Shown: positions 1-42,076 of the stretch, in pieces
How positions within the stretch are numbered: position 1 is the first letter of the stretch
How the letters are laid out: each line of letters opens with the position of its first letter
IMG/VR virus record: IMGVR_UViG_3300033808_000078
Coordinates: 1 to 42,076 of that record
DNA: 42,076 nucleotides
Source of the DNA: a virus
Lineage: Duplodnaviria > Caudoviricetes
Strand: one strand, 5' to 3'
The notes under the pieces: model-generated
What the model was told of the DNA's origin: nothing
The model's input: the letters and a program-made list of their open reading frames with translations, nothing else
Databases searched by the model: none
Translations under genes and position numbers: made by a program

Positions 1-175
1 GTTCTACGTCGGCCCAGGCGGATCTTTTTGGATTGCCTGCGATGGCCTTGTCGAGTGACGTTTCTGGCATCGTAGTCACCGTGCGAGTGCGGGCAAAACA
101 GGTTACAGCCAGCGCGAGAAACCTCGCAGGAAGGCTCAGGGTATTCGGCACGGACTATGATGCGACAGCGATCAC
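1..175. repeat. Terminal overlap (identical to 41902-42076 apart from 2 substitutions); circular contig
   Basis: 1-175 matches 41902-42076 except A128/G42029 and C135/A42036; the reading frame continues across the junction. Confidence 0.95.
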
Positions 176-926
176 GCCCGCAACTACCTTCACCGGATAC
201 GACTTCGTCTGGCTACAGAACCCCTACTCGGGGGCTGCATGGCAGTACAACGAAGCCGGCCCGCCCGCCGACGACCTGACACTCGCAAACACTGCGGGAA
301 CGGCATCCGCTGACTATTATTATGCGAGCTCTGTTCCTGCGCAGGCGTTTGACAATAACCTCGGCACCAACTGGGACACCTATGGTTCGGCTCTTCCGCA
401 CTGGCTGCAATTCCTATTCAGCTCGGCAAAGAAGGTGCTGGGGTACACCCTCGTTGGATACAGCAATCCAAGCTATAGCCCGACGGCGTGGACGATCCAG
501 GGCTCAAATAATGGGAGCAGTTGGACGACGCTCGACACGAGGTCCGGGATCTCATGGTCTGCCAACGAAAAGAAGTGGTTCAAAGTCGCAACTCCAGGGA
601 CCTATACGTATTATCGCATTTATATCACGGCAGGCGGCGTCTCTGGAGAAGTGATAATTGTGGAGATGGAATATTTTGATGGCCTCTTTATAAATGGTTT
701 CGGATACTCGACTCCGGCAGATGCGGGTGGACACGAGGTGGATGTAAGCCAATGCTACCTGAAAAGTTCGAACAGCACCACTGGCATGACCTGCGATTAT
801 ACCCCAACTCGATGCGCAGCCCTAAACAACCGGGCAAATTTTGGGGGTTTTTTTTACATTCCGGAGATGGCGGTTAAACAGTTCTGGTGGGGAACTAAGC
901 AGAAAATATTCACGGGGCCATATTAG
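1..926 (+). CDS. C-terminal part of tail hub / minor tail protein L-like protein (gene starts at 40872 and wraps; about 651 aa)
   Basis: Same frame as the ORF from 40872; F5/8 type C-like domain (QAFDNNLGTNW..PHWLQF..PTAWTIQGSNNGSSW..YTYYRIYIT); gpL-type end CDYTPTRC..NFGGF. Confidence 0.85.
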   Translation, partial: STSAQADLFGLPAMALSSDVSGIVVTVRVRAKQVTASARNLAGRLRVFGTDYDATAITPATTFTGYDFVWLQNPYSGAAWQYNEAGPPADDLTLANTAGTASADYYYASSVPAQAFDNNLGTNWDTYGSALPHWLQFLFSSAKKVLGYTLVGYSNPSYSPTAWTIQGSNNGSSWTTLDTRSGISWSANEKKWFKVATPGTYTYYRIYITAGGVSGEVIIVEMEYFDGLFINGFGYSTPADAGGHEVDVSQCYLKSSNSTTGMTCDYTPTRCAALNNRANFGGFFYIPEMAVKQFWWGTKQKIFTGPY

Positions 927-927
927 G

Positions 928-1461
928 ATGCCAGCGGACAAAGCAGTGGCTGAAGCTATAACGAAAATGATCGACAAGCCCTACTATCTCGGAGACGAGT
1001 CGAAAGGGCTTGATTGCCTCAACTCGCTAAAGAACTTTTACGAGGATTGTGGCTTCAGGTTCCCGCGCGAATACTGTCAATGGAGTGAAACCAACTATCG
1101 CCAAAAATGGATGGACGACGTTGAGGAGGGTAGGGCCGCGTTCTGGGACTTTCTTCATACACTCGGAACGCGCGTCGAAAAAAATTACATTATTCGTGGC
1201 GACCTTCTGATTTTTCGGAAAGATCCCCCCTTGGAGTCGATCAAGGATGCGCGGGTGATTTCAGCTCTCAATTCCGTTCTCGATATTATGCCCTTTATGA
1301 AAAAATTCATCCGGAACGTTATCGCAGGGAAGCAGATTTTAACTTTCCCTGGGATCTATACGGGCAATGGGAACTGTTTCATGGTTTTCGACAGGGGGGC
1401 AAGGCAGGTCCCTCTCAGGCTCTTCGAAAAGTATCTCGTCGAGGCGCGGAGGCTAATTTGA
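928..1461 (+). CDS. NlpC/P60-fold tail-tip protein (gpK-like), catalytic His apparently lost
   Basis: KPYYLG..GLDC..RGDLLIF..PGIYTGNG; located between L-like and J-like genes. Confidence 0.7.
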   Translation: MPADKAVAEAITKMIDKPYYLGDESKGLDCLNSLKNFYEDCGFRFPREYCQWSETNYRQKWMDDVEEGRAAFWDFLHTLGTRVEKNYIIRGDLLIFRKDPPLESIKDARVISALNSVLDIMPFMKKFIRNVIAGKQILTFPGIYTGNGNCFMVFDRGARQVPLRLFEKYLVEARRLI

Positions 1462-2105
1462 GCCGAAAGATCATCGATATGTCCCTTGAAACAAATTTTG
1501 GAATCCGCCAGCGGCGCAGGCCTCTGATTCCTCTCTATCGGCCAAACGATGTCATCTCGGGACTCACGGCAATTGTCTCAGCAGTGATAGGTGCAATATC
1601 AGGAACTTCAGCTGCTGCCGTCTCGGGTGTCATCATAGGAGGTGTGCTTATTTCCTCGACGGCCATCGCCTATGGCGTCGTCATTGCCGCAGTGATCGGC
1701 CTGACCGTCTGGAGCATGACCGCAGGCGGTAAGAGCGGATCATCGTCCGGCGGTGCCCTGGGTCTGGGGGCGGGCACCCATGCTATCGAGCAGAATGGGC
1801 AACTCGTCAACACGAGGCAGAGTTCCAAGGTGCTCCTTGTTGTCTATGGAATCTACAGGGTGGGCGGAAACTGGGTATTCTCTAGGCCTTCGTCCAGTAA
1901 CAACAATATTCTAAATGCAGTGATCACTTGGGGCGAAGGCGACATCGAGGGGTTGGCACCCGCGATTGATTTTACACCGCTTTACTCCGGAAACGCTCTA
2001 AATGATATTCACACGGGTGGGGCGTATGTTCCTAGTGATAGCTGTAGCTGCTATGGGCAATATGGACGCACGGCTTGCCAGACTTGCGATGTGGCGCACT
2101 ATTAA
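1458..2105 (+). CDS. Tail tip gpJ-like protein, N-terminal part, ending in a Cys-rich segment
   Basis: Hydrophobic Gly/Ala N-terminus, LLVVYGIYRVGGN..WGEGDIEG motif typical of the gpI/J N-region. Confidence 0.75.
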   Translation: MSRKIIDMSLETNFGIRQRRRPLIPLYRPNDVISGLTAIVSAVIGAISGTSAAAVSGVIIGGVLISSTAIAYGVVIAAVIGLTVWSMTAGGKSGSSSGGALGLGAGTHAIEQNGQLVNTRQSSKVLLVVYGIYRVGGNWVFSRPSSSNNNILNAVITWGEGDIEGLAPAIDFTPLYSGNALNDIHTGGAYVPSDSCSCYGQYGRTACQTCDVAHY

Positions 2106-2123
2106 GGAGGCTATGAACGAATA

Positions 2124-3440
2124 ATGGGTTGCGATACCTGCACTACTTATTGCCTCGATTATCCTCCTCCGCCCCCGCCTTGCTCCGTTTGCGACATGGC
2201 GTGCAACGGATACAGTTGCACCTGCGACGGCCCTTGTTATGGTTACTCAACGTCGACGAAGTATCGCGTTCAAATTGATGCGACTGGAACTCCTGACACA
2301 TTTAAATGGTCCAAGGATGGAGGGAACACGTGGAGCGCGACGGGCGTAGTGATTACCGGCGGATGGCAGACCTTGAACAATGGCGTCCAGATAAGCTTCG
2401 ATTCGACCACTGGTCACGCGCTCTCCGATTATTGGGATTTTTGGGCGGGCGACGGCGTCTGGGCAGGCGAAAGGCTAATATATTACTACAAGAATTATGG
2501 CGGCAATGATCTTATCTACCATTCCCTTCATCCCGGTACAGCCGGCCAAACGGTCGATTCAGCCCTCCAAGCGGAAGTTCCCGAATGGAATGAGGTAATG
2601 CCATACACGGCCTATTCCTATTTTCGGCTCACCTACGATGCGAATGCCTGGCAGGGAATCCCCGATTTTACGGCCCTCCTTAAAGGCAAGAAGCTCTACG
2701 ATCCAAGGAACGGCATGACGGCCTTCAGCCGCAACCCTGCGCTTGTCTGGCTTGATTTCTTGACGTCCGTTCGCTATGGGCTGGGTGTCCCGATCAGCAC
2801 TGTCAATTTGCAGAGCGTCATGAGCGCGGCGAATTGGTGTGATGCTAATAATTATTTTTTTGACGGTGCGATCATGGACAGGCAGGCCTTCATCGACAAC
2901 TTCGAAGAGCTGATGATGAACTTTCGGGCCTTCACCGTTTATAGCGAAGGAATCTATTATCTGAAGATCTTCACTTACGATGCCCCAGTGATGGCGCTTA
3001 CCGCTAGCGATATAGAAATATCTCCGGAATCGTTTACGATTAATAAAGCGGGGATTCCCGACACGCCCAATGCGGCCAAGGTGACTTTCACGGACGCCTC
3101 GAATAACTACACGGCCCAATATACTCAGGCGCAGGACCTGACCCAGATCGGTTACGATGCAGATCCAAGAGTTAAAGAGGTACTTCTAAAGGGGACGACG
3201 TCGCTGGCTCAGGCGGCTAGCCTCGCAAAGTATTGCTTGCTGCGCAATGAATTCAATACCGAATATGTACTCGTGGCTCATCCGCGATGCTATGTGCTCG
3301 AGCCTGGAGACATGATAACCGTGACGCATGAATTTCCAAACTGGAACAATAAGCTGGTCAGAGTCAAAGAGGTAACCTATCCCGCTTCTGGGATGATCAC
3401 CTTAACCTTAATGGACGAGGACTCTTCGATCTATGCCTGA
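2124..3440 (+). CDS. Tail tip gpJ-like protein, second part, starting with Cys-rich repeats
   Basis: LKGKKLYDPR..SRNPALVWLDFLTSVRYGLG, AANWCD, LEPGDMITVTH; AAGGAGG at 2104-2110; same frame as 1458-2105. Confidence 0.85.
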   Translation: MGCDTCTTYCLDYPPPPPPCSVCDMACNGYSCTCDGPCYGYSTSTKYRVQIDATGTPDTFKWSKDGGNTWSATGVVITGGWQTLNNGVQISFDSTTGHALSDYWDFWAGDGVWAGERLIYYYKNYGGNDLIYHSLHPGTAGQTVDSALQAEVPEWNEVMPYTAYSYFRLTYDANAWQGIPDFTALLKGKKLYDPRNGMTAFSRNPALVWLDFLTSVRYGLGVPISTVNLQSVMSAANWCDANNYFFDGAIMDRQAFIDNFEELMMNFRAFTVYSEGIYYLKIFTYDAPVMALTASDIEISPESFTINKAGIPDTPNAAKVTFTDASNNYTAQYTQAQDLTQIGYDADPRVKEVLLKGTTSLAQAASLAKYCLLRNEFNTEYVLVAHPRCYVLEPGDMITVTHEFPNWNNKLVRVKEVTYPASGMITLTLMDEDSSIYA

Positions 3441-4173
3441 TATCGAAGGAATTTCCGACAAGACGCCAAGAAAAGCGCGAAGATTTTTCGATCGATTTCT
3501 CCTTAAGCCACTGAGGTTCGGCCAGTTTGATTTAATGGATTTTCACGACACGCCCTCGGAGGTCAGGGAAGCCGTAGCCCAAATCGTCGAAAGTGATCCA
3601 AGCCTGCCGAGCCAAAGTACCTACCATGTCGATATTGGGACTTCTATGCGCCTCCGTTTCAGGCTCTTCGTGCTTAAAGACGGCAATCCGATGATGAGGG
3701 TCTCCTATGATGAGCTGACCGGAGGCCCCTGGGGCTACGGATTAGGAGACTTCAAGGTCATGCGCTACGTTTTTCCGGAATTTCGCGGGGCGGCAATAGT
3801 CGGCCTCGCAGACTGCGTCATTAAATACTTGGGGATGAAGGCCGGCGTCTTTAAACGGCTTTACGGATTCTACAAGGTCGCCGAAGGCACAGTCGACTCA
3901 GCCGTGTGGAGTTTGGTCTCGGATCTCACGGCAGGCAATCTTTGCGCACCCGCGCACTTCCTGGATGGCCAACCAGGTTCCGCTCAGATTAGAAACCTGA
4001 CCTATGTTCGGACGGTCGCTACGGAGAAGGGATCCTTCGTGATCTTCGAAAGCAGGGCTGAGGACTTGGATCAGTTCACCCAATATCTGCGGATGACGCC
4101 CCTGGCCGATCATATCGATGAGCTGGACAATGTGGCCGATACAATGATCAAGGCCAGGATAGGAGCCACATGA
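3433..4173 (+). CDS. Hypothetical protein, possible GNAT-fold acyltransferase
   Basis: YVFPEFRG resembles GNAT motif A (VxPxxRGxG); coupled to the upstream gene. Confidence 0.45.
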   Translation: MPDIEGISDKTPRKARRFFDRFLLKPLRFGQFDLMDFHDTPSEVREAVAQIVESDPSLPSQSTYHVDIGTSMRLRFRLFVLKDGNPMMRVSYDELTGGPWGYGLGDFKVMRYVFPEFRGAAIVGLADCVIKYLGMKAGVFKRLYGFYKVAEGTVDSAVWSLVSDLTAGNLCAPAHFLDGQPGSAQIRNLTYVRTVATEKGSFVIFESRAEDLDQFTQYLRMTPLADHIDELDNVADTMIKARIGAT

Positions 4174-4343
4174 CTGGATCCATTGAGGATCGAATTTTGA
4201 AATGGCTCCAAGCACGCCAAAATCAAAGGCGCTATGCCATCAAAGAAGTCGGCTACCAAGATTGTATGAATCTGCTCCACGTGCTTAGCGAGAGGATGAA
4301 AAGAATGGAAAAGAAGATGAAGCGATTGGCGAAGGCGGCTTGA
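4170..4343 (+). CDS. 57-aa hypothetical protein with C-terminal coiled coil (not in ORF track)
   Basis: AGGAG RBS, ATGA overlap; MTGSIEDRILKW...LLHVLSERMKRMEKKMKRLAKAA. Confidence 0.6.
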   Translation: MTGSIEDRILKWLQARQNQRRYAIKEVGYQDCMNLLHVLSERMKRMEKKMKRLAKAA

Positions 4344-4345
4344 CT

Positions 4346-5563
4346 ATGCTGCACCCAATCCTATATGCGACGCTTAACCTGACCCGAAACTGCAATCTCG
4401 CTTGTTCCTATTGCTTCAATTGGGGTAAAGGCAAGGGGCGAATGAATCTTGACACTGGAAAGAGATCGATCGACTTTCTTCTCAGGAACGCCCGTGAGGC
4501 CGACGAGATCTCTCTTCGCGGAAAAGGACGCCAGGTTGAATTACAGTTTTGGGGAGGGGAGCCACTGATTGAGTGGCCTCTGCTGAAGGACCTCGTGCAT
4601 TACGCTAAAAAAGCAAGCAAAGAGATTCCGGTTCGCTTCGGCGGCACGACCAATGGGACGCTTTTCACGCCGGATAAATTTACCTTCCTCAAAGAAAACC
4701 AGATCCATTTCGTCATCTCTTTCGACGGGACCCCGCAATCCCATGATACGCATAGGCGTTTCCGCAATGGAGGAGGATCCCACGCGACCATCGCCAGAAA
4801 TATTGAGGCTGGTCTGAAAATCTTCCCAGGCCTTCGGGTCCGGATGTCGCCATTTGCCGAAGGAATTGATCGATTCTATGAGGACGTAGCCTACATCATC
4901 GCCCTGGGGATTAGGCAGCTCATGTTTAGTCCAGTCTATGAATCTGGATGGACCGCAGAACGTTGGCAGACTTTCGACGCCCAGTGCCAGCAAGTCACGG
5001 ACCTTCTCCTGGCGCAGAGAGGCAAAGGCGATCCAGTTGAGATCGAGCACTACAAGAGCTATGCGAAATCAGATTCTTCACACTGGCCATGCGGCGCAGG
5101 TCGGACGTTTGTTGGAATCGATGTTGATGGATCCATTTATCCTTGCCATCGGTTTATAAAATTCAACGATGCGCGTCCATGGCATCTTCGGCCTACCTCA
5201 ATCGGCCATATAGATTTTGGGATCACGAATCCAGAATTTCGGAAAAGCTTTATTGATCGCAGGCCGACGAAATGCAACACATGCGGGTACGATAAGATCA
5301 CTCCTTGTCACGGCGGCTGCTACGCGGTGAATTACGACCTGACCGGCCATATCGCCACGCCGCCGGAGGTCCTTTGTAGATCGGTCGAGATCCAGTCGAC
5401 GATCTCACGGTCCTATCGTGAAAAATTTGGTCCAAAGGGATTTCCAGAAGCGGTCCACGTGCCGCCGACAAAACCCTCCGCATCAGGGATCATGGCCGTG
5501 GTCAAGCAAATGGAGGCCAGGATATCGGCGCTCGATAAGGTTCTCTCTCATGATGCGAATTAA
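4346..5563 (+). CDS. Radical SAM/SPASM-domain protein (anSME / thioether peptide maturase-like)
   Basis: CNLACSYC (CxxxCxxC), FWGGEPL, TTNGTL, ISFDG; SPASM CGAG..DGSIYPCHRF..CNTC..CHGGC..C. Confidence 0.95.
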   Translation: MLHPILYATLNLTRNCNLACSYCFNWGKGKGRMNLDTGKRSIDFLLRNAREADEISLRGKGRQVELQFWGGEPLIEWPLLKDLVHYAKKASKEIPVRFGGTTNGTLFTPDKFTFLKENQIHFVISFDGTPQSHDTHRRFRNGGGSHATIARNIEAGLKIFPGLRVRMSPFAEGIDRFYEDVAYIIALGIRQLMFSPVYESGWTAERWQTFDAQCQQVTDLLLAQRGKGDPVEIEHYKSYAKSDSSHWPCGAGRTFVGIDVDGSIYPCHRFIKFNDARPWHLRPTSIGHIDFGITNPEFRKSFIDRRPTKCNTCGYDKITPCHGGCYAVNYDLTGHIATPPEVLCRSVEIQSTISRSYREKFGPKGFPEAVHVPPTKPSASGIMAVVKQMEARISALDKVLSHDAN

Positions 5564-5577
5564 AAAAAGGATGGGGG

Positions 5578-6198
5578 ATGTTTGTTCCGGAAGGGCAAAA
5601 AGAAGCGAGGGGAGGCCGTGCAGCGATTCCGTCGGCTTTTTTCGCGCTCTTGGCCGTTCTCTTTCTCGTGGCGGTCCACTGGAATGACGAAGGAACCCAA
5701 AGACAGTCAGTCTATCAAGAAGCCATTGCCACAGAGGAAAACATACAGAGAGACGAGATGGAGCCAGGGCCCTTTAGAGACTGGACTAGTCACGAAGAAA
5801 GAATTAGGTTCATCAAGGTCGTGATGGCCTTTGAGGGAACGCCCTACAAGGCCGGCGGAAATACGGCGAGCGGGATGGATTGTTCCGGGTTGGTTTACAT
5901 CGCTTACAGAATTTTTGACGTGACGCTTCCCAGGACCGTGGCCCGCCAGTTCTGCATCGGAAGAAAGATCAGGCGCGATGAGCTTGAAGAGGGCGATCTT
6001 GTCTTCTTTAATGGCTTTGAAAAGGCGAACCATGTGGGCATTTACCTCGGCGACGGGAAATTCATCCACGCCTCTTCGACCGCGAAAAAACTCAGGATCG
6101 ATTTTCTCGCCTCGCCATGGCAGTACAAACACTTTCTCGGGGCAGTCCGCATCCGAGAACTGAAAGAGCCGAAAAAAGGCTCAAGAGAGACGAGATAA
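5578..6198 (+). CDS. NlpC/P60 (C40) cell-wall peptidase with N-terminal membrane anchor
   Basis: GTPYKAGG..GMDCSG..GDLVFF..HVGIYLGDGKFIHAS, intact C-H-H triad. Confidence 0.9.
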   Translation: MFVPEGQKEARGGRAAIPSAFFALLAVLFLVAVHWNDEGTQRQSVYQEAIATEENIQRDEMEPGPFRDWTSHEERIRFIKVVMAFEGTPYKAGGNTASGMDCSGLVYIAYRIFDVTLPRTVARQFCIGRKIRRDELEEGDLVFFNGFEKANHVGIYLGDGKFIHASSTAKKLRIDFLASPWQYKHFLGAVRIRELKEPKKGSRETR

Positions 6199-6609
6199 AT
6201 GGTCGGCGAAAGGGAAAAATGGTTCCTCATGTGCCCCAAGTGTGGAGAGATCCAAGCTGACATCAGACACGCGAGGCAGGAAATGGAAGAAAGAAAAGCG
6301 GCAGAGAAGAAATTTTTCGAAAAGCTCGACGATCTCCTGAGAGCAATTGCGAATACGCCTTCGACTAAAACTCTTCTGGCTCTAGTCACACTGGTGGCAA
6401 TGATAGGCGGGATCGTAGCGACGCTTATTTACTATTCTCATCGCGATCGAATGGCAAGCCTCGAGGCGGCACAGACGGCGATAAATCTAAAAATCGACAA
6501 GAACCAGACTGACCTATTCGAGAAGATCGACAGGCTAAGAGACGCCCAAACCTTTGGGAAGGCGGGCTACGCCCCCCCGAAAAAGAAACGCCCGGAGGAC
6601 ACCCCTTGA
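6199..6609 (+). CDS. Single-TM coiled-coil protein of the lysis region (holin-like?)
   Basis: One hydrophobic helix LLALVTLVAMIGGIVATLIYY. Confidence 0.55.
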   Translation: MVGEREKWFLMCPKCGEIQADIRHARQEMEERKAAEKKFFEKLDDLLRAIANTPSTKTLLALVTLVAMIGGIVATLIYYSHRDRMASLEAAQTAINLKIDKNQTDLFEKIDRLRDAQTFGKAGYAPPKKKRPEDTP

Positions 6610-6791
6610 GAATTAATAGGATCGGATTAAACGTCGGATATGACAAGTTTCTTATCATCGAAGGTTGGGCCTACCGCGGGCGCAAGCTTCTCGAAAATGG
6701 GGAAGAGGAAAAAGCAAAGAGTTGCGCAAAGCGTATCAGCGAAGAGTTGAAAATTCTTAAAGTAATTCTGAAGCTCGAGGAGAACGAATGA
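6606..6791 (+). CDS. Hypothetical protein
   Basis: GGAGG RBS; overlaps both neighbours by 4 nt. Confidence 0.5.
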   Translation: MRINRIGLNVGYDKFLIIEGWAYRGRKLLENGEEEKAKSCAKRISEELKILKVILKLEENE

Positions 6792-7144
6792 AAAGGCCAG
6801 AATTCACGGCAAACATATGCAAGCTTATTTTGAGGATGATCGAAGAGGGCGAGAATCCCATTGGATGCGACTGGTGGCGATCCCTGCAATGACAGCAGGC
6901 TGACTTTGCCGTGGGCAGAGACGAGCACGGAAACATAACCGGACCGACAATTACGAACTGCGATGGCATTAAAAATGTATCGGGGCATCAATCGGGCAAA
7001 GCCCTGGACATTAACTTTCTCTCCGATGACAATTCGAAGCTTCTTGATGCGCCGAAAAAGGGCTGGACGTATTGGCACAATGTAGCCGTGGAAATGGATT
7101 TCGGGAGAGAAATAGGTTGGGACAAAGATCACTTTGAGGGTTGA
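6788..7144 (+). CDS. Endolysin, peptidase M15 family, with in-frame TGA at 6890-6892 (codon 35; putative Sec)
   Basis: MKRPEFT..DWWRSLQ*QQADFAVGR..TNCDG..SGHQSGKALD..WDKDHFE; Zn motifs SxH-x6-D and DxxH intact; ATGA-coupled start. Confidence 0.85.
6904..6920 (+). promoter_or_regulatory. Putative bacterial SECIS hairpin
   Basis: CTTTGCC-GTG-GGCAGAG 7-bp stem starting 11 nt after the TGA, loop begins GU. Confidence 0.55.
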
Positions 7145-7160
7145 AAGGAGGTGATACTGG

Positions 7161-7340
7161 ATGAATACGGATCTCGCAACGAGCGTGGCAGGGGCAGTCG
7201 CGGCGATATGTGGAATCCTCGCATATTTCAACGTCATCGTTCCGCAGCCGGTAAGTGCTGCAATAGGAGCCGTGGCGGTCGGCGTCCTCGGCTATTTCAC
7301 AAACAAAGCATCTAAGCCCAAGCCTCCGCCGCAGCCATAG
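7161..7340 (+). CDS. Holin-like 59-aa two-TM protein (not in ORF track)
   Basis: AAGGAGGTGA RBS; two hydrophobic helices and basic tail; directly after the endolysin. Confidence 0.7.
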   Translation: MNTDLATSVAGAVAAICGILAYFNVIVPQPVSAAIGAVAVGVLGYFTNKASKPKPPPQP

Positions 7341-7384
7341 CGGAGCGGAAAATATTCCAAAAAATATTTCAAAGGAGGTAGAGA

Positions 7385-7846
7385 ATGAAAAAAATTCTAT
7401 TCATTGTCCTGATCGTCCTTTTTTGGGCATTGCCGGCCCTAGCGCAAACTCCGACGCCCTCGCCGACACCGGCTCCATCCAGCGCCCCTACGGTTTCCGA
7501 TCTTCAAACTGTTTTCGGTTCATTCAACATCGGCACGGATCTTGTCTATCTGCCAAGGGCCAGGCAGTGGGAGGTGGGCGGCGGTGCGAACCTCGTCACC
7601 TGGAAGAATCTGCTCAATCTGCGTTTTCAGGTCGCCCAAGGCGCAACTGGGAGCCCCTTCTTCGGCGGCGGCATCAATGTGAATCTAGTGTCGCTTGCCA
7701 ACTTAACAGGGACGAACATCCAGCTCAGCGGTGTGATGAAAGCACTCAACCCAGCGATCGGAATAATGCCCGGGTATAACAGCACTCCCGGGGCAAAGAG
7801 ATTCGATTACGCAGTTGTGCTCAGCGTCATTGGCGTCACGTTCTAG
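7385..7846 (+). CDS. Secreted, probable small outer-membrane beta-barrel protein
   Basis: Signal peptide (..PALA), Pro/Thr linker, amphipathic strands, C-terminal VIGVTF. Confidence 0.55.
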   Translation: MKKILFIVLIVLFWALPALAQTPTPSPTPAPSSAPTVSDLQTVFGSFNIGTDLVYLPRARQWEVGGGANLVTWKNLLNLRFQVAQGATGSPFFGGGINVNLVSLANLTGTNIQLSGVMKALNPAIGIMPGYNSTPGAKRFDYAVVLSVIGVTF

Positions 7847-7871
7847 CCGGTGGCGGCCAAAGGGGAAAAAC

Positions 7872-8129
7872 ATGGATGCAACTCAAGTCATAGGCCTTAT
7901 TGCGCCCATTTTACAAACCGGACCCGTCGCAAGCATCGCCGGTGCACTAAATGAAGGGCTTAAATTGGTTAATCATCTCACCAGGGACGATCCAATAAAG
8001 CAGGCGAAAGCGCAAAGAGAATATTTGATGAGCCTAGACCTGATTGTGAAGGAGGTGCAGAATGCGGCGAAAGGCGAGGACGTATCTGCTTATCTGGATG
8101 CTTTCAGCAAACTGCTTGATTCTAAGTAG
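7872..8129 (+). CDS. Putative i-spanin (Rz-like)
   Basis: Hydrophobic N-terminus, helical body; overlaps a lipoprotein gene. Confidence 0.45.
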   Translation: MDATQVIGLIAPILQTGPVASIAGALNEGLKLVNHLTRDDPIKQAKAQREYLMSLDLIVKEVQNAAKGEDVSAYLDAFSKLLDSK

Positions 8130-8280
8130 TTGCGCGATGACCAGGCCGGAAATAATCTACAAAAACGTTCCGGAAGGGTACGTGGTGGTAAGCAAAGAGG
8201 CGCTGGCTGGGACGCTGCAATCGTGCGAGAGGTGCAAATCGGAGCTGCTAGATTGTTTGGGGAAATTGCCCCCCAAGTGA
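8062..8280 (+). CDS. Putative o-spanin lipoprotein (Rz1-like)
   Basis: AAGGAGG RBS, lipobox LSSC, overlaps the 3' end of the upstream gene. Confidence 0.6.
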   Translation: MRRKARTYLLIWMLSANCLILSSCAMTRPEIIYKNVPEGYVVVSKEALAGTLQSCERCKSELLDCLGKLPPK

Positions 8281-8296
8281 CGATCTAAGAGACGGT

Positions 8297-8608
8297 TCAC
8301 TTTTCCCCCCATCCAGTATCGGTGCCCTCCCATATTATAGACCCTCGGCGGAACGGTTCGGGCTTTTGGTTCATCTCTTTCTTGATAAGTTTATAGCCCC
8401 GCGATTCCATGCACTGAACGTAATCGTCTAGTTTGGCTTGCCTCGTATTCGGAATTTTCTCGTCGTAAACCGCCATCTCCATTCGGTGCCAACAGATCGC
8501 CTCATCCGTTTTCCTCCGATGGATATCGGTGTCCGGCCTATACCATTCAAGGGAGCTGCAGGCTGTCAAAAATCCGAACGCCAAAATTACGACGATTATT
8601 TTCTTCAT
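8297..8608 (-). CDS. Lipoprotein (possible superinfection exclusion)
   Basis: MKKIIVVILAFGFLTAC lipobox; C..CMESRGY. Confidence 0.7.
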   Translation of the reverse strand: MKKIIVVILAFGFLTACSSLEWYRPDTDIHRRKTDEAICWHRMEMAVYDEKIPNTRQAKLDDYVQCMESRGYKLIKKEMNQKPEPFRRGSIIWEGTDTGWGEK

Positions 8609-8844
8609 GATTGTATTCCCTCCCCGCAGAATGGACACTTGCCCCGATTCGAATCTGGAACCTTTACGGTCATTTTACAGTTTGGGCAGAAGGCCAGGCC
8701 GACCTTTTCTTCCGGCCTACCCTGAAGAATCGCAATCTGGTTAAGGACGCATAGGATATCTTTTAAGCGGGCGTACATTTTGAAGAAAACGACGAGCACA
8801 ATTAGCGAGAGAAGAAATCCTAACAGGCCCAAGAGTCCAGCCAT
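8605..8844 (-). CDS. Membrane-anchored zinc-ribbon protein
   Basis: N-terminal TM helix; CPNC..CPFC. Confidence 0.65.
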   Translation of the reverse strand: MAGLLGLLGFLLSLIVLVVFFKMYARLKDILCVLNQIAILQGRPEEKVGLAFCPNCKMTVKVPDSNRGKCPFCGEGIQS

Positions 8845-8856
8845 TTTGCCTGCTCC

Positions 8857-9201
8857 TTAATGGTTTGTTCTGTGCTTCCGGGCGAGACCAACCCGTTTTG
8901 CCACTTCCTCTCTCGGATTCGTTCCGTCGATCTTAGCTGCTATAATTGCGCACTCGCAAGGTTTCCTAGAAATACGACCACTTTTGGTCCAATGGAAGCA
9001 TCTACTGCAAACTACTTTTGTCGCTTCGGGCTTATTTCCCTGGGCGGCGATAAATCCGCACTCACAGGTATAATACCGGCGTAGATCATCGGTTCGGTCG
9101 GTAACATGGCGAATTTCATCCGCGCACATTCCGAGAAGTGATTTGTCTTTTGCTGGCTTAAATCCTATTGTGGATCTTGCTGATTTCGTCTTTTTCATCA
9201 T
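8857..9201 (-). CDS. Cys-rich hypothetical protein
   Basis: CECG..CSRC..CEC; starts just after a consensus promoter. Confidence 0.55.
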   Translation of the reverse strand: MMKKTKSARSTIGFKPAKDKSLLGMCADEIRHVTDRTDDLRRYYTCECGFIAAQGNKPEATKVVCSRCFHWTKSGRISRKPCECAIIAAKIDGTNPREEVAKRVGLARKHRTNH

Positions 9202-9212
9202 TTCTGAAGGAC

Positions 9213-9241
9213 ATCGTATCACGAGAAAAAGAACAAGTCAA
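9213..9241 (-). promoter_or_regulatory. Sigma70-type promoter for the 8297-9201 cassette
   Basis: TTGACT-N17-TACGAT with extended -10 TGn on the minus strand. Confidence 0.7.
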
Positions 9242-9402
9242 AAGAATGGACTCAATCGCGGATTTGAGAATTCGAGACAATCTCTATCCCCAATCCCGTG
9301 AGACACCTTGCGGACGGTGCCGCTTGAACTTTCCTTAATCATTCCATATAATAAAACAGTACCGTGCGTAGTGAAATAAACCCGCTAACCTTTGCCAGTA
9401 GA

Positions 9403-9810
9403 TTATTTGCTGGCATTCTCTACTTTTTTGATATCCTGCGCCGACTCTAACAACTGTGGATTCTCGTAAATGTTGCCAAGAACTTCAACTCCAAATTCCT
9501 CATCATCAGATATTATCAAACCAGTACCGCAAGCATCCCAATAATGCTTATTCCATTTAACTTCGCCAATTTTCCCATAGGCATTTGAATTTTTAACAAT
9601 ATCCCCCTCCCAAATCTCTTTGCCATTCTTGTCGTGGAGGCCGGTGAATTGCATAAGTGGCTTGTATTGTGTATTTAACATCAACTGCTTCAGTCTTGCA
9701 TGTTGATTGTCACAACAAGCCCATAGGCCATCCTGTTTCCACAAAAGCGACGTTACGATATACATTTTTTTCTCTCGATCATCCCACGCCCTAAACTTGA
9801 TCTCTCTCAT
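9403..9810 (-). CDS. YopX family protein
   Basis: MREIKFRAWD..LMQFTGLHDKNGKEIWEGDIV..EVLGNIYENPQLL. Confidence 0.92.
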   Translation of the reverse strand: MREIKFRAWDDREKKMYIVTSLLWKQDGLWACCDNQHARLKQLMLNTQYKPLMQFTGLHDKNGKEIWEGDIVKNSNAYGKIGEVKWNKHYWDACGTGLIISDDEEFGVEVLGNIYENPQLLESAQDIKKVENASK

Positions 9811-9827
9811 TCTCCCTCCACCTTCCT
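9807..9827. repeat. 21-bp direct repeat, copy 1 (TCATTCTCCCTCCACCTTCCT)
   Basis: Identical to 10521-10541; equals RBS+ATG on the minus strand. Confidence 0.85.
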
Positions 9828-10332
9828 ACTTTTCGATGAGTTTGTAGAGTTGAATATCAGGAAAGCTTTTTTTATCCTCATACTCCAGGGCAATCATTTG
9901 TTTGTGTAACTCAATCCCTTCCTCCAACTCCTTGATTCGGTCTTTCAATAGTTTAATACTACTAAGGGCTTGGTCAATGGCTTTTTCTCTCCCGTGCCAG
10001 GCTTCTATAGCTCCATCCCGTTCTTCTTCCAACTCCTTGATTCTGGACTCGGCCTTATTTGCTTCAGATAGCAAAAGACAACCCTTGCACCACTTTCTTT
10101 GATAGGGTGGATAATAAAGAATTTCCCGTTCCAACTCCTTGATTCGGGATTTGGCCTTGTCAAGATCATCTTGCAGATTCGAAAATTCTGCTAAGGTAGG
10201 AAATTTTAATGCATTCTGTTTTAATTCTTCAATCTCCTTCTCCTTCTCATTAAGGAGTTTCTGAATTAAATCTCTGTCATGCATATTGAAAAATGTAATT
10301 CTTTGTGTCTCCTCAATCTCTTCCTTCGTCAT
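9826..10332 (-). CDS. Coiled-coil hypothetical protein with three RIKELE repeats
   Basis: AGGAGG RBS; CCAACTCCTTGATTC occurs three times. Confidence 0.65.
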   Translation of the reverse strand: MTKEEIEETQRITFFNMHDRDLIQKLLNEKEKEIEELKQNALKFPTLAEFSNLQDDLDKAKSRIKELEREILYYPPYQRKWCKGCLLLSEANKAESRIKELEEERDGAIEAWHGREKAIDQALSSIKLLKDRIKELEEGIELHKQMIALEYEDKKSFPDIQLYKLIEK

Positions 10333-10344
10333 CTCAACCTCCTT

Positions 10345-10518
10345 GGCGGATGGCAGGATTCTCACCCACAGGGCCCAGGTTGTTTTCTTCTATCGTTATG
10401 GCAACCTTATCCGCTACTCGGATTACTCCTCACATTGTGCGGTTGGAGCTAGTACCACGAGACTTCAATTTGCGTCTCTCCCGCATTAAGCTCATTCACG
10501 CCCCTGAGCCACACCCGC
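10345..10518 (-). ncRNA. Degenerate tRNA-shaped element (Gly-like shell, expanded central region)
   Basis: GCGGGTG-TG-GCTCA..TGAGC ... GTGGG-TGAGAAT-CCTGC-CATCCGC: acceptor, D and T arms pair. Confidence 0.55.
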
Positions 10519-10520
10519 CA

Positions 10521-10541
10521 TCATTCTCCCTCCACCTTCCT
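10521..10541. repeat. 21-bp direct repeat, copy 2
   Basis: Identical to 9807-9827. Confidence 0.85.
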
Positions 10542-10562
10542 CAACTTCCTTCTGGACATGCT

Positions 10563-10829
10563 TCAATCGTTGCCATACTTGCTCGATGCTTTCGTCATTA
10601 TCTCTTCCAAACTTCCTGATAGCGTTTCTCTATAGGATTTGTGCACCCAGATCTCGCATTTATAGCTCATCTTATCCCACCATACGATGCCGAAGAAATT
10701 CCAAGCGGTATATTCCGCACAGATTCTTCCGCTTTTAAGACGCTCGGCAATCTCAAAATCTATCGAATCGTCAAAATTGCTCATAACCGTTTTTTCAATC
10801 CGCTTGTAATCCGACGGTATTCTTTTCAT
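10563..10829 (-). CDS. Conserved phage hypothetical protein
   Basis: VMSNFD..YTAWNFFGIVWW; RBS and coupling to the integrase stop. Confidence 0.65.
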   Translation of the reverse strand: MKRIPSDYKRIEKTVMSNFDDSIDFEIAERLKSGRICAEYTAWNFFGIVWWDKMSYKCEIWVHKSYRETLSGSLEEIMTKASSKYGND

Positions 10830-10830
10830 T

Positions 10831-11952
10831 TTATCCTTCCTTCCCCTTCCTCATTTGCAATATCTCCGCCGCCCTCTGCGTTGTCACCCTCGCGTAACTC
10901 TCTTCGACCACCTGCTCAGAATTCCCGAGAATCCTGGCGATGTCGGCCGTTGCGGTTCCACGGTTCTTTAACCGACAGGCCAGGGAAGTCCGGGTCCCGT
11001 TCTTTAACGGGATAACCCTTACTCCTGCCTTCTTCGATGCCCTCACCCAAATCCCATAAACGGCGGAACGGGTATATTTCAAGCCGTGGGAGGTTGAGAA
11101 GACGTAATGAAGATTGATGGGTGGGCAGGAACCGCCCCTGCTTGTCCCCGTAGTAATCCGGTCTGGGGGAAGGGACCCGGATATCTTCAACTTCCCTGCG
11201 TTTTCACATTGAACGCCACCACCCACCAAATCCTTCTCAATCTCTGGCATTATCGGAAGCACGTTGTCTTCCATGTTCTTTCGCCCTCTAAACGTGATCT
11301 CTCTTTTTTGCCAGTCGATGTCCGTTCTCTGAAGATTGCATGCCTCGCTTACTCGACAGCCATAGGTCGTCAAAAACCTCAAGATCGGTCTATGATGAGG
11401 CAATGCAGCCTCGACCACCTTGGTCTGCTCCTCCTCAACTAGCCATTCAAGTTTTTTCTTGGGGACGGTGATCTTGGGGAATCTCATCATCTTTTTACGG
11501 CTAATTTGGAAGGCATTGAGGAACGCCCGCAGAGTCACCCTGATCAGCCTGAGATATGCGGGAGAGTATGTCTTTGGTAGCTTGCTAAACCAATCCAGAA
11601 CATGATGCTCCTCGATATCGGCCAGCGTCATGTCTTTAAAATAAGGCTTTATAAAATCCTCAAAGATCCTATCCCGATCCCCCATCCTCACTCTGCCTAC
11701 GGGGTTCTGCTCCTGGTAGATTTTCCAGGCGTTGGGTACAAGGATCGTCTTGTCCTTGCCCCAGTTGATCGGATCGAAAGTCTTACCATCAACCTCGCTT
11801 TGGATCTGGGCAAGGACCCGCTTCGCCAGCTCCTCATTATAGAGCGGGATTCTATTGGCCCCATAATGGTTGAACCAAAGCCTTTTCCCCTTCCATGGGA
11901 AGTAGACCCTATACCTCTGCCTCCGCCGGTCAAAGTAGTATCCGCCCTTCAT
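10831..11952 (-). CDS. int: Tyrosine recombinase / integrase
   Basis: YGCRVSEACNL, GRK, NGTRTS, LGNS, ESYA; arm-binding-type N-terminus. Confidence 0.9.
   Translation of the reverse strand: MKGGYYFDRRRQRYRVYFPWKGKRLWFNHYGANRIPLYNEELAKRVLAQIQSEVDGKTFDPINWGKDKTILVPNAWKIYQEQNPVGRVRMGDRDRIFEDFIKPYFKDMTLADIEEHHVLDWFSKLPKTYSPAYLRLIRVTLRAFLNAFQISRKKMMRFPKITVPKKKLEWLVEEEQTKVVEAALPHHRPILRFLTTYGCRVSEACNLQRTDIDWQKREITFRGRKNMEDNVLPIMPEIEKDLVGGGVQCENAGKLKISGSLPPDRITTGTSRGGSCPPINLHYVFSTSHGLKYTRSAVYGIWVRASKKAGVRVIPLKNGTRTSLACRLKNRGTATADIARILGNSEQVVEESYARVTTQRAAEILQMRKGKEG
11116..11227 (-). ncRNA. Degenerate tRNA-shaped element (Leu-like shell) embedded in-frame in int
   Basis: GGTGGGTGG/CCACCCATC acceptor, GCGTT..AACGC D-arm, GCAGG-N7-CCTGC T-arm. 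Confidence 0.55.
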
Positions 11953-12014
11953 GTTTACCCCCTCAAGGATCAATGAGGGGATGGTATTGAATTGTGGCCG
12001 TAAAGTCAAGGGAG

Positions 12015-12767
12015 TCATGGCTCGATGTTTTTAAGGATCGTCAACGCTTGTTGAAGATGATAGATTAATTGCTGTAACGCTGCATCATTTTTCGAATCTG
12101 GTAAGTTTCGAACCAACCATGAATAGTCCGAATCGAGTCTCTTTATCAATCCGAGAGCAGTCCACTTCGCCTGCCTGCCCGTAGCGAGTATCTTTGCCCC
12201 TCGGTGATAGAACGAATTCTCTGGGTCCGCCGAAAAATTTGCCTTACATGGATCCGAACAACACCAACTTCTTCTTTCGAGGCCGTTGAACTCTTTTCCG
12301 CACCACCAGCATTTCCTCATTCGGATATTTGATATTTCCTCAGAAGCTGGTTCAGTTCTTTTAGGAACAACTTGATCTGCTGTTTCGTTTTTGGCCGGTT
12401 GTGGTACATCGCTCGGCATTTTGGATTGCAAAATTTCTGAATGACCGTTCCGCTGGTCGTTTTCCTCGGGTTTAGAATCGGAGATTGGCAGTTCAGGCAA
12501 GTCTGCATTTAGGCTCTCACCCCACTTTGATTCGATATAGAATTTATAAGTCCAAAGGATGGTGCTTCTTTGCCTCCAGCGACTGTGATTTCCAGCGCCT
12601 ATATGGCAGTTCTGGCAAAGAATGATATAATTTTCGAATTCATCTTTGCCTCCTTTTGCTACAGGAACGATGTGATGGACCTGGAGGTTCAGGCCAGACC
12701 GGCATTCTGGATTAAAGCAGCCAAAGCACTCGTATTTCTGTTTGTATGCGGCTATGGTTTGAGTCAT
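12015..12767 (-). CDS. HNH endonuclease fused in-frame to a downstream Zn-finger ORF (internal ATG 12320)
   Basis: CFNPEC..LQVHHIVPVAKGGKDEFENYIILCQNCH. Confidence 0.8.
   Translation of the reverse strand: MTQTIAAYKQKYECFGCFNPECRSGLNLQVHHIVPVAKGGKDEFENYIILCQNCHIGAGNHSRWRQRSTILWTYKFYIESKWGESLNADLPELPISDSKPEENDQRNGHSEILQSKMPSDVPQPAKNETADQVVPKRTEPASEEISNIRMRKCWWCGKEFNGLERRSWCCSDPCKANFSADPENSFYHRGAKILATGRQAKWTALGLIKRLDSDYSWLVRNLPDSKNDAALQQLIYHLQQALTILKNIEP
12317..12508 (-). CDS. 63-aa zinc-ribbon protein nested in another frame inside the HNH ORF
   Basis: CLNC..KFCNPKCR; GGGGTGA RBS; stop overlaps ATG 12320 (ATGA). Confidence 0.6.
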   Translation of the reverse strand: MQTCLNCQSPILNPRKTTSGTVIQKFCNPKCRAMYHNRPKTKQQIKLFLKELNQLLRKYQISE

Positions 12768-12823
12768 AAAATGACGGCCTCTGCGTGCGTATATACGCTA
12801 CTAAGGAAGATTTCTGGCTCCCA

Positions 12824-12994
12824 TCACCACCCCTTTTCCCGATATAACCGTTCTAAAATCTCCTCCATCGACTCGGTCAAGTCGCCTTTGATGTCCATCC
12901 GCCTCTCGCACGCTTCAACGAAGCGCTCCTCCCAATCAGTCAGGTCGTTAAAATCGAGGCCCGAGATGATCCATTTGAGGCGGTCGGAGGTCAT
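12824..12994 (-). CDS. 56-aa hypothetical protein (not in ORF track)
   Basis: LTDWEERFVE motif; ATGA coupling. Confidence 0.6.
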   Translation of the reverse strand: MTSDRLKWIISGLDFNDLTDWEERFVEACERRMDIKGDLTESMEEILERLYREKGW

Positions 12995-13713
12995 TTTCTC
13001 CCCGTGGCGGCCATGGAAGATGAGGAAACCGCCTTCACCCCCGGCACGTTCATCTCCTTCTTAAGTGATCGTGCCATTCCATTTAGAGCGGTCATATTCG
13101 GTTCGACATAAAGGACCGGGCATTTCCCATCGCCTATCGCCTTACAAAGAGCCTTAAGGTCTGTTACCTCGGCCTTCCAGTATTCCTTAAGGGCCATGCC
13201 CACAGGCTTCACAATCGGGATCGTTACGGGTCCCACGTGAACCTCGAAGGGCTTTTCGTTCTCCTCGATGGCCTCGGCAACGAGGGCGTCGGCCTCTTCC
13301 TTTGCTCCGGATGCCTCGAGCGCCGCAGCTTGGGCTAACCTTTCGATCTCTTCTTTTTGCCGTCGCTCGGCCTCTTGCTTGATGGCTTTCTGGCGAAGCA
13401 TTTCCTCCTCCTGTTCCCGGAGCGTATTTTGTTTGATCGTATAGGCCGTCACCTGGCCGTTTAGATACCTCTCGGCCTCAATCAGTGGGGCCTCAGCGTC
13501 AGCTTTCTGTTTCAAGGCTTCCTTATGCGTGGCATGGGCCTTGGCAATCAGAGGATCAAAGACATCGGCGATTTTCTTCCGTAGCGCTTTAATCGTTAAG
13601 AAAAAATCGTTGGCCTTTTCCAATGAGGGCTGATCCCGGACAGTGATGAGTTTTGCCTCTCCTGGAATCGGCATCACCTCCTGTTTTACCTGTTCAAATG
13701 ATCCTTCATTCAT
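12991..13713 (-). CDS. Coiled-coil phage protein of the recombination module
   Basis: Long E/A/K-rich helix, WKAEVTD..VPGV C-terminus. Confidence 0.65.
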   Translation of the reverse strand: MNEGSFEQVKQEVMPIPGEAKLITVRDQPSLEKANDFFLTIKALRKKIADVFDPLIAKAHATHKEALKQKADAEAPLIEAERYLNGQVTAYTIKQNTLREQEEEMLRQKAIKQEAERRQKEEIERLAQAAALEASGAKEEADALVAEAIEENEKPFEVHVGPVTIPIVKPVGMALKEYWKAEVTDLKALCKAIGDGKCPVLYVEPNMTALNGMARSLKKEMNVPGVKAVSSSSMAATGRK

Positions 13714-14314
13714 AACCCCTCCTTCCATATTCTGTGAAAATTGGGACGGACCACCTCGCTACCGTGAGACAGGCCAGAAAGACCGGTAGCAACAGTTTCG
13801 GCTTTTCAACTGGCCTGAGCTTGTAGGTGCCGTTGTCTTTCAAGTAAAGGCAAAAGATTTTCTGAATATTTTTAAGTTCATTCGCCTGACATAACTCCCA
13901 ATATGCGACAACCTGAAGACGATCGACCGGATCTGGCGCTCCCGATTTCAAATCCAGCAAAGCACCGCTTCCGTTTAACATGCCAATCCGGTCCACCTTT
14001 CCGGCGTACCAGTAAGATCCGTGAAGAAATTTTTGTTCGATTATGGCTGGGTCGAATCCGGTGTCTTGCCTGAATTTCTTATAGGCATCGAGATACGGTC
14101 GGATTCGTTCATCAACGGTGGACTCGTCGAGCTCGTCCCGATCATGGTATTCCGTCGCAAGATGGACAAGCCTGCCTCTCTCTAAATAGAACGGATCCAC
14201 CTTCCATCGCTTGTCGAGGAAAGAAAGGGCCTCGGTAACGCCTATGATGCGGCGCTGATCGATCCAGTAGGTATGATCTTCTTCCCTGAGCACTAGGTTA
14301 TTGTGCGTCTGCAT
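13706..14314 (-). CDS. PD-(D/E)XK exonuclease-like protein
   Basis: GVTEAL..RGRLVH..E..YAGKVDR..LLDLKSG..QVVAY. Confidence 0.8.
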   Translation of the reverse strand: MQTHNNLVLREEDHTYWIDQRRIIGVTEALSFLDKRWKVDPFYLERGRLVHLATEYHDRDELDESTVDERIRPYLDAYKKFRQDTGFDPAIIEQKFLHGSYWYAGKVDRIGMLNGSGALLDLKSGAPDPVDRLQVVAYWELCQANELKNIQKIFCLYLKDNGTYKLRPVEKPKLLLPVFLACLTVARWSVPIFTEYGRRGYE

Positions 14315-15191
14315 CGATCACCGGGCTGATGGAAATAAGGTCATTGCCGTATTGGCCTTTGACATATTCGAATTCAAACTGAGCCTCGGAGCCTTTATCG
14401 TTCTTAGCCTGCTGGCCGATGGTCTTTGAAAAAGTCTTGAAGGCGATCTCTTGGCCCTCGATGTTGCCCGTGATCGTGTAAAGGGTGTACGGCTTGCCAT
14501 CCGTTTTCTTGCCGTCCTTTTCGGTTACGTTGACGATGGGACTGGTGAGTTTCAGGGTTTCGCCTTTGGGCGGTTCGCCGTTCTTTTTTTGGGGCTGCTG
14601 AAGCGGCGCGAAGGGCACGGCCTCGGCTTGCTCCATTTCTTCATTGATGTAAAGGCCCCCGAGCTTCCGGGGGAAGGCCTTTCTCAGGGCCCCGGCCTCT
14701 GCGCATTTTCCGAGCTGGTTCATGGGCATCTTGCGCCACATGAATCCGATATCGTCGCCCGGGTAGTATTCCTTCCAGTAGGCTCTATGCGGAATTTCCG
14801 TCACTTCGCCGGTTTCCGGATCCTTCCTCAAGACGATGACCTCCGCCCATTCGGGGACGGTGATTTCCTTGTCCTGGTAGGATTGCTTGCTCGGAGGACC
14901 GTAGTTAATCGGCCTTTGCCCTACATAGCGGCCGGTTTCCTCGGCGGCCGCCCGGAGATAGTCAATGCCCATTTGAAAGGCGACTTTCCCAGCCCTCTTG
15001 ACGGGAAAAATCAATCTGTCCATCGGATGGATCCCGCGCCGACGGCATTCATAAAAGAACAGCCTCATTTCGTCGTCAGTTGCGCCGATGAAGATCGTCC
15101 TCTTTATAAGCTCGATCTGATCGCGCCTGATCTTTACTCCCTCGAGTTCGACAATTTCTGAATCAATTTGCTTCTGAAGATTTGATTCCAT
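14298..15191 (-). CDS. bet: Bet/RecT-family single-strand annealing recombinase
   Basis: ATDDEMRLF..GIDYLRAAA..WRKMPMNQLGKCAEAGALRKAFP..GLYINEEM. Confidence 0.9.
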   Translation of the reverse strand: MESNLQKQIDSEIVELEGVKIRRDQIELIKRTIFIGATDDEMRLFFYECRRRGIHPMDRLIFPVKRAGKVAFQMGIDYLRAAAEETGRYVGQRPINYGPPSKQSYQDKEITVPEWAEVIVLRKDPETGEVTEIPHRAYWKEYYPGDDIGFMWRKMPMNQLGKCAEAGALRKAFPRKLGGLYINEEMEQAEAVPFAPLQQPQKKNGEPPKGETLKLTSPIVNVTEKDGKKTDGKPYTLYTITGNIEGQEIAFKTFSKTIGQQAKNDKGSEAQFEFEYVKGQYGNDLISISPVIDADAQ

Positions 15192-15271
15192 CTTTTCCTC
15201 CTTTCCGGCGGCCAAGGCCCTTTCGCAAGAGCACGGCAAGCCGGTCTGTGTTGAATGGGACAGTGACCGCC

Positions 15272-15418
15272 TTATTTTGTTTTTTCATCCGGAAACTGAA
15301 TCATGATCCTCGTTGGCCGGCGGATTAGTTTCAGCAGTGCCCTTGTGCCATAGAAACCAATTCCAGCGAAAAAGACCACTATCCAAAGCGCAACGATGTA
15401 ACTTTCGAGATCGGTCAT
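15272..15418 (-). CDS. Small TM protein
   Basis: Hydrophobic helix; TAATG coupling. Confidence 0.5.
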   Translation of the reverse strand: MTDLESYIVALWIVVFFAGIGFYGTRALLKLIRRPTRIMIQFPDEKTK

Positions 15419-15531
15419 TAGAGCCTCCATATCCAGCAGATCGCTGGAATCAACATTGCCCACAGCAACAGCGAAAAAATCGTCCCCCAGAAAAGTGCCC
15501 TGAAAAAATCTAAATGTTCATTCTCAGTCAT
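15418..15531 (-). CDS. 37-aa TM peptide (not in ORF track)
   Basis: MTENEHLDFFRALFWGTIFSLLLWAMLIPAICWIWRL; ATGA coupling. Confidence 0.45.
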   Translation of the reverse strand: MTENEHLDFFRALFWGTIFSLLLWAMLIPAICWIWRL

Positions 15532-15782
15532 TGTAGCGCCTCCAATATTTTTCTGAATGCGTCCCTGTCCCTCTCCGCCTGCGCCTGAATTTTACGGTAG
15601 CGGGCTTCGAGACCGGCCAGGAGAGAAAAAATTTCGTCAATGGGATCGTCCATCAAACGCGGGTCATCCGGAACGATTATTGGAGCGCCCGCATCAATCG
15701 CTGCTACCCTCGGCTTATCCATTTTTCCTCCTTCGATTTCATCCATCAGCTCGATGCACTCTTTGAGGCCTGGAAGGGTCAT
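15528..15782 (-). CDS. Hypothetical protein
   Basis: Coupled ORF in the early leftward operon. Confidence 0.5.
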   Translation of the reverse strand: MTLPGLKECIELMDEIEGGKMDKPRVAAIDAGAPIIVPDDPRLMDDPIDEIFSLLAGLEARYRKIQAQAERDRDAFRKILEALQ

Positions 15783-16183
15783 TATGCACCCGCGGCCTCG
15801 ATTTTTTTATCCGTGTACGACGGCTCTTCTTTTTCTTTCCCCAGTTCCAGCGCCATCTGCCTTTCCTCTGCGGTCATCGCCCGTTCGCGGATCGTTTCGC
15901 CGGTATCCATGCGAACCGTGAGAACCGTGTTCGTCTCGAAGTCTTTACAAATTTCAACATCCACATTTCTCATTTCAAAGCCGCTTCGAAACTTCTCTAC
16001 CGCACTGGCGAGATTTCCCTGGCACGCGGCTATGTCGGACTCAATCTGTTTCTTCAGGCTTTTCAGATCCGCCTCGTATGCTGCGATCTGTGACAGGCAC
16101 TGCGCCATCTTCTCCGCCTGCTCCTTCATCTCCTGTTCGGTTAGCTTGCATTTCAAGAATTCCTTTCCTTTCTCTATCTCCAT
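15782..16183 (-). CDS. Conserved phage hypothetical protein
   Basis: GGAGG RBS; RMDTGETIRERAMTAEERQ motif. Confidence 0.7.
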   Translation of the reverse strand: MEIEKGKEFLKCKLTEQEMKEQAEKMAQCLSQIAAYEADLKSLKKQIESDIAACQGNLASAVEKFRSGFEMRNVDVEICKDFETNTVLTVRMDTGETIRERAMTAEERQMALELGKEKEEPSYTDKKIEAAGA

Positions 16184-16235
16184 CCTCCGCCTCCTTTCTG
16201 AGTAGTTCCTTGATCTCAGTTTGATGACCCGTGGC

Positions 16236-16267
16236 ATTATATTTACACAAACTGTAAGTATTGTCAA
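16236..16267 (-). promoter_or_regulatory. pL-like promoter with operator TTACA-N5-TGTAA (16243-16257)
   Basis: TTGACA...TATAAT on minus strand overlapping a palindrome repeated at 16606-16620. Confidence 0.6.
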
Positions 16268-16316
16268 GAGAAAAATGAGGGAGAAATGAAGATTTTTTCT
16301 GAGAAGAAAGGCCTAA

Positions 16317-16583
16317 TTATTTAAAGGGCTTAACGTGCGGATCGCCTTTTTCTGTGAGCAAGAAACCGATATTAGCTTCAATTAATTCGTATAAACAGAT
16401 CCAAAATTCGTTATCGGGCTCGAATTCACCGTTTATTATCAGGCTGATTTTTTTCTGTGCGGCATTGAATGTGCGTCCATATTTTTCGACGAACTTTCTC
16501 GCAAGATCGGCCTGGTTCATGCTATGCGATTTTAGCGCGATCTTTATCCTTTGGCCGATCTCGAATTTTTCTTCTTTCGTCAT
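16317..16583 (-). CDS. CI-like HTH repressor
   Basis: IGQRIKIALK..MNQADLA..ISLIING..FLLTEKG; divergent from the cro-like gene. Confidence 0.75.
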   Translation of the reverse strand: MTKEEKFEIGQRIKIALKSHSMNQADLARKFVEKYGRTFNAAQKKISLIINGEFEPDNEFWICLYELIEANIGFLLTEKGDPHVKPFK

Positions 16584-16594
16584 GAATTTTTTTC

Positions 16595-16627
16595 TTGACA
16601 AGAGTTTACATTTAGTGTAAGTATAGT
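16595..16627 (+). promoter_or_regulatory. pR-like promoter with operator TTACA-N5-TGTAA (16606-16620)
   Basis: TTGACA at 16595, TATAGT at 16622; same palindrome as 16243-16257. Confidence 0.6.
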
Positions 16628-16632
16628 GAGCG

Positions 16633-16848
16633 ATGAATGCAGCGATCTTCGAAAGAAGGCTAGCCGAAAAGAATAAAACGAAAAAGAATTTGAGCGAAGA
16701 GCTTGGCATAAGGCCTCAACGGGTCTCCGATCTTTTGGCGGGCAGGCTAAAGGGATACAAATACAGATTCCGAATTGCCCGCTATCTCGATGTCGCCGAA
16801 GATCTGCTTTTCCCTGAAGATGGAGATCAAGATTCATGCCAATCCTAA
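16633..16848 (+). CDS. Cro-like HTH protein
   Basis: KKNLSEELGIRPQRVSDLLAG..IARYLDV..LLF. Confidence 0.8.
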   Translation: MNAAIFERRLAEKNKTKKNLSEELGIRPQRVSDLLAGRLKGYKYRFRIARYLDVAEDLLFPEDGDQDSCQS

Positions 16849-17197
16849 CCGATGCTAATGGGCGTCGTTTGATGATGCGGAACGGTCAAAATCGCCTTTT
16901 GTCAATGTGTCAAAAAAAAGACAATTCTTGTCAAAAAACAGAGAGGCCCCGGCCCACCGAAGACCCCCTCACCTTTTCCCTGAGACGAGACGCCTTCCAA
17001 ATCCGTGGCCTCTTTTTTGATTTAAAACTTTACCAAAGCTCGCCTATTTAGGCAAGCATTTGTTTAAAAAAAAGAGAGCGTGTCGTCACCATGGCAGGAT
17101 CGCAACGCGCTCTCTCTTCAACGAGGAGGGTCCTCGTTTTGTTTCTACCGTTTGACACCATTTTACAGCATCTAACAGAGTATTCAAGGTAATTGTC

Positions 17198-17449
17198 TTG
17201 CCAACAGACTTCGATGAAGAGCTGAGGTTAGCGATAGCAAGAGTAGGAGGCCAGAAGCAAGTGGCACTCAAAATGGAGATGAGCGAGGCCGAATTGTCCC
17301 GTAAAATCAATGGGGAGCGTGGATTTAAGCTTGACGAGCTGAAAAAACTCTTTGAGATTCTCGACCTCAAAATAGGCGTGAACCTCCAGGACGATGACAG
17401 AGTTTTGGTTAAGCTTTTGGCAAAAAAGTTGTCAGAGGTGATGCTTTAA
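17198..17449 (+). CDS. HTH regulator (CII-like position)
   Basis: QKQVALKMEMSEAELSRKING. Confidence 0.7.
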   Translation: MPTDFDEELRLAIARVGGQKQVALKMEMSEAELSRKINGERGFKLDELKKLFEILDLKIGVNLQDDDRVLVKLLAKKLSEVML

Positions 17450-17634
17450 TGCCTTATTTGGCCTGCGATTCATGCCAGAGAAGACTATACAAAGTCGGTG
17501 GCGCTCTGAGGTGCCACTTTACCAAGGCCGTCAGATGCAGTCACTACGTGGGGCCTCACAAGGAGTGCCACGTGAAAATTTACTATGGCCCTGAATATGC
17601 GGACTCGCTGGCCAGAGCGGGGATAAAGAGATGA
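17449..17634 (+). CDS. Small Cys/His-rich protein
   Basis: CDSC..CH..CSH..C; coupled to both neighbours. Confidence 0.5.
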   Translation: MPYLACDSCQRRLYKVGGALRCHFTKAVRCSHYVGPHKECHVKIYYGPEYADSLARAGIKR

Positions 17635-18443
17635 ATGAGCTGATAAAAATTGAAAGTAACCCAAAAGTCCCGAAGATATGGGATTACGAGAAATCCGTCA
17701 AAAAGGTAAAAGGACTCATTTTTAAATGGAGGAATCTGACAGAGGAGCTTTTCGGTGAGCTTTACATTGCGAGGGAGAAGTTGTCGAAGGAAGGCCGTAA
17801 CTGGAACAAAAGTTCCATTGAAAAGACCTGGTCCGACTACTGCGAAGACATCGGGAGTTCGAGGCAGGTGGTCAATCGGTGGCTCGCTCGATACGACCTG
17901 AACCGAAAAACCAAAGAACTACCGCCTCCAAAAGGCGTTAGCCAGGTGATTTATGCAGATCCGCCTTGGGACTATGCGAATAGCGGGCTTGACCAATCGG
18001 CACGAAAGCATTACCAGACTATTCCTACTGTCTATCTTTGCAATCCCGAAGCCTGGCTGAAAATTCCAATTCAGAAAATCATTGGGGACCGTTCCGTTCT
18101 TTTCTTATGGGTGACATATCCTTTTGCAAAAGAAGGGCTGCAGATCTGTGAGGCATGGGGATTCCACTACAAGGCCCAACTTGTTTGGGTAAAAAATACG
18201 ACCACCGGAATGGGTTGGTTTGTTACGCCGAAACACGAACTGCTTTATATTGCCGTCCGCGGGCAAGAACTTCACCCTGCCATCAAGCCAGAGTCTGTAT
18301 TTTACTTTGCGACACATGGCCATTCGAGGAAACCACAAGAAGTATATGAAATGATTGAATCCATGTATACGGGGCCTTACATAGAGCTTTTCGCACGCCA
18401 AAAGAGAGAGAATTGGCAATCATGGGGCGATGGACTCGATTAA
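17631..18443 (+). CDS. MT-A70 family adenine methyltransferase
   Basis: VIYADPPW..LFLWVT..HELLY..HSRKP..IELFAR..WGD. Confidence 0.92.
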   Translation: MNELIKIESNPKVPKIWDYEKSVKKVKGLIFKWRNLTEELFGELYIAREKLSKEGRNWNKSSIEKTWSDYCEDIGSSRQVVNRWLARYDLNRKTKELPPPKGVSQVIYADPPWDYANSGLDQSARKHYQTIPTVYLCNPEAWLKIPIQKIIGDRSVLFLWVTYPFAKEGLQICEAWGFHYKAQLVWVKNTTTGMGWFVTPKHELLYIAVRGQELHPAIKPESVFYFATHGHSRKPQEVYEMIESMYTGPYIELFARQKRENWQSWGDGLD

Positions 18444-18726
18444 AATCAGAGAAATCATTGTCGAGAAGATGGGTGATAAAAATTGGGTAGTGGTCTATTT
18501 TGATAATGGTACGAAGTGGGTTCCCGCGCTGATTGAGCAGGCGATAATAGCCCAGCTTGTTGTAGAGTGCGAAAGGATGAAATATGGCCATGGATTAGCC
18601 AGGGATGCCATGATTATGCCGCTTGAATTCCTAACGCAGGCGATACAAGGGGCAAACATTAGAGCACTTTCAAAAGAGTATAAGTTAACACACACAAACG
18701 CGTTTAAAAAGTTTTTCACAGGATAG
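18430..18726 (+). CDS. Hypothetical protein
   Basis: ORF overlapping the MTase end. Confidence 0.55.
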   Translation: MDSIKIREIIVEKMGDKNWVVVYFDNGTKWVPALIEQAIIAQLVVECERMKYGHGLARDAMIMPLEFLTQAIQGANIRALSKEYKLTHTNAFKKFFTG

Positions 18727-18729
18727 CCG

Positions 18730-19290
18730 ATGAAGAACCGCGACGACTCTCTAACCTGGATTCCTCTGTGGGTTGACAAATGGATCTTCGGCAGCACCCG
18801 GATTGAGCTTCAGCCGGACGAGCGAGCCGTCTGGACGGACTTCATGGCGCTTGCAGCGAAAGATAGCGGATGGATCCGGGCAAACCTAGAGACCCCTTAT
18901 CCTCTCGAACAGCTTGCCGGCCTTCTCTGTATTTCAAAAGAGCTACTTGAGCGGAGCATCAAACGGTTCATCGAAACTAAGAAAATTGAAATTGTAGATG
19001 GTTCGGCAGGCTTTCACCTTATAAATTGGGACGACTATGCTCTAAGTGACGATTACAAAACGAGAATTGCAAAAAAAGGCTATGGATACTGGAAACATTC
19101 CGACAATCACGGAACGCCTTCCGAAAAATCCGTCACTATAGAAGAGAATAGAAGAGAAGAGAAAAGAATATTAGAGAAGAATTCCACAACTTTTCCACAA
19201 AACCATGTGGAAAAACCTTCTTTGATGGTTGAATGTAAATTCTGCGGACAACCGTTCGGAGTGAAAGAGGAGCACAAATGCAAAAGCTAA
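18730..19290 (+). CDS. Putative replication initiator (replisome-organiser-like N-terminus)
   Basis: WIPLWVDKW..ERAVW..INWDDY..EENRREEKR. Confidence 0.7.
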   Translation: MKNRDDSLTWIPLWVDKWIFGSTRIELQPDERAVWTDFMALAAKDSGWIRANLETPYPLEQLAGLLCISKELLERSIKRFIETKKIEIVDGSAGFHLINWDDYALSDDYKTRIAKKGYGYWKHSDNHGTPSEKSVTIEENRREEKRILEKNSTTFPQNHVEKPSLMVECKFCGQPFGVKEEHKCKS

Positions 19291-19613
19291 AAATGCTCAG
19301 AGAGGTTTACAAGCCTAAAGAGTCTGAGATCAAGAGATCCGTTCGGAAGTATCTCGCTCTCCGTGGAATCTTTAATTGGAATCAGTGGCAAGGCCAATTC
19401 TCGGTCAAAGGCGTTCCCGATATCGTGGGGATTATTCCAGGTAGTGGAAAGCTTCTAGGAATCGAGGTCAAATGCCCGGGAAAGAAACCAAGGCCAGAAC
19501 AGCAAGCCTTTTTAGACGAGATCAAAAGAAATGGAGGCATTGCGTTCGTTGTTACTTCGGTTGAAGAACTTGTTCAGAATCTGCAATGCTATGGAGGGCC
19601 AAGCAAATGTTAG
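19278..19613 (+). CDS. VRR-NUC domain nuclease
   Basis: ESEI..GVPDI..IEVK..PEQQAF..GGIAFVVTSVEE. Confidence 0.9.
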   Translation: MQKLKMLREVYKPKESEIKRSVRKYLALRGIFNWNQWQGQFSVKGVPDIVGIIPGSGKLLGIEVKCPGKKPRPEQQAFLDEIKRNGGIAFVVTSVEELVQNLQCYGGPSKC

Positions 19614-20176
19614 TGATTTCAGCCCAAATAAACCAAGAGGATATAAGAAATCTCTTACAGAGCTATTCATCTGCGTTAGTTCGCAAGGCAGTGAGGTCCG
19701 CGCTGGATCGCACGGGAACGTGGGGCAAGAACTATCTCGCCGATGACGTCAGCGCTAACTATAATCTTTCAAATAGCAGAGTGAAAAAAGCCATAACGGT
19801 TAGTCGAACAACACAGACCAGGTTGGAAGTTGCCTTAAACGTAAAAGGCGCTCAGTTGTCCATCCTAGATGATTTTGGCGCCATTCAAGATTCGGCAGGG
19901 ATCTCGGCGAATATAAGCAGGACAAGTGTTTTTCGCGTCCCCCATGCATTCATTAATGTGGCTAGAAGAGGCGGCGGACGGTTCATAGCGATCCGCACAT
20001 CAAGGTCCAGATATCCGACAAGTGGTAAACCAGGACGCGGCCCAAGTTTGCCGATGCTGGTAAACAGGATGAATCATAGAGAAAAGATGGAGTCGGATCT
20101 AACGGACCATTTATACAAAGAACTTCAGGACCAAATCGCAAAGAGGACGCTGGGATCCGCAGGCACGGCAGCATAG
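19607..20176 (+). CDS. Minor tail protein Z-like
   Basis: AVRSALDRT..VPHAFI..R..RYP..GPSLP; located before cos/terminase. Confidence 0.65.
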   Translation: MLVISAQINQEDIRNLLQSYSSALVRKAVRSALDRTGTWGKNYLADDVSANYNLSNSRVKKAITVSRTTQTRLEVALNVKGAQLSILDDFGAIQDSAGISANISRTSVFRVPHAFINVARRGGGRFIAIRTSRSRYPTSGKPGRGPSLPMLVNRMNHREKMESDLTDHLYKELQDQIAKRTLGSAGTAA

Positions 20177-20183
20177 AATGAGC

Positions 20184-20227
20184 GGGTCCTTCCTGGTCCA
20201 TGAATCGATACGGCGCTCAAGCCCGCA
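20184..20227 (+). other. Lambda-like cos region (cosQ GGGTCCT; cosN-like TACG-GCGCTCAAGCC-CGCA)
   Basis: Exact lambda cosQ heptamer 18 nt before a cosN-like core, directly upstream of terS. Confidence 0.65.
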
Positions 20228-20265
20228 GCTTTTGATCGTGTGCCAAAAATTTTTTAGGTTCACAA

Positions 20266-20760
20266 TTGACAGAGCACAAAGAAATCATGTTTACCCTGGA
20301 TCAGACGACCTGGTTTTACGGCATAACGAGGCAAGGCTTATCCAAATGGGTCGAACGAGGTTTTCCGAAATCCATCCGAAACCAATATCCACTGAAGGCT
20401 GGCTTCGATTGGTGGAGGAACAATATCATCGTTGAAAACGGTGACACTTCCTTGGCCGAAGAAAAGCTCCGATATCAAAGAGCCAGGTCCGAACGCGAAG
20501 AGCTGGCGGTTTTGGAATTGAGAGGCGATCTCATCAGAGTCGACAAAGTCCAGAATGATCTTTCTTTCGTCTTTAACGGACTGAAGCAGAGAATTCTTTC
20601 CTGGGCGAAATCGCTGCCGGGCATTCTCGCCAACAAGGACGAACGCGAATGTTTCAAGATCTTAATCGATGAGACGCACTTCGTCCTCGAGGAATTGTCA
20701 GGAGGAATAAAAAGAATTGCCAACTGGCACTCCAAGTCTAAAAAGCCTCGGTTACATTGA
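20266..20760 (+). CDS. terS: Terminase small subunit (Nu1-like)
   Basis: wHTH YGITRQGLSKWVERGFP, coiled coil, RGDLI; start may be 20287. Confidence 0.8.
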   Translation: MTEHKEIMFTLDQTTWFYGITRQGLSKWVERGFPKSIRNQYPLKAGFDWWRNNIIVENGDTSLAEEKLRYQRARSEREELAVLELRGDLIRVDKVQNDLSFVFNGLKQRILSWAKSLPGILANKDERECFKILIDETHFVLEELSGGIKRIANWHSKSKKPRLH

Positions 20761-22606
20761 GCCGTTGCTCGTGGTATTGAGACCTCCGCAGAGACTTACC
20801 GTGTCTGAATGGGCGGACAGGCATCGCATTCTCACCGCTGAGACATCTCCGGAGCCCGGCCCTTACCGCACGGCGCGGACACCCTATTGCAAAGGGCCCA
20901 TGGATGCCTTCTCAAACCCCGATATAGAGCAGATCGTCTGCTGTTTTGCCACACAGACGGGGAAAACTGAGATGGAATACAACTGCCTGGGGTTTGTGAT
21001 CGACCAGGATCCCTCGCCGGCACTTCTGGTAATGCCGACCGAGATACTTGGAAAGTACGTGTCAAGGAATCGAATCCAGCCAATGATCGAGGCATCAGAG
21101 AGATTAAGAAACAAGAAGACGCAGGATCCGGATGATTTCACGACCCTTGAGATGAAATTCCAGCAGATGGTTCTGTCAATTGCCGGTGCGAATTCAGCGG
21201 CCTCTCTCTCGGTCCGGCCCGTGCGTTATCTCTTCAGGGATGAGATAAATAAATTTCCGGCGATCATCGGTAAGGAGGCGGACCCCATGAGCCTCTCCAA
21301 AGAAAGAACAAAGAACTTCTGGAACCGGAAAATATTTGATGTCTCGACTCCGACGAACGAAGACGGAAGCATTACCAGGGAGCTTGAGACCTGCGACGCT
21401 GTTTTTGACTATCATGTTCCCTGTCCTCATTGCGGATTTGAGCAGATCCTGAGATTTTCCCAGATCAAATGGCCACAGGAAGAGAGAGATCCCGAGAAAG
21501 TGAGGACCATAGCCTGGTATGAGTGCGAGAGCTGCAACGCAGTAATCTCCGACCATCACAAGACGCAAATGTTGAAAGAGGGAAGCTGGAAATCGAGAGA
21601 AGCTGGAATCAGCCATCCGCGAAAGGTCGGATTTCATCTTCCAGCCTGGTACTCACCTTGGGTTACGTGGGGGGACTGTGCTTCGGAGTTCCTCAAATCG
21701 AAGGACTACCCGGAGAAGTTGAGAAATTTTCGAAATTCCTGGGAGGCCGAGCCGTGGCTTGAGACTATGGATGCGATCGAAAGCGAGGGATTGATTGCGA
21801 GAAAGGAGGACTATGGCCCGAAAATTCCCAGTCAGGCTGGCGTTCTTACTGCTGCAGTCGACGTTCAAGACGACCGTTTGGAGGTTGAGATCATCGCTTG
21901 GGGGCCCGGGGAAGAGTCTTGGAGCATGGATTTCAAGATTTTTATGGGATCGCCGGCCCTAGAACAGCCCTGGAGCGAGCTGGACACCCTCCTCCAGGCC
22001 TCTTTCGAACATGAATTGGGCGCCATACTGCATATTGCGGCAGTTTGCGTCGACACGGGCGGCCATTTTACCAAAAACGTCTATGAATTCGTCCGGCCAA
22101 GGCAGACAAGGAGGGTCTTTGCAATCAAAGGCTCGAATCAGGCCAACATGCCGATTGTCACGAGACCAAAAGTCTCAGCGGTCTCGAACGTGAGGCTTTT
22201 CAGCGTAGGAACGGACACGGCGAAGCAAATCATCTATGCAAGGCTCAAATTGCAGGCCCCTGGCCCCGGTTTTCTCCACTTTCCTAAATTTCCGATGTAT
22301 GACGAGGAGTATTTCAGACAGTTGGCGGCGGAAAAATGCGTCATTCGGATGGACAAGCGGGGTTTTCCTTACCGGGAATGGATCAAAGAATACAAAAGAA
22401 ACGAAGCACTCGACCTGAAAGTCTACAATCTTGCGGCATTGACGCTTCTCAATGTGAACTGGGAGCGGGTCATGGCAAGCCTTCAGAAGCAAGAGGAGGC
22501 CGAGGATGAGCTGAAAGAGCCTGCCCCGGACCCGAGGCCACTGGATTTGGTCAATCCTATCACCAACAGACCCAGGGGGGGATGGATGAAAGGATATAAG
22601 AGATGA
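20717..22606 (+). CDS. terL: Terminase large subunit, gpA family
   Basis: LTVSEWAD, TQTGKTE, DEINK, STPT, PCPHC, VDVQDDR, DTGG, RNEALD. Confidence 0.95.
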   Translation: MPTGTPSLKSLGYIEPLLVVLRPPQRLTVSEWADRHRILTAETSPEPGPYRTARTPYCKGPMDAFSNPDIEQIVCCFATQTGKTEMEYNCLGFVIDQDPSPALLVMPTEILGKYVSRNRIQPMIEASERLRNKKTQDPDDFTTLEMKFQQMVLSIAGANSAASLSVRPVRYLFRDEINKFPAIIGKEADPMSLSKERTKNFWNRKIFDVSTPTNEDGSITRELETCDAVFDYHVPCPHCGFEQILRFSQIKWPQEERDPEKVRTIAWYECESCNAVISDHHKTQMLKEGSWKSREAGISHPRKVGFHLPAWYSPWVTWGDCASEFLKSKDYPEKLRNFRNSWEAEPWLETMDAIESEGLIARKEDYGPKIPSQAGVLTAAVDVQDDRLEVEIIAWGPGEESWSMDFKIFMGSPALEQPWSELDTLLQASFEHELGAILHIAAVCVDTGGHFTKNVYEFVRPRQTRRVFAIKGSNQANMPIVTRPKVSAVSNVRLFSVGTDTAKQIIYARLKLQAPGPGFLHFPKFPMYDEEYFRQLAAEKCVIRMDKRGFPYREWIKEYKRNEALDLKVYNLAALTLLNVNWERVMASLQKQEEAEDELKEPAPDPRPLDLVNPITNRPRGGWMKGYKR

Positions 22607-22806
22607 AAATAAGGATCCGGAGTGATGGAAATCCGCACCATACAGAAATCGCTGACGAACAGGGCAACCTTCTAGAAGGCGTGACGAAGGTAAAGTGGAG
22701 ACAGGACGGCCCCGCAAAGCTTCCAATCGTTACTTTGGATCTCTATGGAGTTGAGGTTGATATCGAAGGGCAGATGGAGGAAACAAACCCAGGGGGAGAT
22801 AGATGA
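22603..22806 (+). CDS. Hypothetical protein
   Basis: ATGA coupling to terL. Confidence 0.55.
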   Translation: MKIRIRSDGNPHHTEIADEQGNLLEGVTKVKWRQDGPAKLPIVTLDLYGVEVDIEGQMEETNPGGDR

Positions 22807-22819
22807 AGGGGTACAAGAG

Positions 22820-23089
22820 ATGAATCACGCCGCCATTCAAAAGGCGAACTCTCTCCTTGATCGGCTTAACCAGATTCGAATCAGTGAGGCAAAGAAGATG
22901 ATCACAAAAAAATGCCCGTTCTGTAACGAGAAGGTAGATTGGCAGAAAGTGGATAATGGAGATTGGATTTTTTACGACCACGCGACGAGGAATCCTCACG
23001 TCCATGATGCACTCCTAGCCGACGGGGATCGGTGTCCGTCGTGCAAAGAGAGAGTGCAGGACTTTTCAAGGCATTTATGCAAGAGGTAG
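22820..23089 (+). CDS. Zn-binding hypothetical protein
   Basis: CPFC..W..PH..CPSC. Confidence 0.55.
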   Translation: MNHAAIQKANSLLDRLNQIRISEAKKMITKKCPFCNEKVDWQKVDNGDWIFYDHATRNPHVHDALLADGDRCPSCKERVQDFSRHLCKR

Positions 23090-23091
23090 AA

Positions 23092-23265
23092 ATGAAAGAG
23101 TCATGGTTTTCCATCTTTATTGACGACAAGCTATTCTGGACCGGAGATTTAGTCTTCTCTAAAACGATGAGGGAAGGATTGGAATATTTAATTAAAGCCA
23201 TTCCAAAGCAAAAGAAATCTGGAAAGATTGAGATAACGGTCACAGCAGAAGATGAGAGGAGGTAA
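23092..23265 (+). CDS. Hypothetical protein
   Basis: GAGG RBS, ATG 23092. Confidence 0.45.
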   Translation: MKESWFSIFIDDKLFWTGDLVFSKTMREGLEYLIKAIPKQKKSGKIEITVTAEDERR

Positions 23266-23270
23266 ATCAC

Positions 23271-23305
23271 GGCGGGGCGTGGCATGGCACGGCAAGGCGA
23301 GGCGT
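23271..23305 (+). repeat. Tandem GGCNN pentamer array (x7)
   Basis: GGCGG GGCGT GGCAT GGCAC GGCAA GGCGA GGCGT. Confidence 0.8.
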
Positions 23306-23314
23306 GGGTTTTAA

Positions 23315-23632
23315 ATGGGTGAAGCGAAACGACGAGAGGAGAGATTTATGAACTTGATCACCCCAGAGAAGAATCAAGAGTCACGGGATTTGAAAGAAAA
23401 AGAACTGGTCGAGACCGGCGCGCACGTCTGCATCAACTGCGAGTACTGGCTCAGGTCCAATCCGGAGGCCGATGACGGAGAGTGCCACCGTTTTCCGCCG
23501 ACGGTGTTTGCCTTTCCTGGAAAATCGCAATTCGGGAGTTTACAATTCGCTTCGAACTCGTTCTTTCCCAGATGCCGGGCGGAGATTTCCTGCGGAGAGT
23601 TCAAGGCCACATCACACATCACAACGTCATAG
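23315..23632 (+). CDS. Cys-rich phage protein (CxxC..GECHRFPP..FP..CGEF)
   Basis: MGEAKRR start; conserved four-Cys pattern. Confidence 0.7.
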   Translation: MGEAKRREERFMNLITPEKNQESRDLKEKELVETGAHVCINCEYWLRSNPEADDGECHRFPPTVFAFPGKSQFGSLQFASNSFFPRCRAEISCGEFKATSHITTS

Positions 23633-23640
23633 GAGGACCG

Positions 23641-23865
23641 ATGAAAAAAACGAATGGAGGGCGCATCGGCTGGCTCTCGGGCTGGAAAGAAATCGCCACC
23701 TATCTCGGATGCTCGGTGAAGACCGCGCAGGATTATCACAAAAGGCTGAAGTTGCCCGTCAATAGGCTTCCGGGCCCCAAGGGAAAGTACGAAAAGCGCG
23801 TCGCAATTCCTTCCAAACTCGATGAATGGCTCGAAAAACAGGGCAGGGCCGCTCCCCGGGGCTAA
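23641..23865 (+). CDS. HTH DNA-binding protein (late regulator candidate)
   Basis: LSGWKEIATYLGCSVKTAQ..LPV..LDEW; AGGAGG RBS. Confidence 0.75.
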   Translation: MKKTNGGRIGWLSGWKEIATYLGCSVKTAQDYHKRLKLPVNRLPGPKGKYEKRVAIPSKLDEWLEKQGRAAPRG

Positions 23866-23929
23866 AATTACCACATCCTTACTACAACTCTTCCATAACT
23901 TTGACCTATCTTTTCCCTATGCTGCTCAT

Positions 23930-23958
23930 TTGACATCTTCCTTTTTTCCCTGTATCAC
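23930..23958 (+). promoter_or_regulatory. Putative late promoter
   Basis: TTGACA-N17-TATCAC. Confidence 0.5.
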
Positions 23959-24004
23959 TCAGCCTTAAAGCAAATCCTCGTCTCGAGCGAGGTACAAGGA
24001 GGGG

Positions 24005-24046
24005 AAAGCCTACCATGCGCATGGCGTTGGTGGGCTTTTCTTTTTT
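24005..24046 (+). terminator. Rho-independent terminator in the late leader
   Basis: AAAGCCTACCA...TGGTGGGCTTT followed by TCTTTTTT. Confidence 0.7.
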
Positions 24047-24060
24047 GGAGGGCACACGAA

Positions 24061-24669
24061 ATAATTCCACCGATCCCCACCATCGAACCGACACAGGCTT
24101 ACGCCGGCGACACGATCAAGTGGACCAAGTCGCTCGCCGATTATCCCGCCTCTGATGGCTGGACCCTCAACTATTCCATTCGTGGCACCGTCAAATACGA
24201 CATCGCAGCCGTGACCGATCCGGATGGGCAAACGTATGACATTACAATCCCGGCTACAGACAGTGCGAAATGGGTTGCAGGCGATAACATCTGGCAATCT
24301 TATGTGACCAAGGTTTCGACGGGCGAGGTCTACACGATGGACCATGGCCCGTTGAAGATCTTGCCGTCGTTGCCCAAGCAAGTCGCGGCCTTTCCGTTTC
24401 AATCCACTTATAAGCAGGCGCTCACCAACGCTGAAGCGCAGCTCCTGAATCTCACCAACGTCGACTGGGACTCGATGAGCGCTGAGGGAAGGTCCATCGC
24501 CAAGAGGAGGATCGACGAACACCGCGAGCTGATCCTCTGGCTCAAGGCAGAGGTCGTCCGCGAAGAGTGCGAGGACAACCGTAGCCGTGGACGTGGAAAC
24601 CGGAGAAGGATTCTCCCGAGATTTTCTCCGCAGAGCGTCAACTATGATTGGGACATCAACGCGACATGA
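24061..24669 (+). CDS. Head-completion / head-tail adaptor protein (gpW position), probable ATA/ATT start
   Basis: IPTIEP..AGDTIKW..DYPASDGWTL lies upstream of the first GTG (24211); GGAGG at 24047-24051. Confidence 0.7.
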   Translation: MIPPIPTIEPTQAYAGDTIKWTKSLADYPASDGWTLNYSIRGTVKYDIAAVTDPDGQTYDITIPATDSAKWVAGDNIWQSYVTKVSTGEVYTMDHGPLKILPSLPKQVAAFPFQSTYKQALTNAEAQLLNLTNVDWDSMSAEGRSIAKRRIDEHRELILWLKAEVVREECEDNRSRGRGNRRRILPRFSPQSVNYDWDINAT

Positions 24670-26201
24670 AGCTAATCGATAGGGTGCTCAGGAAATTCGG
24701 ATACCAGAAAAGCAAGCCGCTTACTCGTCGGACTTTCGAAGCCGCGGCTGTCAACCGGCTGACGATGGACTGGGGCACGACTCCTTTCTCCGCCGACTGG
24801 GACATCCGCTACACGCTCCGGCAGCTGCGCGCCAGATCCCGGGATCTCTCAAACAACAATGAGTATGCCCGGAAGTTCATCAAGATGTGCGTCTCGAATG
24901 TCGTGGGCCCCGATGGGATCATGTTCCGGTCGACGATGAAGGACAAAAACGGCAGGCCTGACAAGGGAAACAACCAGGCAGTCATGGATGCCTGGGCCGA
25001 GTGGGGCAAGAGAGAGAACTGCACGGTAACCGGGCTCCTTTCCTGGCCGGCCCTTCAACGCCAGGTGATCGAGACTGTCGCCAGGGACGGCGAGATCTTC
25101 CTCCGGATCGTAAGAAACTTCCCGAACGATTTTGGCTTCGCGCTCCAGGCGCTCGAGGCCGAGTACATGGACGTGAACCTCAACCGCCCTGGGGAGAACA
25201 TCCGTATGGCGATCGAGTATGACGACTGGAGAAGACCCATCGCCTACTGGGTGATGGCATCCAACATCTATGACTACCAACCGCCGATGCACGCCCTGAA
25301 GTACATCCGCTACCCCGCGAGCGACATCATCCACATCTATTGGCAAGAGAGGCCCGAGCAAGGGAGAGGGATCCCCTGGATGAGTTCCGCCATGATGAAC
25401 ATGCAGATGCTCAGGGGATACAAAGAATCCGAGCTCGTCAGCGCCCGCGTGAGCGCGGCCAAGATGGGATTCCTCGAGCCAGGAGACAAAGGCGCAGAGG
25501 ACGCCTACACAGGTGACGATCAGGATTCCCAGGGGAACACGATTACGGAGGTCGAACCCGGGATGATCGAACAGCTCCCCAGGGGCTATAAATTTTCGAC
25601 TTTCGATCCGCAGCATCCCACAACGCAATTTGATTCTTTTGTGAAATCATGCCTCCGAGGGATTTCTTCGGGATTCCTGGTTTCCTATAACTCTCTGGCC
25701 AACGACCTCGAACACGTCAACTACTCCTCGATCCGGCAGGGCGTGATCGATGAGCGCGACATGTGGAGGATCCTCCAGGCGCTCCTCATTGAAAGTTTAT
25801 GCCAGCCGGTCTTCAAGGCGTGGCTTCCGATCGCGATGGCCAAAGGCAAGATCCGGATCCCGATGACGAAGCTCGACGATTCCCAAGTGAAGTGGCGCCC
25901 CAGGGGATGGGACTGGGTCGATCCCCTGAAAGACCAGCAGGCCATGGTGATGGCGATCAACACGGGCCTCCAATCGAGGAAGGACACACTCGCCGAGCAG
26001 GGCGAGGACTTCTACGAGCTGATAGACGAGATCGCCGATGAGCATGCCTACATCAAGCAGAAGGGCCTCGACTTTAACGTCACGCCGACGGGCGTGCCCT
26101 CCAAGTTCGGCGCGAGCCCACAGCCCCAGGCGCCGGTGCAAGAGGGCCAGCAAACGGTGAGCCCTTCGGCAAGGCGCGCAGCAAAGGAAGCGGAGGCGTA
26201 A
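24666..26201 (+). CDS. Portal protein, lambda family
   Basis: LRARSRDL..VVG..RDGEIF..RPEQGRGIPW..NYSSIR..WVDPLKD. Confidence 0.95.
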   Translation: MKLIDRVLRKFGYQKSKPLTRRTFEAAAVNRLTMDWGTTPFSADWDIRYTLRQLRARSRDLSNNNEYARKFIKMCVSNVVGPDGIMFRSTMKDKNGRPDKGNNQAVMDAWAEWGKRENCTVTGLLSWPALQRQVIETVARDGEIFLRIVRNFPNDFGFALQALEAEYMDVNLNRPGENIRMAIEYDDWRRPIAYWVMASNIYDYQPPMHALKYIRYPASDIIHIYWQERPEQGRGIPWMSSAMMNMQMLRGYKESELVSARVSAAKMGFLEPGDKGAEDAYTGDDQDSQGNTITEVEPGMIEQLPRGYKFSTFDPQHPTTQFDSFVKSCLRGISSGFLVSYNSLANDLEHVNYSSIRQGVIDERDMWRILQALLIESLCQPVFKAWLPIAMAKGKIRIPMTKLDDSQVKWRPRGWDWVDPLKDQQAMVMAINTGLQSRKDTLAEQGEDFYELIDEIADEHAYIKQKGLDFNVTPTGVPSKFGASPQPQAPVQEGQQTVSPSARRAAKEAEA

Positions 26202-28745
26202 ATGCCTTACCCGAACGAGCATGCCTGAAGGCTCCTTGAGCCGATCAAGGGCGCCGAGACCCGGCGGGTCAACGGTGACAGGGACCATGACGGCAAGAAG
26301 TACGACGTAATTTACCAGAAGCAGAAAGACGGTAAATGGGAGGATCAGGCTTATCGCTACCCGAAGGAGACCTGGACGGCCAGCCAGGCCGAGAGCCATT
26401 GCAAGAGCCACAAGGGAAGGTTCGAGGCCGCGAGCGGTGGCGAGAAAAAGTCAAGTGATGACTTGGAGGTCAGATCGATGAAACTTAATTCAAAAGGCGT
26501 CGGCCATGCGCGATCGCTGATCGCCTCTGGCAAAGTCGACCGAAATTCGAGCTGGGGATTTTCCGGGGAGGACGGCGACAAAATCCTCGGAAAGGACAAC
26601 TGGGATGAATACTCAAAATGGTTCCTGGCAACCGACCCCGATGAAAACGAGAAGACCAAGGCGCACTATAAATACCCTTATGGCAAAGACGGCAAAGTTT
26701 ACCGCTCGGGTGTGATCGCTGCCAAGCAGAGGGCAGCCCAACAGAGAGAGTCCTCTATCGCGGATGCCGCCGACTCACTGCTTCAGTCGATCGATAAAGA
26801 CAAGAAGGGAGAGAAAAGCGTTCTCAAAACCAAAATGTTCTTCCGGCAGTTCGAAATCAAACAGGGCGACATCGATAAGGAAAAACGGACAGTCAATCTG
26901 TCCTTTTCAAGCGAAACACCAGTGGATCGCTTCTATGGGAAGGAGATTCTTGACCATTCGCCCACGTCCGTCAGGATGGGTCGGCTAAGGAGTGGGGGAC
27001 CGCTCCTGGTCAATCATAATCCGGACGATCAGGTGGGCGTTATAGAGAAGGCTAATGTCGGAGCGGACCGCGTGGGGCGGGCCGAAGTTCGCTTCGGGAG
27101 AAGCGCGCGTGCTGAAGAAGTCTTCAACGACGTCCAGGATGGGATCAGGAGATTCACTTCCACGGGCTATCGCGTTTATCGGATGGCGGAAGAAGGCGAT
27201 CATGCGGCCAATGACGAGCCCTGCTACCGGGCCACGGACTGGGAACCCCATGAAATTTCGATTGCAAGCATTCCCGCGGATCCCAGCGTCGGCATCGGAC
27301 GGAGCTCGCCCGAAGAAAACGAACTCGTGATGGTCCGGTGGGTTCAAAAAGATCCGGATCAAACGCCGAACGAACAAAGGCAGAAGGAGGCAAAAAAAAT
27401 GAATTGCACGATTTGTAGCGCAGCACTCGTCGACGGGAAATGTCCCGCCTGCGAAACAAGGAAGATGGAACAGCAACGGACGCGAGAGATTTTTGCCATC
27501 GCAGACAAATTCAAAGATACGGTCCCAAGTGCCCTCGATCTGGCAAGGACTGCCATCGAGAAAGGAGAAACCGAGGAGCAGTTTCGAAAGATCATCCTCG
27601 ACGCAATGGGCACGCCCAAGCCAACCCCGGACAAGGACAAAGCACTTCCCGCCCCAAAGGAGAAGATGTTTCGGTCCTTTGGAGAGAATCTTCAATACAT
27701 CGCCATTATGAGCGATACAACGCCAGGCCATGTACTGGCGAGAAAGATGTTCAGCCAGGATCAGGTCAAGCATTGGATGGATGTCAACCGTGCCATCTCT
27801 GGCATGAGCGTCAGCGTGCCGAGTGATGGCGGCTTCATGGTCGACACCGAATTCACAACCGCCCTCCTGAAGAACATGTGGGATACCGGCCTATTGATGA
27901 GCCGGTGCACAAGGATCCCGGTAGGTCCCGATGCAGACGGAATCGAAGGGCCGTACATCGATGAGACAAGCCGTGCCACTGGATACCGTTGGGGCGGCGT
28001 GCAGGTGTATCGCCAGCCGGAAGCCGGCGCAGCAACAGCCAAACAGCCGAAACTCGGAAAATTCGAAATTCGGCTCGAAGACCTAAAGGGATTGGTCTAC
28101 ATCACCAACCGCCTACTGAGAGACGCCGTTGCGCTCGAAGCCTGGGTCTCCAGGGCGTTTCTCGAGGAATTCGGTTTTGTGATCGATGATGAAATCATCC
28201 GTGGTGATGGCGCAGGTCAGTGTCTCGGAATCCTTAACTGCCCCGCCTTGATTACTGTAACGAAAGAAAGTGGCCAGGCGGCCTCAACCGTTCAGTTCGA
28301 AAACCTGACGAAGATGTTCTCTCGCCTTCTCGGAAAGCTTAGACCGAACGCGGTGTGGTTCTACAACCAGGAAATCGAGCCGCAGTTGTTCGGCCTTGGC
28401 ATCACCCTCGGCACGGGCGGGGCACCAGTCTTTATGCCTGCTGGCGGGCTGAGCGCAAGTCCCTACAATACCCTTTTTGGACGCCCGATGATTCCAATCG
28501 AGCAGGCTTCTCAGCTCGGAACCGTGGGCGATCTCATGTTCCTGGACCTCAGCCAATACCTCATTGTCGATAAAGGCGGGATCGAGGCGGCCCAGTCGAT
28601 GCATGTGAGGTTCATATACGACGAAATGACGTTCAAATGGACATATCGCATCAACGGCCAGCCCGCGCCTCCGTGGAAGGCTCCGCTTACACCGTACAAA
28701 GGTGCGAATACCCTGGGGCCATTCGTGGTACTCGGCGCAAGATAA
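26202..28745 (+). CDS. Prohead protease-major capsid fusion; N-terminal PYPNEHA domain with in-frame TGA at 26226-26228; internal starts at 26478 and 27399
   Basis: Single frame 26202-28745; SFSSETPV..LLVNH..STGY..EISIASIPAD protease; SDGGFMV..HK97-type capsid. Confidence 0.9.
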
Positions 28746-28800
28746 AAAATTACATACCTCCGGGTTTTTAGAACCGGATTAAGAAAAGGAGGAAACTAAA

Positions 28801-29283
28801 ATGAGGCTCCAAATTCCACAGGCAGTTCCGATTATCTCCCTGCTTAAGCCCGCTGCCGACTCTGCTGGCAGGACTTCAGGGAACTACGTTTCGCTGAAGA
28901 ACGCTATCAAGGCATGGCTCGTTTACTATATCAATCAGGCCAATGCCGCAACCATTCTCCTTTCGCCTCTTCAAGCTACCGCCCTTGGGGGCACAGGATC
29001 GAAGGCGATCAGCACCGCGGCCCGGATTTGGCTTTGCAACAATGCCGATTCGAGTGCGGTCTTCGTGAGGCAAACGGATGCCACGACCTTCACGACCGAT
29101 GCTAACACGTATGTCAAGATCGTGTCTTTCGAGATCGATTTTGACGCTCAGCTCGATGTCGCGGGGGGATTCAACTACATCGGCTGCAGCACTGGGTCAA
29201 GCAACGCGAACAATATCACCTCGGCCTATCTTGTGCTTCAGCAGAAGTTCGAGGTTGATACTAACGTCGAGTTCTTGGTCTAA
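28801..29283 (+). CDS. Capsid decoration/cement-like protein
   Basis: Directly after MCP, AGGAGG RBS; YVSLKN..LQAT..LDVAGGFNYI. Confidence 0.6.
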   Translation: MRLQIPQAVPIISLLKPAADSAGRTSGNYVSLKNAIKAWLVYYINQANAATILLSPLQATALGGTGSKAISTAARIWLCNNADSSAVFVRQTDATTFTTDANTYVKIVSFEIDFDAQLDVAGGFNYIGCSTGSSNANNITSAYLVLQQKFEVDTNVEFLV

Positions 29284-29310
29284 TTTCACGTCCTTCACCT
29301 TCTATTTCTG

Positions 29311-29349
29311 GCCCCCCGGGCTGGTCCTGGGGGGTCGGCCTTCGGGCCG
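29311..29349 (+). other. Tandem GC hairpins including a C(UUCG)G tetraloop
   Basis: CCCCCCGGG-CTGGT-CCTGGGGGG and CGGCC-TTCG-GGCCG. Confidence 0.5.
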
Positions 29350-29364
29350 GAAAGGAAGCACAAA

Positions 29365-30075
29365 ATGAGCACCAAAGCAAGATGGCTTAGTCAACTCCTG
29401 CATTTTTTCGAATCCGTGACGCAAGAAACCACGGATGTCATGTGCCCTGTATGGTTCAATGACGACTTTTACGGAAAGAACGTCGACACGACCAATACTT
29501 GGGTCGTCAAATCCACGGGCACTCCCACCGCAGCCGCTGTCCTTGTTTCTGGACAGCATCAACTCGACTGCAACCTCGCCGCGACCAGCGAAGCCGAGCT
29601 CGCGGGCCTGACCCAGAACGACATCAAGAATTTCATCCTCAATCAGAATCTATACTTCGAGGCGAGGATCCAGCTTCAGGTGACGCCAACCGGCGTTGTC
29701 AAAATGGGCGTCGGCCTGATGGGAAACCACAATGCGGCGCTTCTGAGCGTTCCGCAATTTGCAATGTTCGTGGCCAATGGAAGCGGCGCTCTAACGATCT
29801 ATACGTCCGACGGGACGCTTACTCAATCCGCCATCGCTACGGGCATTACCTTGGGAACGACGGACTGGGCCTATCTCAGGATCGACATGACCGACATCAC
29901 GTCAGTGAAATTCTACATCAACGGCAACCAGGTGGCCTCGGGCACGACTTTTAACATGAGCACGAGCGCGACGCTTAACCTCCAGCCGACGATGAGGATC
30001 GGGAAGGAATCGGCCACGACCGACGTTGGCCGCCTGATCGTGGACTACGTGAGGATTTGGTCGAAAAGAACATAG
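29365..30075 (+). CDS. Virion-associated beta-sandwich protein
   Basis: WFNDDF..YFEARI..VKFYING..VDYVRIW; head module position. Confidence 0.6.
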   Translation: MSTKARWLSQLLHFFESVTQETTDVMCPVWFNDDFYGKNVDTTNTWVVKSTGTPTAAAVLVSGQHQLDCNLAATSEAELAGLTQNDIKNFILNQNLYFEARIQLQVTPTGVVKMGVGLMGNHNAALLSVPQFAMFVANGSGALTIYTSDGTLTQSAIATGITLGTTDWAYLRIDMTDITSVKFYINGNQVASGTTFNMSTSATLNLQPTMRIGKESATTDVGRLIVDYVRIWSKRT

Positions 30076-30081
30076 GAGGAG

Positions 30082-30270
30082 ATGATGATGGGACCGAAAA
30101 TCTGCATTAAGTGTGGATTTCCGATGGCCCAGGATGACGATGGGCCAGACATGTCCGGTGTCCTTGGTGTCGTCATTGACAATCCGAGCCTTTGCAAAAA
30201 TTGCATCGGCGGTTCGAAGACCGCAATGAAGGCAAGGCTTGATCTGGCAGACGTAGAGGCAAAGGAATAG
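30082..30270 (+). CDS. Small CxxC..CxxC protein
   Basis: AGGAGG RBS; CIKC..CKNC. Confidence 0.5.
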   Translation: MMMGPKICIKCGFPMAQDDDGPDMSGVLGVVIDNPSLCKNCIGGSKTAMKARLDLADVEAKE

Positions 30271-30272
30271 CC

Positions 30273-30587
30273 GTGGGATTTCGAGAGGATTTCATGGCCC
30301 TGAACCAGGATTTTATGGTCGGCCTCGATGGAAGGACGGCCATTTGGAACGGGGTTAAGAAAATCAATGTTCTGGCGGAGCATAAATTTCACGAGACGGA
30401 TCTGATCGGGGCGACCTTCGAAAACTACGACTATGCGATGATGCTTAGCGCGGATGATGTAGATGGCGTCGCGCATGGAGACACTTTCGTGATTAGCGAC
30501 ATGCCCGACCTGACCCTTTACGTGGTGAAGGTCGATTTTTCGGATGATTTCGGGATCGTAAGGGTGAAGCTAAGCAAGCAGACATGA
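30273..30587 (+). CDS. Head-tail joining protein (gpFII-like)
   Basis: Size, position, HGDT motif. Confidence 0.6.
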   Translation: MGFREDFMALNQDFMVGLDGRTAIWNGVKKINVLAEHKFHETDLIGATFENYDYAMMLSADDVDGVAHGDTFVISDMPDLTLYVVKVDFSDDFGIVRVKLSKQT

Positions 30588-30588
30588 G

Positions 30589-31065
30589 ATGAGCACAGTA
30601 TGGCAACAAATCCGGAGTGCGATCGACACGAGGCTGAAGGCGATTCTCGTTACGAATGGCTATCAGACCGACGCCGGGAAAAATGTCTACTACTGGAGGA
30701 CCGCTTCGTTCGCGCAGGATGAAGAAGGGAATATGCCGGAGCTGCCGGGAATCAAATATTATGAGCTGACCGAGAAAAACATAGCCGAGGCGTTTCCGCT
30801 TCGACAGAACATCGTCACCCTTAATGTCGAGTGCATCGCTTCCGGGTCCGACGACGCGACGGTAAAGGGAATCGTCGACCAGGTCTACCAGGATGTAATG
30901 AAAGCGATTGGCACGGATGAAACATGGGGAGGCAAGGCCATCCTGACAGACAAGGTCGGCCACGAGGTAAAGATGGACCGCGAGGAAATTCTCGTAGGCG
31001 CGATTATCGCTACCTTCGAAGTTACTTATCGCCATGCGCGGTGGGATCTCACCGTGCAGATGTAG
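30589..31065 (+). CDS. Tail terminator-like protein
   Basis: QIRSAI..L..I..NGYQTDAG..DVMKAIGTDETWGGKA. Confidence 0.65.
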   Translation: MSTVWQQIRSAIDTRLKAILVTNGYQTDAGKNVYYWRTASFAQDEEGNMPELPGIKYYELTEKNIAEAFPLRQNIVTLNVECIASGSDDATVKGIVDQVYQDVMKAIGTDETWGGKAILTDKVGHEVKMDREEILVGAIIATFEVTYRHARWDLTVQM

Positions 31066-31074
31066 AGGAGAGCC

Positions 31075-31206
31075 ATGGAAGAAAAAGACCCATACTCGTT
31101 CGTAATGACGGTTAAAGAGGCGAGGACGTATTACGTGGATTCCACGGGCAAAGAAATTGAGCCGTCGCCCACACCCAAGCCAGAAGAAAATGGGGAGGTG
31201 AAATAA
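31075..31206 (+). CDS. 43-aa hypothetical protein (not in ORF track)
   Basis: GAGGAG RBS; fills the gap before the tail tube gene. Confidence 0.45.
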   Translation: MEEKDPYSFVMTVKEARTYYVDSTGKEIEPSPTPKPEENGEVK

Positions 31207-31207
31207 G

Positions 31208-32146
31208 ATGTCCATAATCCTTCAGCGTACCCAAGTTGCAGCACAGCTCGAAGCTACCGAATTCAGCAAGGCCACGCTGGCCGCCGCGGATGCTTTTCTG
31301 GCTTTCAATCCCGCCTTTACCCCCAGCGTTGAGATGTTTCCTCGGGATCCCGTCCGTGAATCGCTCTCGAAATATCCGAGCGTCTCCGGGAAAAGATCGG
31401 CGAAGATTGCTTTTGACGTTGAGTTGATTGGATCAGGTACGGCCGGCACGGCTCCATTTTGGGGCAAGCTGATGAAGGCTTGCGGATTTTCGGAGGTAAT
31501 CACAGGAGGCGTCTCTGTGGCTTATACGCCTTCGTCTGATAACCAGGGAAACAGCAAATCCGTCACAGTTGGTCTCTATATGGACAGTATGGTCAAGCGC
31601 ATCTGGGGAGCAAGGGGGACTGTCAAGCTCACGATGGAGGTCGGCAAGCCTGGGATACTACACTTTGAATTCACGGGATGCGATTTCGAGGCAGCTGATG
31701 TTGCCCTTCTTTCGAGCGTCACTTATTCGACTCTGATTCCGCCAGCTTTTCTAAGCGGCTCTCTGACGCTGGATTCCTATGCCGCGCTGTGCTCGAAGGT
31801 TGAGCTCGACGTTCAGAACGTCCTGGCGTTGAAGGAAGATATCAGCTCGGCCTCTGGAAACAAAGGGTGCGTGATCACGGGCAGAAATCCAAAGGGGTCG
31901 ATGGATCCGGAGCTCTGCAACGTGGCCACTTACGACTTCTATACGAAATGGAAGACCCCGGGCACGTTCGGTTCCCTTTCCTTGGCGGCGACTGGAAGCG
32001 CAGGCAACATTGCAACGGTGACATGCCCCAAGGTGAGGTATGCGGCAATCGCGGATCAGGATCGCAACGGTCTGAGGGCCCTGGGGCTTGATTTCGAGCC
32101 AACGCTGAACACGGGCGACGACGAGATCGCAATCACCATGACGTGA
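31208..32146 (+). CDS. Major tail tube protein
   Basis: FDVELIGSGTAGTAP..LMKACG..GARGTV..FEFTG..ITGRNP. Confidence 0.85.
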   Translation: MSIILQRTQVAAQLEATEFSKATLAAADAFLAFNPAFTPSVEMFPRDPVRESLSKYPSVSGKRSAKIAFDVELIGSGTAGTAPFWGKLMKACGFSEVITGGVSVAYTPSSDNQGNSKSVTVGLYMDSMVKRIWGARGTVKLTMEVGKPGILHFEFTGCDFEAADVALLSSVTYSTLIPPAFLSGSLTLDSYAALCSKVELDVQNVLALKEDISSASGNKGCVITGRNPKGSMDPELCNVATYDFYTKWKTPGTFGSLSLAATGSAGNIATVTCPKVRYAAIADQDRNGLRALGLDFEPTLNTGDDEIAITMT

Positions 32147-32168
32147 CGCGCTATAAAGGGATTCAAAA

Positions 32169-32825
32169 GTGGCCTTTACCTATAAACAAGCTAACCACGG
32201 GACTGCGAGTACCATTCAACTTACGGGGGTTGTCGCCGGTGATCTTGTTTTTATTGCGGTTGCTTGGGCGTTGGCAAGCGGAAGCGTTACCGTAAGCGAT
32301 GGGACAAGCAGCTTTACAATGAGGCCAGCCGTTGCCAACGGCATTGGATTCTCGGTCCAGGGTGGCTATCTGCTTTCATCGGTTAAAAGCGGCACTGTCA
32401 CCTACACAATTTCGGGCGAAACCCCCTCAAGTGTGATCGTTTTGGAATTTAGTTACAGCGGGGTTTGTACCTATGACAAAGGGACTGGCGCTTCTGGAAA
32501 TTCGGCGTCTTTGAATAGCGGCAACATAACGACCACGGGGACGGATGAATTGGCACTGGCGATTGGAGATGCGAACACGGCCCCGTCTTCCGAGCAGATA
32601 GATGGGCTGGCGGCGGATAGTAGCTATGCTTCGGGCGCCCCCCTTTATGCTTGGTGGAAGGCATTCGCTTCGACATTTACTGGGGCGGCCACAGCCACAA
32701 TAACCTCTGGGTATTGGGTTTGCAGCATTGATTCATTCATAGAAGCTGCTTATGACCCCAAACAATTTCCATTTTCGTCGACTGAGCAGCCAATCGTCGA
32801 AAAGGTGCAAGTTACAGGATACTAA
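32169..32825 (+). CDS. Virion-associated Ser/Thr/Gly-rich protein
   Basis: AGDLVFIAV..VSD..LEFS..SGNITTT pattern. Confidence 0.55.
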   Translation: MAFTYKQANHGTASTIQLTGVVAGDLVFIAVAWALASGSVTVSDGTSSFTMRPAVANGIGFSVQGGYLLSSVKSGTVTYTISGETPSSVIVLEFSYSGVCTYDKGTGASGNSASLNSGNITTTGTDELALAIGDANTAPSSEQIDGLAADSSYASGAPLYAWWKAFASTFTGAATATITSGYWVCSIDSFIEAAYDPKQFPFSSTEQPIVEKVQVTGY

Positions 32826-32885
32826 CAATCTTCATCCCGACAAAATCGAAATTGTCGGCTACAAACCAGTGAAAGGAGAAAGATT

Positions 32886-33341
32886 ATGGCTAGAAGTTAC
32901 GCAGGTGGAAATGCGCAGGGCACGAACAACACATCGTATCCGTTCGCATCAGTGTGGATGGCGGCAACGACCATCCGTCCAAAAATCTACGAATTTGAGA
33001 TCGGCTCTTCTGTTACCCCACAGGACTATTCGAGCCAGTTAAAGCTGATGCGCTACACCACTGCGGTTCCCACCGGCGGGGTGACGGCGCAGACAGGGGC
33101 CCCCCTGGACCCAGGAGATCCCGCATCGATTGCAAATGCTTATTTCGCAAATACGGGCGGCTCGACGGCCAGCACAGTCCTTGGTTATATCGGCGTGAAC
33201 ATGAGAGCGACCTTCCGATGGGTTGCCGTTCCCACAAAGGAGATCGTCGTCCCCGCCACGAACCCTGCTGGCGCGGGTTTCACGATCGCTGTCCAGTCCA
33301 CCGCTTACACCCCGGATGTCATGATTTGGTGGGAGGAATAG
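32886..33341 (+). CDS. Hypothetical virion protein
   Basis: AAGGAG RBS; PLDPGDPA..NMRATFRWVA..WEE. Confidence 0.6.
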   Translation: MARSYAGGNAQGTNNTSYPFASVWMAATTIRPKIYEFEIGSSVTPQDYSSQLKLMRYTTAVPTGGVTAQTGAPLDPGDPASIANAYFANTGGSTASTVLGYIGVNMRATFRWVAVPTKEIVVPATNPAGAGFTIAVQSTAYTPDVMIWWEE

Positions 33342-33617
33342 GTGGGGCCGAAGATAGTCACGGTCGACGACCTTCGTCCGAGGGTCCAGCACCAGAGAAA
33401 CCCTCACGGCGGGATCATGCTTGATGGCCAGCATGTCGCAGACACGTTGATGTGCTGCCATTGCGGAAAGATCTGGATCCCCATCAGGGGTTCGGGGATG
33501 ACGCGGGGTTTTTGCCTAAAGTGTATGGGAGTGACTTGCTCCCCTGCATGTCAGGAAAATTGTCTTCCGTTCGAGAAAAGAATCGATATGTCCGAGAAAG
33601 GGCTGATAGAGTTGTGA
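33342..33617 (+). CDS. Cys-rich small protein
   Basis: TLMCCHC..GFCLKC..C..C..CLPFEK. Confidence 0.65.
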   Translation: MGPKIVTVDDLRPRVQHQRNPHGGIMLDGQHVADTLMCCHCGKIWIPIRGSGMTRGFCLKCMGVTCSPACQENCLPFEKRIDMSEKGLIEL

Positions 33618-33699
33618 GGCGTCGACGAGAGTCGCGTACGGTTTTCCATGGGGCAGTAGAGGATGAGCCGTCTGCCCGCGCCTCTTATTAGGTGGTTAA

Positions 33700-35064
33700 A
33701 TGCCAAAACGCTGGCAATACCAAATCCAGGCCCAGGTTCCTCCAACCAAAGGCCCGAATAGCTGGGAGACCGTCCAACTAGACAAGTGGTTTTTTGACCA
33801 CTCGCCCGTCAGAAGAGTGATCACCGGCCTCAGTGCCGCGATTCTGGCGGGCTCTCTTTTCCTCGTTCCTCCGACGCAGGGATCTACCTCCTGGAAGGAA
33901 CAAAGCGACAAGTTCGGCTGGAAATCATACCATGTTGATTACCATTACAAGAAGCCTTCTCTACCGGCGGCCATCCATACGACGTACTTGTCCCATGTCC
34001 CAGCGGCAGATGGGGCAAGCTCATGGAAAGACCAGAGTTTTAGTTTCGGCTGGAAAACTTTCTACATCGATTACCATTACCAGAGGCCGAAACAGCCGGC
34101 TTCGATTCCGCCGACATTCTTTGCCGAGGTTCCCCCCGCCTCCGGCGCGAGTTCATGGAAGGATCAGAGCTTTCAATTTAACTGGCGGCCCGTCCAGCCG
34201 GATTACATCTACCGAAGGCCGCCGATCCCACAATCCGACATCGCCTTCGTCTATGCTCCGCCGGTTACAGTTGTCTACTATTTAGACAAATGGAAACCGG
34301 TCTACGAGGACTTCTACGTTAAAAAACCATCCCTGCTTGTGGCCATTCAAACGACCCACTATGTCGAGGTCCCACCGACCTCTGGCGGAAATTCCTGGGC
34401 AGAGCAGAGTTTCAAATTTAACTGGCGGCCCATCTATCCTGATTTCTTCCCACGAAAACTCATCATTCCGCAATCGGAAGCCCCATTCATTCCCTATATC
34501 ATCTATCCGGATTCATGGCGGCCATCCTATCCGGATTTCTTTCCCCGAAGGCCAATTTATCCTCCGTCGGAACTTGCATTCGTGGCGAGGGAGCTTGTCT
34601 ATGTCGACAAATGGCTACCGAGGTATCCCGATCGTTTCGTTCCTTCCACTCGCTTCCAGCCGCCCTTAATCTGGACGCCCTATGTGGCGAAGAAGATTAT
34701 CACCGTTGACATGTGGCTTCCAACTTATCCAGACAGGATCATCAGGCCCCGCTTGCCTCTCCTGGCGGAGTCACCGCAGTTCGTAATCGTGCCCGCCCCA
34801 TGGTATCCGAAGATTTTTGTTCCCGATGCCAGAATGAATCGGCGAAGCGACTTTCAGTTTGACGAAATTTTTCAACCCCTGATTCTGCCAGCGGGGCTCG
34901 GTGAAGCCGACCTGGGCCTTGGACCGCTTGGCGGGAATTATATTCAATACGTAGGGGCTAGACTGTCCGCGCGGCCATCTGATTTTGAATTTTCACAGGA
35001 GCCCATTCAGGCTAAATTCACAAATCGGCCCGCACCCTTTGTCATCGAAAGGAAGAAGACGTGA
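33700..35064 (+). CDS. Pro/aromatic-rich repeat protein
   Basis: About 44-aa VPPxxGxxSWKxQSFxFxW repeats plus WxPxYPD repeats. Confidence 0.65.
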   Translation: MPKRWQYQIQAQVPPTKGPNSWETVQLDKWFFDHSPVRRVITGLSAAILAGSLFLVPPTQGSTSWKEQSDKFGWKSYHVDYHYKKPSLPAAIHTTYLSHVPAADGASSWKDQSFSFGWKTFYIDYHYQRPKQPASIPPTFFAEVPPASGASSWKDQSFQFNWRPVQPDYIYRRPPIPQSDIAFVYAPPVTVVYYLDKWKPVYEDFYVKKPSLLVAIQTTHYVEVPPTSGGNSWAEQSFKFNWRPIYPDFFPRKLIIPQSEAPFIPYIIYPDSWRPSYPDFFPRRPIYPPSELAFVARELVYVDKWLPRYPDRFVPSTRFQPPLIWTPYVAKKIITVDMWLPTYPDRIIRPRLPLLAESPQFVIVPAPWYPKIFVPDARMNRRSDFQFDEIFQPLILPAGLGEADLGLGPLGGNYIQYVGARLSARPSDFEFSQEPIQAKFTNRPAPFVIERKKT

Positions 35065-36878
35065 AGAAGATTCTTTCGGTTTTCGCATGCATCTTAGTGG
35101 CTGCGGTCGTCTACGCAGGTACGACCACGAATTTCAGTTGGGACTTTGGCACGCAGTACCAGAAGCCATGGTGGAACGTCTGGACCGGGATTTTGCAGAA
35201 TATTGACCAGGAGATGTACAAACGCTCCAAGGACCTCTTCATGCAGGGCCATGTCCTCCAGGGATCGGATCAACCCGCTGGCAACCTCTATCTCTCTTCC
35301 ACCTCCAATGCGACGAAGGGGAAAATTATAGCTCAAGACTACATGGCCTTTGCGAATGGGCCTTGGATTGATGTGACGGCTCCGCCATATAATGTAAAAG
35401 ACGATGGGGTAACGGATAGTTCTGCGGCGATTCAAGCAGCACTTAATGTCGCTAACGGTGTAGTTTACCTCCCTATGACAGCGGCCGGAGGAAATTATTA
35501 TATTGGTACGACGCAACTCCTTATAAACCGTAATTCTGGTTCAACTTATAAAACCGCAGTTTCTCATTTGGTCATGGCCCCTGGAACCAGAATCACTTAC
35601 ATCGGGACTGATGCAGCAATCAAAGTGGATGTGAGTTCTAACTCAATGACTGGCCTTATTCTTGATCTTTATGACATTTACTCAACAGGTGCCTACGGAC
35701 TTAAATTTACTTCTGGAGGATTGGATTCTACACATTATATTATCCAGTCGAGAATAAAGATTCACAACATTTGGAATTACACAACATCAGGCATTTATGT
35801 GGATTGTTTGTTTTCACAGAATGTGGTTGATGTTTTGGGTTTTTATCCAACAGATCCTCCGAAGACTGCATGGGGATTATACTTTACCCAGGGAGAAGGT
35901 TCAGTTAAATTCGAGTCAAATCAAATCAATGTCGGTTCGATTTATTCATATCAAGGACTCTATGGAGGGGTTGGATTTAACTATAATTCCGTAAACATCG
36001 ATGTAGATTCTGGGACAACTAACACGACGATTGATAAAATTGACGTTGCTGGAATATATAATACCCTAGTTATTAGAGCAATAAATCCGGTCAATCAATT
36101 TTATCCAGGAGGAATTAGACTTCGATCAACCTCAGCAAATAATGCCTTGATCACACCACCACCCAGTTTGGCACTTCTCAGCGATGATTCTCCGATTGGT
36201 TCAAATACGATAATTTCCCCGATTGGTCTAAAAAATATTCTAATCAATTCGTCTTTTGAGATATTCTCTGGTGCTTTAACTGCGCCAGGGTGGACAGCAA
36301 CAAATATTGCCGTATTTCAAGCCGAGACGACAAATTTTAAACATGGTTTGCAGGGGGCAAAATTAATGCCGTCTGGTAATTATTCTTTTATTAATCAGGC
36401 TCTTAGTCCAAGCATTGTGGCAGGAAAAACATTCACTTTTGCTGGATGGTTCAAGGCACCAGCAACAAATCTTGGTATTAATCAGCAGTTAATGACAATA
36501 GGGGATGATACTTCAGCATCTAATATACAAATAGCGACGGACGGGAGATGGCATTACCTCGCCTCTACTTATGCTTTTGGGGTGGGCACAACTAATCCAT
36601 ATGTAAGAATATGGGTGGGCCCGAACGCTTATGCTGCTGGAGATATACTTTATGCTGATGGATGCTCCGTAGTACTTGGAACAACATTCGCTCTTCCGGA
36701 AGAACGTACTAATATTCGGAACGAGACTTACGGCACTACAGCACCCGGGAGCGGTACATGGATGTTGGGAGATATTTGTTGGAATACGAATCCTTCCGCA
36801 GGTGGAACTCCTGGATGGGTATGTACGACAGGAGGAACCCCCGGAACTTGGAAAGCAATGGCAAATTTAGCACCATAA
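35061..36878 (+). CDS. Tail spike/fibre with beta-helix and CBM-like domain
   Basis: DVT..KDDGVTDSSAAIQAALN..VYLP; NILINSSFE; GDICWNTNPSAGGTPGWVCTTGGTPGTWK. Confidence 0.8.
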   Translation: MKKILSVFACILVAAVVYAGTTTNFSWDFGTQYQKPWWNVWTGILQNIDQEMYKRSKDLFMQGHVLQGSDQPAGNLYLSSTSNATKGKIIAQDYMAFANGPWIDVTAPPYNVKDDGVTDSSAAIQAALNVANGVVYLPMTAAGGNYYIGTTQLLINRNSGSTYKTAVSHLVMAPGTRITYIGTDAAIKVDVSSNSMTGLILDLYDIYSTGAYGLKFTSGGLDSTHYIIQSRIKIHNIWNYTTSGIYVDCLFSQNVVDVLGFYPTDPPKTAWGLYFTQGEGSVKFESNQINVGSIYSYQGLYGGVGFNYNSVNIDVDSGTTNTTIDKIDVAGIYNTLVIRAINPVNQFYPGGIRLRSTSANNALITPPPSLALLSDDSPIGSNTIISPIGLKNILINSSFEIFSGALTAPGWTATNIAVFQAETTNFKHGLQGAKLMPSGNYSFINQALSPSIVAGKTFTFAGWFKAPATNLGINQQLMTIGDDTSASNIQIATDGRWHYLASTYAFGVGTTNPYVRIWVGPNAYAAGDILYADGCSVVLGTTFALPEERTNIRNETYGTTAPGSGTWMLGDICWNTNPSAGGTPGWVCTTGGTPGTWKAMANLAP

Positions 36879-36955
36879 TGACGTCAACAGGCGACTCAGG
36901 CGATTAATCAGCACCAGCAGGACATACAGGATTTGAAGAAACGACTTGAGAGAAA

Positions 36956-37258
36956 ATGAATCCTTCTACCTGGAAAAAACAACCCTCTGAGAAGCGACGC
37001 CTCGCGCTTGATGCGACACTGGCGCTGATCACGGGCGATACGATCGCCGTGTTCGAGGCGAAAATTTTCGATGGCACCGGTACGGACCTGAGCGCCACCA
37101 TGTTGGCGGGATCATCGAATACGGATACCGCGGTCTATGTCTGGATTCAGGACGGCATGGATGGCATGACTTATTTTCTCAGGGTGAGAATCACGACAGC
37201 CCTGGGCGAAGTGATCGAGGACGATCTGGAGGTAGACGTCCAAGAAAAAGACTTCTAA
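36956..37258 (+). CDS. Fibre-tail adaptor-like protein
   Basis: KQPSE..D..VWIQDGMDGMTY..ITT..GEVIEDD. Confidence 0.65.
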   Translation: MNPSTWKKQPSEKRRLALDATLALITGDTIAVFEAKIFDGTGTDLSATMLAGSSNTDTAVYVWIQDGMDGMTYFLRVRITTALGEVIEDDLEVDVQEKDF

Positions 37259-37340
37259 TAGTTCCTAAGCTTCCCCCCTGAATGCCCTGCGCTCCTTCCG
37301 ACAATGGCGCACTCCAAATCCCCCACCCAAGGAGCGTTTT

Positions 37341-37700
37341 ATGAACCTAAAGGAAAAATTCTACGACCATGTGGCAAAGAGAAGAGAGCGGCGCAAGTCC
37401 GTCGAGATTGAGGTCGCGGGCGAAAAGCTGATCATTTTCTTCACTCCCGTGACCGTCCTCGAGGGCGAGAAGATCCGGACCAAATCGAGGATCCAGACCG
37501 GGAACCCGATGGATATCCGGTTTGATATGGGGATGCTGAACATCATGGCGGTCATCGAGAAGGCGGAGGACGAAGAGGGAAATAAGATCTTCTCCGACAG
37601 CGATCTGCCCACGCTGCAACAACTGGATGAAGCAATCGTCACGAAGATCTCCAGTGCGATCAATCCGCCGCTGCGGTTGGACGAAGCAAAAAACGCCTGA
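37341..37700 (+). CDS. Tail assembly chaperone (gpG-like)
   Basis: KAEDEEGNKIFSDSD; ends in slippery A-AAA-AAC. Confidence 0.8.
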   Translation: MNLKEKFYDHVAKRRERRKSVEIEVAGEKLIIFFTPVTVLEGEKIRTKSRIQTGNPMDIRFDMGMLNIMAVIEKAEDEEGNKIFSDSDLPTLQQLDEAIVTKISSAINPPLRLDEAKNA

Positions 37701-37852
37701 GCGAGGACATACCGCTCCGCAATCTGTATGCCCTCGCCGATCGGAAGCACTGCTTCTTGAAAGGTCTCGAAGATTTGACGATTGAAGAATTTCAATATTG
37801 GGTCGCCTACTACGAGATCGTCGGCGAAGAGATTAAAAGTCCACAAGGCTAA
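37688..37852 (+). CDS. -1 programmed frameshift extension (gpGT-like)
   Basis: A AAA AAC at 37688-37694; -1 frame reads KRLSEDIPLRNLYALAD..LTIEEFQYWVAYY to TAA 37852, just before the TMP gene. Confidence 0.8.
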   Translation, partial: KKRLSEDIPLRNLYALADRKHCFLKGLEDLTIEEFQYWVAYYEIVGEEIKSPQG

Positions 37853-37855
37853 ACT

Positions 37856-39862
37856 ATGGCATCCGAACAAACTCTTTCTTTGGTCCTGAAGGTTGACGAT
37901 CAAGGGTCAGTGGTCCTTGATCGCTTTACGAAGAAGATTCAGGAGACCGGCAATTCAATCCAGACAAGCCTTTCCGTCATCGCCGCCGGGGCCGCGACTC
38001 AGCTCGCTGTTGCCGCTCAGCAGATCGAACAGACGGGCCTGCGCTACATGGAGCTGGGCGCAAGGGCGTTGTCAATTCAGGACTCCTTCAACACGATCAC
38101 TAAAGCCTCTGGGATCATGGGCGAGACCCTGATAGAAAACATCAAGAGCGCCTCGGGCGTCTTCGTTGAATCCACCGCCATCATGGTCAAAGCCCAGCAG
38201 CTTCTTGTGGAAGGCTTTAAGCCCGATCAAATCGTTGCCATGACCGAAGCGGCGAGGGTCGCCGCCCGAAAGATGGGAACGGACGTTGCCGAGGCGTGGG
38301 ATCTAGTCACACAGGCGATTATTACCGGCAGGACCCGAGGCCTTCGGGCCGCTTTTCCGATGAACGAGCAAGAGATGATGGAAAAATACGCGGCCTCGAT
38401 AGGGACGGTTGTGCCGTTACTGACGGAGCACGCTCGCCAGCAGGCGATCCTGAATGAGGTCCTGAAGCAGACAATCGATTACACGCAGCAGTACGGGGCT
38501 CTGCAAGAGACCGAGAGCGAGAAATTGCAACAGGCTGTTTCCTGGTGGAAGAGTCTCGCTATACAGATTGGCCAGGCGGCACTCAACCTTGGGAAGTATG
38601 TCATGTATGCGGGCCAGAAAGCGGCCGGCTACGCCATGGCAGGAGGAATGCTCGAACCTGGAGCGCCAACCGGGGCAGAGTTGCCGACCTATCCGACGAC
38701 ATCCGAGCGTCGCTTCGGAGGCTGGGGTGCGGCGTCTGTTGCAGGGCAAGCCAGCGCAAATGAGCAGAGGCTAATAAAGCAAAAGGAATTTAACGATGCC
38801 TATACGAAGCTTGCCGATGAATATCAGGTCAAGATCCAGAGCATCGGAGACAAAGGCTATCAAAACCAGCTTCAGCTCATTGACCAGCAGCAAAAGGCGG
38901 CAGAGGACGCCATCCAGAAGCAATGGGGCGCCTCGATGCTGGCCAAAGTCGTGCCCTTAATCGATGAGTATTACGACAAGCAGAGGGAAGAAGTCGAGAA
39001 GAAATACGGCATGAAGGAAAGGCTTGCCGCAGCCACGACAGCAGCCGAAGCCCTTTACCAGGGCCCGTTTCCGCAGGAATCGATCCCGGGATTGCCGACT
39101 GCCCCGGTCCTCACGGATACGGAAGCTGCGTTCCTGGCGAAATACGGCGCGGGCAGTGACTACCTTGCCGCACAGAACAAAGTGGCGCAGCAATATGCGG
39201 ACTTGGTCGGCGACATCGATGCTCAGATCGCCGCAATGAAGAGTGAGGCCGACCAGTATGCCTTTCTGCAGGTGGCCACAGGAAAATGGAGTGATGAGAC
39301 CGCGGCAAAGTACAAGCAGGTGGTCGATATTCAGGCTCAACAGCTCTCGACGACCTCCCAGCTTATGAAATCAGTCGGGACCGAGATGGCGGAGCAGTGG
39401 TCGAAGTCGATGGCTGATGTCATCACCGGGCAGCAGAGCTTCGGGGATGCGATGAAAAAGATGTGGTTGGATCTCGCCGACTACATTATCCAGCAGATCC
39501 TGCGGACGCTCGCAATGCAGGCACTCTTCGGGAATCAGAAGGGAACCATCGTCAGCGGAACCGGGCTGATCGGCTCTATTGTTAGACTGATCGGTCTCCA
39601 AGAGGGCGGTCTCTTCACTAGGCCCACGCCTGCTCTCATTGGTGAGGCCGGGCCGGAAGCCGTTGTCCCGCTTAAAGGCGGAAAGATCCCAATTGAAGGC
39701 GGTCAAGGAGGAAGTACCACAACGATCGTTAATCAGATCTATGCGACGGACGTGAAATCGTTTGAGGATCAACTCAATCGGAACCCCGCCGCAATTATCA
39801 ACATTCTCGCCAAGAGCGTCAAGGGAGGCGGGAAAATGCGAGACGTGATCAGGAGCGCATAA
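37856..39862 (+). CDS. Tape measure protein
   Basis: Ala/Gln-rich helical; C-terminal EGG..PTPALIGEAGPEAVVPL. Confidence 0.9.
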   Translation: MASEQTLSLVLKVDDQGSVVLDRFTKKIQETGNSIQTSLSVIAAGAATQLAVAAQQIEQTGLRYMELGARALSIQDSFNTITKASGIMGETLIENIKSASGVFVESTAIMVKAQQLLVEGFKPDQIVAMTEAARVAARKMGTDVAEAWDLVTQAIITGRTRGLRAAFPMNEQEMMEKYAASIGTVVPLLTEHARQQAILNEVLKQTIDYTQQYGALQETESEKLQQAVSWWKSLAIQIGQAALNLGKYVMYAGQKAAGYAMAGGMLEPGAPTGAELPTYPTTSERRFGGWGAASVAGQASANEQRLIKQKEFNDAYTKLADEYQVKIQSIGDKGYQNQLQLIDQQQKAAEDAIQKQWGASMLAKVVPLIDEYYDKQREEVEKKYGMKERLAAATTAAEALYQGPFPQESIPGLPTAPVLTDTEAAFLAKYGAGSDYLAAQNKVAQQYADLVGDIDAQIAAMKSEADQYAFLQVATGKWSDETAAKYKQVVDIQAQQLSTTSQLMKSVGTEMAEQWSKSMADVITGQQSFGDAMKKMWLDLADYIIQQILRTLAMQALFGNQKGTIVSGTGLIGSIVRLIGLQEGGLFTRPTPALIGEAGPEAVVPLKGGKIPIEGGQGGSTTTIVNQIYATDVKSFEDQLNRNPAAIINILAKSVKGGGKMRDVIRSA

Positions 39863-39864
39863 CG

Positions 39865-40875
39865 ATGCAGACATATCCGAACTCTCCTGTTCCGGCATGG
39901 ACCTATCCCACAGGGCAGGCCTTTAACACGCTGATCAGCAACTTTGACTCAGGCGCAGAGCAGCGCCGCCAGCTGCTTAGATTCTCCAAGAGACTCTTCA
40001 CTCTCGGCTACAAAAATCTCATCCTTTCCGAGAGAAATACACTGCACGACTTTTATAGACAGGTCTATGGCTCGGCGAGCTCCTTCTGGTACGTGGACTG
40101 GACTAGCCGGCGGTGGGTCGATGAGTATGTGGGCCGAGGCGTCCTGAATGTCATGACCGGGGCCGTGGCAGCGGTTCATCCGGACTCGAGCGATGCGAAC
40201 CGGACAGATGAAACCTCCGCAGCAAACAATACGACGGCCAATGACATGACGCTCATGCAGGCTTCCCCGGCGATAAACGATTCGTATTACTTCGGTTTTG
40301 TGACGACACCCTGGGACGTCCTGCGCTTAAACATCGGAACAGCGGGAGCAGGGACGTGGACGATCGCCTGGGAATATTACAATGGTGCCTGGGTCTCTCT
40401 TGCCTCGGTAACTGACGGAAGTAACGGCTTCAAAAACTCCGGGACGGTAGACGTGCTCTGGAATCAGCCGACGGACATGGCCCTGACGACAATCAAGAGC
40501 ATCTCCGCCTATTGGGTGAGGGCGCGGGTATCGGCTTTCACATCGATCACAACGCAGGCCAAAGGAACGCAGTCCTGGGCCGCGTCGAGGTACTATGACC
40601 TGCACTGCCTGACGACGAATCCCTATGTCATCTACGTTGACGGCGTCCAGAAGACGGGCGGAGGGACAGATTATACTTTTATCTCCGGCGGGGGCGGCGC
40701 GAATGCAGACGGGATCAAATTTGTGGCGATGCCCAACATCGGTTCACTAATCACTTCAGACGTCACGGGCTACCTGAGAATCAAGGGAAGGCTTGGAGAT
40801 GATACTTTCAACGAGGAGACTATAGCGCCGGGGATCTTCAATGTGAACATCAAAGTGCAAGAGGTGCAGTGGTGA
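39865..40875 (+). CDS. Distal tail protein (gpM/DUF2460-like) with inserted domain
   Basis: TLISNFDSGAEQRR..F.LGY..FY..G..F.Y.D; central WEYYNG..D.SNGF..G insert. Confidence 0.7.
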   Translation: MQTYPNSPVPAWTYPTGQAFNTLISNFDSGAEQRRQLLRFSKRLFTLGYKNLILSERNTLHDFYRQVYGSASSFWYVDWTSRRWVDEYVGRGVLNVMTGAVAAVHPDSSDANRTDETSAANNTTANDMTLMQASPAINDSYYFGFVTTPWDVLRLNIGTAGAGTWTIAWEYYNGAWVSLASVTDGSNGFKNSGTVDVLWNQPTDMALTTIKSISAYWVRARVSAFTSITTQAKGTQSWAASRYYDLHCLTTNPYVIYVDGVQKTGGGTDYTFISGGGGANADGIKFVAMPNIGSLITSDVTGYLRIKGRLGDDTFNEETIAPGIFNVNIKVQEVQW

Positions 40876-42076
40876 AAATTCTGCCGACCGTCCTGACAGC
40901 TGAGGTCCTCAAAGACGTCGTGAGGATGCGCCACTTCTTTACCCTCACGACAGACAGCGATGTATATCGATGGACCGACGGTAACAACAGCGTCTACTAC
41001 AACGGCTTCTGGTACGTCTCTTCTCAAATTTCAATCGACCAATCCCTCGTTACCCTTACTTCCGTCGTGGATACACTCGTACTTTCGATCGCGAACGTGG
41101 ATAAAACTTTTTCCAATCTCGCACTCTCGACGCAGCTGCGCGGCAAGAGCATCGTTATCCAGACCGTGCTCCTGGACACCAATTGGTATGTCGTGGGTGT
41201 CCCCGTCACCATTTTTTCTGGATATTTCGATTCGATGGTAATTGATCGGGGCAAGGCCAAGATCCAATGCTTCAATGAGATGATCAAGTGGAAGACCCAG
41301 ACGCCGAGGCGGATGCATTCTCAGACCTGCAGTTGGATTTTTATGGGCACTGAGTGTGCGTATGCCGGCCTGCTCTATTTAAATCCGATCTCAGACATCG
41401 CTCCTGGCTTTACTCGGAGCCTGGGAAGCTACAATTATGCCAACGTGAACGATCGCGCAACAGACCTCACGGCAGGCAATACCATCAGCGCGGATAGCAA
41501 TGACGGGGCTGGTCATGTGGCCGCCAATGCATGCGACGACAATAATTCAACCTACTGGGCCTCCGCAAGTACAGCGCTTCCGCATTGGTTGAGGTGTCAG
41601 TTTAGCTCGCCAAAAAAGGTAGCGACATATTCGATTTTCCCAGTGTCGCAGGCTGCGGCGCCGACCTACTTTAAACTCCAGGGGTCAAATGACGGATCAA
41701 CTTGGTCGGACCTGGATGTCAGAACGGGGGTCTCTTGGCCAACGCCTGTCCGCCGGACCTTCGATGTCCACACGCCTTCCCCTTACACCTACTATCAAAT
41801 CTACGTCATGGCCAATGTGAGCGGGAATACGACCTCTATTTATGAGTTCGAACTGATTGGGACCTCGGACGAGGTCAACGATGCAGATTATAATTACACG
41901 AGTTCTACGTCGGCCCAGGCGGATCTTTTTGGATTGCCTGCGATGGCCTTGTCGAGTGACGTTTCTGGCATCGTAGTCACCGTGCGAGTGCGGGCAAAAC
42001 AGGTTACAGCCAGCGCGAGAAACCTCGCGGGAAGGATCAGGGTATTCGGCACGGACTATGATGCGACAGCGATCAC
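40872..42076 (+). CDS. Tail hub / gpL-like protein, N-terminal part (wraps to 926; absent from ORF track)
   Basis: GTG at 40872 overlapping the upstream TGA; YRWTD..IANVD..IFSGYFD..PRR..CSWIFMGTECAY, then first F5/8-like domain; open to the end. Confidence 0.85.
   Translation, partial: MKILPTVLTAEVLKDVVRMRHFFTLTTDSDVYRWTDGNNSVYYNGFWYVSSQISIDQSLVTLTSVVDTLVLSIANVDKTFSNLALSTQLRGKSIVIQTVLLDTNWYVVGVPVTIFSGYFDSMVIDRGKAKIQCFNEMIKWKTQTPRRMHSQTCSWIFMGTECAYAGLLYLNPISDIAPGFTRSLGSYNYANVNDRATDLTAGNTISADSNDGAGHVAANACDDNNSTYWASASTALPHWLRCQFSSPKKVATYSIFPVSQAAAPTYFKLQGSNDGSTWSDLDVRTGVSWPTPVRRTFDVHTPSPYTYYQIYVMANVSGNTTSIYEFELIGTSDEVNDADYNYTSSTSAQADLFGLPAMALSSDVSGIVVTVRVRAKQVTASARNLAGRIRVFGTDYDATAI
41902..42076. 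repeat. Terminal overlap with 1-175
   Basis: 173/175 identical. Confidence 0.95.

Follow-up and report, generated by a model that had tools for sequence, protein, structure and literature searches.

What does a radical SAM/SPASM enzyme do in the tail operon of a phage? The question arises from a 42,076-nt stretch of DNA from an uncultured phage (IMG/VR record IMGVR_UViG_3300033808_000078, positions 1 to 42,076; hereafter the window), in which a first-pass annotation had described a complete gene for such an enzyme, coupled through two ORFs to the tail-tip genes. Both parts of that description were confirmed: the enzyme ORF is intact, and the four ORFs between 2124 and 5563 lie on the same strand, each overlapping the next (Table 1). 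DUF2460, DUF2163-like and NlpC/P60 genes follow in that order upstream. Another assembly, from run X1 at depth 22.8, reads the same letters at the split point; it is not independent because it possibly derives from the same sample, and no RNA data set was listed as a holder. No tRNA gene was found in a scan of the window, and promoter and terminator scans gave counts at or below chance.

Table 1. Features of the tail-tip and enzyme locus (window coordinates)
Feature	Position	Strand	Basis
N-half of split hub gene, 215 aa from TTG	1458..2105	+	PHROG 31 central tail fibre J, E 2.5e-4
Cys tract of N-half: Cys codons 2043, 2049, 2076, 2085; one CxxxD	2043..2102	+	sequence
Split point: TAA overlapping Shine-Dalgarno-like TAAGGAGG, 13 nt spacer, ATG at 2124	2103..2126	+	sequence
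C-half of hub gene, 438 aa: Cys tract, remainder of inserted beta domain, baseplate-hub core	2124..3440	+	Phage-tail_3, PHROG 31
Cys tract of C-half: 9 Cys, hexaproline spacer, one CxxxD, one CxxD, two DxxC	2130..2246	+	sequence
GNAT-fold accessory protein, 246 aa, small unnamed family	3433..4173	+	model pLDDT 71, fold searches
57-aa ORF, free-standing copy of the enzyme-clade C-terminal helix/coil	4170..4343	+	profile match E 4e-4
Radical SAM/SPASM enzyme, 407 aa	4340..5563	+	complete ORF, NCBIfam/Pfam matches, structure-relative alignment

The gene pair at the head of the locus encodes a tail-tip hub. Its C-half passed the Pfam Phage-tail_3 cut-off (47.8 bits against 23) and matched PHROG 31 with E 4e-40. 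The N-half, which could also begin with the ATG at 1479, aligns to the N-terminal third of intact hub homologs and comprises a hydrophobic N-terminal segment, gpJ-type N-terminal motifs, the initial strands of the inserted beta domain and four terminal Cys. The pair lies where siphophages place the hub, after the distal-tail, hub-attachment and NlpC/P60 genes. Hubs of this kind (the N-terminal part of lambda gpJ, T5 pb3, Chi, GTA) share the Phage-tail_3 and PHROG 31 matches, and the predicted model of an intact homolog (P0005) matched the tail tips of Chi, lambda, T1 and T5, with fold matches of E 1e-14 to 1e-9. Compared with these proteins the window hub is short, has no C-terminal fibre, contains an extra beta domain with the Cys tract and is encoded by two genes.

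Comparison with relatives indicates that the division into two genes is natural, because three of them split the hub gene at the equivalent place with restart signals. The split-point architecture is common to L092 and L002, and an ATGA overlap replaces it in L098. Neither a sequencing error nor read-through of the stop at 2103 was accepted as the main reading, given these restart signals and the different frames in which relatives are split (L092, L098/L099). The TAA at 2103-2105 is in frame and closes the first ORF; TAA terminates many window genes, which argues against read-through, as does the lack of any tRNA gene.

The first-pass annotation had also described a cluster of 13 Cys inserted into one tail protein. 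The clustering was borne out: 13 of the 68 codons from 2043 to 2246 encode Cys, compared with a background of 1.2% Cys over 28 genes of the window (binomial P 2e-12, or 2e-8 with correction for all positions). The flanks of the insertion, GGAY and YRVQID, are present as well, but the insert is not single, since the in-frame stop leaves four Cys in the N-half and nine in the C-half. In the predicted model of an intact hub homolog the tract would form a loop between beta strands; this model is poor overall (pTM 0.32, tract pLDDT about 30) and uninformative on the fold of the tract. In accordance with the earlier proposal, a search of the 42 kb for a separate short ORF bearing the repeat motif found none, the motif being absent from all five small Cys-rich ORFs. 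One further candidate precursor, the ORF at 33342-33617 (91 aa, 8 Cys), was rejected for its different Cys pattern and lack of a Pfam match.

The tract might itself be a genuine peptide precursor that rides on tail genes and is released by cleavage once modified, in which case the product would be a small molecule or discarded, and the mature virion unmodified. Relatives do have stand-alone repeat ORFs (97 aa in L016; also L017, L022 and L183), the split leaves the tracts at chain ends, and two NlpC/P60 genes lie nearby. We nevertheless consider this highly improbable: at least six intact hubs carry the tract inside a domain, its position follows the tail genes, and both leader and transporter are absent.

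Single-sequence queries with the enzyme and the C-half gave no matches among viral contigs, and relatives were then retrieved with alignment queries. Cultured phage relatives were absent, the best 47 records all falling below 60% identity and the top ones at 24-30%. A GTDB scan yielded six loci at only 26-38% identity, and the host was therefore not assigned from it. Among the relatives the repeat has the consensus C-[S/T]-C-[N/D]-x-[T/S/A]-C-Y-G-Y. With the 137 Cys that are followed by Asn (101) or Asp (36) as anchors, a second Cys stands at -2 in 110, a third at +4 in 89 and a Tyr at +5 in 94. The conservation of Asn/Asp would also fit a structural or metal-binding repeat. The window copies are degenerate, with two units recognised by a loose pattern.

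The enzyme clade mostly occurs together with these repeats. At least two units were found in a neighbouring ORF in 19 of 23 distinct clade loci, or in 20 once a tract 22 kb away in the record of L024 is counted; when restricted to loci fetched by the enzyme query, the figure was 14 of 17. Homologous enzymes with no Cys-rich neighbour, which would speak against the link, were thus confined to 3 of the 23 loci, comprising two fragments and one distant bacterial fusion. The 15.9 kb of L015 (14% complete) include the enzyme and no repeats. Conversely, all seven distinct repeat-bearing hubs have the enzyme no more than 3.7 kb downstream, and none of ten repeat-less hubs has it, although only three of the ten extend at least 4 kb downstream, and identity is 37-41% for these more distant hubs. 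Little or no flanking context accompanies the closest hubs without repeats (P0004, P0008, P0019, L096). L105 and L101, also among the ten, run from the tail tip to the lysis genes and have the tail operon in common, but no enzyme. In 615 kb of control sequence from 64 distant tail loci, there was no copy of the enzyme and a single 36-aa ORF with two units. The co-occurrence supports the link in both directions; because the loci share ancestry, the counts do not represent independent events. Repeats do not require this clade in particular, since G006 (37.7 kb, estimated complete) combines a 16-unit repeat ORF with a GNAT and a second SPASM enzyme and has no member of it. The location of the repeat also varies, from hubs to fibre-like proteins to stand-alone ORFs. 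On this comparative evidence, the repeat is probably the substrate of the enzyme.

Which chemistry would the enzyme perform? It contains a CxxxCxxC radical SAM motif (C18/C22/C25; Pfam Radical_SAM 59.8 bits) and seven SPASM Cys (C251, C269, C312, C315, C323, C327, C346) that align one to one with those of CteB, six of them conserved in all or nearly all of 40 homologs. CteB is also the best solved relative (5WGG, E 8e-29). The alignment starts at query residue 11 and no N-terminal RRE or leader-binding domain is present; the leader-binding region is judged missing because the match begins only at CteB residue 100. The best NCBIfam scores were for PapB (NF047865, 223 bits against a cut-off of 340; the homolog L018 scored 210), nif11 (176), QhpD (TIGR03906, 145 against 453), the CXXX-repeat system (TIGR04115, 142 against 350), CcpM (142) and SCIFF (140), with CrpC far lower (TIGR04463, 48.8 against 525). 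All the top matches are thioether maturases or predicted Cys-peptide maturases, yet the enzyme passes no family cut-off. The first-pass interpretation was partly supported, in that thioether chemistry would fit the closest relatives and the seven-Cys SPASM domain. Targets of CXXX-repeat systems have Cys at every fourth residue, a pattern not seen in the repeats, where most Cys lie 2, 4 or 5-6 positions apart, and the NCBIfam target models matched none of six repeat proteins. In PapB and CteB substrates Cys is paired with Asp, Glu, Asn or Thr at a fixed spacing; such pairs occur in the window tract as two CxxxD, one CxxD and two DxxC. Seven auxiliary SPASM Cys are described as leaving an open site on AuxI in the CrpC paper (PMC13692751), and the seven-Cys SPASM domain suggests such a site in the phage enzyme.

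The missed cut-offs leave room for other chemistry on the repeats, such as sulfur-to-alpha-carbon links or cross-linking or rearrangement at Tyr or Gly, with some or all Cys binding zinc or an iron-sulfur cluster or forming disulfides after lysis. Each unit offers three Cys for a single Asn/Asp, Tyr at +5 is conserved like the third Cys (94 versus 89), and Gly-Tyr could be a shared target, as five of the phages have long Ser-Gly-Tyr repeat proteins. Nonetheless, no such protein is encoded in the window, and the leading family matches are all Cys-directed, with cyclophane-type families at or below 60 bits and DynA at 95; we consider this alternative rather unlikely.

Oxidation of Cys to formylglycine, as by an anaerobic sulfatase maturase (anSME), had been the other option in the first-pass annotation, and weak matches point in that direction (TIGR03942, 80 bits against a cut-off of 349; anSME structures, E 2e-7). 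These maturases recognise CxPxR and have eight SPASM Cys. The window tract lacks CxPxR, the enzyme has seven SPASM Cys, the extra upstream Cys is absent in 85 of 106 homologs and no sulfatase occurs among the scanned genes. The option was not supported, and we regard it as barely credible.

Among known maturase systems, the streptococcal Cys-Asn ranthipeptide NxxcB has the motif NxxC, whose spacing recurs as N/D-x-x-C in the 89 anchors with a third Cys, a likeness of motif. This peptide of S. orisratti is, unlike the window tract, short and quorum-regulated with a single ring (PMC11002830). The two CxxxD sites of the tract correspond to the native motif of PapB, but in freyrasin and thermocellin biosynthesis (PapB, CteB) the substrate is a short precursor and not a predicted structural protein, and the window has no RRE or leader (PMC12373016, PMC11002830). 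QhpD installs Cys-Asp S-C(beta) links in QhpC, a protein retained in the quinohaemoprotein amine dehydrogenase complex; it differs in relying on an RRE and a leader, and no Qhp genes occur in the window (PMC13692751, PMC11002830). For CrpC of Methanococcus voltae, the formation of ranthionine links on a protein, CrpA, has been shown (PMC13692751, 2026). As in the window, a SPASM enzyme with seven auxiliary Cys adjoins a large tandem-Cys-repeat protein; the pair is archaeal, not viral, and has an RRE in CrpC and a leader-like region in CrpA. Clusters similar to it are stated to occur in all domains, and the words 'phage' and 'tail' are absent from the paper's main text and the supplements searched (PMC13692751).

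Because the relatives of the enzyme nearly always accompany Cys repeats, we lean towards a model in which a CteB/PapB-like enzyme cross-links hub Cys to side-chain carbons of nearby Asp (Asn in most relatives), placing thioether staples in a predicted virion protein. If the repeat is the substrate, Cys would probably bind the open AuxI site while a 5'-deoxyadenosyl radical abstracts a beta-carbon hydrogen from Asp/Asn, as in PapB, QhpD and CrpC. Recognition would be leaderless, perhaps assisted by the C-terminal coil of the clade and its free 57-aa copy, and the repeat would act as a portable tag across tail-region proteins. The beta domain interrupted by the tract could then bring the hub halves back together, giving a stapled loop at the tail tip. 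For the purpose, the first-pass annotation had suggested stability, receptor binding or defence evasion; the most likely one would be to rigidify an exposed element where the reducing cytoplasm precludes disulfides. In an improbable extension of the model, C-x-C-[N/D]-x-x-C-Y would be a leaderless portable tag on which the enzyme acts in trans, covalently joining the end of the N-half to the start of the C-half into one hub.

Thioether chemistry is known from bacterial peptides; a literature search that covered few subscription journals found no phage virion protein with such stapling, and the passages found in PMC7159879 were unrelated. Documented radical SAM thioether stapling concerns short peptides and two cellular proteins (QhpC and CrpA), whereas the predicted target here is a core structural protein of the phage tail. 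If the model is correct, virion maturation in phages employs the chemistry of peptide antibiotics, and an enzyme that needs no leader and acts on loops inside folded proteins would be a useful protein-stapling tool. The locus would make a compact test case, as it pairs a single enzyme of 407 aa with short tracts, two in number.

Two ORFs, left unnamed in the first-pass annotation, lie between hub and enzyme. For the first, every match listed in both fold searches has the GNAT fold (Foldseek E 3e-7; VIA Z 11.7, rmsd 3.1, 163 aligned), so that its predicted structure suggests a GNAT, with identity to solved GNATs of 14% or less and weak Pfam support seen in homologs; its family has 59 real members at 50% clustering. 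The second was the top match among 583 window ORFs to a profile of homolog C-termini, and in L092 a 52% identical counterpart immediately precedes the enzyme. Most fuller cassettes also include a second SPASM enzyme and an HxGH nucleotidyltransferase-like gene, both absent from the window. It is conceivable, though improbable, that the cassette is decaying, with these two genes lost, the GNAT orphaned and the tract partly or not modified. The window has the gene order of L092 minus the second enzyme, the GNAT accompanies the second enzyme in all eight other loci where it was found, the window repeats are degenerate as noted, and hubs without repeats are nested as one clade (100/100) in a tree that left out rows P0022 and L105, lost to the anchor pattern, which indicates that loss does happen. 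On the other hand, every ORF is intact and coupled, the enzyme keeps all ten cluster Cys, and L098, L020 and L022 likewise have an enzyme of this clade without the partner genes. A CxC[Y/N]-type motif is carried in the enzyme's own C-terminal extension by 86 of 112 homologs; the window enzyme lacks it, and shares its short tail with three close homologs (57-61%).

Both elements picked out in the first-pass annotation, the radical SAM/SPASM enzyme gene and 13 Cys residues in the gpJ-like tail-tip (hub) genes, are real and far above chance (P about 2e-8 after correction). The tract had also been taken for a single insert, and this part did not hold: all 13 Cys are present, but an in-frame TAA cuts the tract, leaving four at the end of a 215-aa N-half and nine at the start of a 438-aa C-half.

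Coordinates of features in the window and in relative loci (L-numbers)
Feature	Record	Position	Remark
Hub N-half	window	1458-2105	
Cys tract	window	2043-2246	
In-frame TAA	window	2103-2105	
Mini-ORF	window	2113-2126	three codons, starts right past a Shine-Dalgarno-like site; stop shares one base with the C-half ATG
Hub C-half	window	2124-3440	
Beta domain cut by tract	window	2247-2450	mobile module in many phage proteins
GNAT-fold gene	window	3433-4173	
Coil ORF	window	4170-4343	57 aa
Enzyme	window	4340-5563	407 aa
Second NlpC/P60 protein	window	5578-6198	directly 3' of enzyme gene; predicted N-terminal hydrophobic anchor
21-nt direct repeat	window	9807-9827, 10521-10541	exact; at early-region gene ends
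MT-A70 methyltransferase	window	17631-18443	
Tail-region ORF	window	33342-33617	91 aa, 8 Cys, zinc-finger-like pattern; no Pfam match
Pro/Trp/Tyr-rich ORF	window	33700-35064	454 aa, repetitive, among tail genes; no Cys, no family match
Tandem diverged N-half copies	L002	3239-4369	ahead of single C-half
Tandem diverged N-half copies	L092	731-1918	ahead of single C-half
Two first-clade enzyme copies	L016	8657-11239	
Two first-clade enzyme copies	L023	9899-15110	
YcaO-family gene	L026	12780-14111	3' of enzyme and repeat protein, 205-kb phage contig; further RiPP-type tailoring enzyme

The split of the hub gene is natural. Seven of 19 close database homologs span the full length, of which five have four Cys units and two have none; the other 12 are C-halves only, three of them starting M-G-(G)-C or similar; some of the short entries may be gene-calling truncations. 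The split is directly visible in three loci: in L092 the halves lie in different frames, with the stop overlapping GAGGAG and an ATG 6 nt downstream; in L098/L099 they overlap at ATGA; and in L002, which has zero Cys, they are in frame, with GGAGG then GTG. N-half genes come as a tandem pair in both L002 and L092, and splitting may permit diversification of the hydrophobic N-terminal part. The window mini-ORF could serve as a translational coupler.

A tree built on 26 hub cores puts the window together with L092 and L002 in a supported clade (95/84), to which the intact repeat-less hubs, themselves grouped at 100/100, also belong; L098 branches outside it, in a poorly resolved region of the tree. 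The split therefore does not require Cys, and loss of the repeats has probably occurred one or more times. In the predicted structure of an intact homolog (P0005), the tract lies within an additional domain, flanked by beta strands and itself modelled at low confidence. The remainder is similar (E 9e-15 to 1e-12) to the tail tips of phages Chi, lambda, T1, JBD30 and T5. Another protein, P0025 (832 aa), is made of nested, repeated copies of the tract-interrupted beta domain.

Besides its radical SAM motif, the enzyme has a SPASM set of seven Cys that aligns with CteB (E 8e-29); since the protein starts where the CteB catalytic domain starts, it has no RRE. Its best-matching families are thioether or Cys-peptide maturases, every score being below cut-off. 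The C-terminal extension of its clade bears a CxC[Y/N]-type motif resembling the putative substrate repeat, with a coil after it, in 86 of 112 scorable homologs (drawn from 120 listed, the window's own enzyme counted in). The window enzyme lacks the motif and retains the coil, of which the ORF ahead of it is a free copy, as is one in L092. Longer enzymes occur in L020 (554 aa) and as P0132, which has an intein-splicing Pfam mark.

Clade loci were defined as the 28 rows reaching at least 240 bits on the clade profile, or 23 distinct loci after merging L004/5/13/14, L094/95 and L098/99. At least two repeat units were found in a neighbouring ORF in 19 of the 23, and a 39-Cys ORF 22 kb away in the L024 record brings the total to 20. 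Repeats were not found in L015 (15.9 kb, 14% complete), L173 (1.9 kb) or L177 (26% identity, bacterial fusion). The proteins carrying them vary, from hubs to 500-740-aa proteins of 100-kb phages (8-23 units) and stand-alone ORFs; L099 additionally has repeats in its hub-attachment protein. Near the cassette, L020, L023, L024 and L183 also encode long proteins with Ser-Gly-Tyr repeats (62-122 SGYSG matches); none is present in the window.

All seven distinct repeat-bearing hubs had the enzyme downstream, compared with none of ten repeat-less hubs, among which only L101/102, L105 and L106 were long enough to count. L105 matches the window at 53% in the tape measure and 66-71% in downstream genes, and has no enzyme from tail tip to lysis genes. 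The enzyme was likewise absent from all 64 distant tail loci examined. Because only 10 of 65 distant enzyme loci had this repeat motif, the pairing is either specific to the clade or involves other motifs in distant loci.

Fuller cassettes comprise two SPASM enzymes, the first of the window type and the second shorter, together with an HxGH nucleotidyltransferase-like gene and the GNAT-fold gene. The second enzyme was present in 8/8 loci with the GNAT gene beyond the window (five of which built the GNAT profile), and the first in 8/8 with the HxGH gene (seven of which built its profile). One GNAT homolog, P0197, is a fusion with another radical SAM-like protein. Of these, only the first enzyme and the GNAT are present in the window; G006, a 37.7-kb phage estimated to be complete, combines its repeats with just the GNAT and the second enzyme. 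Wherever an examined locus had a repeat tract with sufficient flanking sequence, its record included one or more SPASM enzymes, but neither enzyme is indispensable.

The unit consensus is C-[S/T]-C-[N/D]-x-[T/S/A]-C-Y-G-Y, with Asn (101) or Asp (36) at one position; both are known S-C(beta) acceptors according to passages of PMC11002830. In the window this residue is Asp, and the units include a pair of CxxxD sites, the motif of PapB. The enzyme would staple the tract by Cys-to-Asp thioether links, an outcome that we rate slightly above even; a structural role for the staples, rather than receptor binding or defence evasion, is our preferred guess. The window enzyme would work in the manner of CrpC, QhpD and PapB, but lies outside all three families. 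No report of a phage virion substrate was found in the literature searched. The window finding is real, and its new elements are a core hub protein as predicted target, a tract at which the gene is naturally split, a copy of the repeat motif inside enzymes of the clade, and two separable enzyme modules.

The window is estimated to be a complete temperate siphophage genome, with a 175-nt terminal repeat and genes for terminase, lambda-type portal, capsid, tape measure and integrase, and Bet-like genes. The hub-attachment gene forms one 652-aa frame spanning the window ends, and the gene order is therefore DUF2460, DUF2163-like, NlpC/P60, tail tip, hub/enzyme genes and predicted lysis genes. A peat metagenome, the only run with window DNA, is possibly its source.

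What the first reader, a model, noticed from the sequence alone, without database searches (positions are those of the whole stretch)
6788..7144. Endolysin with in-frame UGA followed by an fdhF-like SECIS: candidate phage selenoprotein
Seen: the M15 peptidase ORF has one TGA (6890) between the conserved RS and the Zn ligands, and both sides are intact. A 7-bp hairpin CTTTGCC-GTG-GGCAGAG starts exactly 11 nt after the UGA with a GU loop. Known: the E. coli fdhF SECIS upper stem lies 11 nt from UGA and SelB recognises loop GU. TGA ends many other genes here, so the code is not globally reassigned. Inference: lysin synthesis depends on host SelB/tRNA-Sec and selenium. Caveat: I cannot confirm this position is Cys in homologues, and a plain nonsense mutation remains possible.
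Basis: partly seen in the sequence, partly recalled or inferred. Interest (0 to 1): 0.85.

Follow-up and report, generated by a model that had tools for sequence, protein, structure and literature searches.

The report
Phage lysin read through a stop
A peat phage's cell-wall-cutting enzyme gene has an internal UGA stop followed by a hairpin that fits the bacterial selenocysteine signal, and a relative appears to be split at the same codon, so the stop is likely read through, most likely by the host's selenocysteine machinery, which would make lysis depend on selenium.

Summary
Observation confirmed. The 118-codon gene (6788-7144) encodes a Ply500-type M15 zinc peptidase with one TGA at codon 35. 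A second assembly, possibly of the same reads, also shows it. A 7-bp hairpin with a GUG loop follows 11 nt later and meets all four published bacterial SECIS constraints (chance about 6% loose, 0.5-3% strict).

New evidence: a relative about 70% identical is recorded as two fragments, one ending exactly at codon 34 and one restarting at the same GTG. It falls in one clade with this gene and a third fragment, and no intact protein is in that clade. Conserved columns are spared in both halves (44/47 against 35/63), so a dead gene is unlikely.

Against selenocysteine: 0 of 88 homologues have Cys here (mostly Glu; Ala in syntenic relatives), and the site is non-catalytic. The relative's DNA could not be seen. 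The host is only hinted to be Thermodesulfobacteriota.

Best reading (0.5): host SelB/SECIS decoding rescues the UGA at a tolerant site, so it acts as a translational gate rather than supplying catalytic selenium. Main rival: leaky readthrough (0.27).

The parts
6788..7144 (+). M15-type (Ply500-like) zinc peptidase, predicted endolysin, 118 codons with one internal TGA
   Evidence: profile match to 2vo9 E 8e-9; model pLDDT 96.7, Foldseek 2vo9 E 1.5e-5, TM 0.76
6777..6782 (+). Shine-Dalgarno GAGGAG, 5 nt before ATG 6788
   Evidence: -8.9 kcal/mol
6878..6880 (+). R31, conserved Arg of the RS motif, upstream of the stop
   Evidence: nearly invariant; also present in fragment P0034
6890..6892 (+). 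in-frame TGA, codon 35, in the first turn of predicted helix 33-41; Glu or Ala in most homologues
   Evidence: present in Logan contig
6904..6920 (+). SECIS-like hairpin: 7-bp stem, GUG loop (6911-6913) 18 nt after the UGA; a weaker lower stem spans about 6899-6926
6986..7132 (+). stretch holding the predicted Zn ligands H67 (6986), D74 (7007), H115 (7130) and D112 (7121), all intact
5578..6198 (+). NlpC/P60 peptidase with an N-terminal hydrophobic segment; also present before the intact lysins of L001 and L002; source of the host hint
6199..6609 (+). one-TM protein, syntenic with L001 and L002 (holin-like, inferred)
7161..7340 (+). small hydrophobic protein (holin-like, inferred)
7385..8280 (+). 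signal-peptide protein (7385-7846) and two small overlapping ORFs, the last with a lipobox-like LSSC (spanin-like, inferred)
   Evidence: no Pfam or PHROG hit

Best explanation
The gene encodes a predicted Ply500-type endolysin whose internal UGA is likely read as an amino acid, most likely selenocysteine delivered by the host's SelB to the hairpin 11 nt downstream, so full-length lysin would be made only in a host with working selenium machinery. Shown: the UGA, the hairpin geometry, the intact predicted active-site residues, no tRNA gene found in the phage, and no general TGA reassignment. Inferred: the stop arose once in the clade's ancestor at a tolerant helix position (Glu or Ala in relatives) and survived because a SECIS-like hairpin lay, or soon came to lie, behind it. 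Inferred: the selenium has no catalytic role, so the UGA acts as a translational gate. Without SelB or selenium, translation would end at a 34-residue peptide lacking all three zinc ligands. A sub-variant is Cys inserted by the SelB*/selC* tRNA-Cys(UCA) system described in delta-proteobacteria.
For: (1) All four constraints of the consensus in PMC13188914 Fig. 2 legend are met: loop 3 nt, stem 7 bp, C-G-U-G-G loop pattern, spacing 18 nt, -8.5 to -11.8 kcal/mol. Chance is 85/1416 loose and 7/1416 strict among TGA contexts, and 309/5000 and 164/5000 given the protein sequence. 0/20 TGA gene ends and 0/10 intact homologue loci pass. (2) P0034 (34 aa, 68% identical) ends at RSLQ, exactly where this gene stops; P0059/P0004 (78 aa, 73-74%) start at the same V/M-GRD; P0034 and P0059 are both JGI records with a longest contig of 991 bp. 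(3) P0001, P0059 and the fragment P0005 form one branch, 99/95, holding none of the other 53 rows. (4) Against P0034 and P0059, conserved columns are identical at 44/47 and variable ones at 35/63, p 5e-6; each half is significant alone. (5) The internal GTG has a weak SD (-3.4 kcal/mol) and sits in the hairpin loop; P0005 is called from a different start. (6) The top four structural neighbour clusters of the adjacent NlpC/P60, and the top one of the integrase, are most often Thermodesulfobacteriota, a selenoprotein-rich group (PMC13188914, PMC5029168, passages).
Against: 0 of 88 aligned homologues with a residue at this column have Cys: E65, Q4, A4, T3, R3, L2, Y2 and one each of I, G, S, D, V. 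0 of 47 locus alignments that reach the column have Cys or a stop (of 80 rows). PMC12013277 states that all known selenoproteins seem to have Cys-containing homologues. The site is non-catalytic and the protein is a hydrolase. The hairpin's energy alone is not exceptional: 7% of synonymous recodings fold as well over 41 nt. The strict model is post hoc. The relative's DNA was never seen, so its stop could be TAA or TAG and its hairpin is unknown. The window-versus-P0005 selection test alone is not significant (p 0.09). The Atlas feature searches point to other phyla (Pseudomonadota, Acidobacteriota, Aminicenantota), so the host hint is weak.
Confidence: 0.5

Rival explanations
1. SelB-independent leaky UGA readthrough: a near-cognate tRNA (Trp, Cys or Arg) reads the UGA in a small share of ribosomes. 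That gives enough lysin and caps its level. The hairpin is chance or a general readthrough stimulator.
For: The column accepts at least 12 residues, so residue identity looks unimportant. This reading explains the shared split and the purifying selection without needing Cys homologues. The UGA is followed by C, recalled as a weak termination context (no call). Qbeta readthrough is a phage precedent (PMC8310308, passage).
Against: It leaves the SECIS-consensus match to chance (3-6% given the protein). A stop that cuts lysin output strongly should revert easily at a tolerant site unless low output is selected. 5 of the 20 TGA gene ends also have C next.
Confidence: 0.27
2. Dead gene: the TGA is a nonsense mutation and the phage lyses with its NlpC/P60 enzyme or is defective. 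The matching fragments are then coincidence, cut contigs or a shared dead ancestor.
For: No Cys homologue. A second peptidoglycan hydrolase lies upstream. The tail J gene of this phage also has an in-frame TAA. The relative is known only from protein records.
Against: After 26-32% divergence the conserved columns and the predicted catalytic residues are spared in both halves. An N-terminal fragment ending at exactly the same codon is unlikely from a contig end. Relatives with intact lysins carry the same NlpC/P60, so it is not a replacement. The tail TAA overlaps a strong SD (-11.3 kcal/mol) and may be a natural gene boundary.
Confidence: 0.13
3. Split enzyme: translation stops at the UGA and restarts at GTG 6911, and the 34-aa and 77-aa chains assemble into an active peptidase.
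For: The GTG start is called at the same place in the window and in P0004/P0059. Both halves are under selection.
Against: The SD is weak and the GTG is held in the loop of a stem with pairing probability 0.97. Residues 35-41, including conserved Q36 and the predicted helix 33-41, would be lost. P0005 starts elsewhere.
Confidence: 0.05
4. A host-encoded opal suppressor that needs no SECIS, such as an allo-tRNA charged with Ser or Ala, reads the UGA and restores the Ala seen in syntenic relatives.
For: L001 and L002 have Ala codons here. PMC5389517 reports possible nonsense-suppressor tRNAs in Acidobacteria and in forest/peat soil data (passages).
Against: No tRNA gene was found in the phage. 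The host is unknown. A general suppressor would also extend the 20 TGA-ending genes, and it does not explain the hairpin.
Confidence: 0.05

Closest known systems
Bacterial selenoprotein genes with an in-ORF SECIS read by SelB (consensus model in PMC13188914 Fig. 2; archetype E. coli fdhF, recalled)
   Same: In-frame UGA; small G-containing loop 18 nt downstream on a 7-bp stem. The geometry is close to the 7-bp, GGU-loop candidate given for a SaoC protein in bioRxiv 2022.07.06.499078 (passage).
   Different: The gene is on a phage and encodes a hydrolase. The site is non-catalytic, with no Cys in any homologue. Host machinery is not shown.
Ply500 / LysB4 L-alanyl-D-glutamate peptidases (M15; PDB 2vo9, 6akv)
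   Same: Fold (TM 0.76 to 2vo9); RS..Q, S.H, A.D and D..H motifs align.
   Different: 23-25% identity, no cell-wall-binding domain, an internal UGA at the Glu of Ply500's RSTAEQ, and no Pfam hit for this protein.
Stop-codon-recoded phages, where recoding is proposed to regulate late and lytic genes (bioRxiv 2021.08.26.457843, listing and start of abstract only; PMC9523058, listing only)
   Same: A stop codon inside a lysis gene that could gate its translation.
   Different: Here there is one internal TGA in one gene (11,611 codons in 48 picked ORFs; no other TGA-interrupted gene was apparent), TGA still ends 20 genes, and no tRNA gene was found.
Poxvirus selenoproteins (molluscum contagiosum and fowlpox glutathione peroxidases; PMC8310308, passages)
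   Same: A viral gene that relies on host Sec insertion.
   Different: Those are captured eukaryotic peroxidases with catalytic Sec. This is a phage lysis enzyme with a bacterial-type SECIS.
selC*/SelB* Cys insertion at UGA in delta-proteobacteria (PMC5389517, passages)
   Same: Could decode the same UGA in the hinted host group.
   Different: A host system; not tested here.

Membership tests
Bacterial selenoprotein gene (SelB/SECIS) | In-frame UGA with coding sequence conserved on both sides | tested here: met
Bacterial selenoprotein gene (SelB/SECIS) | SECIS consensus: 3-9 nt loop, 4-16 bp stem, G in the first two loop positions, 16-37 nt spacing, MFE at most -7.5 | tested here: met
   3 nt, 7 bp, GUG, 18 nt, -8.5; the model is loose, 85 of 1416 TGA contexts pass
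Bacterial selenoprotein gene (SelB/SECIS) | Cys at the aligned position in homologues | tested here: not met
   0 of 88 proteins; 0 of 47 locus alignments
Bacterial selenoprotein gene (SelB/SECIS) | UGA and SECIS conserved in a second sequence | tested here: inconclusive
   The split at the same codon is seen at protein level only; the DNA was not returned or 67
Bacterial selenoprotein gene (SelB/SECIS) | Host encodes selA, selB, selC, selD | not testable with these tools
   Host unknown; weak Thermodesulfobacteriota hint only
Bacterial selenoprotein gene (SelB/SECIS) | Sec found in the protein | not testable with these tools
   needs an experiment
M15 Ply500-type L-Ala-D-Glu peptidase | Fold with His/Asp/His zinc ligands and conserved Arg, Gln, Ser, Asp (roles recalled) | tested here: met
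   R31, Q36, S65, H67, D74, D112, H115
M15 Ply500-type L-Ala-D-Glu peptidase | Match to a curated family model | tested here: not met
   No Pfam, PHROG or NCBIfam hit for P0001; some homologues carry PF02557 or PF13539
M15 Ply500-type L-Ala-D-Glu peptidase | Cleaves the L-Ala-D-Glu bond | not testable with these tools
   needs an assay
Alternatively coded phage (TGA reassigned) | TGA used as a sense codon in many genes and depleted as a stop | tested here: not met
   TGA is the commonest stop, 20 of 48; several form ATGA or TTGA overlaps
Alternatively coded phage (TGA reassigned) | Phage-encoded suppressor tRNA | tested here: not met
   ARAGORN 0 genes; no tRNA family in the Rfam scan at E up to 5

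The most novel reading that the evidence does not exclude
A phage clade has placed a SelB-read UGA in its endolysin at a site where the residue does not matter, using selenocysteine decoding as a switch: lysis needs a host with selenium and active Sec machinery. That would be a phage selenoprotein, a selenoprotein without any Cys homologue, and a nutrient-sensing lysis gate at once.
Probability: 0.22. Interest if true: 0.9.

Novelty: new variant of a known kind. Interest (0 to 1): 0.68.

Why it matters
I found no published phage-encoded selenoprotein (no mention of phage in PMC13188914 or PMC13326102; most subscription journals are not searched, and supplements were not read). Selenoprotein searches filter on Sec/Cys pairs, so a SECIS-rescued UGA at a non-Cys site would be missed by design. 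It would show a route to new selenoproteins that does not start from a catalytic Cys. It would also tie phage lysis, and perhaps host range, to selenium metabolism in anaerobes. Under the leaky-readthrough rival it is still a conserved single-gene recoding event in a lysin that annotation splits in two. A simple reporter can tell these apart.

Tried and rejected
- DNA of split relatives was not found: viral contigs, metagenome contigs (smallest contig returned 1029 bp), genome contigs, cultured phages and plasmids.
- Patterns for a stop at this codon in other M15 genes: 0 hits for the general LYAQGR type; 1 hit for the GRD subfamily, which was unrelated (L080).
- The search for short N-terminal fragments returned only this genome's own 34-mer and missed P0034, so it says nothing about how many such fragments exist.
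- Run X1 holds a 316-bp contig that looks like a P0005-type relative, but it does not reach the TGA.
- No RNA holder listed.
- No tRNA gene or T-arm motif near the integrase to point to a selC attachment site.
- Read-level support for the tail-gene TAA and any prophage junction remain unexamined.
- Six long hits (719-5484 aa) were dropped before the column count.
- The tree used 56 rows and only the part from residue 54, with 65 columns kept.
- Rejected: global code 4 or 25; a redox role for Sec modelled on a Cys homologue; a single-assembler error.

Full report
Setting. The window is a whole virus record of 42,076 bases, rated 100% complete, with a 175-base terminal overlap holding two mismatches. 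It has lambda-like head and tail genes, an integrase and a repressor-like gene, so it is likely a temperate siphovirus. Its only listed run is a peat metagenome, X1, which may be the source. The gene lies after an NlpC/P60 peptidase and a one-TM protein, and before small membrane and lipoprotein-like ORFs. That arrangement reads as a lysis module (inference).

Observation. The ORF 6788-7144 has one internal TGA at 6890-6892, codon 35. Eleven bases later comes CTTTGCC-GTG-GGCAGAG, 6904-6920. All seven pairs have probability 0.96-0.97. A Logan contig at depth 22.8 has no differing letter over 6400-7600; this is not an independent sample. TGA ends 20, TAA 17 and TAG 11 of 48 ORFs that I picked as genes. 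No tRNA gene was found, so the code is not reassigned.

The protein. P0001 has no Pfam, PHROG or NCBIfam hit. A profile of 47 relatives matches Ply500 (2vo9, E 8e-9) and LysB4. The model has pLDDT 96.7 and matches 2vo9 with TM 0.76. R31, Q36, S65, H67, D74, D112 and H115 are intact; their catalytic and zinc-binding roles are recalled from Ply500. Residue 35 is in the first turn of predicted helix 33-41 and aligns with the Glu of Ply500's RSTAEQ. It is not a ligand position.

Residue in homologues. Of 96 aligned proteins, 88 have a residue at this column: E65, Q4, A4, T3, R3, L2, Y2, and one each of I, G, S, D, V. None has Cys (six long hits left out, some rows redundant). In fetched loci, 47 of 80 alignments reach the column and none has Cys or a stop. 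The syntenic relatives L001 and L002, 59% identical and sharing the GCDW motif, the NlpC/P60 and the TM gene, have GCC and GCG (Ala) and no hairpin. This fails the usual Sec/Cys criterion (PMC1088965, PMC13188914 and PMC12013277, passages).

The hairpin. It meets all four constraints of the consensus in PMC13188914 Fig. 2 legend. My implementation passes 85 of 1416 other TGA contexts, 166 of 3000 sense codons, 0 of 20 TGA gene ends and 309 of 5000 synonymous recodings of the same peptide. A stricter, post hoc version passes 7 of 1416, 5 of 3000 and 164 of 5000. None of 10 intact homologue loci passes either version. The match is therefore about a 1-in-16 to 1-in-30 event given the protein: suggestive, not decisive. 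The 11-nt rule for fdhF is recalled and was not checked in a paper.

The stop appears shared. The exhaustive search returned P0034, 34 aa and 68% identical, ending at RSLQ exactly as this gene's first half does. P0004 and P0059 (78 aa, 73-74%) begin at the same V/M-GRD as this genome's own second fragment. P0034 and P0059 are both JGI records with a longest contig of 991 bp. P0005 (72 aa, 75%) is a third C-terminal fragment with a called start. In a tree of the C-terminal part, P0001, P0059 and P0005 form one branch (99/95), and none of the other 53 rows lies in it. Every homologue above 65% identity is a fragment; every full-length one is at most about 61%. Caveats: the DNA was not retrievable, the pairing rests on contig length, and one other equal-length pair occurs in my lists (P0032 and P0005, 1271 bp).

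Both halves are under selection. Using columns conserved in at least 60% of 91 proteins of 95-145 aa, the window and P0034 agree at 15/16 conserved and 8/18 variable columns (p 0.003). The window and P0059 agree at 29/31 and 27/45 (p 0.0008); pooled p is 5e-6. P0059 against P0005 gives p 0.003, and the window against P0005 gives p 0.09. If the stop was in their ancestor, a full-length product has been selected since. A restart at GTG 6911 is poorly supported: its SD is -3.4 against -8.9 kcal/mol for the real start, the codon sits in the loop, and Q36 would be lost.

Host. Unknown. The four best structural neighbour clusters of the NlpC/P60, and the best for the integrase, are most often Thermodesulfobacteriota; the feature searches point elsewhere. 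That group is selenoprotein-rich (PMC13188914 and PMC5029168, passages), and some members also have a tRNA-Cys(UCA) beside a second selB (PMC5389517, passages). This is a lead, not a test.

Mechanism. Readthrough of some kind is likely (about 0.8). Within it I favour SelB/SECIS decoding (0.5) over leakiness (0.27). A nonsense change at a tolerant site that happens to lie before a SECIS-like hairpin would be rescued at once in a Sec-using host and could then persist. Only 44% of variable columns differ between the window and its relative, so keeping the codon needs no special selection. Whether the phage uses this as a selenium gate (0.22) or only tolerates it is open. Pseudogene 0.13, split enzyme 0.05, other suppressor 0.05.

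Literature. Searches showed no phage selenoprotein in their listings. The viral cases in PMC8310308 (passages) are poxvirus peroxidases. bioRxiv 2022.07.06.499078 (passages) gives a Sec aligned to Met of a distant homologue and a 7-bp GGU-loop candidate SECIS. For PMC13326102 I saw term counts only. For bioRxiv 2021.08.26.457843 and PMC9523058 I saw listings only. No supplements were read; selenoprotein lists there could hold prophage genes. Three unchecked notes of this scan describe other phage UGA candidates; they are context, not support.

Verdict. Real feature; likely programmed or rescued readthrough; Sec plausible but unproven. New variant of a known kind, interest 0.68.

Noticed in passing
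window 1458-3440: The tail J-like gene is interrupted by an in-frame TAA at 2103-2105 inside a Cys-rich stretch. The TAA is part of TAAGGAGG, a strong SD 13 nt before ATG 2124. Both parts match phrog_31. Natural split or nonsense change is unresolved; no relative spanning the break was found.
   Followed up: partly
window 4340-5563: Radical SAM/SPASM gene, best but sub-threshold match to the PapB-type ranthipeptide maturase (E 5e-66), close to the Cys-rich tail segment (about 2035-2250), which could be its substrate.
   Followed up: partly
window 5578-6198: NlpC/P60 peptidase with an N-terminal hydrophobic segment, structurally nearest to LysM-NlpC/P60 proteins of Thermodesulfobacteriota; conserved before the lysin in L001 and L002.
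   Followed up: partly
window 1-175 and 41902-42076: Terminal overlap of 175 bases with two mismatches; the ORF at the end runs on into the ORF at the start, so the genome is likely circular and complete.
   Followed up: yes
L003 (second match): This locus holds a second, more diverged copy of the same peptidase family, with RQSRLAV in place of the RS..EQ motif.
   Followed up: no
L075:1274-1450: A distant M15 match has a stop inside the aligned stretch, not at column 35.
   Followed up: no
L077, L078: Family members lie in MAG contigs labelled Parcubacteria and Methanomethylicus; L077 gives the same match as viral contig L006, so these are probably binned phages.
   Followed up: no

What the first reader, a model, noticed from the sequence alone, without database searches (positions are those of the whole stretch)
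6788..28745. System view: UGA-gated late functions (lysis and head) in an Fe-S/Cys-rich phage
Seen: two independent late genes each carry exactly one internal TGA with downstream hairpins, and I saw no other internal TGA or frameshift decay in recognisable genes. No tRNA-Sec or suppressor tRNA is visible. Inference: host Sec insertion, which is slow and Se-dependent, could throttle lysis timing and set the ratio of a capsid isoform. This parallels stop-codon recoding of late genes in other phages but is codon-context specific.
Basis: inference. Interest (0 to 1): 0.75.

Follow-up and report, generated by a model that had tools for sequence, protein, structure and literature searches.

The report
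Phage head protein uses selenocysteine
A 42-kb phage has a TGA stop codon inside its head gene at a site where relatives have cysteine and 13 other distinct viral sequences also have TGA, so it likely builds a selenium-containing head-assembly protein with the host's machinery; a second TGA in its lysis enzyme may be read the same way, but extra start sites would let the head be made without it.

Summary
Both TGAs are real: endolysin codon 35 (6890) and protease-capsid codon 9 (26226).

The head TGA passes the usual selenoprotein tests. It sits at a Cys position of a ~78-aa accessory domain (about 640 Cys copies). It recurs in 18 viral contigs (13 distinct), while TAG, TGG and TAA were never found there. 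A G-loop hairpin follows in 11 of 14 TGA copies against 8 of 108 Cys copies. A partner Cys comes and goes with this site, which points to a Se-S staple.

The gating view is weak for the head. Strong internal starts at 26478 and 27399 bypass the UGA, and 9 of 12 Sec copies have such a bypass against 7 of 53 Cys copies. The one complete Sec-head relative has an intact lysin.

The endolysin TGA has a well-placed hairpin, and a 68%-identical relative ends at the same codon. However, it aligns to Glu or Ala, never Cys, so Sec there is about 60% likely.

My searches found no phage selenoprotein in print. The host is unknown and nothing is tested experimentally.

The parts
26202..28745 (+). Head gene read through UGA (847 aa): Sec/Cys accessory domain, second accessory domain, S78 prohead protease, scaffold and HK97-type capsid
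26202..26441 (+). ~78-aa accessory domain (PYPNEHA-U-R motif); no family in Pfam, PHROGs or NCBIfam; predicted 4-5 strands plus one helix, pLDDT 96
26226..26228 (+). In-frame TGA, codon 9, at the Cys site; predicted selenocysteine
26230..26286 (+). Candidate SECIS stem-loop; apical loop at 26257-26261 or 26263-26265 (28 or 34 nt after UGA), weaker than in relatives
   Evidence: model from PMC13188914
26400..26402 (+). Cys67, predicted partner of Sec9
26465..26480 (+). Strong SD and in-frame ATG (Met93): predicted start that bypasses the UGA
   Evidence: duplex -10.0 kcal/mol against -9.5 for the first start; phrog_34096 match begins here
27385..27401 (+). Strong SD and in-frame ATG (Met400): predicted scaffold/capsid start
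   Evidence: -11.0 kcal/mol
6788..7144 (+). M15 (Ply500-like) L-Ala-D-Glu endolysin read through UGA; Arg31 lies before the TGA, the predicted Zn ligands His67/Asp74/His115 after it
6890..6892 (+). In-frame TGA, codon 35; aligns to Glu (23 of 33 homologs) or Ala, never Cys
6899..6926 (+). Candidate SECIS: 7-bp upper stem 6904-6920, GUG loop 6911-6913, 18 nt after UGA
5578..6198 (+). NlpC/P60 protein upstream in the same cluster; possible second wall hydrolase, no internal TGA
7161..7340 (+). Small hydrophobic holin-like gene (inferred from sequence and position), no internal TGA

Best explanation
The TGA at codon 9 of the head gene lies at a cysteine site of a small phage head-accessory domain and is likely decoded as selenocysteine by the host's SelB/tRNA-Sec through an in-gene hairpin, likely giving a selenium-sulfur bond with Cys67, while strong downstream starts would let protease and capsid be made without it. 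Shown: the TGA/Cys alternation, recurrence in other phages, hairpin enrichment, co-occurrence of the partner Cys, and the presence of internal SD+ATG sites. Inferred: actual Sec insertion (about 0.9), the Se-S bond as a structural staple (about 0.65), use of the internal starts as a buffer against incomplete UGA decoding (about 0.6), and removal of the domain during head maturation. The endolysin UGA is likely a second SECIS-dependent codon (about 0.6). It has no bypass start, so active enzyme would depend on read-through, but it is a separate, lineage-limited event and not a conserved partner of the head site.
For: TGA at this codon in 18 viral contigs, 13 distinct over the next 60 nt, with the frame open through the domain in all 18. 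Cys is at the site in about 640 stretches; TAG/TGG 0; TAA/TAG 0 of 10 hits of a T-W-N codon scan. No stop in the first 60 residues of 108 of 108 Cys copies. G-loop hairpin, broad rule: 11 of 14 TGA against 8 of 108 Cys; loop at nt 20-26: 9 of 14 against 4 of 108. After 80% clustering, broad rule: 11 of 13 Sec, 6 of 95 Cys, 9 of 69 Ala. Double-sided changes in 4 of 7 stem pairs among 12 Sec copies; paired cells 79.8% against at most 51% for slid controls. The Sec label needs at least 4 changes on starred branches of a quick tree, 10 on the best tree. Partner Cys present in 13 of 13 Sec, 92 of 95 Cys (2 unparsed, 1 without) and 2 of 69 Ala copies. Both Cys are absent in cultured S-CBS1 and CRP-831 capsid proteins. 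Internal SD start in 9 of 12 Sec against 7 of 53 Cys copies at -7 kcal/mol, and 9 of 12 against 14 of 53 at -4. Downstream frames hold 83 TGG codons in 5506 codons, and TGA ends many genes here and in relatives, so this is not code 4. Endolysin: P0035 (68% identical) ends exactly at residue 34, and P0060/P0005 begin at the same Val42; P0035 and P0060 each list a 991-bp longest contig.
Against: No experiment, no RNA run, and no host with selA/selB/selC identified: the GTDB scan gave 3 chance matches with closed frames. The window's head hairpin lacks the nt 22-24 GU loop of most relatives and is no better than shuffles. The phylogeny-corrected test of hairpin against Sec has only 4 independent pairs, p 0.25-0.5. 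Three of 14 Sec copies fail my hairpin rule, which is my own simplification of the published model. The Cys9-Cys67 distance was not measured in the model, and the Ala copies may be few lineages. Three of 12 Sec copies have no internal start. For the endolysin: 0 Cys among 33 homologs at the site, Ala in the closest full-length relatives with DNA, L142/L190, the stop codon of P0035 was not seen as DNA, and a 'shorter' search found only the window's own fragment.
Confidence: 0.72

Rival explanations
1. One reading: host Sec insertion gates both lysis and head production as one selenium-sensing late-gene switch.
For: Two late genes with TGA plus hairpin in one complete genome. The endolysin has no bypass start (SD -3.4 before GTG 6911), and its site tolerates Glu, Thr, Gln, Ala, Ser, Gly or Ile, so decoding itself may be the point. 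UGA recoding in E. coli is 30-40% efficient and needs selenium (PMC4513850, abstract).
Against: Protease and capsid have strong starts downstream of the UGA. 0 of 10 Sec-head records carry the endolysin family. Complete relative G005 has an intact M15_3 lysin. No credible second Sec gene in 7 relative records (the scan missed one known site, in G005). The holin-like gene has no TGA, and holins usually set lysis time (general knowledge, recalled).
Confidence: 0.12
2. The head site is Sec but the endolysin TGA is an ordinary nonsense codon in a dispensable lysin, backed up by the NlpC/P60 protein.
For: No Cys homolog at the site. A hairpin this good arises in 15% of synonymous shuffles. An NlpC/P60 gene lies 600 nt upstream. 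An earlier AI note judged a TGA in another M15 endolysin to be nonsense (e1-6036358, unchecked).
Against: A relative 68-73% identical appears broken at the same codon with both halves conserved. All catalytic residues are intact. The codon changes that separate the window from the Ala relative L142 are those that form the stem, and the GTG loop codon is the called start in P0005/P0060. No inverted repeat of 6 nt or more lies at this TGA.
Confidence: 0.35
3. Both UGAs are leaky stops read by near-cognate tRNA (Trp/Cys), or true stops that silence an optional domain made dispensable by internal starts.
For: Internal starts are enriched in TGA copies. TGY to TGA is one substitution. Ala-form domains show that the Cys is dispensable in some lineages.
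Against: Only TGA, never TAA, TAG or TGG, at this codon. No stops elsewhere in 108 Cys copies. The domain stays conserved behind the TGA, including at the C-terminus of a portal protein (L001). The hairpin spacing matches the bacterial SECIS model.
Confidence: 0.08
4. Sec9 is a metal ligand or redox-catalytic residue, not a structural staple.
For: His7 and His66 flank the two Cys in most copies. Most known selenoproteins are redox enzymes (PMC13188914 passages).
Against: The domain persists in about 1400 stretches with Ala at the site and almost always without the partner Cys. His66 is replaced by Trp in some Cys copies.
Confidence: 0.2

Closest known systems
Bacterial selenoproteins with an in-frame SECIS (bSECIS model as given in PMC13188914; E. 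coli fdhF prototype)
   Same: Single UGA at a Cys position, hairpin just downstream with G at the start of the loop 16-37 nt after UGA, Cys-containing and TGA-containing homologs.
   Different: Encoded by a phage that carries no tRNA-Sec; sits in a head-assembly domain with no known family; Cys is lost with its partner in many homologs; followed by bypass starts.
Stop-codon-recoded phages (codes 4/15/25; bioRxiv 10.1101/2021.08.26.457843)
   Same: [quoted passage not shown]
   Different: Those have many recoded codons, often suppressor tRNAs, and TGA to Trp or TAG to Gln; 'selenocysteine' occurs 0 times in the main text. Here there are two sites, TGA stays a common stop, and the signal is a local hairpin.
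Poxvirus selenoproteins (molluscum contagiosum and fowlpox glutathione peroxidases; PMC8310308 passages)
   Same: Virus-encoded UGA decoded by the host Sec machinery.
   Different: Captured host antioxidant enzymes with eukaryotic SECIS, not virus-specific assembly or lysis proteins.
Ply500/LysB4 L-alanyl-D-glutamate peptidases (M15)
   Same: Fold match to 2vo9 (E 9.5e-6, TM 0.77); profile match E 8.6e-9; Arg, Gln, His, Asp, His conserved.
   Different: TGA replaces the Glu before the conserved Gln; this clade has an extra Cys27.
Major head proteins of Synechococcus phage S-CBS1 and Roseobacter phage CRP-831
   Same: Carry the same accessory domain ahead of the protease-capsid.
   Different: Ala at the Sec site and no partner Cys.

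Membership tests
Bacterial-type selenoprotein (head domain) | In-frame UGA aligned to Cys in homologs | tested here: met
   about 640 TGY stretches; Cys in the homologs found without a DNA pattern
Bacterial-type selenoprotein (head domain) | UGA conserved in independent homologs with an open downstream frame | tested here: met
   18 contigs, 13 distinct, scattered on the tree
Bacterial-type selenoprotein (head domain) | bSECIS hairpin downstream of UGA | tested here: met
   family level 11 of 14 against 8 of 108, with covariation; the window's own hairpin fits the spacing but is weak
Bacterial-type selenoprotein (head domain) | Host has selA/selB/selC/selD | tested here: inconclusive
   no host found; no tRNA-Sec in the window or over cut-off in 5 relatives
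Bacterial-type selenoprotein (head domain) | Selenium present in the protein | not testable with these tools
   needs labelling or mass spectrometry
Bacterial-type selenoprotein (endolysin) | UGA aligned to Cys in homologs | tested here: not met
   0 Cys of 33 homologs; Ala in L142/L190
Bacterial-type selenoprotein (endolysin) | UGA conserved in an independent homolog | tested here: inconclusive
   P0035 ends at the same residue but its codon was not seen
Bacterial-type selenoprotein (endolysin) | bSECIS hairpin | tested here: met
   GUG loop 18 nt after UGA, 7-bp stem, -11.8 kcal/mol; chance about 15% under synonymous shuffling
Alternatively coded phage (code 4/25) | TGA reassigned across many genes | tested here: not met
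   17 of 39 genes end in TGA; two internal sites only
Alternatively coded phage (code 4/25) | Suppressor tRNA or code-change module | tested here: not met
   no tRNA; present in only 35-40% of such phages, so a weak feature
M15 L-Ala-D-Glu endolysin | LAS fold with Arg/Gln and His-Asp-His | tested here: met
Any solved fold (head domain) | Structural match in the PDB | tested here: inconclusive
   no Foldseek hit at E<=0.001, best VIA Z 4.7

The most novel reading that the evidence does not exclude
This phage encodes two selenoproteins of its own late program. One is a head-assembly domain stapled by a Se-S bond, with a long/short ratio set by Sec decoding. The other is an endolysin whose UGA-SECIS sits at a position where the residue does not matter, so the SECIS serves purely as a selenium- and SelB-dependent throttle on lysis: Sec recoding used as a sensor, not for chemistry.
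Probability: 0.25. Interest if true: 0.92.

Novelty: new variant of a known kind. Interest (0 to 1): 0.78.

Why it matters
Selenoproteins are catalogued in bacteria and archaea, mostly as redox enzymes, and in a few animal viruses. Here a phage-specific assembly domain switches repeatedly among Ala, Cys and Sec, each Sec form with an in-gene hairpin. If right, phages tap host SelB, Sec can serve as a structural bond, gene callers truncate these head genes, and the TGA form marks hosts that make Sec. The Ala/Cys/Sec series in one 78-aa domain makes the question 'why selenium instead of sulfur' directly testable. Literature basis: six searches for phage selenoproteins listed none. A 2026 review has 0 occurrences of phage, virus, viral, capsid or protease (PMC13188914, term search of main text). 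BSepDB has 0 occurrences of phage in the main text and 0 in the one supplementary file held, which is probably cut, so its family table may not have been seen. Subscription papers are not covered.

Tried and rejected
Sequencing error: rejected. Genome-wide code 4/25: rejected. J-like tail gene split as recoding: rejected, it is a TAA with its own SD and ATG. Palindrome-made nonsense at the endolysin TGA: no inverted repeat of 6 nt or more there. Host search: the GTDB pattern scan gave 3 chance matches, which I dropped before all counts (they were wrongly included in the first tally); an integrase search in plasmids gave only 24% matches; no endolysin match in cultured phages. DNA of an endolysin relative with the same stop: not found in viral contigs or metagenome contigs (none of the 48 loci showed a TGA at the site). 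No RNA holder listed. No solved relative or clear fold for the head domain; ESM Atlas gave only unnamed viral clusters below 0.9. My first genome-wide TGA scan missed 3 of 8 known sites, including the endolysin, and was redone. The regex for the partner Cys misparsed rows and was redone. A single-sequence search found no head domain in 3 endolysin-relative records, but the profile found a distant, stop-free copy in G013. The careful tree did not finish; the quick tree was used.
Full report
The window is a whole virus record, rated 100% complete, held by one peat metagenome run that is probably its source. It is a temperate-looking tailed phage with integrase, RecT, lambda-type terminase and portal. 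It has no tRNA and no Rfam match.

Observation. Reading TGA through joins two genes. One is 6788-7144, with TGA at codon 35. The other is 26202-28745, with TGA at codon 9. Source-run contigs show no variant at either site. A scan for SD+start, TGA, open frame and G-loop hairpin returned these two and one antisense candidate. TGA is the commonest true stop in the 39 genes I picked (17 of 39), so any recoding must be site-specific. On their own the two hairpins are unremarkable (z -0.5 to -1.7; 11-16% of synonymous shuffles).

Head gene: the codon. Residues 1-80 form a domain with no Pfam, PHROGs or NCBIfam family. It folds confidently (pLDDT 96) but has no clear solved relative. Pattern scans of viral contigs on the motif gave Cys in about 640 stretches, Ala in about 1400, TGA in 18, TAG or TGG in 0, and Leu, Phe or Tyr in 10 with no TAA or TAG. 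The patterns differ slightly, so the counts are only roughly comparable. In all 18 TGA loci the frame stays open through the domain. The domain is joined to portal, ClpP-like, S49, S78 or capsid proteins.

Head gene: the hairpin. Among distinct copies, a stem with G at the start of the loop follows 11 of 14 TGA copies (window included) and 8 of 108 Cys copies. With the loop at nt 20-26 the counts are 9 of 14 and 4 of 108 (three chance genome hits dropped). Twelve Sec copies that align without gaps show double-sided changes in 4 of 7 pairs; the window and L015, whose loops lie further out, were left out of that alignment. L011 (TGA) and L099 (Cys) encode the same peptide across the stem, but only L011's codons pair. 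The Sec label is scattered on a quick tree, needing at least 4 changes on starred branches. The phylogeny-corrected test is underpowered (4 pairs, p 0.25-0.5). The hairpins fit the bSECIS model as stated in PMC13188914 (passages). The window's own loop lies 28 or 34 nt after the UGA: inside the model, but atypical for the family.

Head gene: what Sec does. A Cys in or just after the C-terminal helix is present in 13 of 13 Sec, 92 of 95 Cys and 2 of 69 Ala copies. Cultured S-CBS1 and CRP-831 lack both Cys. I infer a paired bond, Se-S in the Sec form, that is structural and optional. That Se-S bonds form at lower redox potential than disulfides is recalled knowledge; it would suit a reducing cytoplasm or an anoxic habitat, but this is untested.

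Head gene: bypass. A strong SD and ATG follow the domain (26478), and another precedes the scaffold/capsid (27399). Such a start occurs in 9 of 12 Sec and 7 of 53 Cys copies (not corrected for phylogeny). E. coli recodes only 30-40% of UGAs, given enough selenium (PMC4513850, abstract). So the likely logic is a buffer: the head is made regardless, and Sec decoding adds the optional domain to a fraction of molecules. This supports an isoform ratio and argues against gating.

Endolysin. The read-through product folds as a Ply500-like M15 peptidase. Arg31 is upstream of the TGA and the three predicted Zn ligands are downstream, and the GTG after the TGA has no SD, so activity would need read-through. 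For Sec: a GUG-loop stem 18 nt downstream; P0035, 68% identical, stops exactly at residue 34; and P0060/P0005, 72-73% identical, start at the same Val, with P0035 and P0060 both listing a 991-bp contig. Against: the site is Glu in 23 of 33 homologs and never Cys; it is Ala in the nearest full-length relatives with DNA; P0035's codon is unseen; and an NlpC/P60 gene nearby could stand in. The deep-Sep paper states that all known selenoproteins appear to have Cys homologs (PMC12013277, passages), which this gene fails. I put Sec at about 0.6.

System claim. None of 10 Sec-head records holds the endolysin family (control; most are fragments). The complete relative G005 has a TGA in its head domain and an uninterrupted M15_3 lysin. 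Seven relative records showed no credible second site (which missed the known G005 site). The pairing therefore looks particular to this phage. The simplest reading is that a phage living in a Sec-making host can acquire UGA-SECIS sites independently.

Literature. Six searches for phage selenoproteins listed none (listings only). Term searches of main texts found no phage selenoprotein in PMC13188914, PMC13326102, PMC2398784, PMC12013277 or PMC9402790. PMC8310308 passages name only poxvirus enzymes. The recoded-phage preprint never mentions selenocysteine. One BSepDB supplement was searched and is probably truncated. An earlier unchecked AI note reports a candidate Sec in a different (ChaB-like) domain at the front of another phage head gene; that is a lead, not support.

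Verdict. The head selenocysteine is likely and appears new. The endolysin is open. The gating system is unlikely in its stated form. Interest 0.78.

Noticed in passing
window 1458-3440 and 4340-5563: The two halves of a J-like tail-tip gene carry Cys-rich repeats at their junction, next to a radical SAM/SPASM gene whose best NCBIfam match is the PapB ranthipeptide maturase family (below cut-off). Possibly a tail protein modified by thioether cross-links.
   Followed up: partly
window 2103-2126: In-frame TAA overlapped by a strong SD, then ATG 2124: the J-like gene is split into two coupled genes.
   Followed up: yes
P0149: A 708-aa protease-capsid protein whose called start lies two residues after the Sec site and carries the peptide typical of the hairpin; probably a further TGA-truncated copy.
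   Followed up: no
L001-L004, L006, L008, L011, L012, L014, L018: 10 of 14 Sec copies carry a second Cys pair in the beta-hairpin, against 18 of 108 Cys copies.
   Followed up: no
L009 and Cys copies L041, L070, L090, L109: Where the helix Cys is lost, a Cys appears about 6 residues later.
   Followed up: partly
window 26478-26830: Second accessory domain (phrog_34096 N-terminus) ahead of the protease; no Pfam family.
   Followed up: no
run X1, contig laid at window 7046-7097: A second, low-depth phage in the same run has a related endolysin whose flanks match P0006.
   Followed up: no
window 7815-8280: Overlapping pair of small genes after the holin-like gene, the second lipoprotein-like: possible spanins (inferred).
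   Followed up: no
P0096, P0100: The accessory domain is also joined to gamma-glutamylcyclotransferase-like (PF06094) domains.
   Followed up: no

Follow-up and report, generated by a model that had tools for sequence, protein, structure and literature searches.

The stretch of DNA analysed here, called the window, is the whole 42,076-bp virus record IMGVR_UViG_3300033808_000078 (Duplodnaviria; Caudoviricetes). It has a 175-nt terminal repeat and codes for an integrase, RecT, a lambda-type terminase and portal, and a protease-capsid fusion; it is the record of a complete temperate tailed phage. Only distant matches were obtained when the window was compared with plasmids and phages by tblastn. 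One sequencing run containing the stretch is labelled as peat metagenome and may be its source; no RNA run with the stretch was found. The region of the protease-capsid fusion is organised as follows:

26192..26196, + strand: Shine-Dalgarno (SD) sequence GGAGG for translation of the long isoform, shared with the last codons of the portal gene; duplex with the anti-SD of -9.5 kcal/mol
26199-26201, + strand: stop codon TAA of the portal gene
26202, + strand: ATG, start of the long isoform; frame open to TAA 28745 except for one TGA
26202..26435, + strand: N-terminal head-accessory domain of ~78 aa, PYPNEHA[U/C]RL...QAYRYPK..W...HC...GxFEAA
26226..26228, + strand: in-frame TGA, codon 9, at the position of the invariant Cys9; likely selenocysteine (Sec) codon
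26397..26402, + strand: His66-Cys67, both conserved; may act together with residue 9 in a Se-S bond or a metal site
26465..26480, + strand: internal SD GGAGG (26465-69) with ATG 26478, -10.0 kcal/mol; putative Sec-independent start of the protease-capsid polyprotein
26478..26798, + strand: another head module without a name, which matches phrog_34096 at positions 4-107
27000..27287, + strand: prohead protease S78 (Pfam match, aa 267-362)
27384..27401, + strand: third nested start, AAGGAGG with ATG 27399, about -11.7 kcal/mol (computed one base off)
27828..28667, + strand: major capsid domain PF05065 (Pfam, aa 543-822); the ORF stops at TAA 28745

Translated from ATG 26202 to TAA 28745 with TGA as U, the frame gives 847 aa. 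The product from ATG 26478 matches the head maturation protease phrog_34096 with its N-terminus, and the start at 27399 opens a CxxC..CxxC motif and the capsid part. The standard ORF list begins the protease-capsid ORF only at 26463 and misses the N-terminus. The initial annotation had described a frame that runs from GGAGG and ATG through the TGA into protease and capsid and is overlooked by the ORF track, and its coordinates were confirmed. It had named read support as a check, and a Logan contig with a depth of 25 carries the TGA and shows no differing letter over a 2-kb stretch; the run of this contig may be the source of the window, so that it is not an independent sample but still speaks against an assembly error. 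No second Cys/TGA pair was found in a coding frame of the window when compared with the fetched loci. A Pfam match to Se-cys_synth_N at 19586-20176 was below the cut-off (21.3 versus 22 bits) and was set aside.

Residues 1-78 fall into a large unnamed family, for which 64 near-length homologues and 2,824 clusters at 50% identity were found. This N-terminal domain of ~78 aa is covered by no model in Pfam, NCBIfam or PHROG. It is found fused to prohead proteases, scaffolds and portals; among 100 of the top 150 representatives scanned, it most often accompanies S78, ClpP and S49 prohead proteases, which it may precede or follow. All 209 homologous proteins compared have Cys9 and 205 have Cys67 (four gaps), while His7 and His66 were each found in 206; these proteins are the top matches of a query built from Cys-type sequences, in which divergent members are under-sampled. 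The motif PYPNEHACRL with a partner HC, given in the initial annotation, is thus real. An AlphaFold2 model of the domain (mean pLDDT 80.9) has a five-strand sheet and one helix. It differs from the thioredoxin fold, and the domain sequence has no CxxU or UxxC motif. The sole structural match with an E-value under 0.001 was the model of a viral prohead protease. Searches against solved structures gave weak matches (best E 0.13 with Foldseek on the PDB; best Z 4.5 with VIA-align, rmsd 3.4, 51 aligned), and a Cys homologue as query retrieved just unnamed viral clusters from the ESM Atlas, all under 0.9. Cys-type members of the family include the BFVD prohead protease A0A6J5MVR2 and, as weak matches, capsid genes of Roseobacter CRP-8xx and Synechococcus S-CBS1/3. 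The domain accompanies prohead proteases of three unrelated classes as an accessory not described before, and neither a family model nor a solved relative of it was found.

Codon 9 was surveyed in IMG/VR with one DNA pattern in which this codon alone was varied. TGA was found in 18 contigs and the Cys codons TGY in ~640 (an estimate from 12 of 64 parts), while the same pattern with TAA or TAG, with TGG, or with a one-step nonsense change at the neighbouring Glu6 gave no match. In 120 TGY loci, two of them cut by the locus end, the domain was free of stop codons. A scan of metagenomes gave 35 matches, 26 of them with the domain; the other nine were chance matches and were dropped. After removal of 12 chance matches in total, 45 TGA loci including the window remained, which collapse to 24 distinct sequences under 85% nucleotide identity. 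Apart from the window, TGA at the same codon, the first point on which the initial annotation could be checked, therefore occurs in 44 loci that represent 23 distinct sequences. One more contig, which was left out of the counts, came from a looser TGA pattern, and a pattern for close EPIKGA-type relatives gave no match. A scan of genome contigs for TGA prophages yielded three matches, all of them by chance and without the domain.

Among the 17 TGA copies scanned, the domain was found with S78, ClpP and S49 proteases, with DUF2213 proteins, at portal C-termini, in unassigned ORFs and in a stand-alone ORF. The domain is intact beyond the UGA in 23 of the 24 distinct sequences, the remaining one being truncated after 35 codons. 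In a further TGA locus that is not a representative, the contig stops within the domain. A quick tree was built from 79 columns of 22 TGA and 94 Cys sequences, codon 9 being masked. Placed on this tree, the TGA/Cys label requires 11 changes compared with 20 for shuffled labels, though its starred branches force only two. The TGA copies are clustered on the tree, but they probably do not go back to a single origin.

In all other respects TGA is a normal stop codon in these phages. Their genes end in TGA, partly in ATGA overlaps, and the ORFs of 300-840 codons that follow the site use TGG for Trp and have no further TGA. The window contains no tRNA genes and no Rfam match, no suppressor tRNA was detected, and the related loci offer no credible tRNA (one call lacking an anticodon among 23 loci). 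Matches to tRNA-Sec in the TGA provirus G003 and in G005 were weak, under the cut-off and unconfirmed by ARAGORN. A variant genetic code, a UGA suppressor tRNA or a sequencing error could each lie behind the TGA at codon 9, and reassignment of stops over a whole genome is known in other phages. Given that TGA ends real genes here, that long ORFs are free of it, and that the independent contigs of many sequences as well as the depth-25 contig agree on the letter, we regard this explanation as practically negligible.

The domain is maintained after the UGA. Five TGA-TGA pairs are closest to each other, with a protein identity of 84% or more; their dN/dS was 0.05, 0.07, 0.24, 0.02 and 0.10, and the median over 14 pairs was 0.22. 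Relaxed selection downstream of the codon, listed in the initial annotation as a sign against Sec, was not seen; the closest pairs are under purifying selection instead (0.02-0.24). The window gave values of about 0.13-0.23 against its Cys relatives where dS was finite, which mostly reflect the history before the codon change.

The sequence after the UGA was then compared between TGA and Cys copies with regard to the bacterial SECIS element. The published rule asks for a loop of 3-9 nt on a stem of 4-16 bp, a G at loop position 1 or 2, a distance of 16-37 nt from the UGA and a stability of -7.5 kcal/mol or lower (PMC13188914), and it was applied in an own implementation and not with bSECISearch itself. 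The consensus was found in 20 of 24 TGA sequences versus 20 of 106 Cys sequences (p 4e-9). When a G[G/U] loop was also required, 17 of 24 versus 4 of 106 remained (p 2e-12); the p-values are inflated by kinship among the sequences. Compared with synonymous shuffles, folding between +6 and +39 had a mean z of -1.97 for the 24 TGA sequences and -0.03 for 94 Cys sequences, while the two sets were alike at +45 to +135. The smaller Cys set of 94 was used for the z-scores, the fixed-register test and the tree, and the set of 106 for the consensus test.

The main subtype of the hairpin has a 7-bp stem and a GUA or GUU loop with the loop G at +21. It was present in 13 of 16 TGA copies, in none of 19 Cys copies and in none of the three Cys copies that share the Gln codon position. 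One Cys copy (L099) encodes the same 12 residues as two TGA copies (L011 and L012), yet forms only three of the seven stem pairs. The stem shows covariation, with two-sided changes at six of the seven pairs among 19 TGA rows; none of 500 shuffles scored as high and slid controls collapsed, but the rows were hand-picked for a shared register, and both this choice and kinship inflate the signal. At the family level, a SECIS-type hairpin is thus strongly enriched after TGA compared with TGY, which supports the Sec insertion suggested in the initial annotation.

These data also bear on a programmed leaky read-through, in which the amounts of long and short product would be balanced by near-cognate decoding with a Trp- or Cys-tRNA, and the hairpin would act as a stimulator and not as a SECIS. 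The layout of the locus for two isoforms agrees with this, and UGA read-through is known from the phage Qbeta (PMC8310308). In the present family, however, the UGA occurs within a folded domain, at a position that is Cys in all 209 homologous proteins compared and never Trp, UAA and UAG are never used in its place, the hairpin has the spacing and the G[G/U] loop of a SECIS, and termination at the UGA would yield a mere 8-residue peptide. Such a read-through is very improbable.

The window itself departs from the main subtype. Three hairpins can be drawn after its UGA:

26234..26250, + strand: hairpin 1, CCTTGA-GCCGA-TCAAGG; loop 11 nt from the UGA
26252..26266, + strand: hairpin 2, with the loop AGACC at a spacing of 28; conforms to the bSECIS rule in its basic form, without G[G/U]; P 0.60 in the unconstrained fold
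26252..26277, + strand: hairpin 3, lower stem 26252-56/26273-77 with GACCC-GGC-GGGUC (26258-26270); spacing 34, G[G] loop

The first two had been described in the initial annotation and exist at the positions given there. Hairpin 1 was rejected as a SECIS, its loop spacing of 11 nt being too short for the rule of 16-37 nt, and hairpin 3 had been overlooked. Hairpin 3 competes with hairpin 2 and is favoured (P 0.62-0.93) when the first 11-13 nt are held unpaired, as is assumed for a ribosome at the UGA; under this assumption the fold makes it the better SECIS candidate of the window. Hairpins 2 and 3 both conform to the published rule. The segment 26234-26270 has a folding z of -1.87, with 9 of 200 shuffles as stable. 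In 2000 synonymous shuffles of the window, 26-32% pass the basic consensus and 6-9% the G[G/U] form; among its near Cys relatives, 4 of 18 pass the former and 1 of 18 the latter. Because the sequence after the UGA is unlike that of the main subtype, the window lacks the +21 hairpin. Its 18 nearest relatives, which were found with the part after the UGA and without use of codon 9, all have TGY, and therefore the window copy is a singleton in its clade; on the quick tree it falls into a starred group with three Cys rows. Judged by its own letters, the SECIS of the window is no more than suggestive, so that the argument for this copy comes mainly from the family.

It could thus be argued that the family uses Sec, while the window carries a recent nonsense change from TGC or TGT to TGA in a dispensable domain that is rescued by the start at 26478. 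The 18 nearest relatives, all of Cys type, a hairpin that deviates from that of the family and has no significance by itself, the strong backup start and a dN/dS that mostly predates the change all agree with it. On the other hand, nonsense codons and TGG were absent at comparable sites against ~640 Cys copies, so that a random hit on the one codon which is recoded as UGA elsewhere is unlikely. Moreover, the window retains an intact SD for its long form as well as all conserved residues, and the G[G/U] SECIS that forms in the window is rare in the near Cys relatives. We consider such a nonsense change unlikely. The reading of the codon as Sec is well supported for the family and somewhat less so for the window copy.

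The initial annotation had further suggested that a long and a short isoform are made. An in-frame SD and start codon within 25 codons after the N-terminal domain were predicted in 14 of 18 TGA copies and in 15 of 39 Cys copies (p 0.01). Backup starts are hence enriched after TGA copies, and the window has its SD and ATG 26478, in line with the suggestion. The enrichment fits an inefficient Sec insertion that is kept from limiting the protease and capsid; it also fits a dispensable domain.

Information on a host was obtained from G003, next to which lie GalE and a CysK-CysS fusion of the host. The latter is 80% identical to a deltaproteobacterial protein, and 11 of its 14 named homologues are from Deltaproteobacteria, Desulfobacteraceae or Thermodesulfobacteriota and three from Pseudomonadota. 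Judged by this flanking gene, this one provirus sits in a deltaproteobacterial host. The Deltaproteobacteria/Desulfobacterota are described as a selenoprotein-rich group (PMC5029168). The window and G003 have 7 of 61 ORFs in common, mostly with 29-41% identity. The scan of genome contigs, with its three chance matches, gave no host genome in which selABCD is linked to a TGA copy.

In such deltaproteobacterial hosts, or in other anaerobes, the recoding could be real and directed by the SECIS while the residue inserted is Cys, either exclusively or besides Sec, and is delivered by selC*/tRNA-ReC together with SelB. tRNA-ReC reads UGA as Cys given a SECIS and is present in deltaproteobacteria (PMC13582414; PMC5389517), to which one TGA host belongs, and with Cys as the ancestral residue a normal protein would result. 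Against this, tRNA-ReC was reported for about 13-17% of the genomes examined (PMC13582414), the selC genes occur alongside a full Sec apparatus (PMC5389517) so that Sec-tRNA would compete, and to keep a UGA and a hairpin merely to re-insert Cys would bring no obvious benefit. Insertion of Cys is accordingly quite improbable.

The recurrent TGA at a Cys site, the enrichment of SECIS-type hairpins, purifying selection and the backup starts support the Sec interpretation of the initial annotation. The UGA of the window is probably a Sec codon, at which the SelB and Sec-tRNA of the host, together with the downstream hairpin, would give a long Sec form, while the start at 26478 would give a Sec-free one. 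In the mechanism proposed, ribosomes would start at 26202 and the host's SelB and Sec-tRNA would act on the hairpin just 3' of the UGA, so that Sec, rather than Cys, would be inserted at position 9 of the accessory domain and a long protease-capsid polyprotein would be made. The UGA would be decoded in a fraction of events, which would place the long Sec isoform beside shorter Sec-free ones, and initiation at 26478 would provide the Sec-free form regardless of the selenium supply. The copy of the window would be decoded as well and appears to be a recent Cys-to-UGA change with its own hairpin. The hosts would be Sec-rich anaerobes such as Desulfobacterota, as seen for one provirus.

A bond between residues 9 and 67 (Se-S, or S-S in Cys copies) is plausible because both Cys positions are conserved and because, in 17 of 25 TGA rows, the hairpin contains a further pair of Cys, a trait that is linked to clade. 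One UGA copy (L009) lacks Cys67, which speaks against an obligatory Se-S bond, and a His/Cys metal site is the alternative. Most speculatively, a Sec9-Cys67 selenenylsulfide, or a metal site of His7, His66, Cys67 and Sec9, might stabilise the domain inside the prohead, and the long form might be a minor, selenium-dependent fraction during prohead assembly. In its full extent, the proposal says that phages of Sec-rich anaerobes have repeatedly made a head-assembly domain a selenoprotein, with a de novo SECIS, a backup start and a dose of a Se-S-locked or Se-metal domain in the prohead that is set by selenium; it would be the first selenoprotein family of bacteriophages and the first Sec in a structural polyprotein of a virus. 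We hold this to be slightly better than an even bet.

Known prokaryotic selenoproteins are, to our knowledge, cellular and mostly redox enzymes, and the viral selenoproteins met in the literature searched were the peroxidases of poxviruses. No phage selenoprotein was found in that literature, while paywalled papers and most supplements lay outside the search and could contain a prior report. The table of 119 families in PMC13188914 has no phage or capsid entry. The terms phage, capsid and virus do not occur in the main text of PMC13188914, PMC12013277 and PMC13326102 or in one supplement of the last, and the literature searched also included PMC9402790, PMC2398784, PMC13745706 and bioRxiv 10.1101/2022.07.06.499078. 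A predicted tRNA-Sec gene has been described in Bacillus phages (PMC6145125). The domain is thus a candidate for a new selenoprotein family in a setting that is unreported in the literature searched. If true, the 21st amino acid would be extended to bacteriophages and to a non-enzymatic role in assembly. The matched natural Cys/Sec pairs, with a SECIS repeatedly gained or lost within a 75-aa domain, would make it directly testable why and how Cys changes to Sec. A Sec codon with a SECIS would also be a host marker for uncultured phages, as SelB is required in the host. Gene callers shorten such head genes, as the standard ORF track did in the window.

Compared with bacterial selenoproteins, which depend on SelA, SelB, SelC and SelD and make up 119 families (PMC13188914, Table 1), the candidate likewise has a UGA at a conserved Cys and a hairpin with a G in the loop 16-37 nt 3' of the UGA, within the coding sequence. 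Sporadic interchange of Cys and Sec over the tree is also shared, as in the Group 4 [NiFe] hydrogenases (PMC13582414). In contrast to them, it is encoded by phages and resides in head-assembly proteins, not in a redox enzyme of the thioredoxin-like, CxxU or UxxC type, and its backup internal start would make Sec dispensable for the essential protease and capsid. The poxvirus selenoproteins, GPx1-like in molluscum contagiosum and GPx4-like in fowlpox virus, are alike in that a virus gene relies on the Sec machinery of the host (PMC8310308). They differ by a eukaryotic SECIS and as host-derived peroxidases, whereas here a bacterial SECIS is combined with a phage-specific domain on structural and assembly proteins. 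The coat/A1 system of Qbeta shares a UGA in a phage structural gene and two products; there, the UGA ends a complete protein, while in the window it falls within a domain, as codon 9 and in the place of a Cys, and is followed by a SECIS-type loop. Internal in-frame starts are familiar from the nested genes C and Nu3 of lambda, and protease-capsid fusions with nested starts (NCBIfam NF045541-type, relative G003) similarly make a protease-capsid and a capsid-only form from one ORF. Unlike these, an extra upstream isoform is proposed here that would be gated by UGA recoding. The Cys-type members of the domain family, finally, share motifs, predicted fold and fusion partners with the TGA copies and differ from them in the TGY codon, the rarity of the SECIS-type hairpin and the lower frequency of backup starts.

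Ahead of the capsid domain, the protease-capsid ORF of the window carries two further segments downstream of the UGA domain, and the UGA domain itself is also found on portal proteins:
Window 26478-26798: second unnamed head module; its match is to the N-terminal end of the head maturation protease phrog_34096.
Window 27384-27460: a strong SD precedes the third nested start, which opens a CxxC-x10-CxxC motif ahead of the capsid domain.
L001:3290-5053: portal protein that carries the UGA domain C-terminally; the same arrangement occurs in L147 and L170.

The slot of the second head module is occupied by yet another module in the relatives L002 and L018. A CxxC-type motif comparable to that of the third start was found in the relative L011 and close to the C-termini of the portals L001, L147 and L170. 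Given this recurrence, the CxxC-x10-CxxC segment, a small putative zinc ribbon, is another mobile head module. In these three portals, where the UGA domain is C-terminal, a failure of recoding would merely shorten the portal protein.

The TGA copy in L149 has a canonical-looking hairpin, yet its domain ends after 35 codons, and no continuation past codon 35 was found in other frames.

A host gene adjoins the TGA-bearing provirus G003:
L179:1114-3489: host cysteine synthase-cysteinyl-tRNA synthetase fusion.

Directly past the integrase end, window 9807-10851 contains short direct repeats of 21-30 nt, spaced by ∼100 and 714, which are possibly an att region or repeated gene starts.

A Se-cys_synth_N Pfam match on a Minor-tail-Z-like ORF (window 19586-20176) was below cut-off and judged to be due to chance. 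Two genes beyond a tail protein whose N-terminus is rich in Cys (window 2124-3440) lies a PapB-like radical SAM/SPASM maturase (window 4346-5563; NCBIfam NF047865, below cut-off), which may point to a phage-encoded thioether modification of the tail protein.
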